A DNA stretch of 64,000 nt from Moniliella sp. 'wahieum' (Eukaryota). The notes beneath the pieces are model-generated. The model saw only the letters and a program-made list of their open reading frames with translations, made no database searches and had not been told where the DNA came from. The DNA is taken from NCBI GenBank assembly GCA_003971905.1, contig RSEE01000021.1:310001-374000 (forward strand), in the 5' to 3' direction. The position numbers were made by a program, and so were the translations under genes. Shown here in pieces: positions 1 through 64,000 of this stretch. Positions within the stretch are counted from its first letter, which is position 1; the number at the start of each line of letters is the position of its first letter.

Positions 1-775
1 CGAGATAATGACCTTTTGGGGAGCCGAAGCCATAAATACGCGACCCTGAGGCCGGCAGGGTCTGAGGCTGCTGGACCATGCACCCGGGCTGTACCTGCTA
101 TGTACGTCATGCATCAGTACTCCATTGCCTCTCTAGTTGCCAGAGGTGGAGGATGGCAGCGACGATTGCGTCACTAGTCACCCAGTCACTGGGCCCTGTT
201 GCTGGCTGGGCCCGCAGTGCCACCACCCACCACCGGCACCCCGCACCACGCTGAGCTCAGCCGCCAATCATCATCATCAATCACCACAATCACCAATCAA
301 ACGCATAATCACTAGATCACTCGCCAACATGCTCAAACGGAGCCGAGTGGCGTGGCGGGAGACCCGGTGACGGTGACGTGGGGCGTGGGAGGCGTGAATG
401 TGACTGGCGAGCCAAGCTGGCAGCTTCGCGTGGCTACCGGTGGCTGATGTCGATGGCCACGGGGGCAGTGTTGGGACGCGGTTGCCTTTGTCGCATGCCA
501 CGCCCGCCTCCCTATCCGTCTCTGGCTGCGTCAGCGGCATCCCATCCTCCCCGCCTCGCCTCTCCCGCCCGCTGTCCTGCGCCTCCGCCCGCCGAGCCAA
601 GCCATCGCCCATCTCGCCCGCCTCGCGCCCGCCCCCGCCCGCTTCTCGCCCGCTCTTCGCCCCCGCTATTTTGGGCCTTCGTATATATCTGTCCGCGTCT
701 CTGCCCTCCCTCCCCCCACCGACCGCTTCTTCCCCCGTCTTTCTTCCTGGCCTCTCCCTTGCCCCAGCGAACAAC

Positions 776-2085
776 ATGGCTACTGCAATCTCGGCCGCCC
801 CTGCGCCATCCGACGCCCCTCCCCGTCCGCAAGTCCCCTCCTAACAATAACCTCACCTCCGCCGCCGCCGCCCACGCCAACTCTTCCCGCCCCTCGGCGG
901 CAAACCACAGGACTGCTGCCGCTCCTGTGTCATCAAAGCCACCCACAGCCGGCGGCTGTGTCCGCCAGAACCTCGTGACCCGTACTATGGCTTTGGACGT
1001 ACGTTTTGCCTCCTTTTCCTTGCCCCCTCCGCCATCACCGTGCTGTCTGTACACTGTGCTTGAACCCGAGTTGCTGACCGTAGTTCGTGATGCATGGTGC
1101 AACAGGCATGTCCCTTTTGTCGGAGCGGTTGATCAACATTCTCTTTGGTTGTTCCAGTACCAGTACGGAGAGGCCTCCAGCGCCCTCGGAGGCTGGATCT
1201 GCACAACGTCCTGTGCCCCCGCCTCTTGCCAAATTTGTGGCGTATGCGCTGTACCGCACCCGCTTGCCCGAAGCAGTAAGCTACCACGCCCTGTACCTGC
1301 TCATGCGGTTGAAACAGTACTTCCCGCAAGCACGCGGCACGTGTGGCCACTCGCTTTACATTAGCGCCCTGATGTTGGCCAGCAAGGCGCTGTGCGATGA
1401 CACGTACAGCAACAAGAGCTGGACCATTGTTAGCCAAGGTCTCTATTCGCTCACCGAGGTCAACCATATGGAACGCGAACTGATTGGCTTTCTCAATTAC
1501 AATGTCAACGTCGACCCGTTCCAGTTGCACCAATTTATCCAAGCGCTTTCCCACCCCTCTGTCGACTTGGTCCAGTATCTCCACCGGGCTTGTATTGCGC
1601 GCTCTTGTGCCTCGCCTTTGCCCCCAAGCCCTGCCACGACCGCATCGGACCTGCCATCCTCTCTTTCGGAGCGTTCGCAGCATGGCGTGAGCTGTAGCCC
1701 GGCGGCGCGCTGCGAGGCTCTCTCGACCCAACCTGCGTGTGGCGCATCGACCCCACCGTGCGCGGCACAAAGGGAATCCAACCCGTCACACCAGCCAGTC
1801 TCTCACCTACTACCGCTGTGAAGCTCCTTGCTATTACCCTGCCGCACCGCCCCCCGCTGCCTTGGCCCATCACATTCCTTGGTCCACGATGCAGAGTGGG
1901 AGTTGAGCATGTCGGAGATGCCGCGCCTGTCGTGCTCTTCGGCAGCCAGCAGCACTTCGGGACTGAGCAACCTGGAAATGCTCTCGCCGTTGGGGCACCA
2001 GGCCGTCGTTTCGGCACCGCACGTGGCCGGATATCCCGCGCAAGGGCTTGCCAACGCTGCGGTCCCAGCTGCCAAATCGCCTTAG
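776..2085 (+). CDS. Pho80/Pcl/Clg1-type cyclin (cyclin N-terminal fold), intron ~999-1083
   Basis: Core FVAYALYRTRLP...HSLYISALMLASKALCDDTYSNKSW...EVNHMERELIGFLNYNVNV in ORF 1087-1821; TATATA at 683 and ATG at 776; GTACGT...CTGAC...TAG intron; low-complexity tail split by indels, so the end is approximate. Confidence 0.85.
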
Positions 2086-5000
2086 CCTACGTCTCCATAT
2101 GCCGCATGGGACCCCAGCAGGCATTCCCTCGACTTGGACCCAGATCGCTGGGCATCTCGTCCGGATCAACTTTGCCTCGTTCCTGGGCACCCATACGTTG
2201 CCTCACGTATCGATGTTCTGCCTTTCATTACCCTCGCACTGCGCCACAAAAACAAACGTCGTACAGCGACCCTCAGCACTCGCATGCCAAGAACTGGTTC
2301 CCTTGGTTTTGCTGAGGCTGTTTGCTTTTCCCTGTTGCGGAGCAGATGGGCACGACGGTCGGTGTCCCTTGAGCCTTTGGCGCACAACACAAACGTTGTC
2401 CGTTTGCACAAAGCCGGTGGGAAGGCATGGCGGCCTCCATGAGGGGGAAGGCAACCATTCGTGGCTGTTTTGCCTTCTTTCCCAGTCGGCCGGGCAGGCA
2501 TTAGCATCGTGCTCCGTGCCCCACGTCTCATGCCTCATGCGCCGCGCCAGGCTTCCATGGCAGGTTTGCGTCGTTCGCGTTCGACCGGCGTGCCAAGTCG
2601 ACGGGCCAAGTCGCCTTGTGGCTCTGCGTCGTCCTCTTTTGGTCTGGGCGTGTATGGCGAACGAGGTGCGTGGCACAACCCACGCTCCTTACGTGCTTGT
2701 GCCCCTGTCCGTGTCGCATATCAACTCGGCAGGAGCAAGCGCGGGCTGGCTACCTCTGCCGGAAGCCATCCCAACGGAATCCATTTCTCAAAAACACTGT
2801 ATATGCAAGTGAGTGTTATGGAGAGACGATACAGGTGCGCTGCTGGAGATGGTGATAGTACGATCTATATGTTTGGGTGCAATGAGCCTACTTAGAATCG
2901 ACACCTTGGAGGGTGGATGGCAAGCGCGCCAGATCCCACTTATCGGACGGCCTTGCCGCGCGAGGGAAGCGAGGGCAATGCACAGAATAAACATATGCAT
3001 CCATGATTTGCGCGCCCTCAGTGCATCAGGCATGCCGCTCAGCGAAACAACAGGCACGCTCGCCGTGCAGAGAGGGTGGGGGCCAAAGCGGGTTCTCTCA
3101 TCGGATCCTGTTCCCCCAGCCTTGCTTCATCTTCGCTCTACCCTTTCTGTTGTGGGCAAGTGCGGTGGGCCTGCCTATTATGGACGAACGTTCGCGAGAG
3201 GATTGACGTTCGTATGTGCCCCGGCAGACTGCAGTAGGAAGAAGCGAATGAAGCGAACGAAAACGACACAGGAACGCATCGTCGTCACTTGACCAGCTTG
3301 ACCCTCCCCCATTGAGGGTGGTAACGGGAGTACCGCGAACCACAACAGTGGCGTCGCCATGTGGCACGCGAGGAAGCCACGCGATGCCTTTTCGGGTTTC
3401 CAGCCGGCCACCGTTCGGCCAGAAGAGCAAGTAGGGTGAGTGGCTCGGCATAAACCACGTGTGCACGTGTGCACTTCCTCCCATCGTCGGTGCGCTCAGG
3501 TGTGTCTCCCTGTTGGTCTTGTCATGTCGGCGACACAGGAAAGCAAGACGCCGACACGGATCAGGACGTCGGGGTAGAGACATGCGCTGCACGGCATCTT
3601 TGTTGTACATATTGAACCGTCCTGGGTTTCTGTCGCCTCCAGCCTCCACAGGTTCAAGCCGCCGGCCGAGCGTCAGCGCGTCAGCCTTGAAGGTGCCCTT
3701 CCGTCAAGCGAACCACAGAAAGTTCAGAGGAGAACGCTCGGCCAGCGTTCACACTCCCAGCCTACGCACAACTGATTATGTTCCGTCAGCGACCTCTCCC
3801 ACTCCGACCTTGTCCTTGCATTCTCGTGTCATGCATGTCAATGTCACACATAGTTGGAGGAAGTATACAAGCGAATGTAGAGGTGGGCCCAGGAGAGTGT
3901 GTAATAGTAGTAGCCACGCAGATGGGGCTTGTTGTGCCTGGTGCCAAGGGTGGAAGTGGGCAAAGATGTTGAGGCCGCTGTGCTCCCTGTCAGAACCGAG
4001 TTCGGACTTGTCTTTGCCTGTCGGGGTGCTCAGGACGGGGGAGCAAAGAGAATGTGTTGCTCACGATCCGCGAGAGAATCGTCCAGACGAACGCGGCCTA
4101 TAGTTCGGTGGCTGACGTGCCGCAACAGTGCCACAACGCCCAAGTTATAATCGCGGCGAGGCGAGGAGCGTAATCCCCGGTAACCCCGCCCGCGCCAATT
4201 CACCGCGGCGCGTCAGCCTGACAGCTCACGCTGAGCCCCCGGAGTGTAAGCCAGCTTAGCACCACTGCATTGCGGCCAAAGCCATCGTCTCGGAGGCGGA
4301 GAGGGCGGGCTTGGGTTCTGACGCCTCTCTGATGTTAACCTGGAATGACGCATGGGCCAATTCGCACCAGTGCTATGAAAGGGATGATTCGATGATGATC
4401 CGCTGTTGCTTGCCTGCGCTGTGCATCATGCATCGCTGTGTGCGTATTGCCATGGCGCTAGGACCTCACTCACTCAACACAGGAGAGAGGCGTCTGGCGA
4501 GACAGATAGATGACATCTATCGCCGGCACCGACCCGAACTAGCGTCAGCGTGCCATCAGCGGGATCGTGGTTGAGAACTGCGGCGGTCCGATACACCCGA
4601 GTAAGCCAATCTGTGGGCACTCGTCGTGCTCATTCTGATGGTCCGTGCACAGCTGGAACGGCGGACGGCCTGAAACCAACGGCAGGCGTTTGGGTGGGGC
4701 GATGCTTTTGCGTTTGCTCGAAGCTTGAAGCGTCTAGACGAGATGGCATCTGGAGGCCAGGGCGCTGGAGCAGCTTGAAATGATTGAAACTTGCCATGCC
4801 CGAATAAGCTTCACGCGTCACGCTAGGCGATGGAGTGGATCCACGGGTGATCAAGGAGTACTAGCTACTGATGATATCGAAGACTGAGCGCACTGAGCCC
4901 ACGGCATACGTGGGCGCACGGGCCACCTACTTTGCCGTGGAAGACCGCGCATTGCATCTCAGCAGTGTGGGACAGTGCAAGCATCGTGCATCGCCGGGCT

Positions 5001-6121
5001 GCGAGAGCAGCAGTGCGCCCCGCCAGCCCCATGCGACGCATCGCGCGAGCGCACCCATCCCGGTGCCATCTGCCCCTCTCTCTCGGTGTGGAAGGACACA
5101 TAATTGGACATTACATGTGCCCAGGTGCCAGTCCGACAGGTCAACCTTGTCACGCTCCCCACGGCTTCTCTAAAGATCTGGGTGAGGCAGCAAGAAGCGT
5201 GAGATCTGAGACTGAGATCTGGGAGGCTACCTGCCCGGGGGGCGGTGTCATGCCGCTCATGCCATGCCGTGTGCCGTCATCTGCTTAATATTAATCGATC
5301 ACATATCGGCAACCCCAACGAGACCAGTCCCGTCTTCCGCTGTTGACCGTTGACCCCACAGCCCAGCGCTGCCCCCCCACCAGCCCCAGCCACGGGAGGC
5401 CCAATCCCCAGTCGCCAGCAGACACAGCCCCCGGTCCGCCTCCTGGCCAACGTCAGATCCGCCGACATGCAGCTAAGTACGTGTAGGCCTCCGTACCAGC
5501 CCGAACCTGCCGGCTCCGCAGTAACGCCGTTCTCAGCAGCCCGAGACGCAAGCGCCCAAGCACCCACCCACCCATCTCTTTTCTCCACACACCCGCCCCG
5601 TCCGTCACCAGAGCTCCGTGCCAGCATGGATCCTGGGCCAGCGACCCATGATGGATGATAGATGATGAATGACGCGGCGACCACCCACACAAAGCTCGCA
5701 GCTAGCAACCAGTGTAGCCACCTGTACCCGCGACAAGGCGCCTCGCCGGCCTTTCCGCGCTTAACCATATCCACGCCCCATGTGCGCCCAGGCCACCGCC
5801 CTGCTGCCTGGCGGTATACTGATCATCCATCACCGGCATCACACCCCGCTCGCTGCTCCATCGGCTGACATGGATCCCCCCAATGAGCACGGCGTACTCA
5901 GTGGCTCGGGGGCTCGACGGCCTCTGCGTCGCACAGTGCACTCGTGCCCCCCCGCCCGGCCGACGTAGCACTGCGCGCCCACACACCTCTTGCGCTCTCC
6001 CTGTTGGCGTACTTCCCCGGGCATATATAACCCGACGTTCTTCCCCCCTTTCCGTTCTTCTCCTCACCCCCCCCCCCCACACACACCTTCACCTCCCTCT
6101 TCTCCTGCTTCTTCCCCCACC

Positions 6122-7340
6122 ATGTTTGCCTCGCGCATTTCCCAGATGAAGGTGCTGGCGGTCCTGTACAAGGGCGGCCAGGCTGCCATCAACCAGCCGC
6201 GCATGTTGGCTGCGGCAGAGAATTCGCTGGGCCTGCGCTCGTGGCTCGAGGGCCGCGGCCACGAGTTTGTGGTGACCGACAGCAAGGAGGGCCCCAACTC
6301 GACGTTTGCCAAGGAGATCAAGGATGCCGACGTCTCATCACCACCCCGTTCCACCCGGGCTACCTCACCCGCGAGTTGATGGACACGGCCAAGAACCTCA
6401 AGATTGCCATCACTGCCGGTGTCGGCTCGGACCACATTGATTTGCCCGCGGCCAATGAGCGCAAGATCACCGTCGCTGAGGTCACTGGTACGTTTTCCCT
6501 TTTCCGCGCCGCAAGCAGAGTCGAGGGGAGGAGAATGAGAAAAGAATGCCGAGCTGGTACACCTGTTTGTTTACCTTGGTTGGCTTGGATTGATCCACTG
6601 CAGGCTCCAACGTCACGTCGGTGGCCGAACACGTGGTGATGACCATTCTCAACTTGGTCCGTAACTTTGTTCCGGCGCACAAGCAGATTATCGATGGCAA
6701 GTGGGACGTGGCAGCCGTTGCGCAGGACTCGTACGATTGGAGAACAAGGTGGTGGGTACGCTGGCCGCCGGCCGGATCGGGTACCGCGTGTTGCAGCGTC
6801 TCAAGCCGTTTGACTGCAAGGAGCTGCTGTACTACGACTACCAGGCGTTGCCCAAGGACGCTGAGGCGGCTGTCGGCGCGCGCGGGTGGAGGACCTGAAG
6901 GAATTCTTGTCGCAGCTGGACGTGTTGACGATCAATGCGCCGCTGCACGAGGGCACCTACCACTTGATTGACAAGGAGAAGTTGAGCTGGATGAAGCCCG
7001 GTGCGATCATTGTCAACACGGCACGGGGGGCGATTGTCAAGGACACGGATATCGCTGAGGCGGTCAACTCGGGCCGGATTGGCGGGTAGGAGGCGACGTG
7101 TGGCCCAAGCAGCCCGCGCCGGCAGACCACCCATGGCGCAAGATGCAGTCTCACACGGGCGCTGGCAATGCCATGACGCCGCACATGTCGGGAACGTCGA
7201 TTGATGCCCAGGTGCGCTACGCCGCGGGCACCAAGGAGATCTTGGAGAACTTCTTTGATGGCAAGCCGCAGAAGCCGGCCAACGTCATTGTTGCCGGCGG
7301 TTCGTACCAGACCAAGGCGTACGGCGAGGGCAAGGCTTAA
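6122..7340 (+). CDS. FDH1: NAD-dependent formate dehydrogenase, intron ~6488-6603
   Basis: [73 protein letters not shown] across frames; TATATAA at ~6024; several 1-nt indels. Confidence 0.96.
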
Positions 7341-8432
7341 ATTCCCCTCTAGCCCTATCAACAGCACAAGAAACGCCCGCCTCCGTGCGGCAGTCGCACC
7401 TCCCCATCGCAGTGGGTGCCGTGGCAACCACCATTCGTACGTAATGAGGATTGATGACGGTCGACGTCGATGGCAAGGTCTTCTTTGCAATATCAACAAA
7501 GCGTTCTAGTCCATTCAGACGGGTGCTATCTGGCGGGAATGCGGGAAATTTTCTATAGGGCCAATGTGGCAGTTTGTGGGCGAGTGGCAGTGCAGTGGGC
7601 GACGTTGTGAGCTTCCCTAATGCTGTGCTGGGGGATGGATCGGAACGCACAGGGGCTGCATTCAGGCCCATCACTTGACAACCACCTTCCTATCGCTCAT
7701 CATCAAAAATCGCATATAATGCCTGCCAGCTGAGATCTTCCTATCTAGATCCTGAACTGTGTTTGACGCTGCCGTGGGAGAAGGGTTTCCCCGTGCGCCG
7801 ACCCCGCGAAGACGATTGATCAATGCTTAAATGAGACACAGTTGGCAAAAGCTACAACAAAGGGGAGAAAGCCATGCAGGAAGGGGAAAGACAGCCTTTG
7901 GTCAACGAGCAAAAGGCGCGGCTAGCTCACTGCTTTGCACCAAGGCGAGGCGTCAGCATCAGCTCAGCTTGTCGACGTATAGGGCAGGTAGAAGCAAGTC
8001 CTTTCCAAGTCCCCCCTACCTCGCCAACAGTCCGCATACAACCTGGCACAGAAACAGGGAACGAGGCAGTGTTCGCCCCACAGCAGCAGCGATCTTGAAG
8101 CGTGCAAGGCGGGGGGGGAGAGAAGACCGCAGGCATGGAAGGCAACCGTTATTCAACGCCCGCCTCATGTCCCGATCCAACGAGGGCCGTAGGAGGGAAC
8201 ACGTTTCGGAAATAACAAAAAAATAGTCTTCCCCTGGCTTCCACCCACCGGGGCTGGCACACTCCAGGTCCACACGCCTGACCGACTCGTCCCTTGTCCG
8301 TGTACCTAACTGCAACAGCAGTGGAGAGGTCGTTTGAGGCACACGGCAAAGCCATGGACACAATAGTGACGACAGGAAAGAAAATTCATCAGACAAGATG
8401 AGGGGGACTCCCAAGGGGGAGAGGGGCAGGGT

Positions 8433-10136
8433 TCATGACAAGATATGAGACGCGAACCCCGTATCGGGTTTGGCATTGAAGCGAATGACCATGACCGACA
8501 TATTATCGGTAGAGAAGTTGGAGAGGGCGTGCTGGAGTAGGATCTTGGCGGCCTCTTGTGCGTCGTCCACGTGGCGAATCAGATCCACCGCCTCTTGGTC
8601 CGACGTTACATCCCACAGACCATCGCACGCCACAATCAAAAACGCATCCTTCTTGCTCAACGTGGTCTCGGTTGTGTACGGCATGCCAACCACAAACTCC
8701 TTCATGCTCGTGTCCCCCAAGGAGCGGTCACTGCAACACGCCATTTCCCCGGATTCATCACGAACCCACCCGCCTCCTTGATGCGTGCCGTCTCCTGCTG
8801 GTCGGAGCCTTTATGGTCATACGTCAATCGGACCGCCCGCCCGCCGCGCGATAGCACTGCCCTCGCATCCCACGTTGGCCGTGTAGAGAACGCGGCGAAC
8901 GGAGACCCCAGCAGCACCGGGTCAAGGGACGTGGCAAGGCTGAATCCGACAGGTCCTTGTCCAGGGCAGGGCGGGGTCGAGGAAGACTGGGCAGCCTGGG
9001 GGGCACTCGAGATGGAGGTTGTGCGATGAGAGCGCCGGTTGGCGGCCACCGGACCTGCGGCGAGCGACGTGAGAAGTCTTGGGCTTTCCGTCGTCCACCA
9101 CTCCACTTCGGACACCGAGGCGATGCCTGCTCCGTTTGCTCGGTCCGAAACCCCGCCACCGTCGACGCGTCCTTCACTTCGGGGGAACCGAGGCGCCGCC
9201 AATAAACGCTAGCCCCTCCATCCCCTCCTCGGGTAAGATGCCGCCCGAGTTGGGACCGGCAATAGGTACGCCCTTGGGATCTTCCAAGCGCAAGAAACAC
9301 GCGACGGCCGTGCACCCGGACGAGGTGTGGGTACCGCGGGCGAGTTGGGCCAGAGCGGCATCGGCACTTTGGAATGTAGCGTTCAACACATCCGGCACCG
9401 ACTCGGTGGGTCGTTGGGCCAGCTGGTCACGAAAGAGCTGGGTGCGGCGCGCGAGGTCAGCAAAGCGGGAACACAGCAACAGAGGGGGAACGAGGGCGAT
9501 GAGCCCAACGTACTTGGTACAGGTTCTGGCCGCACCACTCGGCCGACGCCTTGCCCGCATGGCCGTCGTACACGCCAAAGAAGCCTTGGCCATGGACGCC
9601 GCCAAAGTCGTAGACGAAGGAGTGGGAGTCCTCCATGGTGCGCCGCCAGCGCTTGTTGCGGTCTTCGACCACGCCGATGCGGAAGGGGGCGGGGGCGTCG
9701 GCGGCGCGGGGGGCGAGGGGGGCGGCGGACGGGGCGGCGGCGGCCATGGAGAGCGGGCGGCCAGCGGCGGGGCTTTGCTGGCTTTGCTGGCTGGGCGGCG
9801 CAGCAGGCACGGCGACAGGCTCTCGGGCGACAGCACATGCTCCAGCACCTGCTCCCGCCTGCTCCGGCACCGGCCCAGGCGGCCCGCTCGGCTCTGCGTC
9901 GCCCGCCGCGGCTGGCGGAGTCCCGGGGGCAGACGCAGGGGCATCGCATGCATCCACGCGCGACGACACTCGGCTGCCAGCAACACGGGTGGTGGAGCTG
10001 GGAGCGCGCGCCCGCAGCAGCCAGGCAGCAGCAGCGTGCCCAGCTGCGCGCCCCGCACCGCGCCAGCCTCCGCCCCCCCTCGCTGCAGCTGCTGCCCCCG
10101 GGCATGCGTCATCGCATCACCCATCCCCATCCTCAC
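8433..10136 (-). CDS. PTC1: PP2C-family Ser/Thr phosphatase (Ptc1-like)
   Basis: [81 protein letters not shown]; start uncertain; introns and indels. Confidence 0.88.
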
Positions 10137-10335
10137 ACATGCCCTGTAACCCTACCGCCCCCGCCCGACACCGGCTGGGATGGGTGCACTGCAGCACGGC
10201 GGCTGGGATCACATGCATGGTCACATGCCGCGTGTGCGTGCTGCAAGTGCGAAGTGCGCATCCTCACACACTGTGTTGGAGGTCAAGTGCAGCTGCATGG
10301 CGGTGGCCAATTGGATGCTCGCACAGAAAGGATGG

Positions 10336-10359
10336 TCACCGGTCACCGGTCACCGGTCA
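10336..10359. repeat. Tandem (TCACCGG)3-TCA array, example of the TCA-palindrome-TCA motif
   Basis: Direct reading; upstream of the PP2C gene; same unit at 17321, 22284 and 46536. Confidence 0.9.
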
Positions 10360-11572
10360 CTGATCTTGCGCGCGCTACGCTGTCCCCGACGTTGGTTTCC
10401 TGTGTATCCCTGGGTGCGATCCGGGAGGTGGTGCTTCGTTGCGTGTGGGTGGGATTTCGGCGCTGTTTGATGGAAAAAAGTTAAGTCCTGGGGCCATCTG
10501 CATAACGGGTCTGAGCTCACCACGAACTAGAGATCTCTTCCTCGGCAGCTCCATCTCGGGCAAGGGTCTGCACAGAAATGTGGTTGAGTCCCACATCACC
10601 GGCCTCTCCGTCATGATGCATGAGCGCCATGAGCGCAGGAGTGTACAAGGTTCCACTCAGGCCGCCGTAACTAGCTTAACTGTGGGCTAAAGCTGTGGTA
10701 CTCTGGTCGTTGCGCTCGTCGGATGATAGTGCCACCGAATTGTCACAGTATCCATCATGTGGCATTAGTCGCCTCGGGCTCGTTTACCTTTCTCTTTCTA
10801 GGTTGCCGTCATGGCCACCGCACCACGCTCTTCCTCGTACCCCGTTCTTTTCGTCTATTGCGTTGTTGCCCGTTTAATAGTTCCCTCGGTCCAGTGCTTC
10901 AGCAAAATGGATCGTGGTTTTCTCCCCCACACGGTCCATTTTGACGTCTTCATCCTACAAGGGAGTCACAGAGTATAGCGGGAGCGGATTGCTGAGACCC
11001 ACAGGCTTCAATGGGACTCGCAGCCTCAGTGCAGGAGTGTCATGCCACTTGCTATTGCTTGTAAGCAAAAGGAGCACTCTTTTACTGTTCTTTAGTACTG
11101 CGGTAGTCTTCATATATTCGCAGCATGAAAAGTAGACTCGGACCTCTACGTAAATGTGACACACGTGCACGGGAGAGAAAATGGTCGACACAGTATAGAC
11201 ATTTGACGGCACAATCAACAATCAACATCACCGAGAGATATAAAGGTGAAGAGGAGGGTCGACAATGAGGTGAAATTGACACAAAAAAGTATATAATATA
11301 AGAACAAGAAGCTACCCTAGTCGGACGAGAGAAATCGAACAATCCACTGACCAAGGCACGGCTGGTAGTAATAAGAAAAGGGAGGCCTGTCGGCGTCCGC
11401 CCTCATTGTACAGCGCCTAGACATACGCCACCAACATCTGGGTTGATACCTGGGACGGCTGAGTCGCACCTTCGGATCCTAGCTCATAGCGAGGCACCTG
11501 GAAAGCGAACCTTTATGGGCAGAATAAGTGCCCTCTTGGCAGCCGTAATAGAGGGGAAAGGTAGGGGCCTTT

Positions 11573-14500
11573 TTACACTCCCCGCCGCCTTGTTGCTGGG
11601 TGTGAGGCTTTGAGTTGACGAATCAACTCATCAGCTTCGGCGTCCGAGTCATGCTCTTCCTCTATCGGGCGCGCTGAGCGAACCAACAGACCGTTTCGTC
11701 GGTGAGCCTGTTGGCGCTTAGGAGGCAGTGCTGGGTTTTGACCGGGAGAAGGCTGTCGCGTGGATGGGTTGAAGAGCCAGAGGTACTTGGGGCTGTCGCA
11801 GCTGCGACTTCGTCGTTGACCATCACCCGTTGGCCATGAGTACTCTGATCCTCTTTGGTTGGACTCGAGCTCGCCGATGGGGAAAGAACAGGAGCTTGGG
11901 CCACAGGGACAGCTGCTTTCGTCGGGATAGCCGGAGGTGCTCGCCCTCCACCACGGCTTGTTGCGCGGCGCTGAGGAAGCTGAGAAACAATGCGACGGGG
12001 AGCAGGCTGGGGGGTGCCATGTCTGACTTGTGGGGTGCAGCCTCCACAGATTCAGTCTCCATAGCTCCATCCTTTAAAGGTCCAACCTCTACAGGTCCAG
12101 CCGCCACAGGTCCAGCCTCAGCAGGTTCAGCCACCGCCACCAACCCAGTAGCCACAGGTCCAGCCTCCACAGGCCCGGCCCCAGCAGGCCCAGTCTCAGA
12201 AGGGAGAGGGTTGTTGTTGGCGGGAGCATGCTTGAAGGGAGGGAAATGCTGGGCCGAAATAGAAAACTGGAGATGGTCCAGCCGTTGATGTACTGAAGCC
12301 GAATGAGTACTCTGATCTGCCTTTTTAGTGGGACTTGACCCGCCGATGGGGGAAGAACAGTAGGAGTTTGGGCAACAGGAGCAGCTTTCATCGGACCAGC
12401 CGGAGGCGCTCTCACACCACCACGGTTCGTTGCGCGGCGCTGAGGAAGTCGAGCAATGATGCGGCTGGGGGCAGGCTGTGGAGGCGCCACGTTCGACTTG
12501 GGGGATCCAGACTCCACAGCGCCAGCATCCGCATGTTCGGTCCCCTCCGCAGGTTCTGCCTCCGACGCTGGCTCAGCCTCCGCAGGTTCTGTCAGAGGAA
12601 ACTGATCCAAATTGCAGGTCGGTTGGGGTTTCGGCAGGACGGAGGTCTGGGGGACCGACGACGGTTGTTCCAGCCCAGCCAGAGGAAGCTGAGTCGCCTT
12701 GGGGACCGGAGTGGGCGCCAGAGAGCCATCCTTTGCTTCCTTCGCATCAGCGACACCCGCCATCAAGCCCGTCGGGGGGACTTGTTGATCCTCTGTCTCA
12801 ACGACGTGGTGACCCTCACCTGATGGCGAAGCGACTGGTACGTCGGCCACCGTGGGCACCCTCACTGGCTCAGATTCTTCCACGGTATGATGAGTCAGAG
12901 AAGGGTTGTGACCCTGGTGCTGCTGCGGAGGAAAGGAAGCTTGAACAACGGAAAAAGGCTCGGTCGGATCGGTCCCAGCTGCAACGGAAGTGGTGGTGTG
13001 GTCACATTGCTCGTCCAGATCAAGCTGGGCCACGGCTTCGGAACCTGACTCTGCTCAGCGGATGGACCAGAGAATGCGATAGGAACATGACTGGCACAAG
13101 CAGCAACCATGTGGTCGTCTTGAGACGGACCAGTAATTACCCCTGAGGTTTTTGGCTCCGCTGAAAGTGATGCGCAACCCTTTGGATCATTGGGGTCCTC
13201 AATGGCACTAGAGGTAGTCCGTCAGTTAGTACTTGTGTTCAACAACATATATGTTGGGGCCAGGCACGTACCTTGCAATGGGAAGGAATGGAGGCAGCGG
13301 AGGGAAGATGGGCTCAGTGGGAATGTGGGGAACTTCGTTGTTGGCGAGCTGAAAAGTAGCGGTGTAGCCGGATTGAATCCCGTCAATGACACCGGCGTTG
13401 TTGGTGCCCCTGATTGCTGTGACGCCCGCCTCGACTCCTTCTTGGATCCCAATGGTGATGGCTTTTTGCAGTATGGCTTCGAGATTGGCCGGGATGGAGA
13501 AGGCATCGAGGGGGGGGTTCGTCTGGAACGCTACCAGGCTCTAAAGGCAAAACTGGCTCGGGAACAAAAGTGTTCTCTGCGGCCACACTGGACTCCGGCT
13601 CCGATGAACCGACATCTAGCGCCGGAACGATGCAAGTGTTCTTGACGGTCACATCACTGTGTTCGGGGTGGTATCAAGCTCCGATGAGACGACAACTGGC
13701 TCCGGGACGATTGTGGCCGTTGGACCACAGCAGCACTGTCCGGGTCCATACTTGACTTCAGGGGGAAGACGGGGTCGCGTAGGATTAAAGCCACACTGGC
13801 AAGAACTTCCCTCGCATCCGCCAGGTAATCATCTGAAGAGAGTTCGGCCTTCGCTTGGGCACCCACGACCTCCTGGTGCCCGCCTGACTCTGCGTTGGGA
13901 CGTGTGGACCCCGTTCCGACGGCGGGGACCTCCGGATCCCACTGCTGGTGTCCGTCCGCGCGACTCGCCGGTTCCGAGTACCAGAATGGTGGGACTGCGG
14001 GGGCGGCGGTCCGGGAATAGATGCCGTACGTTAGAGCCAGGAGGGTCGTTGTTCCGTCCAACAATGAGCTCATCTAGCTGGGGCAAATCGTAAAGCCGAG
14101 GCTTCAACTGTGGCCCCAGGGTCAGGGGCAGGGGGGCAGGCGCCACACTCTGGTCAGGCGAGAGAGGTGAAGGAGAATCACTCGAGCTCGCCGGACGTGG
14201 GTTCAGGGCAACACTCCGATCGCTGGGACGAGGTGAAAACACACTCGAATCCAAGAAACGAGGGGAGGGTGCCATTATCGGGCCATGCGGACAAGGGAAA
14301 TCAGACTCAGCCGGCTTCGCCGGGCGTAGGGACGGGGCGACACTTCGACCGTTTGAACGAGGTGAAAACACACTCGAATCCAAGGGGCAAGGGGAGTGGG
14401 CCATGATCCGGCCATACGGACGAGGTGCGGGAGACTTGTTGATTGAACTCGCGGCACGAGGGAGGAGGCTGCACTCTTGTCGCTGGGACGTGGTGTGGCT

Positions 14501-15710
14501 GGCACATTCGAATGCTCCCAATGAGGTGTACCTCCCAGACTCTTGCCAGGTAGGAGAGGTGAGGTCGTCACGCTCGCACCCAACGGACGAGCAGAAGGGA
14601 CCCACTTGGGTCATTTGAACCAAGTGAAACACTTGCATCCTCCCGGAGAGGGGAAATGGTCACACTTGGAACGACCTGACGAGGTGCAGGAGCCATCCGC
14701 TCCGTCGGACGGGCGGCCTGGTCGAAACTCTGGTGGCTTAGGGTATGCGAAGGAGGCATTACTGAGCTCGTCCATTGCAGACGGGGCGTACAGTCGAGCC
14801 GCTTGGACGATGCAAGCGGTCAAAAAGTTTAGAAGTCGACCCCCACTTCTTCCAAAAACGAATCTGAGATGATGAAGACGACGGACTCCATATCGGCGTA
14901 CGGTACCCGTCAACAGGAGCATGCATCCAGTCACTTCGGCCGGGAAAGGTGGTAGCCTCGCATCCGCCCCCACCGCAGCGGGGCGCACACCCAACCAGTT
15001 GCGTGGACTAGGCGAAGAGGGCTCACGGAGCGGAATGGTAGCAACAGCCGAATCATGCTGTACTCCCATCACCGGAGGCGCTGGTGGCACGGGCCAGTCT
15101 TGAGCCGGACGGAGGGAAGACGCGCTTGCATACCTGGATGGAGGCAAGGCCCGCACATCCGTAGCGGCCCAACCAAACACGGGCTAAACAGCCTAGAGGT
15201 ACCGTCGTTGTCTGAAGGATGCAAGATGAGGTCAGAGACAAGAGATGGGGGGGAGGGGTGTAAGCTGAACATACCGGGAAAGAAAGAGAACCTTGACCAA
15301 TAGGGATAGCGCCCAGGGGTGCCTGGGGGCGTGTCAGCTGGCTGTGAGAGGTCTTGTCCGGCGTCTTCTTGGCTGGTGTTCGTGATCAGCCACAGCAGCA
15401 CACTGAACAGGGTGAAATAGTAAAGGTGCTCTAGGACCTCCAGCAGGTGTTCCCCTTCGTTACACGCCTGCTTGCGGAGGACAACAAGAACGTCGAGTAG
15501 GAAGGCGAGGGGAGTCCAGAACAGGAGCGAGAGGAGGCTGTCCAGCCAGCCGACGGGGAACCAGAGGTGGTATAGGATGAAGCGCAGCACAAAGCACCCT
15601 AAAGTACATGCGATGCTGAGGAAAACAGACGGGAGCAAGCGATAGAGGGTGTCGGCAGTGCGTGAGCGGCGATGCAGGGCCCACGCTGTACCGGCTGGGG
15701 GCGCAAGCAT
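11573..15710 (-). CDS. Large orphan protein: N-terminal hydrophobic (about 3 TM-like) segment followed by a long Pro/Ser/Glu-rich disordered region with internal repeats
   Basis: ATG at 15710; canonical introns 15212-15274 (GTATGT..CAG) and 15081-15133 (GTATGC..CAG) join in frame; chain of overlapping minus-strand ORFs down to the stop at 11573; no recognisable domain. Confidence 0.55.
11836..12520. repeat. Diverged direct duplication of ~215 bp (11836-12049 and 12303-12520) flanking a 15-bp tandem array (~12078-12195)
   Basis: Both copies start ATGAGTACTCTGATC, share TTGCGCGGCGCTGAGGAAG and end CTCCACAG; the 15-mers (AGGTCCAGCCTCCAC-like) encode xAGPV pentapeptides on the minus strand. Confidence 0.9.
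14190..14690. repeat. Degenerate ~129-bp tandem repeat (2 clear + ~2 decayed units)
   Basis: Identical 28-mer ACGAGGTGAAAACACACTCGAATCCAAG at 14228 and 14357; decayed echoes near 14481 and 14613. Confidence 0.8.
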
Positions 15711-15724
15711 CACGGCAATTGGTG

Positions 15725-15870
15725 GCGGATGCGAAGAGGATGAGGTGGCGGAGGCGAATATAAGGAGGTGGCGGAGGCGAAAACGAGGAGGCAGCGGATG
15801 CAAAGAGGAGGAGGTGGCGGATGCAAAGAGGAGGAGGTGGCGGATGCAAAGAGGAGGAGGTGGCGGTGAT
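15725..15870. repeat. 23-bp minisatellite just upstream of the orphan ATG
   Basis: GCGGATGCAAAGAGGAGGAGGTG x3 perfect (15794-15862) plus degenerate flanking units. Confidence 0.9.
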
Positions 15871-17715
15871 GAAGAGGAAGGTGGTGGTGGGGGGGAGGGT
15901 GGGGAGGACGAGGGCGAGCACCTTGACTAGCTATGTGGCAATTTGGGCTGCCAGCTGCGCTTTTGCTTATGGACTAAACCAAGTTGCGCGCATTATATGC
16001 TGAGGCGCCAAATAAGCTTCTACCGTTTGGTGCCTCTTACTAGCGCAGACGAGAGAGAAGAGGCCTGCACTGCACAAGTCACATCATCCATCCACCTCTG
16101 CACAGCCACTGAGGCAACACAGGCGCTCTCTGGCCACAGAGGCAGGGAGGATGGGTATGTGGTTTTGGATGTGTTTTCAGAGAGAGAGAGAGCAGCTCTG
16201 TGGCGGGGGGCACATCAAACCAGCGAGGCCAGTACTCTGCCTTGTGCACGACCAACAATGAGACAGGCGCACTCCGCAATACTGTTCGCGCTGCGCTCTA
16301 GTGCACATCTACGGCGTCCTCTTCGCCATCGCTCGTCTCTCTCTCGCCATCGCGCATTTTCCCTTCACAGTGTCGCCGTAGTGGCCTGTGCGTCCATACT
16401 TTTCTTGCAGCAAAAGTGCTCTGGTGTTGCCACATATGTCACTGCTGCACAGTGCTGATTGCGGCGGGGCGTGCTTGCAGTTCGGTTTGTGCGCACCGAA
16501 GGGCACATTCGCACTCGCGCCCAGCCGTCCTCACCACCGAGACAGGTGCGCCAGGGAAGAGATGTCTCGCCCAGCAGTCCCTTTTACACATGCTCCATCG
16601 CACGGGGCGAGTGTGGTGCGTGTGCTGAAGCTTGAGATCATGAGGGTGGCGAGAACAGCGGGCAATGGTGGTCGCAGCAAAAGGCAGATGCGGAGCAACT
16701 AATGACTACAGTGGCTATTCCTGACTATAGTCAGCGGCTATATATACGGACTAGGACTATAGTTCCTAGCTAGGAAGGCCGGATGCCCAGGCGCTGTCCC
16801 AGTGCGTGGTGGCGCACTGTGTCAGCCTCACAAGCTGTCCACGGACGTCGCAAACCCCGCGACAGGCACAAAGATGCAACTTTCAAAGCGCGGTATATTG
16901 TCTTGCTTGAGGATGAGTGGGGGTTGTATTTTTGTCCACAGAGAGCGCTGGCTGCTGTTCTCTTCGTCAGTGCTCTGGGTGTCCCCCTTTGACTGCTCCC
17001 AAAGACGAACCCGCTTACTAGCGACTAGTGGTCTCTGCGTCAGCACCAACACGATGGCAATCGCGGCGAGCAACACGCTGCTCACGCCGGATGAGCGAGC
17101 TGGTACGGCGCAGCATTTCCCTCGCTCTCCGAGAAAAAGTGTGATGTTGATGTGAAGGTACTCCATTGGCAGTGGGAGGCGTGCAGCCCAGAGGGTGGGT
17201 GGGCCTCGTCGCAGCACACTGGCCGCACGCCCCTAGCATCCAAGCTATGCTGCCCCCCAATACAGCTAAACCTCCTCCCTGCATGTTGCCGAGCGGGGTG
17301 GCCGGGGGGGCGGTGAGCAGTGACCGGTGACATCTGACATCTGAGACCTGGCATGTCTGACAAGAGTGACCACTTATCGATTATCATCCATGCATCACGC
17401 ACCATACATCGGTAATCAGCGCACACTGCCCCCCTGCTGGCATCCTGCTGCCCAGGTGCCCCACGGCGCCACTGTGTGCCATAAAGGCGCGTCTGGGGAG
17501 GCCCAGATCGGTTGCGGGTATGCCTCGCATACCCGGCACTGGCGCTCTGCCGCGGTGGGCGCCAGGCGGGCCCAGCAGTGCCCCGAGTGAAAGCGAGCCT
17601 CTTCGACCACGCCTGCTCCCTGACCGCATAAAACGCCTGCACGCCGCCATCTGGTCTTCTTCTTTCTCCCGCCACCGCCTATCTGCATCTCTGCAAACGA
17701 CACACAGCACCAGCA

Positions 17716-19535
17716 ATGGCCCCGCTCAAGTCGTCTGCCTTCTCCCGCCGCCCGCGCATCGGCCAGCTTGGCCCGCGCCTCAAGCACACCCTCCCGCACA
17801 AGGGGCACAAAGTGTGCACTCTCCTCCGTCCTCGCCTTATCCCTCCCAGCTTCCGACCTGCGCCCGCAGCGTTGCTGCTCCCCAACACTCCTCTTCCTGC
17901 GCCGGCTCCGTTTCCGATGCCCCGGCCGATTTGCAATCTGCCACGCCGGCGCCGTGCCACCGGCGTTGTTCCTCGGACCCCTGGTGGAGCAGCAGCCCCA
18001 CCTGCTACCATCGCCACCGCTGCCAGGGTTGTACCTGCCACTATACCCCCTCCCGTGCTACGCAAGCGCGCGAATGAGAACGTCTTTACCGCTTTTGGCG
18101 CACCGGCACCCAAAAAAAACCAAGTAAACCATGCTCGCATCGCTGAAAACCTTAATACCACCCATTATTTCTCACCCTATCCCAATGAAAATGCAAGCGT
18201 ACGTCTCCCCTCCCGCATCCATGCGCCCACAACTGGGAAACTAACCCTGATCTTCACGTTCAGCCTTCTGTCGCCGACGAGGTGCAAGCCGACCCAGTGG
18301 AACTGGACCATCTCGCCAGCATTGGTGGTACCCAAGTCATTGGCCCCATCCTGCGTTTTTCCCGGAGCGACAGCAGCGCCTATCTTCTGGCGCAGCGATA
18401 CATCATTACCGGAGACCGTGGCAAAACCCCCTATGGGCACGCAATGCTGGCCAATGACATGGTTACCAACCAAGAGGTGGTGATTAATGTCAGCCACACC
18501 GCCACGGACACGCGTGCCGAGAGCATGCGCCAGGCCCGGATCCTGCATGCAGTGGGAGCCATGAAGCCGGACGTCATTGGCTGGGTGCACGTGCGCGAGG
18601 TCTTTCTCTACAACCACGACCGCCTTTGCATCGTGTTTGACAGCAAGGCCGACACGCTTGCCCACTTTATCAAGCATGACCTCCACGGCCGTGGGCTCCC
18701 GCTGGAGCACATCCAGGCCATCATGAAGCAGCTTCTTCTCTTCTCGCCTCCCTTCATGACCAGGGCTTCGTCCATGGAAATCTCACTGGAGAGCACATCC
18801 GGTTGGACAGCACCGCCTCCGCTCTCATCCCAAACCCTTCCAAGAACGGCAAGCCGATTCCATTCCTTTACTCGCCAATGGTCCATGTGACGGGTGCGAG
18901 TCAGGTCCGCATCCGTCCTAGCACCAAGCCGAGTGCGCTTCCCAAGGCCTACCGTCCACCTGAGGCGCTGCTTGGCACCCACGCCTGGTCAGCTCCCTCG
19001 ACATGTGGGCAGCTGGGGTGTGATGCTGCAGCTGATGACGGGCAAGTTGCCATTTGGCCCCCACGAGCGTGATGATTGGCCAACGCAGGAGGCGTACAAC
19101 CGGTACAAGGCAAAGAAGCAGGCCTTTGAGGCTAGCGACACGCCCCTCTTGGCGCAGCTGCAGAGCGCTCTGGGTGTGATGCCCAACAGCTTGCTGTCCC
19201 ACCTTCCCGCCGACAAGCGCCAGCAACTCTTCTTCCCCGATGGCACGGTGCGCACCACCAAGCCGATCCCCTCCACCCCACTTTCTCGGTACCAGTACCA
19301 CCAGAACGAAGAAAAGTATATGACCTACGACGTTTGCTTCCGCGACCTTGTCGATCAACTTCTCGAGCCCGACCCCAGCCTGCGCATCTCGGCCGAGAAG
19401 GCCTTGCAGCACCGCTTCTTTGACCTCCCACGCGGCACGGACTACCACGCAACATTCACCTTCCGCAGTAACCGCCGTTCGAATCCCTTCTATAAAACAA
19501 CGTTGCCTTGTATCTATCCGACTGACGGATCATGA
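17716..19535 (+). CDS. CMGC/LAMMER(Clk)-like protein kinase fold with degenerate catalytic motifs (pseudokinase)
   Basis: RYIITGDRGKTPYG, EVVIN, RLCIVFD, LPLEHIQAIMKQLL, GFVHGNLTGEHI, AYRPPEALLG, DLVDQLLEPDPSLRISAEKALQHRFF; Pro/Arg-rich N-terminus. Confidence 0.8.
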
Positions 19536-20543
19536 TCCGTCAAGAAGTCGTGTATTCGTAGTATATAAGCCTTTGAATTAGTGCCAGCCTTGGCAGGGTA
19601 TAGATGTGGCAGGCTCTCCGTAACGGGAGGCCCAGATGTGTCTGGAGCAGAAGACGATGAAGGCTCCGGGACAGCGTGTGTGTGGCCGTCGGCATCGCCT
19701 GTGAAGCTGCCACATGTGGCCTCTTCGTGCTCAGGGGCGCGTGCAAAACGTTAGTGAAATAGTATATGGGTTCTTCATGGCGGGCGGTGATCACGAAAGG
19801 ATGCTCGCCCGAAGTACTTGTTGGGGCGATGCCCCAATCACGCCATCCTGCGTGATAGTCATCACCCCTCTCTTTCCGCCCGGAAGCTTCCTCAGCTCCG
19901 CGGTACCCTCGTCTATATAAGGCCCTACCCTTCTCATAGCCTCCTGTACCTCTCCTCAGAACCACATCCTCCATTCCACTCCTCCTTCAGCAGTACTGAG
20001 ATCCGACTAAATGGACGTTTGCAGGACGACATGTAATGATGGGGAGTTAGATCCAGAAACGCACCATGTGAATCATTCTCTTGGTCACCTTTCATCTCCC
20101 CCTCTTCGTCCTCCCTCGCTGGCACCAAAAGAGACGTGACGATACTAGCGACGATAACAGCTCCTGCATCCCTGTTGTGCCGCATCATACTTCACACATA
20201 CTGTATCCCCACCATAATCGGACTGGTATATGTTTGGCAAAACCCCGAAGAAATGCTTTGCAGGGTGCGACATACTAATGATACCTCTCGATGAGAGGCG
20301 AGGGGGGACATCTGCCCGTCTCGTGTCCCAAGCGTGTCAAAGACCAGTTTTGGTTGTTGATATACAGTAGTAGCATGATACAGGAAGAACCCGTCAAGCT
20401 CCTCTTAACTACTCAGGTAAATTTTCTCACTGCTCTTTTCGCCGATCCTGTTCTCCTTCTTTCCCCTACCAGTGCACCCTTTGCTTCCCTTGCTACTAGG
20501 TTCACTCTTGTCACTCGACCCTTACCAGAACCTGGATAAAAAA

Positions 20544-20638
20544 TGACTTCGCCCGGGCTCGAACCGGGACCTTATCCGTTATCAAGCGCATGGCGCACTT
20601 GTTAAGGATACGTGATAAACCAACTACACCACGATGCC
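20544..20638 (-). tRNA. tRNA-Val(AAC) with ~21-nt intron
   Basis: Minus strand GGCATCG-TGGTGTAGTTGG...TATCC-TT-AAC-A[intron]C-GGATA...CCCGG-TTCGAGC-CCGGG-CGAAGTC-A, followed by a T6 Pol III terminator; one acceptor-stem mismatch. Confidence 0.9.
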
Positions 20639-22343
20639 ATTCGTTAGTACGTTTGGCTTCTTTTCTGGCAGCATATACCGTCACCATGAACGTCTTCTTA
20701 TGACGGAGCTTTTTTGTTTCGGGGCTTGCTACCAATGACGGTAGAGACATTCCTGCTCGAATTGAGGCAGCAGTGGGTACTGCGGAGGGGGGTACTAGGA
20801 GAAGGACTCTTCCTTGCCGTTGGGTGCGCACGGAGTAGGGTGGGGAAGGGGCTCCACTCCCATATTGAGGAACGTGGACGAGCGAGGAAGACTGCACCGC
20901 TTCCCGTGGGTTCGTCTTCTGAGGGGAAAGACCGGTGGTGCCCTTCAGGGGAGAGTGTCGTTGCTCGCTGGCAGCCGATGAGATGCGTATTGGATGGGGC
21001 GAATCAGCAGGGAAAGTTGGGTCGTCTCAGTCATCTGCATATCGGAATATCATGGGGGTCCGTCAACATCGTCTGCTTACTCAGTCAGGGGAGGATATAT
21101 GCTTTTGATGCAAGGCATCTGCTTCTTTCTTGGCGGCCTTGGTGCAGGCGGGGTCGCCCTGTGATTGCCCAGGGAGATGAAGTGGCGCCCCCTTCGGACA
21201 CAGACTTGCGGTGGCGTTGTGCGTGTCTTCCCTGGAGGGTACTCGGTGGGAGCCTGGGAAGTGGGCGGATCGTTTGGGTACGGCGTAGCAGCCCAATGGG
21301 TGATGGAGGAGTGTAGAGGGAAACTCAGTCCGCAATAGGGCGCATTCTCGTCTTCGTCCGTCAGGGGGAGCGGTGTAGGCGGGTCCAATTCGACTTTGGC
21401 GTTCAGGGGCATGCATTAGCGCTGAATAAGCTTAAGGAACAGCCTATACGTTCCGTAGCGCGTGAGCTTCCAGCAGATGTGGTGGGAACCGGAGGGGAAG
21501 GTATATAGGGAAAGGGCCTCATGCTGTCCCCTTTGCCTCTAAGGGGGGAGTGAGAAGTTTATAGTCCACGCTCGTGCACCAGCCCAATAAGTGTGAACCT
21601 CTAGTACGGAAGAAGAGTCGATGTTTGACCTCTTAAGGGATTTTTGACAAGTGGTGTGCTATGGTCAGTGGAAAGGGAGTGTTTGGAGTGCTGAATAGTG
21701 CAGCAGTCTCACCCTCTTCGCTGGGAGAGGGGATATAGGGAATTGGGAGGGCATCCCTGTGGACACGCACACAGTGTGCAGAACAACACTCCGGTCAGTC
21801 CCTCGCTCAGCGGTGAGGCTCACCCCAGGAACACATGAAAGTCAAAAGATGAAAGTTAAATGAGTTGGGCTGTTGCAGGGCTACCGGCTACGGGCTTCCT
21901 CGTTCCGGCCAGTTTTCCAATTCTCCCTATCCCGGGTACCAGCGGCGAGGAAGACACCTTTTTTCGATGACAACACAATATGCCAGACCAACACCATCCC
22001 GTTTCATGCATGTGCGGCTTCTTTTCAGATGACACCTGCTCGCCTTTGCACCGGCTGGAGCTAGGGCCTGGCTATGAGTGGGCGCGAGCTCGCTGTCCGT
22101 GTCACACGTCTGTAATGATTCAATGCATCATCCATCCGAGGCTGAGGGGCTGAGGCGTGAGGCGCTGACTGAACTCAGCGCCCTCCGGCCTCTCGGGGGG
22201 CTGAGGCTTAGTGCTCCTCAGGCCCTTCGATGGTTCTACGTCCAACTGGGAGCTTGGGCGCGCAGCCCCAAAGGTGATGTCGATGACCGGTGACCGGTGA
22301 CCGGCCTGACCACACGTGGGTGTGTGGCCTGGGGGCGGGTGGA

Positions 22344-22552
22344 TGTCACAGGCCTAGCTAGCGATGCTGGCGATGGTCGATGGAGATGGCATTCAAGAGC
22401 TAAGGAGAGCTAGAGCTATGGGCCTTGATAGGCTCCTGGCCTGGAGGCCAGTGGAACCCGTGGAAGGGTCGGAACTCACTGCCCCGGTGCACTGTGTGGA
22501 TCGGGCCACGTGTCATGAAGGCCGATGGGCTCTAGACCACTGGTGGTCAACA
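22344..22552 (-). repeat. 3' LTR (209 bp)
   Basis: Direct repeat of 27386-27596; preceded on the minus strand by a short purine tract AGCGGGG. Confidence 0.96.
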
Positions 22553-25500
22553 CCCCGCTGGCCAGAGGTCTCAGTGGCACGATGGAAGGTTGTAACGTCC
22601 TCAAGCTTGAGGCGAGGCAAGTTGGCCAGGAGTGAGACCTTAGTGGCTGGTTTGGTGAGGATGTCGGCCGGGTTCTCGTTTCCAGCAATGTGCGCGATTT
22701 TGACTTCGCCCGAGTCGACATGCTGGCGTACGTTGTGGTACCGGATGTTCAGCTCACGTAGTTTGCCCGTGCTGCCCACTTTTTCGGCCAAGGCAAGTGC
22801 CGCCATGTTGTCGCAGTACCAGTGTATGGGCTCGTCTGAGGTGATGGCACCGAGCTCCAGTAAGATGTTTTTAACGTAGTTCGCATCAATGAGGCCCTCA
22901 TATCCCGCCGTATATTCGGCCGCAGCAGTGTTGGTGACGCTCTTGGGTTGACGCACGCTCCTCCAGGACACTGGAACCCCGTAGACGAAAAGCAGGCATC
23001 CCGACGTGGAACGCCATTGGTCAGGGTCTCCAGCCAGGTCGGCATCCGTGTATAGCGCGAGAGCGGGTGCGTCAGGCTCGGGTGTTAGTCGGAGACCGTA
23101 GCCCTTGGTACCGTAGAGGTAGCGGAGGAAGTTTGTTGCCGCAGCGCGGTGGGCCTTGGAGGGATCGGCAGTTGCTCGGCTTAGAGCTGAGATGCCGAAC
23201 AGCGCATCAGGGCGGCACATGCGGGCAGCCCACAGCCCAGATCCTACTTTGGCTTGGTAGTCGCGTCTCTCGGCGGGCAGTGCGGGCGGTTCGGGGTCGG
23301 TGCGCGCGGGGATCATCTTGCTGGGGTGGGGAGGCCCATAACCAGGGTGGCGGAACCTCATGTTGGCAATGGATTCCTCAATGAATTTGGCTGGCTAAGG
23401 TACAGTTTCCGTTTATGGTGTCGTACTGGCAGCCAAGATGGTAGTGTAGGGGGCCGTTTCCCCGCACCTCGATATGGGTGTTGATCTCAGTGAGGAAGGA
23501 ATCGTAGCGTGCGTGAGACGTGCAGGCGATGAGAAGATCGTCGGTGTGCACGGCAAGGAGGACCGTGTCGCCTTTACGGGGTCGGATGAACAAGCACGGC
23601 TCAGCCAGAGATTGTACAAAACCCATGTCTCCGCGGAGCAAGTCACGGATGAATACCGCCCAGTTTGCGCCGGATTGGTGGGAGGCCATATAGGCTTTTC
23701 CGGAGACGCCAGACCTTGCCTTTTTCCTCGGGAAAGAATGGGGGTGGGCGGAGGTACACTTTTTCCGTGGGGGAGCGTTCAAATAGGCAGAGTGCACATC
23801 AGCAGTGAAGAGGTGGAGGCCGAACTTTCCAGCAAGGGCGATAAGGCTGAGGATGGCAGGAGTGCGCACGGCAGGGGCGAATGTTTGTCCCCATGTGTCA
23901 GCATCCTGCTGGTGGCCCCCGGCAACGAGACGGGCTCGAGCGTAGGAAATTTCCGTCCGCGTCCGTTTTGGTGTTGATGCCACAGACCAATCCAGCAGCT
24001 GCGCGTCTGGAGGGGGCGTGACGACTTCGAATGTGCCGTAGCGGGCTAGGGTGTCGATTTCCGTGCGCATCGCCTCCAGCACTGGTTCGAATGAGGGGTG
24101 TGATTGGAGGCCCTTCATTGTCTTGGGTGCAACAGGTACTCCGTCCTTGGTGAGCTGGATGCGCTCGTGCGGCCCTGGCTCGCTAAGGGCGATCATCGCC
24201 TTGTATTCAGGTGGATGGAGACCGTCGCTGTACGCGGGCAGGGCAGTGTCGGGCAGTGGGAAGCGTAGGCCGATCGCAGGACTACGACTACCGTCAGGGA
24301 GGGGAACCGGACGGAGCGGGCAGCGCGGCAGTGCGGGAAGTACCATCATGAGGGTCGTCCGCTACGGGGAGCTGTGCCCAGTCAAGGTCAAAACGGCGCT
24401 GGTGGGTCCGGGCGGGGGTACCGTATGTGGTGGGGGTGGTTGGATGGGGTCGTTTTGTCTTGCGATGGTCGCGTCAGTATCAGTGTTGATTCTCGGTGGT
24501 GTGTTGGGATTTGCAACTTCAATTTTGTTCATTTTTTCTTCTCCCTTTTTGGTTTCGGGTCAGTCATAGTTCTGTCAGGCGGGGTTGAGCGGGGAGGGAA
24601 GCGAGATACGTCAGGCGGAAAGCGGTCGGGGGAAAACTCGTGGTATTGCGCTGTGGGTCCACTTGTATGGTTTTGCCCATTGGATCGGAACGTGCCCATG
24701 GACGGGTCGTACACAGCCCAGCGCCAACCCTTTGTACCTCGACCTGCGTCGTACCCGACGAGCATGGCTTCGACAGCCCGCGGATGAGCTTATGGTCACG
24801 TTGGTCCTGGGCCAGGTGAAGGTACGCCAAGGATCCGAAGGCGTGCATTGGCAGCGGTGGGGGTGACCCTTGTACAGCTCAGCCCGAGATTGTGTGCCCT
24901 GGGTGGAGATGTCGGTGGCATGAGGTTGTGCGTCAGCACCCTGCCAGCAAGGCATCCATGCCACAGTTGATGTCGGGAGGCCCGAGGCGATTGATGAGTT
25001 GGCGCGCGCGTGTGGTGATTGCCTGGATGGCTCGCTCGGCCACCCCATTTGATTGACTTTGGCCTGGTATGGTGGTTTCCGTCGTGATACCTCGGATTCA
25101 AGGAACGGACGGAGTGCGCTGGTGAGCTCGGGGGCATTGTGTCTTCAAGATGCGAAGCCGACGGTCCTTTCCGATGCGTTGCTCGCGGGTGATGAGTTTT
25201 TTCAGCTCCGCCGTGGCTTGTCCTTTCGTCTTTAGGGGAACAGCGAAGGTGTAACGGCTCCAGTCATCAACCGCGACCAGGGCGTATCCATGTCCCATGC
25301 CAGTGATGCGAGGGAGGTCGACTACGTCGGCGTGCAGTACTTCGAAAGGACGTTCCGAAATGCGGCGGCCGTGGCGCGAAGGGTGGCTGGGCGCTTTGGC
25401 CAGAGCTTTTGTGCAGGTGGGACAATGCCAGAAGGGGCGGATGCGTCGGATTTGGGCAGGGCTGACGCGGAGGCTCGCTCGCGCGTTGGCGGTTAGTGTC

Positions 25501-26010
25501 GGGAGTAGGTCTAGCGCGGCGTGGTTGTACTGTTGGTGAACGTACATGACGTGCTCGATGGTGTTGGCTGCGGGTGTGTTGGGTGGCGACGGCAGCTTTG
25601 GCCGCGTGTTCGTTTGTGGGTGTCGGTTTCGGGACGATGTTCAGCTTGTATGAGGAATCCGCGATTTGGTGATATTTGCCATGCTTGTCATTTAACCAGA
25701 TACCTTTTCGGTGGGGGGCGAACCAGGATGCGTGGCCTGCGTCACTTATTTGCGCTACGCTCGTGAGATTGCTTGCTATGCCGGGGACGTATAGACTGCC
25801 GGGTAGGTCTACATGGATACATTTGCCGTCGGTACACTTGATACCGATGCTACATGTTCCGCGTCCACTGGCTTTAATATGTTTTCCATCAGCGATTTCG
25901 ATTGAGCGGTTGCTGGGCTTGAGGGTTTTGAATACCCTGAGATCCTTCCAGATGCTAGGATCCGCGCCCGAGTCGTGACGAGACTGGATGTCCTGGTTGC
26001 CCGCGAGTTC
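22513..26010 (-). CDS. Copia pol (protease-integrase-RT-RNase H), fragmented by indels
   Basis: [90 protein letters not shown]. Confidence 0.92.
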
Positions 26011-27239
26011 CTATTTGTCAGATAGGGCAAGGTCCACAGACAGGGTCTCCCCTTCGGAGACGTCGTCTTCGGTGGCAATGTGCGCTCGCGCGGAGCTGTT
26101 GCGGTGCCATTTGTTGTTCGAAGGAACCCCGGTGTGGCCGGACGGCTTTCTCGCAAGAGCACCCCCGCTACGGGGAGATGCACCGGCAGGAGGACCCCCG
26201 CTATGCTGCTGGGATCCCGCGCTGTCGTGTTTGCCAGCGCCCGAGTTGGCGGTCCGGGGGTGACGGCCCCGGTACGGAATTCTGTACTCTGGGTCCGCTG
26301 GGATTCTCTCCACGTCTTGCATTGTCTCCGCCAGAGTCATGCTCTAGGCGGCGACGGTCACCAGGGTCGCGGAGGGCCCCGACGAGGATACGGCGGAATT
26401 GCTCGTCCGAATCGGTTGGTTGCGCTGATCCGGTTGCGGAGCGTCCCCATTTCAGATAGGAACTCGCTCCCGCTGCGCCGGTTTTGGTAGCAGTGGTGAA
26501 AGCGACTGGACAATTCATGATACGTCTTGCAGTCGACCGTACCGTATTTGTTTCGCAGGGCACGGAGCAAGTCAGCTGACGTGTCAACGTTGTCCTGTGC
26601 AATAATGGCAGATTGAACGTCGTTCGGGAGGTGGGACCACAGAAGGTTCTGGAGGCGTAGATCGAGGGACGAGTCGTAGTGTGGTGACGATGGACCGGAG
26701 CGAACGATGTCCTTCGCGGCGGGGTGGATGCGGTCCAGGATGTTGAGGATGGAGGGCTCCCAGAGCACATATTCGGTGGGGTCGCGGAAAGCGTCCTTGC
26801 GCGTCGCGTTGGTACGCTCGATCTCTTTTGACGCGCGTTTCTCAGCGTGGCGAAGCTCGGCCATGTCCTCACTCGCGGATGCAAGGGCCTCACGGGTGTT
26901 TTGCGGCTTCGTGAATTCAACGGCCAATACATATTTCTCCAACGCGAGGGTGAGCGTGTAGATCCAATTTTCCTTTCCGCCCGGTGTTTTCTTGCTCTTC
27001 GGTCCATACGCCGCCGTGTGTGCATCCGTAGCGAACGAGCGGCATGTGGAGCGGAGATTGTCAGCGCTGGTGGGCTTGAACGCGCGGGTGCTTGCGAGGA
27101 GGTTGTCTCTGACGTCGGTGAGGGCCTGTTGCCAGGTCGGGTCGGAGACAGGGGTGGTGGTCGGTTCGTCGATGTCCTGCGCCTCTTCGATGACAGAGAC
27201 TTCGGGAGGAGGGGTGTTTTCTTCCAGTTCGGGGGGCAT
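26011..27239 (-). CDS. Copia gag (one apparent indel near 26400)
   Basis: ORFs 26358-27239 and 26011-26340 directly after the 5' LTR; helical gag-like sequence (DLLRALRNKYG). Confidence 0.75.
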
Positions 27240-27371
27240 GGTGGCTGATTTTTCCTTTGTTTTTTTTGAATTGGTTGGTGTGTGGTGCCGATGGTGGCGT
27301 TGGGGTGGTGGTGGTGACGGTGGGCGCCGATGGTGGTGCTGAGTATTGATCCTTTGCGCCAGTGGGGTGCT

Positions 27372-27385
27372 TCAGATTGTAGCTC
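27372..27385 (-). other. Putative primer-binding site complementary to a tRNA anticodon arm
   Basis: GAGCTACAATCTGA directly after the 5' LTR; its complement TCAGA-TT-GTA-GC-TC has stem/loop geometry. Confidence 0.55.
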
Positions 27386-27596
27386 TGTCACAGGCCTAGC
27401 TAGCGATGCTGGCGATGGTCGATGGAGATGGCATTCAAGAGCTAAGGAGAGCTAGAGCTATGGGCCTTGATAGGCTCCTGGCCTGGAGGCCAGTGGAAAC
27501 CCGTGGAAGGGTCGGAACTCACTGCCCCGGTGCACTGTGTGGATCGGGCCACGTGTCACTGAAGGCCGATGGGCTCTAGACCACTGGTGGTCAACA
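27386..27596 (-). repeat. 5' LTR (211 bp)
   Basis: Direct repeat of 22344-22552. Confidence 0.96.
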
Positions 27597-27980
27597 GTGG
27601 AGTACACTGCGTCCTGTGTACTCAGTAACACATAACAGGGAGTGACTATCGTGACTAGCTTGAGTGACGGGGTTGTGTGGGCTGGCGTGGGCGGTGTTGG
27701 CGATGCGCTAGGGCGTCATCCGCGTCATTCCAGCAGCGTGAACTATATAATGGCTGAACTTTCAACGTTTCAACGCTCCTTTGCAATGTTCATCGATCAT
27801 CGTTCCTCCTTCCCCTCCCCCCCAGTTCGGTTGGGTGATCGAATCCGGATCACATGTCACACCGGCGCCATGTGGGTGCAGTATATGACGCCCAATCAGG
27901 GGGGGTGGTATAGGAGGCGCACAGCCTCTTTTCTTCGCTTCTCGCCACCATGCCCTGCTCACCGCCATCGGCTCCGCACC

Positions 27981-30268
27981 ATGCCCGCTGGCGACGATCC
28001 CTCTCCCATCGGCGCCGTCGAGTGCCGCCGACGACGCTCACCCCACTCCGCCCACCCTCGACGAAATCCGCCAGCAGTACGAGGAGGTGGGCCAAGCTCC
28101 CCCCCTGCCCAACATCCCCCTCCCTGATGATTTCGAGGACGGCCACTCCACTCCCGAGGTGGGGAGTGTTCCCTCCCAGTCCTACCTCCACCGCCATTCC
28201 ACTGCCCAGTCGATGCGTCCCTCCTTCTCACATGGTGCTGATGATGAGCTGGATGTCAGCAACTTGCCCATCACCGATGCACAACGCGCCCGCATTGTAT
28301 CACGCCAGTACGTTCTGCCCCGTACCCCTCTTGTCCCATGGGTCACTGACGCAGCTTCTCTTACAGTCTTGCTCTGGCCGATTCCGAGTCCAACCGCGCA
28401 TCAGTAGCAAACGACTCGGCCTTTTCGAACGTGAACGAGGCTGGATTCTCATCGTCGGCCGTGTCCGGCGCTGCTGGAGACGAAGAGGGCGAAGAACACA
28501 ACGCCGACGAGGGATACCAAGTCCCTTACCATCGTCCTGGTGGCGCTGTTGTCGACGACATTATAAGTGGGCCCACCAAAACCGCGCGGGCAAACGGGTG
28601 CGCAGCGAGTCTCTTCACGTTCCTCGTACCACACCATCGATTCGGTCTTCGACACTTCCTCTATCAAAGAGCCGGGTGGATTCCGTCGCCATTTTGTTCA
28701 GCAGCAAGCAGCGGAGCAGGGCCGTCCACAGCCCAGAGCATTGCGCTCCTTTATTGACTTTTTGTCCCTCTATGGCCACTTTGCCGGTGAAGACCTGGAT
28801 GATCTCGATGCGGTCACGGAAGAGGACGAGGAAGAGGAGGCCGAAACCGAGGGGTGAGAAGGAGACCTTGAGCGGGCAGGCGCTCGTTCCGGTGCGATTC
28901 CTTCCTCCTCCCGCCGTGCGGGTGAAGGATCGAGCGAGCGTGATGCGCCTGGCTGCACCTCGCGGTCGTGTCCGTGGAGCACGTCCGGGTCTTAACGGCC
29001 GTATGACGACCCAGCAACGCATTCGCAGTGTCAGCCAGCAAAAGAAACCGGGTGAGGCAACCGTGACAGAGGCTGTCATGATGCTGCTCAAGTCGTTTGT
29101 GGGGACGGGCATTTTGTTCCTTGGCAAGGCCTTTTTCAATGGCGGTTTGGGCTTTTCCATCGTTGTCCTGACATCGGTCGCCATGATCTCACTCGCTTCG
29201 TTCTTGCTACTTGTTAAGGCCAACCTCAAGGTGCCTGCTTCGTTTGGTGACATGGGTGGCGTGCTGTATGGTCCTCGCATGCGCCTTGCCATCTTCGCTT
29301 CGATTGTCTTTTCCCAACTGGGCTTTGTCGCTGCTTATACCGTCTTTGTCGCCCAGAGTCTACAGGCTTTCATCCTTGCCGTCTCGCACTGCGAGCGGCT
29401 CGTGCCAATCGGCTATCTCATTCTTGTCCAGTTGATTGCCTTTGTCCCGCTTTCCTTGGTGCGCCGTATTGCCAAACTCTCCGGCACGGCATTGGTGGCG
29501 GATGCTTTCATTCTCTTTGGCATTGTGTACCTTTTCCAGTTTGAGATTCGCAAGATTGCGCATGAAGGGTTGGCTGATGTGGTGCAATTCAACCGTCAGA
29601 CTTCCCGCTGTTGATTGGTACCGCTGTGTTACATTTGAGGGCATTGGCCTCGTCATTCCCATCACCGAGTCTATGAAGGAGCCACAAAAGTTCCCCAAGG
29701 TGCTCAGCTACGTGATGGTTTTCATTACCATTCTATTTGCATCGGCGGGCGCTTTGGGTTATGGCGCGTTTGGCTCAGAGATCCAGACAGTGGTCATCAC
29801 CAACTTACCACAAACAGCCCTTTCGTGCAAGCCTTGCAGGCGTTCTACAGTCTGGCGATCCTGCTCTCGACTCCTCTTCAGCTGTTCCCCGCTCTTTCGA
29901 TCCTTGAGAGGGGCATCTTTGGCTCGCGGCGGAGCGGTAAGTTTGACTGGCGCATCAAGGTGCAGAAGAACGTGTTCCGCATCCTTGTTGTATGCGTTTG
30001 TGCCCTGGCCGCCTGGGCGGGTGCGAGCGATTTGGACAAGTTTGTGTCCTTGATTGGCAGCGTGGCGTGTGTGCCGCTTTGCTTTATCTACCCCGCCGCT
30101 CTTGCACCTCAAGGCATGCGCGACGCGATGGCGTACGCGCATGCTCGACTATCCCTCTTGGCATTCGGCATTGTCTGTGTCCTCTTTGCCGGCTCTCAGA
30201 CCATTGTGGCGCTGGCGGAGCCACGGGGACCAGCAAAGCCGCACCAGTGTTCGGCTCCGCACCCTTAG
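27981..30268 (+). CDS. Vacuolar amino acid transporter, Avt3/Avt4-like (AAAP family)
   Basis: PGGFRRHF, SFIDFLSLYGHFAGEDL, MLLKSFVGTGILFL, FEGIGLVIPI, PLQLFPA, DLDKFVSLIGS; TATATAA at 27744. Confidence 0.92.
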
Positions 30269-31008
30269 ATGCCAAATTCAGCTTCAAGCATCAAGCAGCA
30301 AGCTCCGCCTTTCCCCCATTTATGCTGTTAGCCACACCCTGTCAGCTCCGCTGATTCTATTTTCCTACTATCGCCATCCACACCTTGGTCTCTCGTCTAC
30401 TTCTCTCTGGGCCGTATTCCGAATACTTTTCTCTGGACCGTGCTTCCCATTCATGTCATGTCTTAAGCCGTATGTTATCTGGCTACTCATCCAGCGGGTA
30501 GGAGTTCCTCCTGGGGCCTGCTCCACGATCAATATATGATGGGTGGCGCTGGTGCCTGCCCGCCCCTGGTTTGCGCTTCTTATTTCTCTGGAAGGAACAC
30601 ACGGATAGACTCAGCTCGTATATTCGCCTGGGACGCCTTGGAAGTTGGCCAGCTTCATTCACGTTGTGCACCAACAGAGGCCAGACAGAAACAGAGGTGC
30701 TCCTGAGAGATCATATCAACGCCAGATGGGTCCCCTTCCAGTGGCACTAAAAATACCGCACTCCCCGCTGGTCTTGAAACGTTGAATCGGGGGGCGCCAT
30801 GGCTGTGCAACGTGGAAGCCCCTCGCCTCGCGCAAGAGTGGCCCTGTGCGCGCATTGGGCGGCTGCCAGCACACGGCCAGTGGTAGCCTTCCCCCCCGCT
30901 TACGTGATTCCTGATTGGCCAAGCATCCAGCCTGCCTTGGCCGCTTTCACTCGGCTCCACCGCTCCACTTGGGCTTGCGCTGTTCCACCACCTCTGGCTC
31001 TATCCTCC

Positions 31009-31712
31009 ATGTTCATCCTCAACTGGTTTTGGGTGCGTTTCTCCACGCTGCCACTTCTCTTCTGCCTGCCCAGCTGACCCCCTGCCCATCAGGACGTGCT
31101 GGCCCAGCTCGGCCTGGCCCACAAGAACGCCAAGATTCTTTTCCTCGGCCTAGACAATGCTGGCAAGACGACGTTGCTCCATATGCTCAAGAACGACAAG
31201 CTTGCCACGCTCCAGCCTACGCTTCACCCCACTAGCGAAGAGCTCTCCATTGGTCAGGTTCGCTTCACACACCTACGACTTGGGCGGTCACTTGCAGGCG
31301 CGTCGCCTGTGGAAAGACTACTTCCCTGAGGTCGACGGCATTGTCTTCATGGTTGACGCCACGGATGTTCCCCGCTTTGTCGAGTCGCGTGCCGAGCTGG
31401 ACTCGCTGCTCTCCATCGAGGAACTGTCCAAGGTCCCCTTCTTGATCCTTGGCAACAAGATTGACTCTCCGGCAGCCGTGTCGGAGGAGGAGCTGCGTGC
31501 TGCCCTCGGTCTGTACCAGACGACAGGCAAGGGCAAGGTGCCCCTCAAGGACATTCGCCCTGTCGAGCTGTTCATGTGCTCTGTCGTGGAACGGCAGGGC
31601 TATGGCGAGGGTTTCCGCTGGATCTCCCAATACGTGGGTCCCTTCCCTTTCCTCCTGATCTCTTTGACGCTGTTCACTAACCTTGACTCTCTGCGTCGCT
31701 CGCCAGATTTAA
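31009..31712 (+). CDS. SAR1: Small COPII GTPase Sar1; introns ~31033-31092 and 31634-31706
   Basis: [70 protein letters not shown]. Confidence 0.97.
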
Positions 31713-32192
31713 TGGTCCCGTACCAGGTCTCCGTTGTACCTTGCTATCAAGGCATTCTCGAAGGATACTCTAAAGTGGGCTCAATTTTCTTGACCTGTCA
31801 TGCCTCTCTGCGTCTGACCCAAAGTGCGGACGGGAGGAGCGTGTCAGAACCGGTGCATTTTTCTGCAAACGTTCCATGTCAAAATCTCAGATCTCACTTC
31901 TTCCATTGGACTGCTAGCCACCGGTTACTTATGCTGGCTGGTTGCCCTTTCCCCTCCCTTCCTCGCCTCCAGTCCTTAGTATATATGACTGTGGCGGAAG
32001 CCTTCTCAGCCCGTTTGATGAATCTACTTGCTCTAGTCTGGGTTCTCCACTGTGCATCATAGCATGTGCCATGCCCCACCCCTTTCATCAGGAGACGCTA
32101 AACTCATACGCCGAATTGCATCTGACAGAAACTATAGTCATGCCAACAATGGCGATTCATTTGCTTGAGCGGTCGGGGTTCAACTTCAACGT

Positions 32193-32884
32193 TCAGTGTT
32201 CATAGGTCTTTGCCTCCATCCCTGAAGGCGGCTTGGTTGGAACGGTGCCTTTGGACACCTCATCCCAGTTGGTCGACAATGCAGTACCGTTGGACTCGAT
32301 GTAAGACTTGGCCATCGCCCTGCGAGTTTCATCGCTAGCACCCGAGTAGAGCTGCTTGAAGAAGGCGTCAATGTCATTTCCTCCTTGCCTTGCCTCCTCG
32401 TCTGAATCCAGCTCGTCAACCACCTTCCACTTGTCAGCGTTGCGACGCTGCGTCGATGCCGTTTCCGAGGGAGCCTGGGCACTTGGTGTGCTGGATGAGG
32501 CACCAGAGGTAGTTACAGGGACAGCAGTAGGATCAGTCGGGTCCCTAGCCAGTTTAGGCCAGTGAGCACCCACGGTCGCCTTGGCCAGGGTGATGTCCAG
32601 CTTCATGCTGAGAACTTTGAAGGTGCTTTTGGGATTGGTGTGAATGGGAGCAAAGAGATCGATGTCCAAAATAGCATCCTCAGAACCATCGCCGAGGTCA
32701 ACGTGCAGGTGCTGGGGTCCAAAGTCGACGATGACCTTGCTGGGGTCGAGCTTCTTTTTAAAAATGGACACAACGACCTCCGCGTCGGTCTGGTAAAAGT
32801 CAATCCTATATGCGAAAAAGAGAACCAGTTAGCCTAACCGCTGCGAGGTTTCGACAACAGCGGGGAGACTTGCCTGGGCGTCAT
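32193..32884 (-). CDS. SGT1: Sgt1-family co-chaperone (CS + SGS domains), GC-AG intron 32806-32873
   Basis: MTPR|IDFYQTDAEVVVSIFKK (CS) and AFFKQLYSGASDETRRAMAKSYIESNGTALSTNWDEV (SGS). Confidence 0.92.
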
Positions 32885-33073
32885 GGCGTGGCGCAATACG
32901 AATTGCAAAGAAGCAACAGATGGTGGCGGGTGACGTGGGCCAGCCGGTGTAGAACTGCAGCTGGTAAAGTACGCGAGCTTACCTAATTACTATGCGAAAC
33001 ATGCTTCAGCCTTCAAGAGCTTAAAACTTGGGGCTTCAGTCAATACCATTTAACCCATCCAGTCTCCCTCCTT

Positions 33074-34043
33074 TCACCTTGTTTTTGGCAATTGGGACGC
33101 CACATCGTCCCATCCCTTTCCGTTGCGTAGCTCCTCAATTTGCGCACGGGAGAGGCCATTCAACCTTTGTTCCAAGTAGTCAACCTCGACCACCTTGGTC
33201 AAGGGAATGACGTACTCCCTGTAAATATCCACCACTTCTTTGACCTCGATTTTGCGGGGCCCTTCCCCTCCAGTCTTCTCATTCGTACGATCCGTGCCAG
33301 GATTATGGCGCGCGAGGAACGCCGTATCATAGTCCCGCCCATACATGTCAGCCTTCTCTGCTAAACGACGGAGCAACGCGGCCTCCACATCGGGCTTGGT
33401 GATGAGCGCGTCTAATGCAGCCCGGTCGTTGGTCTCGATAGGCTTGATGAATACCGCGGGGTTCTGGCGGAACTTGGATTCGGACACGAACATGCCAAAG
33501 TGAATGCGTCGGCTGAGTGCACTCAGCAGCTCCACATCCCGCACGGCCGCTGAGCCATACTGACCATCGTCGGATCCCAGCGCACAGATGCGAGGGATGA
33601 CTTGGTTGACGTAAAATTCGTAAATCTTGGGGTTTACATTTGTGGTGACCTTTGTTGCTGGGATAGAGCAGATCTGGGTAGCTCACGGCGGGCAAAATGG
33701 GTTCTGGAAGCGCCTGAAGGTCGGAGAAGGGATATTCGTCCGGGGCTTCCCACCGGCGTACCTTGGCGTGGGCCTTTTCGGACTCGAACAAGAACCATTC
33801 TGTCCAGGACTTGTGCCACCCCTCGCGCTCGGCAAGCTGGGGGAACGCGTTGGGTTGGTACATGGGCGCATTGGCGCCAAACTGGGCTCGTTCAATCAAC
33901 TGGAATACAATGGTGTCTTCCAGTCGCTGCAGAGTGGAGCGAATGTGAACGAGGGAGAGAAGCTCATCAGCCGATGCCCCACTGAGGTTGCTGGTGTGGG
34001 GCATTCCAGTATGCGAAGGAAAGTGAAGCGGTGGAGTGGGCAT
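33074..34043 (-). CDS. ARO7: Chorismate mutase (eukaryotic AroQ type)
   Basis: IRSTLQRLEDTIVFQLIERAQF, VRRWEAPDEYPF, LSRRIHFGMFVSESKF, VIPLTKVVEVDYL; start at 34043 or 34004. Confidence 0.95.
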
Positions 34044-34499
34044 CGCGAGACGGAGATGGTGGTGGTGATCTCCGTCTGGAAGGCCGCACTAATATTCGAG
34101 GTGGAGCTAGCGCGTGAGCACGTGAGCGTGAGCGTGAGTCCGTCTGCGATTGAAAATTGATTTGGCTGCGGATCTCCGGGTAGCCGTGCTTTGCCGCGGG
34201 CAATGTAATTAATCATCGATCATCTAGGCACTGATTGATGACGTTGGAAGCTACCACGCTCGACGCTGTCTGGGATCATCTTATTTCCGTTGTGCGCCAA
34301 TAGTAGCCTCCCCCTGAAGGGGCTGTCGACCTGCTGTACCTGACTTGCCCTATTTCTGATCCCAGCGGCTGACCAGCCCCCTGCCCTCAGGAGCTAGCCT
34401 GCTGTCCCTCGCGCTTACCATCCCACCACCACTTCCCCCTCTATATATCTGCCTACTTTGGGCCGCTTCCGCTCGCGTTTCGGCGTCCTCTCCAACACC

Positions 34500-36134
34500 A
34501 TGGCCGAACAGGCGCTGTCTACGCACGTGCCTGCCAGCCTGCCCGGCTCGGACGACAAGTCCGCCCTCAGCTCGCCAGACGAGCTGCCCCAGCCCATCCA
34601 GGCTGGCTCGAAGGACCAAGCGTTTCACCACCGCTTCCAGCACCTCACCACCCTCCTCGCCCGTGCCCAGATTGAGAGCCAGGGCATTGTGCCTCTTCCC
34701 CGCGAAAGCAAACAGGAACCGCATGGTGGAGCGTTGGCTTCCTGGTTTTCGGGTAACTTCAACATTCTTTCTTTCAGTACCGGTACCCTTGCTGCCTCTT
34801 TTGGCCTCAGCTTCTATGGCGCCTATGGTACCATCCTTGGGTTTGGTCTTCTTTGTGCTCTACCACCCGCCTACCTTTCCACATTCGGCCGCCCCTTGGC
34901 ATGCGCTGGTCCAGTCGCGATACAGTTGGGGCTTCTGGCCCACCTGCCTCATTGCACTCCTCAGTGCCGCTACTATGGTAGGTTTTTGTATTCTTAACGC
35001 CATTCTCGGTGGACAGGCCCTGGCGGCGGTAAGTTCGCGTACCGAGGGTGGACACGGCCGCCAGTGGTACTGGTGCTGGCCAGCTTATCCCTCTCCAGCA
35101 AGAGACTATGTCGACGGTGGTGGGATTGTGATTGTGTGCGTGTGCGCACTGGTCATCTCCTTTTTTGGCATCGCATCCTGCATGTCTTTGCGTGCCATCT
35201 GGGTGCTCACCATTATTCCCTTTATTTCGATCATTGCTGTGGCGGGCACAGGGCCCCGGGCCTGCATATCCCGGAAGCGGCCAAGTCACAATCGACCGAG
35301 GAGTACCCTGCCGCAGTGCAGCCCCAGTCTTGGCCATGGCAGGTGTCGTGGCTGGTTTCTTTTTCCTTATGCACCCCTCGCGAGTGACATGTCACTTTAC
35401 TTGCGGCCCGACACGAGTTCGTGGAAATTGTTTTGGGGCACGTACGCTGGCTTTGTTTTATCAAGTGTCCCAGCTCAGATGTTGGGTGCCGCCTTTGCCT
35501 ATTCGGCCATGGACATCCCCGCATGGCAAGACGCGCTGGATAAGTCGGTTGGTGCCTTGTTCAATACGATTCTGGCTGGCCCTCAGACTCGCGGTACGTC
35601 CGCGCTTCGCGGCTTTGGCAAATTTGCAACTGTTCTTCTCCTCTCCACGGAGAGCAATTTGGCCCTGACGTTCTACTCGTTGACGCTCGCCATTCAAACA
35701 ATGGTACCTTTCAAGTTTGTTTACCGCACACCTCGTTTCTTTTTCAGTATCGGTCACGGCCATTGTGCTGCCCACAGCCATTGCTGGGGCAACTCACTTT
35801 TACAGTACCCTGTCGACATTTACCACCATTTCTCCTATTGGTCGGCGCTTTACATTGCCATTGCCATGACGGAGCACATTGTCTTCCGTAAGTCCAACTT
35901 TGCCAACTACGACAGGTCCGTGTGGGACAAGCCTTCCAAGCTTCCCTGGGGGATTGGGGCCATGTCAGCAGCGTTGATGTCACTTGCGCCCTTGATCCCA
36001 TCAGCTCGCAAACGTGGTACACGGGACCCATCGCCAAGCATTCGGGTGACCTTGGGTTTGAGGTTGGGTTTGCGGCGGCAGTTGTGCTGTACATTCCCAT
36101 GCGCTACCTTGAATTGCGCATGTTCAAGAGGTAG
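34500..36134 (+). CDS. NCS1 purine-cytosine/vitamin B6 permease family (Fcy2/Tpn1-like)
   Basis: IESQGIVP, WFSGNFNILSFSTG, SRYSWG, LNAILGGQAL, EHIVFRK, LPWGIGA, QTWYTGPIAKHSGDLGFE, LRYLE-like end. Confidence 0.9.
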
Positions 36135-36390
36135 AACCTACCTTTCTCTTGCCGGGAACGTGGAATGACATACGCCCTACTTCCATTCATCTCTCTGATG
36201 GTGTGCTAGGAGATATGCAACGCCCAACATAGAACGGATGCGGCTCTATCAGCGTATCTCCACTGTACTCAGGCGCGGCGGAGCCATGTCCAGATTCATG
36301 GTTAAGGAAGTGTACATGAGCGACGAAGAGAAGAAAAGGTGAGGGAGTAGTGGGAAATGGCAGAGGCAATTGCGTCTAGATGTCAGCTAA

Positions 36391-36488
36391 TCTCCGATAG
36401 TTTAGTGGCTATGAACACGTCCCATGTCATCGATGATTCTTTCGACAGGCGTGCGGACGAGACCCGGGTTCGATTCCCGGTCGGAGAG
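36391..36488 (+). tRNA. tRNA-Asp(GTC) with ~24-nt intron
   Basis: TCTCCGA/TCGGAGA acceptor stem, CGTCC/GGACG anticodon stem, CCGGG-TTCGATT-CCCGG T-arm, T5 terminator; one extra base in the anticodon loop. Confidence 0.88.
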
Positions 36489-37544
36489 TAAATTTTTGCT
36501 AATTGCGTGTGTAATTATTGCTCGTGCGTAGTGGAGGGTTGCGACGGGTGTTCTGCTTCTACGTACGCTCGCTTTGGAGGGCCCCGCCCCCCACTCGCTG
36601 GCATCTGTGGCCTTGACACCTCCTCCACATTTGTACGCATCGCCCTTGCCATGCAACCGCCCTGCTGCCCTCTTTCGGGTACCTCTTCCCCGCACCCGCC
36701 CGCATCTGGCTTCTCGGTCGCCTGCCGCTGTTACATGAGAAAAACCGAACGAAACGACGCTGTACCTCTTCTGCTATGACCCACGCCCTTACATCGAAAC
36801 GAGGGGTGAACATGAAGAGTGGAACATTTTGGGGTGGGCCAGCCAGGATAGGGCATGCCTCCTACTGCAGGAATGCACCTACTATAACCTCCTTCTCTGT
36901 GACCCGTACGTACATCAGGCGATAGTAGCGTTTGGAATTGATCTTTCCGGTGGCTTCACGCCAGAGGAGCGTCTCATGTGAACTGCCCAGAAAAATGTCG
37001 CTGACGGTCTCTTGGGCATCGCCAACGCCGCTGTTGCCTTCTTGATTGACTTGGACCATATGCAACCGGTTGCCGCGGCCAGCTTGACTTACTCTTGGTT
37101 GGCTAGAGCGAAATCGCAATATGGGGCTACACCCGTGCCACGCGCAGTGTTGAGCTCCACGTTTCGTTGTCTCTGGCTGAGCATCTTCTCCTGGTGCAGA
37201 TGGGGACGATGTCGGATAGAGGAAGATGCGTGGTGGGCAAATGCCGAAGGCTGAAGAGTTTTACGGCGGCCCCAGTGGGATGTCGTGGCACGTGACAGTG
37301 CGACGCGAGCGCATTGCTGCGGGGTAAATGGGACAGGCGTCGCAGGCAACCGCTGGGCCCGCTGGAGCGGAATTGGGAGGGGCGGAAGGGCGGGGAGTAT
37401 TCGGTGATGCGGCGCAGAAGTCGAATGCGTTCCGAACGCGACGACCGAAAATACGCGCGAGGCGAGTGGCGCTGCCGAGGCGAATTGGACGAGACCACCA
37501 CCTTCTCCTCCTCCTTCTCCCCCACCCCATCCCCTCCCATCACA

Positions 37545-39227
37545 ATGGCCGGCCGCTTGGGAATGATGCAACCGCCCGTGATTGTGCTGCGCGAAGGCAC
37601 CGACTCGTCCCAGGGCACAGGGCAACTGCTGAGCAACATTGGCGCCTGCCAGACGGTCGTTGGCTGTGTCGCCTCCACCCTCGGCCCCCGCGGAATGGAC
37701 AAGCTCATCATCGATGGCCGCGGCAAGAGCACAATTTCCAACGATGGCGCGACTATCCTCAAGCTCCTAGAGATTGTGCACCCGGCTGCTCGCACCTTGG
37801 TCGACATTGCCCGTGCCCAGGACGCCGAGGTGGGCGACGGCACGACCTCAGTCGTGCTCCTGGCAGGTGAGATGCTCAAGGAAGCCCGCCCCTTTATTGA
37901 AGACGGTGTTTCGCCTCACATTATCATCCGCGCCTTCCGCAAGGCTGCTCAATTGGCTGTCGAACGCGTCAAGCAGATGGCCGTTGCCATTGACCGCAAC
38001 GACCCGGACGGCTTCCGTGACCTGCTGATGAAGTGCGCGGGCACTGCTATGAGCTCCAAGCTAATCGTCTCGCAGCGCAGCTTCTTCAGCAACATGGTCG
38101 TTGATGCTGTCCAAACGCTTGACCAGGATGACCTGGACGAGAATTTGATCGGAATCAAGAAGGTGCCTGGCGGCGGCATGCAGGATTCGCTCTTGGTCAA
38201 GGGCGTGGCTTTCAAAAAGACGTTTGCCTATGCGGCTTTGAGCAACAGCCCAAACGGTTCACCAACCCAAAAATTCTTAACCTGAACGTTGAGCTTGAAC
38301 TCAAGGCCGAGAAGGACAATGCTGAGGTTCGAATCAACGAGGTCAGCGAGTACCAAGCCATTGTCGATGCCGAGTGGAACATTATCTATGCTAAGCTCGA
38401 GGCCATCGTCAAGTCGGGGGCCCAAGTGGTCCTATCTAAGCTGCCGATCGGGGACCTGGCCACCCAATTTTTCGCCGACCGCGACATTTTCTGCGCTGGG
38501 CGTGTGGCAGCGGACGACATGCAGCGTGTGATCCAGGCCGTCGGAGGTTCGGTGCAGTCGACCGTATCGGATCTGCGCCCTGAGCACCTCGGCACATGCC
38601 AGCTGTTTGAAGAGCGTCAGATCGGGTCGGAGCGATTCAACCTCTTTGAGGGTTGTCACGCGGCCAAGACGTGCACCCTTATTCTTCGGGGCGGAGCGGA
38701 ACAGTTCATGCCGAAGTGGAGCGCTCGCTGCACGACGCTATCATGATTGTCAAGCGGGCGATCAAGAATGGTTCGATCGTCGCGGGTGGTGGAGCAGTGG
38801 AGATGGAGTTGTCCAAATACCTGCGCGAGTATGCCCGGACGATTGAGGGGAAGCAGCAATTGATCATCGGTGCATTCGCTAAGGCGCTCGAAGTGATCCC
38901 GCGGCAGATTGCGGACAATGCCGGTCTGGACGCTACGGATCTGCTCAATCAGTTGCGGATGCGACATGCTCAAGGCCACTCTTGGGACGGGATCGACATG
39001 GACACGGACGGTGTCGCTAACAACTTGGAAAAGTTCGTATGGGAGCCGTCCTTGGTCAAGATTAACGCCATCTCCTCGGCTGCCGAGGCTGCCACTCTCA
39101 TCCTTTCGGTGGATGAGACGATCAAAAACCAGCAGTCGGAACGGCCGAACCCAGGCCCGCCCGCCCCGCCTGGTACGGCGCAGCGGGCTTGCGCGGTGCT
39201 GGGCGCCGGACGGGGGGGCGTCGGTGA
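37545..39227 (+). CDS. CCT7: Chaperonin CCT/TRiC subunit eta
   Basis: [83 protein letters not shown]. Confidence 0.96.
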
Positions 39228-39662
39228 AGATCGTACCGCTCTTTTCCTTCTGGTCTTCACCTATGGTATATTGTGGCTCTGCGTGCTGGCCTCAGAACCC
39301 CATGCATCAAATAGCGAGGAACGGTGTATTTCGTGGTAGGCAACGTGATAAAAAAAGGCATCATCCGGGGGGGGTTCCATCGAGAGGCATCAGCAAGTGT
39401 GTCGTTAAGGGGTGGGGTGGTGAGGGAAATATACACGGCGTGTAGTAGAAGCCATCACTCAGATCGCGGTCGGGAGTGATGAGGGGAGAGGCAGAGGGTA
39501 GTAGGAAGACCATCAGGCAATGTTCAACGTTCAACGGGTGAGCTGGGGTCGAGTAAGGAGCAACCGGAAAGCGAAAGATTTTTTGGGTATTCGAGATGTG
39601 AAAGTGAGAGAGGAGGGTTGGTGGGTCAACGCCGGTGAGTGTGTTGGCGCAGGGTATCTTTC

Positions 39663-42600
39663 CTACTCTTCAGAAAGGCGGGGGGTGCTGAGCCAAGTGG
39701 GAGAGACCCATGCGTCAGGCATCTGCGGAGAACAGTCAATCACGCTTACCCCTGCGAAAAGCATGCAAATCTGGAGGAGAGTGCGCACCAGCAAAATATG
39801 TTCAGCAAAACGTAAGAAGCGTTTGGCGTATTCGGACGGGGTGATCTGGCCAAAAATCAGTCGGCGTCAGCACCAACGTTATGAAGTTGGAGAGAAAGCG
39901 ACGTACCACTGTTGGTTCACCAGGTGGTCCAATGAGACCATTCCCTTTCATGAAGGTCTCAACTCGTTCCTTCCACTCGTATGGACGGAAGAAGTCTGTC
40001 CACCACCCCCGAGTCACAGCGTCAGCAATATGTCTGCACATGAAGAGTTCACCCTCAATACGTTACTGGGAGAGCAGAGGGAAAGAAAGAAGGGACGTAC
40101 CAACAATCCCAACAACCAACTCTCGGGAAGTGGGAACCACGCCAACTACAAGTGAATAGTCCATCATCCCTTGTTCAGAAAGGAAGCGTGTGTCGTTGGA
40201 GAGGGCGGTAAGAAGGCGGCGTTTGCTGGACTCCGTGATAAACAGCGGGCGTTTTTCCGGTGGTGCAGCCAACGCGGTAAAGTTGGCATCGAGCAGCACC
40301 GTCCCTTGACTGGCCGGTTCGGGGGGCACAAAGCGGTTGCGCAGCGATCCTTTGAGGTCAAATACAGTCTCCACCTCACCTAGGAATGGATTGGAGAGTA
40401 GGGAGGTGTCTGACCTGGCCCTCCGACCATAGAACAAATCCTCCATCACGATGCAGTCGATTTTCTCGGGTTTGTGCAGTGGTCCATCAAACACCTCCAG
40501 GCGGAAGAGTCCCAAAACACGAGCCAAGGCCGAGGGGTGGGAGGGACCATCAATCCCCAGGCAAGTAGCCAGATGAGAAAAGTAGGCAGGGACAAATGTG
40601 GTCAAGGTATTGAGTTCAGTGCGTAAGGGTCTTGATGATAAACCGTCGGTCCAACGAACGATGGAACGAGGCATTGGATTTGCCACCTTTTGCTCTCCAC
40701 GGCTGGCAACGGGCAAGTGAGGCAACAAACGCGGCACGATCGATTCCCACGGCTTGACGCAGGGCGGCAAACTGCTGTGCATAAAACACACGAACAATCA
40801 GGAGTGGGGCGCCAGGTGCATGAAACTGGAACCGCATATGTGTCCCAGTTGGAGTACGCAGCGTTGGACCCAATTCTGCTGTGCTGCCACCACACACGGA
40901 AGGTGGAGGCGCTCCATCTGTGCCATGTACTCGTCGCTGTCAAGTGTGAGGGCGATGGCAGAGATGGGCTCCTTGCTCCACAGGGGGACAGACGAATTGG
41001 GAAACAAATGAACACCGCGTAGCGGTCGCTCCAGAGGAGAGAGACGGTCTGAGGTGGATCCCCACAGGTCCACAAAACTGCGGAAGAGGGAAGGTTCTCT
41101 CTCCTTGTCCTCATCTATCGAGATCCATGATTGACGCGGGGATTCAGCATCTTCCTTCCCGGTTGCGCCGGTGAATGGGACAGGCAATGAGCGAACGCGT
41201 GTATCGTCCAACTGCGAAGGAAGCGGCGCCGCACCAATCTCCGAGTCGAACACCGACTCAGAATCGGACTCGGCTCCAGTCTCGTCCCACGTCGAATCGG
41301 ACAATGCCTCTTCAACATCGCAAAAGACGACCACTTGTTGATCGCGACGACGACGGGCGAGGGTACGAAGGTAGGGGTTTAGGAGAACGGAAGGATGTGA
41401 ATGAGATGCAGGAGGTCGACGAGGACGCACTGGCGCCGTACGCAGACCAGAGCGGCGGCGCCGTGAAGAAATGACGGCTGTTTGAAGAGCGACGGGGGTC
41501 TAGCGAAGGACGCTTGCGATGGGGCCGGGGGTAGATGGTTGGATCGCGGTGGAAGAAGCTAAGGAATGACGCACTTTGGAAATGGGGGACGCAAAGTTCT
41601 CAGTTGGCCCCGACCAGGAAAGACTAGAGGGTGCGGGGGCACTCCGCTGGGTAGGGTCAGTCACAATGATCGGGGGAGGTGCCGGACGTCCTTTCTCCTC
41701 GGTCGACCCGCTCGAACTGGGTGTACGGGAGGGATTGGAAGATCGTTCGGTCCTGGAGGGCTGTCCGGCGAAACAGACCGAGCACTTGAAGGCAAACTCC
41801 ACTTCCCTAAGCCGCTGGCAAAAGACAGCCGATGACGCCATTCGTTACGAGGGAAAACTTCTGCCTCGTATTCGGCCAGACGTCCCTCCCACGCGTCCGC
41901 CTCGATCCCAAGTTCACGCCAAAAGAAAATTAAGGCGCTCATCTCGCAAGACAGAAACCGGGTGCGCATCTCAATCAAAAGGGATTCCCTCGCCTTGACA
42001 AGATCCGTGAAAAGTTCGCCACCATGTACGATGGCCCGGGACCGTACGTCTGGATCCGAACCCTTTTCAGCCTCGGTCATCAAGGCTTCAAGTCGAGCCC
42101 GCGCACTGTCCCACCATGCGGTTGTGCGAGACGTAAGCTGTGCCAGCTCGTCGACCCTCCTGGCATATTGTAGGTCAGTTCTTGCCGCCAGCGTAGTCGC
42201 GGGAAGTACTACGTCAAACGTGTCGACAAGCGATACGAAAGTTGGACCTCATAACCGCAATAGACGAAAATGTGCACGCCGAAATGGGTGCAAGTGAGCG
42301 GGGGACCATACAACGCAAGCAACACGAGTTGGGTAAACGAGAGAGATCGCTCGTCGCCTACATGTTCAAGATTGGTACGAAGGTGGCAAGTAGGACAGGC
42401 ATGGCACCGGTAAAGTGAATCGTCGAGGCGCTCCTCGGACAAATGTGCGCGACCCGTAGATCGACTCTCCTGCCAGCATGGAAAAAGGTGGTTGTGTGTT
42501 CCCCCTCGCATGGCACGGCAAATGGGCAAGGGGCCATGGCCAGGTCAGGAATGGCCCGTCCCACAGGCTTGTCCCCCTCGCCGTACAAGGTAGTTTCAAC

Positions 42601-44707
42601 CAAGGTGGGGCCTGAACTGACTCGCTTCTCTTCCCCCACGGTGCAAGTGACAAGTTGCATCCAAATCACCTTCTCACAAGGGAGTTCAGGCGGAGCACCC
42701 CCCCTTTGGAAGTGGAATATGGTCCATGCGTTCACCTGTTGGTCGACACAAGTCTTCAATGTTTGCAACTCCACCTCGGCCGCGCGCTCATCTGCTTGAG
42801 CTCCAAGGTGGGAGAGGCTTATTATCCGATGGATCAAGTCGTTTTCAGTCCTGTCATTTTCCCTTGCTGTTCTCTTTGAGACAAAGGGCGGCGAAGAGCG
42901 AGCAGGCGTTTGCGGACATCCGCCACTTGGTGGGCCAACTCAACCAGCCGTTGGATAGGTTGGGGTGGGGGAATGCGTATAACACAGGAAAGGGATGTGG
43001 CACCATCCACATACTGAGACAAATAGGCTGGGCGGAGGGATGAAGGGAGCGAGACAAGGTCCTGAAGTGACGGAATAGCGAGAATGTTACAAGAATCGGG
43101 CACCGAGGGAGGCAAGGCAGAAGGGGGGTTCTCCAAATCCGTTCAAGGCGGAGGTTGTACGCGACATGGGCGACCAAAAGGGCAGTATTTCCGACCCAAT
43201 CCAATTGTTTGAGGGGTGCTGGAGTCGAAATGAGGAAAGAGCCAATTGATCTCTGGTTAGGCTTGCCCTGTAACTTCATCAACGCGAGCGCCCGACCTTC
43301 TCCACCAGAAGGGTGCAGGGTGAAGTCTTGAACATCAAAGAAGGTCGCCTCTCCTACCACCGAGGGGTCCAAGTCAGAGGGAGATGAGGTGATCTGTGCG
43401 TCCGTGCATTGACTGACCGCATCTAGTTCAGAAGCGGTGCACCCAGGCAAGAGAACAATGCCCGCTCTCTCCAGTTGGTCCACGACCCAGCGCGAAACGA
43501 TGCCCATGGCGCTGATGACCAGTTGGGGCTGTAAAGCGAGGAGGGATTGCACAAGGTAAATAAGATGGGCCTGTTCTTCTCTTTGCACCGTAGCCAGGTC
43601 CGTCACCTCTCCCATCTCTCCACATAGACCAGGGGAAAGGAAATGAGCACCACTCGTGCCGAAGAAAGGGGCAGGAGCCGTCGCATGGCCTTCGATGCAA
43701 CGTCCTTGAGCGATACCACTCCCTTGACATAGCGTATTCCACCTCGTCCTGGCAAGGGGAGCACGCGAAGGTGCTCGCGCAGGCCCATATCCCTGTCCTC
43801 CGGCTCAATCTGAAGGCGGGCAATCGCTTTGAGTGCAAGCTGTAGCACTGTGTCTCGCCAGATTGGATGCTCTTCCAGTAGATGGGCGGCATACGACGAG
43901 AGATAAGCCATCTCGTCGCCTCCAAGCGAAGGATGAAGAGGACTGAGACGGCTGAAGAGGCGTGCGCGAATTGGCCGGCGGGTCTCTCTTGATTTCAGCA
44001 GACGAGGTGGAGCACAGGTACGCAGGGGCGGTCTGGCTGCGCGGCTCGGCCGCTGCGGCTAGCGTAAGGTCATATCCTTGGACACAGGCTTCGCATGCGC
44101 GGACCCAGGCAGGCCCCTCGTGAGTGAGGATGCGGCGTTCTCCGCTAGCACACGAGGCACAGAAAATGAGTCCACATAGACGGCAGTCTGCACCACCAAA
44201 TAGTCAGTATCACTGGGAGAGTGGTGGAGGAGAGGGAACGGGAACGGGAGCGGGAAGGCGGAAAGCGACATACGATGGCGCCGGCGCAACGCATAAAATG
44301 GACGTTCGCAGCGTGTGCAGACTGATGCTGCTTCATCGGGCATCCAGGTGGGTTGTGGGCTGGAGGGTATTGACTCGGCACCATCTGGGTCGGGGTCATG
44401 GAGGAAAGCCTGCCAGGCGGGTACAGAGTCGGTGGTGATCGCGGTTGCTGCTGCGGTTGAATTAGATGGTTAGGTGGAGATGGGGGTCGGGGTTGGGGAG
44501 GAGGAGGAGGAGACTGAAGTGAAGTTGGAGTTGTAGGGGCGGTGGCCGTGGCGACGGCTCTGGCTGGGGCTGGCGAGGCGGCAGAGTGGGGGGGCTGGGG
44601 GCGGCGGGAGGAACGAGAGCAGAGAGGAACGCAGAGAGCAAACTGCGGCTACGCGCTGGCGCCGCATTGTACTCGGGGTCGAGGCCAAAGCTCACCAGGG
44701 ATGCCAT
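39663..44707 (-). CDS. FAB1: Fab1/PIKfyve PI3P 5-kinase (FYVE + CCT-like + PIPK), several introns
   Basis: WMPDE..CTRC..RRRH|HCRLCGLIFC; AYNLRLE; GGKSNASF..RRFIIK; FDLKGSLRNR; MDYSLVVGV; PTV|ITPSEYAKRF. Confidence 0.9.
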
Positions 44708-45338
44708 GCGCGGTGTATGCAGAGGAGGAGGAGGAGGCAAAGAAGAGAGGGGGGCGATGTAGTACGTGAAGTTGGGGCTTGGTTGGCCCAATTGCTTTCA
44801 AACGCCGAGGAGTTGGGGCGAAGCTGGTGGCTGCGCCTAGTGTGTGTGGCAGCGCAGGAGAGTCTGCGCCCCGCACTCGACTAGGAAGAGGGTGGCTGAG
44901 GCAGTGAGGGCGCCCAAACGCGCTGTCCTCGGTGTGTACAACGCCAGCGCGCTGCTGTCTGTGCCTGGCGGCTGGCACCGGGCAGAGCACTGGAGCCTAT
45001 CTTATATCATAGCTCCCCTCGGCGCCCGCCATGGCCATGCAGTTGATATGCTTTGACACCTGAGATCGGAGGCGACGGATGAGATCGATCAGTGGAGGAG
45101 TCCAGTAATAGAGTAGTGCATACGACCCCTGAGCGTCTGAGCTGACCACCCTGAGACCCTGGTGGCTGGACCCTGGTAATCTCTTTGCTCGAGTACTCTG
45201 CTCGTTTGCTGCTGGTACGCATGGGGTCGAACGCCACGCTCACTAGCTTCTACCCACCCTCTCACTCGAACCCATACGAAATACTTTTCACAGGCAGATA
45301 GATACTGGCCCTTGTTCGCGCCCCCACTAATCTTATCC

Positions 45339-46361
45339 TCAGGAAAAGTACTCGGGCAGCAGGAAACGCAGGTTCGCCTTGGCCTGCGTGGGATGGCATG
45401 CGGCTTGGTGACAATCGCAAACTTCATGCTGCCACGAAGTGCCTTGTTGGACGCCGACTCGGCATTGGCCGCCTCGGCATGCACCGTGTCCAGCACCCCC
45501 AGCACCACTTCTTGCGACGCAACCACATTGTGCTGCAGCACCGCCATCACCTGCTCCACCGTCACAGCCCCCTCATGCGCCCGCCACGCATCGTAGTCCG
45601 TTGCCGTTGCCACCAGCACATATCCTAACTCGGCCTCGCGTGCCAGCTTGGCCTCGGGCAAGACAGACATGTTGATAATGTCGCCGCCCAGTTGGCGGTA
45701 GACGTTGCTCTCGGCCCGTGTCGAGAACGCCGGACCCTCCATGCAGACCACACACTTGTCCCCATGCACATGCACCTCGGGCGCTGCCGTCTTGAGCACG
45801 TCACGCACTTTGCTCTCAACGAGCGGCCGTAGATGCTCATCGAACGGGTCACCAAACATGGCGTGGGCCACAACCGACGACTCCTCCCCGTCGCCAAAGA
45901 ACGAGGCACGGCGAACTCCCTTGGTGCGATCAAGGATTTGGGAAGGAACAATGAAATCCTTTGGACGCACTTCTTCCCGCAGACTGCCGACAGCAGAGAA
46001 GGCAACGATGGTGCGGACACCAAGGTGCTTGAGGGCGGCAATGTTGGCCAACGCAGGCACCTTGCTCGGCGGCACTTCGTGGGCAACGCCATGGCGGGCA
46101 AGGAAAGCAATATGCACACCACTTGGAAGTTTGGCGACAGTGATGGGGAGCTGGGCTTGCCCCAGGGCTAGACACGGGGTAAGAGGAGTTGTTAGTCCAC
46201 GCATGTACCCCGTGGAAACCCGTGATGGGATCGGGAGCCACGCACCGTGTCAGGGTGGACCTGGGTGACCACCTCAACGCCGCGCAGGTGGTAGAGGCCG
46301 AGCCGCCAATGACGCCAACGCGAACGCCAAGCTGCTGCACCTGCGTGACGGAGAGGGTCAT
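45339..46361 (-). CDS. MEU1: S-methyl-5'-thioadenosine phosphorylase
   Basis: VGVIGGS, AFLARHG, ANIAALKHLGV, FSAVGSLREE, CMEGPAFSTRAES, INMSVLPEAKLAREAE, TDYDAW. Confidence 0.95.
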
Positions 46362-47155
46362 GGTGATGGCGGGCAAAAGGGGGCCAGCAGCAAAGAGAAA
46401 AGACCGCAATGACGGATTGTGAGCTGCGCCATGGGCAATGGCCTGTGGACTGGACAGCAAGCTACTGATTGAGCCGAGGGGGCGTGAGCGGATGTTGCAA
46501 TTGTGTTGGGCACGTGACGGCAGCGACGGGCGAGGTGACCGGTGACCAGTGAGTTGTCTCCCATGGCTCATCTCTCTTTCCTTCGATCTCTATGCCCTTC
46601 GCACGCCCAGGCGGCGTGGCGGCGTACCGCACACGCATGGGAGGGCCCCTGTCAGCGTAATGGGGAACCCATTCGTTAGGAGTGGGGGACGAGCACATCC
46701 ATTGTGGCGGAGGCCTGGCATGCGAGTACATGCGCCAGATGGTATCACCCAGGGTGGGGCCGGGGCCGAGGCGGCAGGCAGGCAATGGCCAGTCTGCTTT
46801 CCGCCCATCGGCGGAAATGGCCTGGGCGAAGGTGATGAATATGTGATGTGCTCCAACGTCGTTTATTTGGATTGGGGTGCGCTGGGATGCCTGAGCCTCA
46901 GGCCCCTAGCCTCAGCGGGCCTCGGTAGGCCTCGGCGCCCCTCGGGCCCGACCTAGGTGACACCAGCTCAGCACGAGGGCAGTGTGCCAGGCGTGCCCGG
47001 TTTGGCAAGGGCCCTCTCCCCCCAACCGACACCTGGCTGTGCCGCGCATCCACGTATTCCGCGCGAAGAGCTCAGGCTCAGGCTCAGCGCTAACCTTGGC
47101 CTGGCCAACCGCACCCTCCGCTTCACCCACCACCAGCATTCTTTTCTAGCCCCCC

Positions 47156-48262
47156 ATGGAAGCTCGCCAAAACGCGTGGGTCGTGCCGCTCAGCTTCAAC
47201 ACTGGTATGTTGCCCCCCCCAGGCCTCATGCGTTTGTGGCCACGACGTGGAGCGAGAGCTGACTGGTGTGCTCAGTCGACGAACGGGTGATGCCTGTACT
47301 CGTTGCGGGCGGTCTTCTGGCGTTGGTGGGGGCATTTGTCGTCCTCAAGCAAGCGTTGGATCTGGCCCGTGTTGTGGCGGGAGCCTATGTCCTCAAGGGC
47401 ACTTCGCTCAATAAGTACAAAAACAAGAACAACGCCCCCACCTGGGCCCTCGTTACGGGCGCCACGATGGGATTGGCAAGGAGTTTGCTTGCAACTCGCT
47501 GCCAAAGGGTTCCATTTGGTCATTGCGTCACGCACTCTCTCCAAGTTGGCAGCGACGCAGGCTGAGATTGTGGCCCAGACGCCTTCGGCCCAGGTCGAGA
47601 CGGTGGCCATGACTTTGCCCAAGCTGGCGCAGCAGAATACGCCAAGCTCAAGGCTGCGTTGGGCACAAAGGATGTGGGTGTCCTGGTGAACAATGTGGGC
47701 GTATCGCACTCTGGTCCTGTGCTCTTTTCCCAGACCCCTGAGGCTGAGCTGGCGCAGATTGTACAGATCAACATTTCGGCCACCCTGGCAGTGACGCAAG
47801 TGGTGCTGCCCGGCATGATGGAGCGGCGACGTGGTCTGGTACTCAATCTGGGTAGCTTTGCTGGTGCCTTCCCCACCCCGCTACTGGCTACCTACTCGGG
47901 TTCCAAGGCCTTCTTGGCGGCCTGGTCCCAGAGCGTGGCAAGCGAGGTGGCACCGCTGGGAGTGGATGTCGAGCTGGTCAACACATACTTTGTCGTGTCT
48001 AACATGAGCAAGATTCGCCGCTCCTCTCGCATGATTCCTCTGCCGCGGGACTATGTTCGGCAAGTGCTGTCCACCATCGGTCGCCCGGTCGGCGCTGTGG
48101 GGCGTGCCTTCACCTCTACCCCGTGGCCTGGCCATGCACTGATGGACTGGGCGTTGAGCCGGTTCGTGCCCGAGTCCATCCTCTTCTCTCAGTCGCGGGC
48201 GATGCAGGTCTCAATCCAGAAGCGAGCCGAGCGCAAGAAGCTGGGAAGCGAAGGCGCAGTAA
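47156..48262 (+). CDS. IFA38: Very-long-chain 3-oxoacyl-CoA reductase (SDR)
   Basis: WALVTGAT.G, LVNNVGVSH, LNLGSFAG..PTPLLATYSGSKAFL, YFVVSNMSKIRR; C-terminal KK; one intron after the first short exon. Confidence 0.9.
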
Positions 48263-48876
48263 AGGGGCAGCCGCAGCAACCTCGAAATGGGTGTGCCATG
48301 CGCTCTGCTCAGCTGGGCGTTGAGGGGACTATGCGGTCCGCCGAATACGCCCGGACGTCGGTGTACGGTGCCGCAAAGTCTAAACACTCGTTCCGAGCTG
48401 TTTGCCGTCGATAATCGATGTGACGTGTGACGCTTGCTTGCAGCTCGGATGATGGCATGCCCCTGACCGGCCTGATCAGGAGTGGGAACGCAACGGAAAG
48501 TATCGGAATAAGGAGGCTAGCTGCATGGATGGGCCTCGTGTATATCATGCACCGCATGCATCCAAGGAAATACATCATCGACATCATCCATTGTGCATCA
48601 GTGTAACAGTGTGGTCTGCGTCTGTGGTCTGCGTCAACTCCAAGAGTTGTGACAGTAGTCTGAGCCATCAAAACATACAACAGACCAGTGTTGTTTTTTA
48701 GCCACAGAAGGGTGACTCGAGTGTTTGGCTAAGGTCCCCGTCAGTCTCTCTCCAGGCTTAAGACGGTACAGCCTAGCTCCTGGTGGCGATTGGCTGCTTG
48801 ATACCCGTCTGTAGGTCTTGCTGCTTGGCTTAGATCCCCACCACTGCTAGTGCGATTGCATCACCCTGGATGACCA

Positions 48877-48900
48877 TCAGATCTCAGATCTCAGATCTCA
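48877..48900. repeat. Tandem (TCAGATC)3-TCA array, example of the TCA-palindrome-TCA motif
   Basis: Direct reading; same unit at 5200, 31887 and 62852. Confidence 0.9.
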
Positions 48901-50795
48901 GAGGACTCCACTGAGGTCGCATCAATTGCAGAGCAGTAGTAGGCTCGTTTGCCCCCTTTGGTGTGGCTTGAAGTTTGAAGCTGATGGCTATTGAATGCTT
49001 GCCAAGTCAGGTCCTGATCCTGCCACAGGCCCCAGGATAGGATGCAAAAGCACACAGCGATTGATTCGCGGGGGCGGAAGAGACAATAATGCGTGGTGGA
49101 AAGGAAGGAGGGAGTGGGATGATTGACGGTCGTCGACAATCCAGCTCCCCAACTTATACTTGTGCGAGGCGGCCCCGTTCCGCCTCTGTTCCGCCCCTGC
49201 CCCGCCCCTGCCCCGCCCCTTCCTGTTGCCCCTCCGGCCGCCTTCCCCACCGTTGTATCTCCCTTGCTTGCCCCCACAGTACTATCCCCGCACGCTGTGA
49301 TGCATGATGTTGGCATGCAGGAGGATCGATACGGACCACAGGTAAGCGATAATCGATAACTGGATAACTGCCACTGCTGTTGGACACAGCAGACACGTCG
49401 TGTAGTGCTTGAAGCTTGAGTGGACTCGGGGCTGTCCCGCTGTGCACTTATTCATGCCATGCATCATAACCATACCCCACAGGACCTCCCCCTGGGCCAA
49501 CATGCCAGTGAACGTCACGCGTCAGCTTTAAGGCCCCCACGAGGAAGTAGCCGTTTGTCATTAACGTGAGTACGTTGAACGATACGTTGAACGTTCAGCT
49601 TTAGTCAACTAGCCGACCACACGCAAGAAACCGATTTTTCTCACGCTCCTCAGTTGCTCCGGCACGCGTCATTAATAGCTCCGCCTCGATAGCCGACGGG
49701 TAACGCGTTCGCGTAACGGGTAAATCCAGTGAACGTATGGCAGGTATAGTGAGTAATGCTGCTTACTGACATGATAGTACGGAGGGACTGAGTACTGCAG
49801 GAGTCTCAGGTGTGGGAATGTCGTCGAACGTCGAACATCGACGCCGAAAATGCTGCCCCCATTGTCTTTCCGAGCGTTCGGCTAATCGATCAGCGCCAGC
49901 ATCCAATTGTGAGTGCCAGAGCAGCGCTCAGGCGCTCTGCACTGATACTGTACTTAGGGCCTTTGGGAGCCAACGTTACGCGCCATAGCTCATCGCGTCA
50001 TACGTCACGCGTCAACGCGACGCTCAACGCGCGCTCCAACGTTCGACATGATCAACGTTCAATAGAAGGTACTGTGCCCCCCGCCGCGAGCCAAATGAGA
50101 GTTGCTCGTGCGAGCGTCCACAGCGGGTGCGGTCTACATTCCCGCGGCTTGGCCATCCTACTTCTCGGATTGTCCTTTATTGCCCGTGTCACCTGGTGCC
50201 CCACAATCCCCCGTCCATTCGTCAGGGAAAGCCCAGGTCACATGTCATGTGTCACATACCACACCCCTGCAGGGGTGGTTATATGCGCTCCGAATCGACC
50301 TACTCACAGAAACTCTGATGCGTCTTGAGTTCGCGCTGTACTCAGTTACCTCTCAGCTTCACCGTCTTCAACTGCTTCAAGCTTCCGCATCGCACGTAGA
50401 TCGGTGGGCTGTGCAACGCCACAGTAGCTTGGTTCTGATGCGGCGATGCGATACTATAGTGATGGCATTATCACCTAGAGGACTGCATCGTTTGCTCACT
50501 AGCACGGGAATAGGTTCAACCTTCGGATGCTGCTGTTGTTTCAGCTGCTCGACTCGCCCTCCTTTCCTCTCAGGCTGATCCTATCCAACGATCACAGAAT
50601 GAACAGGTCATGTTGACAAAATTTTGAGGATTCTGGACTGCTGCCGGCGGCTTGCGCAGTCGGAATGTATGGCTTTGCGGCGACTGCTCCCCATTCCAAA
50701 TCCGTGCATTCCCTACCTCAATGACGATCCCCTATACATTGCCAATCCTCCCTGCCCTGCTTGCTCCTTACCACCAACATCTTAGAGGGGCAGTC

Positions 50796-51834
50796 ATGCG
50801 TCTCTTTCTGCCTCTCGTCCTCATTTTACTTGTTGTGGCCGCAATCGCTCTGGCCCAAGAGCCAACAGGTTACTTCAATCCAGCACTAAGAGGAGGCAAT
50901 AACATGGCTCACTGTGCGTTTTGTTCCCACCTGCTTTCGTCTGGCTTGTATGCGGACGCCATTTTATTATGAACAGTGTGTCCGAAGCATACGGACTGCG
51001 AGAATGATTTTTACTAACCTTCTGCTTGTTCTCTGTCTTCAGTTCCTTGGAGCCTCGTTCTCCTCGGCGAGCCTCTCAACGTCATCATTTCGGGTGATTC
51101 CACCCCCACGCTCCTGAATGTGAAGGGGCTAATGCGATGGGCTGAAGACATGGGCTATGGACGTGAAGTACGTTGACTCTCCCCCTCTTACCATGCATAC
51201 CTGCATGGGCCGTATATTGATGCGCTCTTCCTCTTTTTCTAGTGCTTTGGGTTGCATGAGGGGATCAAGCAGCAAGCCAACTTGGGTGACGGGCGTGGAT
51301 GGCAAGCTCAGGAGCTCGAACTTCGATGGTTATATGGCAACAGTCCCGTATTGGGCGCTTGCGACGAAACGTTCCGGGGCGGGAGCCACTTTCGTGCCTT
51401 TCAACAAGCAGGGACCAACGCCTGGTTCCTGTCTGTCTCCAATGAGATGAACATCTTTGCTCACCATCGTATCACGGTACGTTATCTCTCTCAAAAGAGA
51501 GTGTGGAGTTGCAGACCCTGATTCTATGTCTGCTTTCGCGATTGTGTGTGTGTGTTTTACTTGTTAACACAGGCGGACGGGTATAATGCGTAAGTCGTCT
51601 CCTCGCATCTCCGTTTGGCCTTCAAAGAACCCTTCATAATGCTGACCCATTTTTCGCAGTGGCCGCGACAAACTCGTGGGTGAAGCCCAGCGACACCGGA
51701 AGTATAATGGGGGGAAGTACAACACGACTGTTCAGTACATCTCGGGCTGGCTCCCAACCGGTTCCGATAACATCCACCATGATGTGTCAATTGATGGACG
51801 AACTGCGGTCTTGACCATCAAGGAACTCGCATAG
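50796..51834 (+). CDS. Secreted protein of an uncharacterised basidiomycete-type family; 5 exons including a 17-nt micro-exon
   Basis: Signal peptide MRLFLPLVLILLVVAAIALA; spliced LGEPLNVIISG, ECFGLH..QANLGDG, CDETFRGGSHFR, ADGYN|AGRD, HDVSIDGRTAVLTI; introns ~50913-51041, 51168-51242, 51477-51572, 51590-51659. Confidence 0.8.
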
Positions 51835-53469
51835 CACCTCTTCAAGACATACCCACTCGTCCGGCCGTGCCTCGTCGACCCAATTTCACCGCCGTCCACT
51901 GACTGCCACCGGCGGACTTTTCATTGGCTGAACCACGGCCTGCTAATACTGTTTTTCGTCTCTGCTCATCGACATCGATCATCATCTTTTGCTGCCTACC
52001 GTTTTCCCCTCCCGGGATGTGGACTATGCGTACAAACCACCACCAAGCACCCTGTAAATACTCAACTGTCACACCTTCATTCATCCTTTCATCCCTATCC
52101 GTCCCTCAATAACATGTAACACCCTCACATCTGCCCAGCCGATCTTGTTTCTATATTGCCCCACCGTTACATCTGGCGTAGCACTCGGTGGCTATAGGTG
52201 AGGGTGAGGACGATCAGTCTCTGCTTGTCAAATGCGGCAAGAAAAAGGTCGAAGACAAGTGGCATGTGATGCATGTCACATGCGATAAAGGACAGTATGT
52301 GACATGGGGATACCAGGGTGAAAGGGTTCCAGCGTGGAACGGTGGCTACGGTGGCAAAGGGGAACGGTGGCTAAGGTGGGGACGCAGCTGCTGCGTACCG
52401 AGCCGGGGCGAAGCGCCAACAGACCGGGCCGTCGACCCGGCGGTCTCCTCGTCTGGGATATGGAACAACTAAAAGTTAAAAACGAGAGAAGATCAGCTTC
52501 AGCGGGACAAACGGTGAAAATGTGGGACAGTAAGCTTTTGTCACATGTCATTGGAACCGGCGGGGCGATAGAGTTTCATAACTATGACGTTGCTACACAC
52601 CTTCCGACCCATTTGGCTCTGCCCCCCCTCCGATATTTTGGCATTGCTAGTATTGCCCGATGAGATCATGCAGATCATGAGAGGGAAATGAAGCGTGAAT
52701 GTGAGATGGACTTGTGCCAGACGTGATGCATGATGTGCATGATGTGCCTGATGCATGTTGGTGTAAGCAGAGGGTGCATAGGGAGGGGGGGGGGCATGTG
52801 AAATCCCGACCAGCGTGTAACACCGCATGAGAGGGCTGTCGTGAGTTCGAAGAGACCAGGTCTCTTCCCCCTCCGCGCGTATGAACATGGTACGGTGTAT
52901 TATGAGTAGGTTATCTGTGCGAAAATGGTTAATGGCCACGGACCCAAAGAGGTATAACCGCGTATGTGATTACGGCCGCAAAAATTATAGAACGTGTCTA
53001 ATAGATCCGATAAGTCTCTTCAAGCTTCAAGCTTCATAATCAGTGCACGCGATGAACGAAGATGAACACTAATCTCTCTGTGCGTGGTCGGCACATATTG
53101 CAGGGAAAAGAGATGTAAGCCAAGAATATAAAAGGCGAGCTTTTTGGTAGAACTAAGCACAGACTCTATTAGAGACCCTATAGGCCCTGTGGCTGCTCCT
53201 AGGACCCCTAACCAGGACCCCATAAGCGGATGAGAGACATCGCCACCTGCGGGGTGGGGTGATCACGGTGTCTGGCACAGCTGCGGACAAATTAATGTGT
53301 ATCTCGTTGACACAGTGGAACCGGCAACGAATATTTAACGTTTTGCACACAGCGCAAACCCTTGATCAAAAGTGGGGGCCGTCGGACAACATGAAGCATC
53401 CACCTCCACCTGCACCGGTTATACCTCTTGTCCCACCCTGCTGTTTTCTGTCATCTTACTTTCGGAGAT

Positions 53470-54503
53470 TGACGCGAAGCAGGCTGCTGGTACGGTTCCC
53501 TTTGCCAGTACGCCTCTGGGTGCAAGCGATCCGTATATCAACATCCGGCACATCGACGCTGAGCGGGTAGGTTTTATCCTCAAGGACTGTGATCTTTCCT
53601 ACGTCAATTGGCTTCGCCGTATCATGGTCGCAGAGGTGTTAACTACTGTTGCCATTGATCAGGCTTGATATCAGCGAGAACACTTCACAGCAATCCCAGA
53701 TGAGTTCCTGGCTCATCGAATGGGCCTCATCCCTCTCATTTCGACCGACACGGATAGTGCCCTGGTGAACGCGAGTGTGAAGAAGGATGCTGTGAGCGAT
53801 GCACGGCCGAATTGACGCTTCACGTGCGATGTTCCCGTTCCCAGCGGGCTACACTCGATATGACCACTGCCGACTTGATTCGATCCGCTCCGCTGGGTGA
53901 GCGGTACCCGGGAGACCCAATGATGAACAGTGAAGGTCCCTTTCCTTCTATACCCCCAACAAGCACCCTGATTTTGCTAAGCCTACGTCCCAAGTAGGTA
54001 TGGCGTAGCCTGCAGTGTTGATTGCCCGCATGGCTCCCGGTCAGGAGCTTAGGCTGCGTTGCTTGGCCCGCAAGGGCTTTGCCAAGGAATACGCCAAAAG
54101 GTCCCCCGTCTAATCCATGGAACAAGCTCCACCATACTTCCTATTACTGATGGTTCGAAACATGGGCCGAGGAAGAATGGCCCTTGTCTCGCAAGCACAG
54201 TTTGAGGATCGACCCGACCCATATGTGCCATTTGACTTCAATGTCGTATAGTCAATCGGTTCCACTTTAAGCTTTAACGTGCAAACGATCGGGAAGAAGT
54301 TGTCGAGACGGTATGTCCGCCCGGTCCCTTGTTCCCGTCACTGATCCCTCCTGACTCGTTCTGCGTTTGTCCTACGCCATTTACAGGTACTTATCATTCT
54401 CGAGCCCCGCACTTCCAAGGTAAGCGAGGGGCTGGGGGTGCAGGGGCCAAATATGGGCATGAACGGGAATGTTGGCCTCAACACAACGTATGTGCCCACA
54501 TGA
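53470..54503 (+). pseudogene. RPB3: Decayed copy of RNA polymerase II subunit Rpb3
   Basis: LRRIMVAEV, PDEFLAHRMGLIPLIS, CEEGCCERC, GQELRLRCLARKG, PWNKLHHT, WPLS; conserved-site substitutions, multi-codon deletions and stops. Confidence 0.75.
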
Positions 54504-55234
54504 TCCAGCCGAACGGATACGCGAACGGTCAAATAGTAGCGTTCGCTTGGATGGTTGACGTGGGCTCGCGGCTGCTGCTTCCGATCCTCCCCTTGTATCG
54601 GTAGTTCATATCTCAAAAATTATGCTTGTTGTGCAAGACAGCGCGGGCTGCTCTATTGCAAATACGTTTTGAGAAGGAAGAGTGCATTTCAGGAGAGGGT
54701 GTGTCCGACAGGCGTAATGACACGCCGACCCATTGCATGTGCAAGCACACGCGGGCCAAGTGCAAAGTGATGCTTGGCGAGTATGTTCTGGGCCACGCAT
54801 GAAACTCATACACCAGTAGGAAGGCTGGTGACGAGCGATTAATGGGTCCTTTGGCTGTCCTGAGAGAAAGGGAGGTGGGAAATGGAAAAAAGGATAGAAA
54901 GTTTAGCACCGCAAACATGCATTCCAATGCACGACTTGGGACTGGAAAAGAGCTGGCTGATGAGGTTGCTGGATGGCGAAGCCGATGGTGGTGGTTGTCA
55001 AAAAAAGAAATGCCTCCTTCGTGAAGCTGGCATAAACAGAACGAAACTGCAGCCTCCACTGGCGGAACCCAAGGCGGAATCGCCCCGTCACGTGATATTA
55101 TGTACAGCATTGAATATTGATTGGATCCGGCACCCGCAACTCCGGCCGTGCCATTAGATTACCTGGCCCTGGCCCATCTCCGCCGATAAAAATCCACCCT
55201 CCATCAGGCGAAGCTTCGAGCTTCCTTGTCCGAC

Positions 55235-56329
55235 ATGGCGTCTGAAGCAACCATGCTGGTGTATGTTTCCCATATAAGAGCGGTCAGACCGTTTTGAGCT
55301 GACCACGAAGGCATCCAGGGTGGATAACAGCGAGTTTATGCGCAATGGCGACTACCCACCCACACGCTGGGAAGCGCAGGCCGACATGGTCGATCTCCTC
55401 TTTCGCGCCAAGAGGGCGGCCCATTCAGAAAATCAAGTGGGTCTTATGACTCTTAGTGGAAGCCCTGAGGTCCTGGTCACGCATACGGCCGACCACGGAG
55501 AGTTCCTGGCTGGGGTGCATCGTATCCAACTCGCAGACTCTCCCCAAGTCCGGACTGCGTTCACCATCGCTCTGCTCGCGCTAAAGCAAAGACGAAACCA
55601 GACTCAGCGCCAGCGAATCGTCTTGATGAGTGGGTCGCCTCTGATGGAGACGGAAGAGGAGCTCCAACACCTTGCGAAGCTGCTACGCAAAAATAATGTC
55701 GCTCTGGACGTGATTGCCATGGATGAGAAGGAGAATGAGAGCAAATTGGCGGCCCTCATCACTGCGGTTAACATTTCGCATGTGTGCACTTTGCTCAAAA
55801 TTCCTCCTGGTACAGGGAGTACTGTGTCTGCCATTCTACGAGACTCTCCTATCCTGGGCAACTCTACTGTGCCCCCAACTACTCGCCCGGTGGAGGCGCC
55901 CTTGTCCAACTTTCCTCTGGATGATGATGCGGAATTGGCCATGGTACGTGCCCTCGCTGGATTATCCCCTGTGTACTGACAAGACCGTTTTCAGGCCTTG
56001 CGACTTTCGCGGACAGAGCAGGCCCGCAACCGTGTTCGTGTTCATCGTGTCGTGGATCATACGGGCCTCTTGGGGAGGGAAGAGGATGAGGTCGGGGATT
56101 ACCCCCCTACTGCGCCGGAACCCGCTCCATTGGCCGGCAAGGCTCCATGGTCATGCCTGGCGCCGAATCAATCTTGGGTGCCGGTTCAGCCGCTGTGGAC
56201 GACCGTGAGGCAGAGCTTGTGCGCCAAGCAAACGCTTTAGCTGCCCCGCTGCCTCAAACGGCCCAAGCACCATCTCCATCCCGGTCTTCACCCTCGGATA
56301 ATACACCTCACCCCTCCACCTCAGATTAA
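55235..56329 (+). CDS. RPN10: Divergent 26S proteasome ubiquitin receptor Rpn10 (vWA + one UIM); introns 55261-55318 and 55944-55994
   Basis: EATMLV|VDNSEFMRNGDYPPTR, PEVLVT, QRQRIV..GSP, KNNVALD, ELAM|ALRLS; C-terminal end uncertain (56240 or 56329). Confidence 0.88.
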
Positions 56330-57415
56330 GACCGGAAACAACATGACACTACTGCGCTCAACAGGGCGGGGCGGGGCGACACAATGAGATTAATGACGGA
56401 TGTAACGGATATGCTGATGTTTTCGTCCCCACGAAAATATGGGAGTACAAGTACCCGCCGGTTAAAGTAGGCGCAGGCCTGGGCGAACGTTTAACCGGGA
56501 GGAGACGCGTATTATATCCGCACCTATGGCTGTGTGGTGTGGCACAGCGGCATCGCCTCCTCGAGAAGGCGAGCTGTGAGAAGAAAGCCCCAACTCCCAG
56601 AAACTCGTACTCATCCTAGATCCGTGTTAAGATCTAGCCCCTGGCAATGCCTACGCGGGGTGCACTGCCGCGCCAAACTGCCAAAGAGATACCACAAAGA
56701 ATTAGCCGCGAAGAGGCACATTAGGGAGATGGACAACACCGTTTTTCCCGCCATGTTCATTCGCATCTCGCATCCGCTGGCGCTACATCCCATTTGGAAA
56801 ATGAGAGTGGCGAGACCCAGCAGAACGCCCTGACTTTTGCTGGCGACGCCATTGCAATGGCCTTCTATAATTGGTGTTTGCGAGCGTCATCAGGAAACGC
56901 GGTGCGAGCGCTCGCAAAGCTGGTGGGGGAAGTTGCCACAAACGATGTTGATGTGGATCCTTAGCAGGGGGCCGCGTCAATTGGTTTGTGAAGCTGAGGA
57001 GCTCTGGCGCTCCGGTCTGGGCGCCAGACCACAGAGGTTCAGTTGGTTGAGTAAGTGCGGGGACGGTGCAAAGCGGTGATGTCATACAAGGTCCTACACT
57101 GCCCCCAGGCAGCATTGTGGCCGGAGCGGGTTTAGCAGCGTTAGACCCGCTGTCTCCGCCCTTGCCTGGGGCCAGTGTCGGTATGAGCCCGAGGTGGCTG
57201 GGGGATTTGTCAGACCGAATGTAATCGATAATCGGCCACCGGCAGAAATAGGCCGCGTGCCGTGCTGGTCCGTCCCCCAGCGAGTGGCCCCAGTGCTTCC
57301 GCCTGCTGCCCCCAGACCGGCTGCGGAAAAGATCAGAACGATCAGTGCCGCCGGGTACTTGGTACTTAACTCCCACCCACCGCTGCATACCCCCTCCACT
57401 TCCCAACCACCTATC

Positions 57416-58920
57416 ATGGCTCTCAAGTACGAAGAAGTTGCCAAGCATGCTGGGCGCGATTCGTGCTGGGTGATTGTCCATGGCAAGGCTTACGATTTGA
57501 CCGACTTTCTCCTGAGCATCCGGGGGGCAGCAAGATTCTACTCAAGTACGCCGGGCACGATGCGACCAAGGCCTTCGATCCCATCCACCCCCCTGGTACG
57601 CTCGAGGAGAACCTGCCAGCAGACAAGTGCCTTGGCCCTGTTGACCCCCAACCCTCGAGGGTGGAGTTGCGCTGATCGACAGTGAGAAGCCTGGAGCCAA
57701 GGAAAGTAAGAAGGCGGAGACGGGCTCGCAGGACGCAGTACCTCCCCTCGGGCAGGTGCTGAACCTGTTTGACTTTGAGGTCATCGGCCAGCGTGTCCTC
57801 GACCCTTCTGCTTGGGCCTACTACTCGTCAGGCGCTGACGATGAGGTGACATTGCGTGAGAACTCTGCCGTATTTGGCCGGATCTGGTTCCGCGCATTTT
57901 GCGCGACGTTTCGCACGTTGACTTTTCGACCTCGATCCTGGGACATCGCACCTCGCTGCCTGTTTACGTGACGGCAACGGCGTTGGGGCGTCTGGGCCAT
58001 CCCGACGGGGAGAAGAACCTGACCTGGGCCTGCGGCAAGGAGAATGTGATCCAAATGATCCCCACGCTGGCCAGCTGCAGCATGGACGAGCTGGTGGAGG
58101 CCCGCACGCACGAAGACCAAGTCCAATTCTTCCAGCTCTACGTCAATGCGAATCGGAAAGTGACAGAGCGCATCGTTCGCAAAGCGGAAGAGCGAGGCAT
58201 CAAGGCGTTGTTCATCACAGTCGATGCCCCGCAACTCGGACGGCGGGAAAAGGATAGCGGCTCAAGTTTGACGATGTGGGCTCGCAAGTGCAGAATGACG
58301 AGAAAGAGGAAGTGGACCGATCGCAAGGGGCAGCTCGCGCCATCTCCTCCTTCATCGACCCTTCGCTGAACTGGGATGACCTGCATTGGTTCAAGTCCAT
58401 CACCCGTCTACCGCTCATCCTCAAGGGTGTCCAGTGCTGGGAGGATGCAGTGTTGGCGGCCGAGGCTGGGTGCGCTGGCATTGTTATCTCCAACCATGGA
58501 GGCCGGCAGCTCGACTTTGCTCGCTCCTCGATCGAGGTGTTGGCCGAGGTGGTGCCCAAGCTGAAGGAGCGCAACCTGTTCCCCTCGCCTTCATTCCAAA
58601 TCTTTGTTGATGGTGGCTTCCGCCGGCAACCGACGTGCTCAAGGCTGTTGCATTGGGCGCGACTGCAGTAGGGATTGGACGGCCGTTCCTTTATGCCTAC
58701 TCGGCGTATGGTTCGGATGGGGTGGCCCATGCTTTGGGTCTGCTCAAGGCTGAGATGGAGATGAACATGCGACTGTTGGGCGCGCGCACGCTGCGTGAGG
58801 TGACGCCCGACATGGTGGACAGCGCTCCCTCTACTCGCACATCAACCCCCCCCCTACTCGACTGGCTCCCAGATCTGGCAAGCACCCAGCCTGGCCGTAG
58901 CTAATTCCTCCAAGCTGTAA
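57416..58920 (+). CDS. Cytochrome b2-like FMN-dependent alpha-hydroxy acid dehydrogenase (b5 heme domain + FMN domain)
   Basis: [73 protein letters not shown]; probable end ANSSKL*. Confidence 0.93.
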
Positions 58921-60440
58921 AACCGACCACCGCAACTGCCCTCGTCCCTACCCCCGCAGCCTCCCCTCGCCGATGCGCACCTGCCTCTGTCGCCCACCAC
59001 ATGTAATGCTCCATTGTCTCCTTACTGCCACAACGTCCCTGAGGCCTGACTAGTGACTCGCGCCCGATGGGGGGGGGTACGTATTACATCCATGTTCCCC
59101 AATTTTTCAAGGCGATAATAGCGAGGCGAGGGGCATGTGGTTGGGGCATGCCCCTCCCATCGCCTGGGACAAGGACTGAAACTGTGATGAGAGGTGGATG
59201 AGGATAGTGGTAGTGTGCCCGAGTGAGATGGGCGTCATTGCGATGGAGACGGTGATGGTGCATTTGAGAGAGCAAGGTGTTGCAGTGAGATCGGACAGGT
59301 GAGTGTGCTGAGGGAAGGTGGACACGAGTAGAGTGGTAAGGCCGGTAATCACCAACCCCCCCAGTACCGATTACCGGCAGGTGCTAGTTGCTCGCAACCA
59401 GCTATCGGCCGCTGCGGGAAGCACCAACTGCCGTAGCAGGCCATAGCTGGTACACTAGCGACGCCGATACGCAGCCCGACAGTCAAGCCCAGGACGATGC
59501 ACACCCTCTGTGCGCCGAGGGGATTTGGGGGACGCAGTAGCACTGCTACGCAGTAGACGCAGTTGGCGCAGGTGGCACACCCATCACGTGATGACGATGC
59601 GACACTCCCCCTCTTGGAAGAAAGGCCGCGTGGCGCAGGCGCAGCGGGCGCAGGCTCTCCTCAGATCGCCAGTTGCGCGTGGCGGCGCACTGGGTCTGGC
59701 TGTGCCCCACTGCCTCTCCGGCACAGCCGAGCTCAAGACGGCCCATCCGGCATGCCGGGCCATCCGCACGCAGTAGAGCGTAGAACGGCGTAGTACGGCC
59801 TGGCGCATCCGGGCACAGCAGCACACCGCCCCAGCTGTGGCGCCGTGCCCAAGGGCGACGATGGGCCAGCCGGCCAGCCGCGGAGGCCAGGAACAGGCAC
59901 TGCGCCAGTCACAGCTGAGACATCGGCGCCGCACCCCCAATGGCTGGCGTTTTGATCCCTCGCGAGCACAAGGCACGCCACAGCGGCAGTGTCGCGTGCG
60001 ACTGCGAGCACATACATATATCCACCTGCACACCGCCCCCCCGTTCTTGTCGGAGGGCCCTGGCTCTGCCGGGGGTGTTTTGGTGCGAGCTGGTCCGAGG
60101 TCTGTCCGGTCCAAGTGGGGACACAGCAAGCGCCACTCCCTCTCTCTCGTACTCCTATGTCCTTCATAGCCTCTCCAACCAAAGCCAGGGGTGCTAGGGT
60201 TGGCGCCCTGCGCCTTCTTATGCCCTGCCCGCCCTTCCGAACCTGCCTGTTCCACCACCACCACCACCCTTCTGGCCCGCTCTGAGAGTAGTAGCCCCCC
60301 CCCACCTTTCCATCCTCTCCGCCTACCCCCGTCCTGGTTGACGTCTCTCCCCCCCTATCCCCTCTGCACCGATAATAGGAAAGCCCATCCAAAGCTCAAC
60401 TGCAACCCAAGTTTCTCCTCTTTCGTCTTCAACTCCAACA

Positions 60441-61684
60441 ATGAAATTCACCCTCTTCTTCCTCACCACCCTCCTTGCCCTGACCCAATCAGCGCAGGCG
60501 CTCCATCTCGGCCTTGCCTGGGCCGCCAACAACCAATGGGCCAATGAAATGGTCGGAAACCCATCCATCAACAGCTATCACCACTGGGAGGTGCGTTTTC
60601 TTTCTTTCTGCTTACTCTCTCTCTCACTAGCCGCTGACCGTAATCGATCATCCGTCGTACCGTAGATGGGCCATGTTCCTGAGCTTCTCATGCTGGTCTC
60701 CAGTTTGTGCCCACTCGTTGGGGGTACAAGAAGAACCAAGACTGGCCTCGTCTGCGCAGCCTGTTCCCCAAGTACCGCTACCCCTATCTTTTGGCCTACA
60801 ACGAGCCCGATGTGTCGTCTCAGTCTGACTACTCGCCCCAGGACGCTGCGTCGGCTTTCCAAAGCGAGCTTGCTCCCTTGCGGCAGTACGGTACTCGGAT
60901 CTCGTCGCCACAGATCTGCTGGAACGCCGACTGGCTTGAACAGTTCACCCAGACGCTCTCTAACCAAGGCGGATACTACGACTTTGTTGCTGCTCATTGT
61001 ACGTCCTCTAACCCTCACGCTTCGTTTTATATACCCACGTCGGACTATATTAACCTTTCTGTTTCTTGCGCAGATTACGGAAGTTGGCAGTCGATTGACC
61101 AGCTGAAGAGCTATGTACAGGGTCTCCACCAACGGTTTGGCAAGGACATTTGGATCACCGAATACGGTGTCACTTCCTCATCCAACCCGTCCGCGGCCCA
61201 GGCCAAGCAATTCATGATTGACGCCACCAATTTCTTTGCCTCGACTGGCTATGTCAAGCGTGCCTACCCCTTCGGGATGTGGGCTACCCCTCCCGACAGC
61301 TTTGGCTCGGCACAGAACGCGGTCTTCTTCCAGGACGGTAGTCTGCGCTCGCTGGGCAAATACTACCGTGCGTACTCGGCCTCGAAGCGTTCTCTTTCGG
61401 AGGCGGCGCCCCGTTCGCGCGTCATGCGCAGGCACCATAGTCTCCTTGCCCGTCTTGCTCAACCCGACCCGAAGGATGGCGAGAACTGGGACAATGTGAC
61501 GGTGACGAACCACTGCGATGAACAATGCCAAGGCCGTGCTCAATGGCTTGCCCACATCAAGGATGCTCCCGCGTTCAACGCGTCGGGCCGCGACCCGGCC
61601 CTAGACCGTGATTACAAGCCCACGGTGCCTATCGAGGCCTTTGTCGAGGAACCCATCCCCGAGTACGACGACAATGACTTTTAA
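60441..61684 (+). CDS. Secreted GH128 (Asl1-like) beta-1,3-glucanase; introns 60591-60665 and 60999-61073
   Basis: Signal peptide MKFTLFFLTTLLALTQSAQA; catalytic-type motifs LAYNEPD and IWITEYG. Confidence 0.88.
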
Positions 61685-63039
61685 AGTCACTTGTTAGGAT
61701 GCCCAACATCCTTGGTTGCCATTTGCGCCTGCGTTACCTTTCAGTTTTACCCGCGCCATGCCCACCCTCTCATCTGCGCTTCCCTCTCCTCCCCCCTCCC
61801 CTTTTTCTCTCTACCAGTTAGTTACGGTTCTACCTTCTGTTACGGGCCTTGTTATGGGTCACGCCCCCGTTCTCTTCTTCTGTACCCGTTCTCTTTTTCT
61901 GTACCCGAACTTTCTTTCCTTGTTGTGCCGGTCCTCGTCCATTGTACCCCAACTGCGTTGGGCTGATGGGACGCAGGAACGGAGCACGCCATATGGCTCC
62001 TGGTGAGCCGGTGGACTCGATGTGCTCCGTCACAAGCATCTCCCTCAATTACACTTCTTTCATGTTCCTTTGTCTTGTTGGGCTGTTAGTTACATCTCGT
62101 ATCATGCGGGGATAACTGTCTTTTGCGTTTTCGTCTTCTCCTGAGAGAAGTCTCCGAGGAAAACCTGTCAGACCTGATGCAGAGATTGTGGCCCCTGCGT
62201 GGTGTGTCTGCGCATTATTTTACCTGTCTGCTTCTCTTGGCTTGGCTTGTTTCTGTTGCCGCGTTACTAGTGACTCTCCGTTTTTTGAATCTCGAAGGTC
62301 CCTCCCTCCAACCGTGGATCAGCAATCAGATCTTCATTGCGCCTTGATTACATTTAGTTAGTAATTGCCTACAGACATCAGAAGCCCCTGTTATTCGTCA
62401 GGCTGAGAGGTCTGAAGATGTCTGTGCACCCGACAATGTACACCGATGCTCGGTCTTTGCGTTCCATTTGTAACAGCTGTGCTCACTTAGTTGGAGGTGG
62501 ACGGCCCCGGTAACGGTGGATAAGGCTCCGACTGTTGAGAAATGTACTCGATATATCCCTCCTCTTCTTTGACTCTGTCGTCCCGCACCTGGAACTGGAT
62601 GCGTTGTGCATGGCGTGAGGCTAGTCAATGACTAATGATGGCAAACCGATTATTCATTCAGGCCTCAGGAGTGCGTGTGGTGGTGCTTGTTGGTGGGCGG
62701 GGCGGGTAATTGCATCTGGATATTGATTCCAGATGGGGTGAGCGGCGAGCGCGCTGAGCAATGATGCCGGTGATGGTGGACCCAGGGAGCAGGGCGGCAG
62801 AGATGGCAGAGAGGGGGTCATGCATGTCAATATTCAATCGATGACGTTGGATCAGATCTCAGATGCGGCCACAATCTGAAAGGTGCACATCCCCCAGACT
62901 GGCGCAGTGCGGGGCGGGGCGGGGGCTAGGGTTGGCGTGCTGCGCATGCTGATGGGCATCGAGGAGTGCGGCTGCGTTGATGGCATCGATAGCTGAGATC
63001 AGAGATCTGATAACCGATCCCCGGCAGCTCTGCTCCACG

Positions 63040-64000
63040 ATGCGGCCATCCAATGCCCATCCTCCGCCCGTGCCGGCCTCTTTGCCCGCCGCGTCGGCTG
63101 CGCCTTTGTCCGTCTCGCGTCGCCTCGCCTCCTTTCTCCTCCCCGCCGCCATCTTCCCCCCCCGACGCCATGGCCCATCCCGCCCTCATGACCTGGGCGC
63201 CCCCCGCCGCTCCCGCCCCTGTGGCGTATGCGCCCCCGCCCCCATCCGCCGTCTCTGCCCCGCCCCCGCGCCGAGGACGCCCCCGCGGTCGGCATCAACA
63301 GCGGCCAAGACGACGACACGAGCCAAGCGCAAGCCCGCTTCGTCCCGCACCCCCCAAGCCACGGGCCTGCCCGCCCCCTTTCCCCCCGTGCCCATGCCTG
63401 TGGGCGAGGTACTGAATGCGTTGGCTGGCGCGGTCGCCATGACCGCATCCGTACTCACCGTGCCCCCCCAGCTGCGCCAGTTGTCTCCCCTCTGACCGAA
63501 CTCGATGAGGCGGGGGCGGAGGAGCTGACCCGCTCCAAGCCTGGCCGCAAACCACTGAACGATGTACCGGCTACCCGACGCACCGCACAGAATCGTGCTT
63601 CGCAGCGCGCCTTTCGTGAACGCCGCCAAGCGCATCTTGCCGATCTAGAGGGGAAGGTGAAGCGGTACGAAGCGGAACGTGGAGCGATTGCTTCGCAGCT
63701 TTCCATCCTAGCTCAGCGCGTGAGGGAGGAAACTCCACGGGTGTATGCGTTGGAAACGGCCCTTGTGGCTCGCGACCAAGAAATTTCGCATTGGCAAGCT
63801 CGGTGCACCGACTTGAGTCGGGCCTTGGATGCGGTTCAGGCGGCGGTACGCAACTCGATGCCAGACAAGCCCCCGGTCGCCTCCAGCGAAACCCAGGCCA
63901 GTCTCTCGGCCCTCGGCACCTCCGCGCCGCTCCCTCGAGACGGTCACCACCCCCACGGCTTCATCCACCACCCTGTCCCCCTCGCCGCCTGGGCCGAAGC
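63040..64000 (+). CDS. bZIP transcription factor (Yap/AP-1-type basic region), truncated by window end
   Basis: RRTAQNRASQRAFRERRQAHLADLEGKVKRYE at ~63575-63675 followed by a heptad zipper; start uncertain. Confidence 0.85.

Follow-up and report, generated by a model that had tools for sequence, protein, structure and literature searches.

The window, that is, the whole 64-kb stretch of Moniliella sp. 'wahieum' DNA analyzed here, carries the genes SGT1 and CCT7, a copia LTR and about 48 short loci (about 1 per 1.3 kb) at which a sequence around a trimer T-N-A, mostly TCA or TGA, is repeated on both sides of a short palindromic junction and which are called scars here after the origin proposed below. 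The host resembles a smut-type basidiomycete (Ustilaginomycotina). For the conserved protein CCT7, the closest metagenome relative shows 73% identity. As far as the loci can be mapped all of them are non-coding, and none lies inside a Pfam-domain-matched stretch of the window, in agreement with the non-coding bias described in a first-pass annotation, which had also rightly placed one locus against the SGT1 stop. Scars occur in both orientations, upstream and downstream of genes and, in one case, in an intron of CCT7, and 17 of the about 48 loci fall within a gene-poor stretch of 6.8 kb (48.4-55.2 kb). They are given below by position in the window, with no strand assigned; a flank match means that the dinucleotide flanking a trimer recurs, inverted, as one half of the palindrome, and such inverted-copy bases are termed P nucleotides (P nt).

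107..116: scar TCA-TGCA-TCA, core only, without flank match
170..181: scar TCA-CTAG-TCA, core only, 1+1 nt extension
308..321: period-8 variant ATCACT-AG-ATCACT, 6-nt repeat plus 2 P nt
3288..3303: period-9 variant, minus-strand reading GGTCAAG-CT-GGTCAAG, full 7-bp duplication plus 2 P nt
3671..3685: period-8 variant around G-TCA-GC; alternative reading, exact 8-bp tandem duplication
4383..4396: period-8 variant, minus-strand reading ATCATC-GA-ATCATC
4811..4823: scar TCA-CGCG-TCA, palindrome half matches right flank
4883..4898: period-9 variant ACTGAGC-GC-ACTGAGC
5200..5211: scar TGA-GATC-TGA, right flank match
10334..10360: array, 4 TCA trimers and 3 CCGG spacers, 7-bp unit, 3.9 copies (Tandem Repeats Finder)
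10612..10623: scar TGA-TGCA-TGA, left flank match
10619..10634: period-9 variant CATGAGC-GC-CATGAGC; also exact 9-bp tandem duplication
16626..16635: scar TGA-AGCT-TGA, core only, absent from first-pass list
17320..17331: scar TGA-CCGG-TGA, core only, within chain of TCA units 17314-17345
17374..17385: scar TTA-TCGA-TTA, A/T middle base, right flank match
22284..22304: array TGA-CCGG x2, 40 bp outside copia LTR
27761..27774: period-8 variant TTCAAC-GT-TTCAAC; also exact 8-bp tandem duplication
27790..27802: scar TCA-TCGA-TCA, right flank match
27850..27861: scar TCA-CATG-TCA, right flank match
31884..31896: scar TCA-GATC-TCA, left flank match
32185..32195: scar TCA-ACGT-TCA, core only, adjoins SGT1 stop
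34212..34224: scar TCA-TCGA-TCA, right flank match
38283..38292: scar TGA-ACGT-TGA, core only, CCT7 intron, absent from first-pass list
39522..39536: scar GT-TCA-ACGT-TCA-ACG, both-side match, full 7-bp unit twice
46534..46547: scar GG-TGA-CCGG-TGA-CC, both-side match
48573..48588: period-9 variant CATCATC-GA-CATCATC
48877..48902: array TCA-GATC x3
49298..49309: scar TGA-TGCA-TGA, right flank match
49347..49359: scar TAA-TCGA-TAA, A/T middle base, left flank match
49407..49419: scar TGA-AGCT-TGA, left flank match, absent from first-pass list
49513..49524: scar TCA-CGCG-TCA, left flank match
50003..50014: scar TCA-CGCG-TCA, left flank match
50052..50062: scar TCA-ACGT-TCA, core only
50237..50247: scar TCA-CATG-TCA, core only
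52110..52121: scar TAA-CATG-TAA, A/T middle base, right flank match
52539..52550: scar TCA-CATG-TCA, left flank match
52664..52679: period-9 variant GATCATG-CA-GATCATG
52724..52735: scar TGA-TGCA-TGA, right flank match
52729..52744: period-9 variant, minus-strand reading CATCATG-CA-CATCATG, within 3-copy 9-bp array
53018..53036: array TCA-AGCT x2
54265..54277: scar TTA-AGCT-TTA, A/T middle base, left flank match
55109..55120: scar TGA-ATAT-TGA, left flank match, absent from first-pass list
57222..57234: scar TAA-TCGA-TAA, A/T middle base, right flank match
59038..59058: two-scar chain, minus-strand AG-TCA-CTAG-TCA-GGCC-TCA-GG; CTAG from left flank AG, GGCC from right flank GG
62658..62669: scar TCA-GGCC-TCA, right flank match
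62827..62838: scar TCA-ATAT-TCA, right flank match
62852..62864: scar TCA-GATC-TCA, right flank match

When both strands of the 64-kb window were searched for TCA-N4-TCA and TGA-N4-TGA, 77 sites were found, 39 of which had a palindromic spacer, a share above the chance level of about 1/16. Markov backgrounds of order 1, 3 and 5 predicted 1.8, 1.5 and 4.2 such sites, respectively, and the excess stands against each of them, bearing out the earlier claim of two TCA copies held in a 7-bp register around a symmetric spacer of any sequence. All 35 units that had been listed at 28 loci are real and lie where they had been placed; four further units (16626, 38283, 49410 and 55111) had been missed. 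In a comparison of 32 trimer classes only TCA/TGA stood out, TAA/TTA having palindromic spacers at 5 of 13 sites and the next class, ATG/CAT, at 8 of 66. Among spacer lengths of 0-30 nt, palindromes were in excess at length 4 only, with a chance-level count at length 2 (5 of 23) and none in the window at lengths 6 (0 of 65) and 8 (0 of 33). The effect is restricted to T-N-A trimers with a 4-bp spacer. Of 227 A-pal4-T hexamers in the window, 25 had TC..CA flanks, 14 had TG..GA flanks and the next flank pair accounted for only 4, and because these two flank types dominate, the excess is not a general A-NNNN-T effect, a possibility that had been raised with the original claim. No palindromic excess was found in 80 unrelated eukaryotic metagenome loci covering 658 kb (10 of 378). 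Perfect 10-bp palindromes of the types TCA-pal4-TGA and TGA-pal4-TCA occur at 2 loci each in the window, a rarity which speaks against a whole-site cruciform or fold-back duplication.

The repeated sequence is longer than the trimer. At 33 TCA/TGA loci, the run of bases matching with a period of 7 bp comprised 5 bases in 15 cases, 6 in 6, 4 in 3 and the bare 3 in 3, and since this run peaks at 5 bases, the unit is a 12-mer and not a 10-mer. In 26 of the 34 single-unit T-N-A loci, where about 5 were expected, a palindrome half copies the adjacent flank dinucleotide in inverted form. Of the 34, 14 match on the right, 10 on the left, 2 on both sides and 8 not at all. In the chain 59038-59058 the outer flanks, AG and GG, have each supplied the bases for one palindrome. 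Palindromes are of even length, 4 bp, or 6 bp if A..T is counted. The middle bases of the paired trimers are identical in 44 units (CC 25, GG 14, AA 3, TT 2) and each mixed pair was found only 1-4 times, which argues for a duplication and not for two independent half-sites; per available trimer, C or G is about twice as frequent in the middle as A or T. Most loci (34 of 38) consist of a single unit and the remaining 4 are arrays of 2-3.9 units.

When the window was scanned without bias for 5-mers of any sequence followed by the inverted copy of their last 2 nt and by the identical 5-mer, 66 matches were obtained compared with 9.6 expected, and in 44 of these the 5-mer begins with T-N-A. Longer repeats with a 2-nt palindromic junction were also in excess at 6 nt (16 versus 2.4 expected, T-N-A at the predicted offset in 5 of 16) and at 7 nt (9 versus 0.7 expected, T-N-A at the predicted offset in 6 of 9), whereas repeats of 8 nt and 9 nt were each absent from the window. 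The period-8 class (6-nt repeat) comprises 4 loci, two of which (3671, 27761) are also exact tandem duplications, and the period-9 class (7-nt repeat) comprises 6, with that at 10619 being an exact 9-bp tandem duplication and that at 52729 lying inside a 3-copy 9-bp array. Quasi-palindromic single 7-mers xyTNAy'x' outside the scars numbered 159 against 155-179 expected, and this lack of enrichment indicates that the symmetry is produced by the event and not selected in the target. Directly readable from the sequence are a duplication, a palindrome templated by the flank, an upper limit of 7 bp and a TNA centre. The model presented below was built and tested on one and the same window; the counts of 6- to 9-nt repeats, the middle-base pairing and the xyTNAy'x' count were computed after it had been written down.

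Judged from these sequence patterns, the motif is probably the excision footprint of a cut-and-paste DNA transposon, with about 48 such loci in the window; what we infer beyond the directly readable features is that a transposon was involved, that hairpins formed and where they were opened. An element would insert at NN-TNA-NN and thereby duplicate 7 bp, and its excision by the transposase would leave on each flank a covalently closed hairpin located exactly at the element boundary. A host nuclease would then open each hairpin 2 nt from the tip in an Artemis-like manner, so that each flank would end in a 4-nt self-complementary 3' overhang made of two original bases and their inverted copy. 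End joining that retains one overhang and removes the other would give nnTNAab-b'a'-TNAab or the mirror image of it, in which two TNA trimers enclose a 4-bp palindrome and two further bases match on one side, with a net gain of 7 bp per scar. As such a gain shifts the reading frame, scars would survive only outside coding sequence, and since a scar contains one TNA target more than the original site, with flanks that would yield an identical palindrome, repeated hits (or slippage) would build heptamer arrays. The product predicted if both overhangs were kept, TNA-pal4-pal4-TNA, occurs 0 times in the window, and the density of scars implies that very many cycles of fixed insertion and excision would be needed. 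The first-pass annotation had proposed, as one of two causes, the footprint of a templated process such as fold-back, which comes close to the present reading, and the palindromes do have the P-nucleotide form of opened DNA hairpins; the direct duplication, however, points to transposon insertion and excision and not to free-standing fold-back repair.

In V(D)J coding joints, which are formed from RAG hairpins by Artemis:DNA-PKcs, palindromic junction bases are likewise inverted copies of the adjacent flank, whereas each scar junction, here in a fungal germ line, is bordered on either side by one copy of the duplicated 7-bp target and lacks recombination signal sequences. In fungi, Pso2 takes the place of Artemis:DNA-PKcs. 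Even-length palindromes are expected if the hairpin sits exactly at the boundary. Passages of PMC2175297 describe that Artemis:DNA-PKcs opens hairpins in vitro mainly 2 nt 3' of the tip with 4-nt inverted-repeat 3' overhangs as the dominant product, which matches the 4-bp palindrome of the scars.

The scars were compared with known families of cut-and-paste elements. The hAT target is nTnnnnAn, the Transib duplication is 5 bp, and to our knowledge neither Muta1 nor Transib targets TNA. PIF/Harbinger elements share with the scars the target trimer T-N-A (TWA in most families), but they duplicate 3 bp whereas the scar repeat extends to 5-7 nt and its palindrome is templated from bases outside the trimer; as a 3-bp duplication gives neither beyond-trimer palindromes nor 7-nt direct repeats, this group is unsuited. 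We know of no described superfamily that combines a 7-bp NN-TNA-NN duplication with flank hairpins. According to PMC5499845, hAT, Transib, MULE and RAG all produce hairpins at the flanking DNA ends, and these are opened by host enzymes ahead of end joining. Ac/Ds (hAT) footprints in plants, yeast and Candida resemble the scars in the retained duplication, short deletions, P-nucleotide palindromes and host hairpin opening with end joining, and in Candida and yeast hairpin repair depends on the Artemis relative Pso2 (PMC5873905). However, hAT elements duplicate 8 bp and not 7 bp, and hAT palindromes have one base at their centre, complementary to that beside the element (PMC5873905), whereas scar palindromes have their centre between two bases. 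The hAT superfamily was rejected in view of the absence from the window of 8-nt repeats with a 2-nt palindromic junction, the dominant period of 7 and the even, not odd, palindromes. Transib and the Mutator-like Muta1 form full-length flank hairpins at excision, which fits even palindromes, and in yeast more than 90% of Muta1 excisions are precise (PMC5499845). Mutator-like elements were nevertheless discarded, as they require duplications of 8-10 bp (PMC5499845) and scar repeats reach 7 nt at most.

It is conceivable, though rather doubtful, that an undescribed cut-and-paste element or a domesticated relative, with a 7-bp NN-TNA-NN target and RAG/Transib-like flank hairpins at the exact boundary, visited about 1 site per kb of intergenic DNA. 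In that event the scars would be the most over-represented non-coding 10-mer, a main source of 7-bp indels and, as each adds a new target, a self-reinforcing generator of heptamer arrays. If the excision model itself is true, the scars would be a natural record of how a basidiomycete opens hairpins and joins ends, with the opening placed very uniformly at 2 nt from the tip, and the genome, extrapolating from the density in the window, could hold thousands of such events. They would also point to a transposon of high mobility and low copy number whose 7-bp, TNA-centred target is unusual, explain in concrete terms a motif that might pass for a regulatory element with an annotator or a motif finder, and provide presence/absence markers for dating and strain typing.

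Templated repair of double-strand breaks at T-N-A without a transposon, for example by a host nuclease or domesticated transposase making 7-bp staggered breaks whose ends are capped, opened and rejoined, would also account for the flank-templated palindrome, the duplication and the TNA centre, and yet we consider it unlikely. In its favor, and against the excision model, element and transposase are both absent from the 64-kb window: a Pfam scan of 261 open reading frames gave no transposase match, and TIR elements flanked by TCA/TGA or by a 7-bp duplication gave only chance-level matches in the window, none of them centred on T-N-A. For transposon scars, which have been catalogued across rice genomes too, so high and stereotyped a density is also unusual; among 94 excisions identified between O. 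sativa and O. glaberrima most had deletions or filler and only 8 were simple (PMC4423477), compared with about 48 stereotyped scars in 64 kb here. Clustering of loci in the 48.4-55.2 kb stretch, on the other hand, fits local hopping. No nuclease is known to us that would, at a single site, duplicate 7 bp as well as leave hairpins, and the sole established route known to us to a direct duplication with P nucleotides is integration followed by excision.

A Transib/RAG-like transposon with an oriented 5-bp duplication (TNAnn), keeping P nucleotides from one flank only, appears quite improbable. The dominant 12-mer can be read as two 5-bp copies separated by 2 P nt, and Transib and RAG hairpins lie exactly at the boundary (PMC5499845). 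Such a reading nevertheless requires an asymmetric target and one-sided processing, finds TNAab with an inverted copy of the TN end in only 1 of 60 cases and leaves unexplained the 7-nt repeats with a central TNA (6 of 9) and the loci matching on both sides.

The first-pass annotation had also suggested a binding site read by DNA shape; on this view a protein would recognize two TCA half-sites 7 bp apart with a symmetric spacer, kept by selection. Although the strong enrichment, the non-coding location, often near gene starts, and the only moderate excess of one-mismatch variants would suit such a site, 26 of 34 loci have a spacer copied from their flank, both trimers share their middle base, A/T middle bases also work and mixed pairs are not enriched. 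Sites that face either way and lie on the 5' side of genes, on the 3' side and within an intron, a palindromy whose exactness has no shape rationale, the 7-nt repeat class and the 59038 chain fit no better, making this suggestion very improbable. Least credible of all are ordinary heptamer microsatellites arising by replication slippage, since, although 4 loci are arrays and the window shows an overall excess of short tandem repeats with periods of 7-9, 34 of 38 loci are single-unit with a modal repeat of 5 of 7 bases, slippage predicts neither palindrome nor T-N-A, and chains with differing palindromes exist.

All TCA-N4-TCA units (or, as complement, TGA-N4-TGA) with a self-complementary N4 that had been reported by the first-pass annotation were found where it had placed them, and four units absent from its list were detected at 16626, 38283, 49410, and 55111. 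On both strands of the window, TCA-N4-TCA occurs 77 times and the spacer is self-complementary in 39 of these, as compared with 1.8 (order-1 Markov), 1.5 (order 3), and 4.2 (order 5) palindromic spacers expected from simulated sequences of the same composition. When 32 trimer classes were compared, palindromic spacers were most frequent with TCA/TGA (39/77), followed by TAA/TTA (5/13) and ATG/CAT (8/66). Spacer lengths from 0 to 30 nt were scanned and the palindrome effect was seen at length 4 only, the palindromic fraction being 5/23 at 2 nt, 0/65 at 6 nt, and 0/33 at 8 nt. Loci of the form TNA-pal4-TNA, in which TNA is a T-N-A trimer, usually TCA or TGA, and pal4 is a palindromic tetramer, are, together with the period-8 and period-9 variants described below, referred to here as scars. 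The window contains 227 A-pal4-T hexamers, 25 with TC..CA flanks, 14 with TG..GA flanks, and 4 with the next flank pair, and as the first two flank pairs dominate, the cause does not lie in such hexamers being generally over-represented. The excess of palindromic spacers was absent (10/378) from 658 kb comprising 80 unrelated eukaryotic metagenome loci, contigs reached via the CCT7 exon that served as negative control only, the best being 73% identical and too distant for orthologous intergenic alignment. Relatives of the motif with one mismatch are in moderate excess (20 against 10–12 expected and 50 against 29–40 expected), which fits a neutral decay of old scars. In the literature searched, the motif strings TCANNNNTCA, TGANNNNTGA, TCAN4TCA, and TGAN4TGA gave no match, and neither a published description of the TCA-pal4-TCA motif nor anything relevant on 7-bp duplications in fungi or on footprints in Ustilago or basidiomycetes was found; a comparison with Rfam likewise gave no match.

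Extension of the 33 TCA/TGA loci in the 7-bp register most often gave 5 repeated bases (15 loci, against 6 loci with 6, 3 with 4, and 3 with the bare 3); the unit is a 12-mer and the 10-mer is its core. Two mirror forms occur, TNAab-b'a'-TNAab and b'a'TNA-ab-b'a'TNA, where ab-b'a' denotes a dinucleotide and its inverted copy, and in both of them the dinucleotide adjoining one trimer reappears in inverted form as half of the palindrome. With A/T-centred trimers included there are 38 loci, four uniform heptamer arrays being among them, and of the 34 single-unit loci 14 have a flank match to the right, 10 to the left, and 2 to both sides, whereas 8 have none, about 5/34 matches being expected by chance. 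An unbiased scan in which any 5-mer had to recur directly after the inverted copy of its own last 2 nt gave 66 matches against 9.6 expected, of which 44 have a 5-mer beginning with T-N-A. Repeats of 6 nt or 7 nt with a 2-nt palindromic junction (periods 8 and 9) were found 16 and 9 times (2.4 and 0.7 expected) and have T-N-A at the offset predicted by nn-TNA-nn in 5/16 and 6/9 cases, respectively, and no 8-nt or 9-nt repeats with such a junction were detected in the window scan. Exact 7-mers with central T-N-A are repeated at spacings of 0, 1, and 2 nt in 11, 5, and 7 cases, wider spacings being at background. Paired trimers share their middle base (CC 25, GG 14, AA 3, TT 2; each mixed pair 1–4), and per available trimer the usage of those centred on C/G is about double that of those centred on A/T (39/1909 against 5/576). 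Both outer flanks are used in the following chain.

59038–59058: chain AG-TCA-CTAG-TCA-GGCC-TCA-GG, with CTAG made from AG on the left and GGCC from GG on the right

On the basis of this sequence structure, the scars are probably footprints left by excision of a putative transposon and would contain P nucleotides, the inverted-copy bases left when a DNA hairpin is opened off-centre. A sharp 7-bp ceiling on a direct duplication is the hallmark of a transposase that cuts its target in a staggered fashion, and a flank-templated junction palindrome is that of off-centre hairpin opening. Each flank hairpin would be opened 2 nt from its tip to give a 4-nt self-complementary 3' overhang per end, and during end joining one overhang would be retained and the other trimmed, yielding exactly the two mirror forms above with a net gain of 7 bp. 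The chain at 59038–59058 would represent two successive visits to a single AG-TCA-GG site. As a first scar would add a trimer whose flanks give the same palindrome on either side, recurrent visits, or slippage, could yield the four uniform arrays. Unusual in these scars are the 7-bp TNA-centred target, the uniformity, and the density. We know of no described superfamily that combines such a target with flank-hairpin chemistry.

Artemis:DNA-PKcs opens hairpins mainly at +2 with 4-nt inverted-repeat overhangs being dominant (PMC2175297), in agreement with the 4-bp palindromes in the window, and hAT, Transib, MULE, and RAG leave flank hairpins that are opened by host enzymes and then end-joined (PMC5499845). 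Ac/Ds scars in Candida and yeast contain P-nucleotide palindromes, hairpin repair requiring the Artemis relative Pso2, although these palindromes centre on a single base (PMC5873905) whereas those in the window are even and so fit a hairpin formed exactly at the element boundary, as described for RAG, Transib, and Muta1 (PMC5499845). Some hAT entries are annotated as '7-bp TSD' in a Repbase paper.

Break and repair at TNA sites in the absence of any transposon would produce the same sequence features. However, to our knowledge no enzyme performs such a reaction, and we consider this explanation unlikely. A transposon making an oriented 5-bp duplication (TNAnn) would match the 12-mer but misfits the 7-nt class and requires one-sided processing, the other-side product being seen in 1 of 60 cases, which makes it improbable. 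The first-pass annotation had suggested either a protein-binding site read by DNA shape or the footprint of a templated fold-back or template-switch process. The first of these is very improbable, as it is at odds with a spacer templated by the flank and with middle bases that are identical in both trimers; the second came close with regard to flank-templated palindromes of the P-nucleotide type. Fold-back of the whole site was rejected, perfect 10-bp palindromes showing no enrichment. Replication slippage would account for the arrays alone and deserves hardly any credence. Scars composed of a 3-bp TCA duplication and 2+2 nt from the ends of an element would need at least 11 families with different tips and leave the flank match unexplained, P nucleotides from a 3-bp duplication would always give an identical spacer, and with a 9-bp centred duplication the T-N-A of the 7-nt repeats would be misplaced. 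Preferential targeting of quasi-palindromes already present was also rejected, quasi-palindromic single 7-mers outside scars being at expectation (159 against 155–179).

Several observations count against the excision reading. Searches of the window for inverted-end elements with TCA/TGA or a 7-bp duplication at their borders, and for inverted repeats in general, gave chance-level pairs only, no dispersed repeat families besides the copia LTRs were present, and no transposase domains were found by Pfam among 261 frames. The product with both overhangs retained, which the excision model predicts, was not found in the window. The classes of 6-nt and 7-nt repeats are small, the loci at 3671, 27761, and 10619 double as exact 8-bp or 9-bp tandem duplications, and 52729 sits within a 3-copy 9-bp array. 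With about 48 loci per 64 kb, the scars are also far denser than in the rice catalogue, which describes 94 excisions, mostly untidy, identified between two genomes (PMC4423477).

The window has a G+C content of 58% and contains genes for a cyclin, PP2C, a protein kinase, an amino-acid transporter, an Arf-type GTPase, SGT1, chorismate mutase, a purine-cytosine permease, CCT7, a Fab1-type lipid kinase, a nucleoside phosphorylase, an SDR, a VWA protein, cytochrome b2, a Glyco_hydro_cc protein, and a bZIP protein. Among named proteins, the CCT7 exon is matched best by those of Ustilaginomycotina (Violaceomyces 78%, Sporisorium 77%; also Tilletiaria, Tilletia, and Jaminaea), so that, judged by this protein, the host is a smut-type basidiomycete; one further protein match reached 89%. 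No scar locus lies within the Pfam-matched stretches of the window: one is inside an intron of CCT7, one abuts the SGT1 stop, and the rest, of both orientations, are found 5' or 3' of genes. Absence from coding sequence would follow from the 7-bp insertion, which breaks the reading frame. A gene-poor segment of lower G+C content (52–56%) at 48400–55200, in which one weak RNA_pol_L match under the curated cut-off but no convincing Pfam match was found, harbors 17 of the about 48 scar loci, and local hopping, or just a larger amount of neutral DNA, could account for its richness. The window also carries one retrotransposon.

22344–27596, minus strand: copia-type LTR retrotransposon with RVT_2, rve, and Pol_BBD domains

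Its LTRs of about 210 bp have TG..CA ends and it is flanked by a 5-bp target duplication (GTGGA). The LTRs are nearly identical, differing by two single-base indels, and by this measure the element is young. No TNA-type scars were found inside it, which suggests that the scars have built up over a long time.

Other repeated sequences were observed in the window. The 9-mer CATGCATCA recurs at 1088, 17388, 39300, 49457, 52267, and 52749 and at the TCATGCATCA loci, is preceded by C 4 times, by A 2 times, and by T 4 times, and may be a separate motif or represent decayed TGCA-spacer scars. The distant loci 5828 and 62762 share the 14-mer TGATG-CCGG-TGATG, a 5-nt repeat about a 4-bp palindrome that falls outside the main scar forms. 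Short tandem duplications of period 8 or 9 that are free of T-N-A (3456–3474, 34109–34127, 59864–59880, and others) are in excess and could be scars of other elements; for period 9 with at least 7 matched bases 24 were counted against 3.5 expected, and for period 8 with at least 6, 31 against 15. ARAGORN called tRNA-like Leu-taa and Met-cat sequences of 97–98 nt at 20543–20639 and 36391–36488; no Rfam model matched them at gathering score, and these long calls may be either tRNAs with an intron or false positives. Long minus-strand open frames contain a 23-bp tandem repeat in 7 copies (15721–15887) and 15-bp repeats in 6–7 copies (12034–12200), and these frames, which had no Pfam match, probably encode repetitive proteins.
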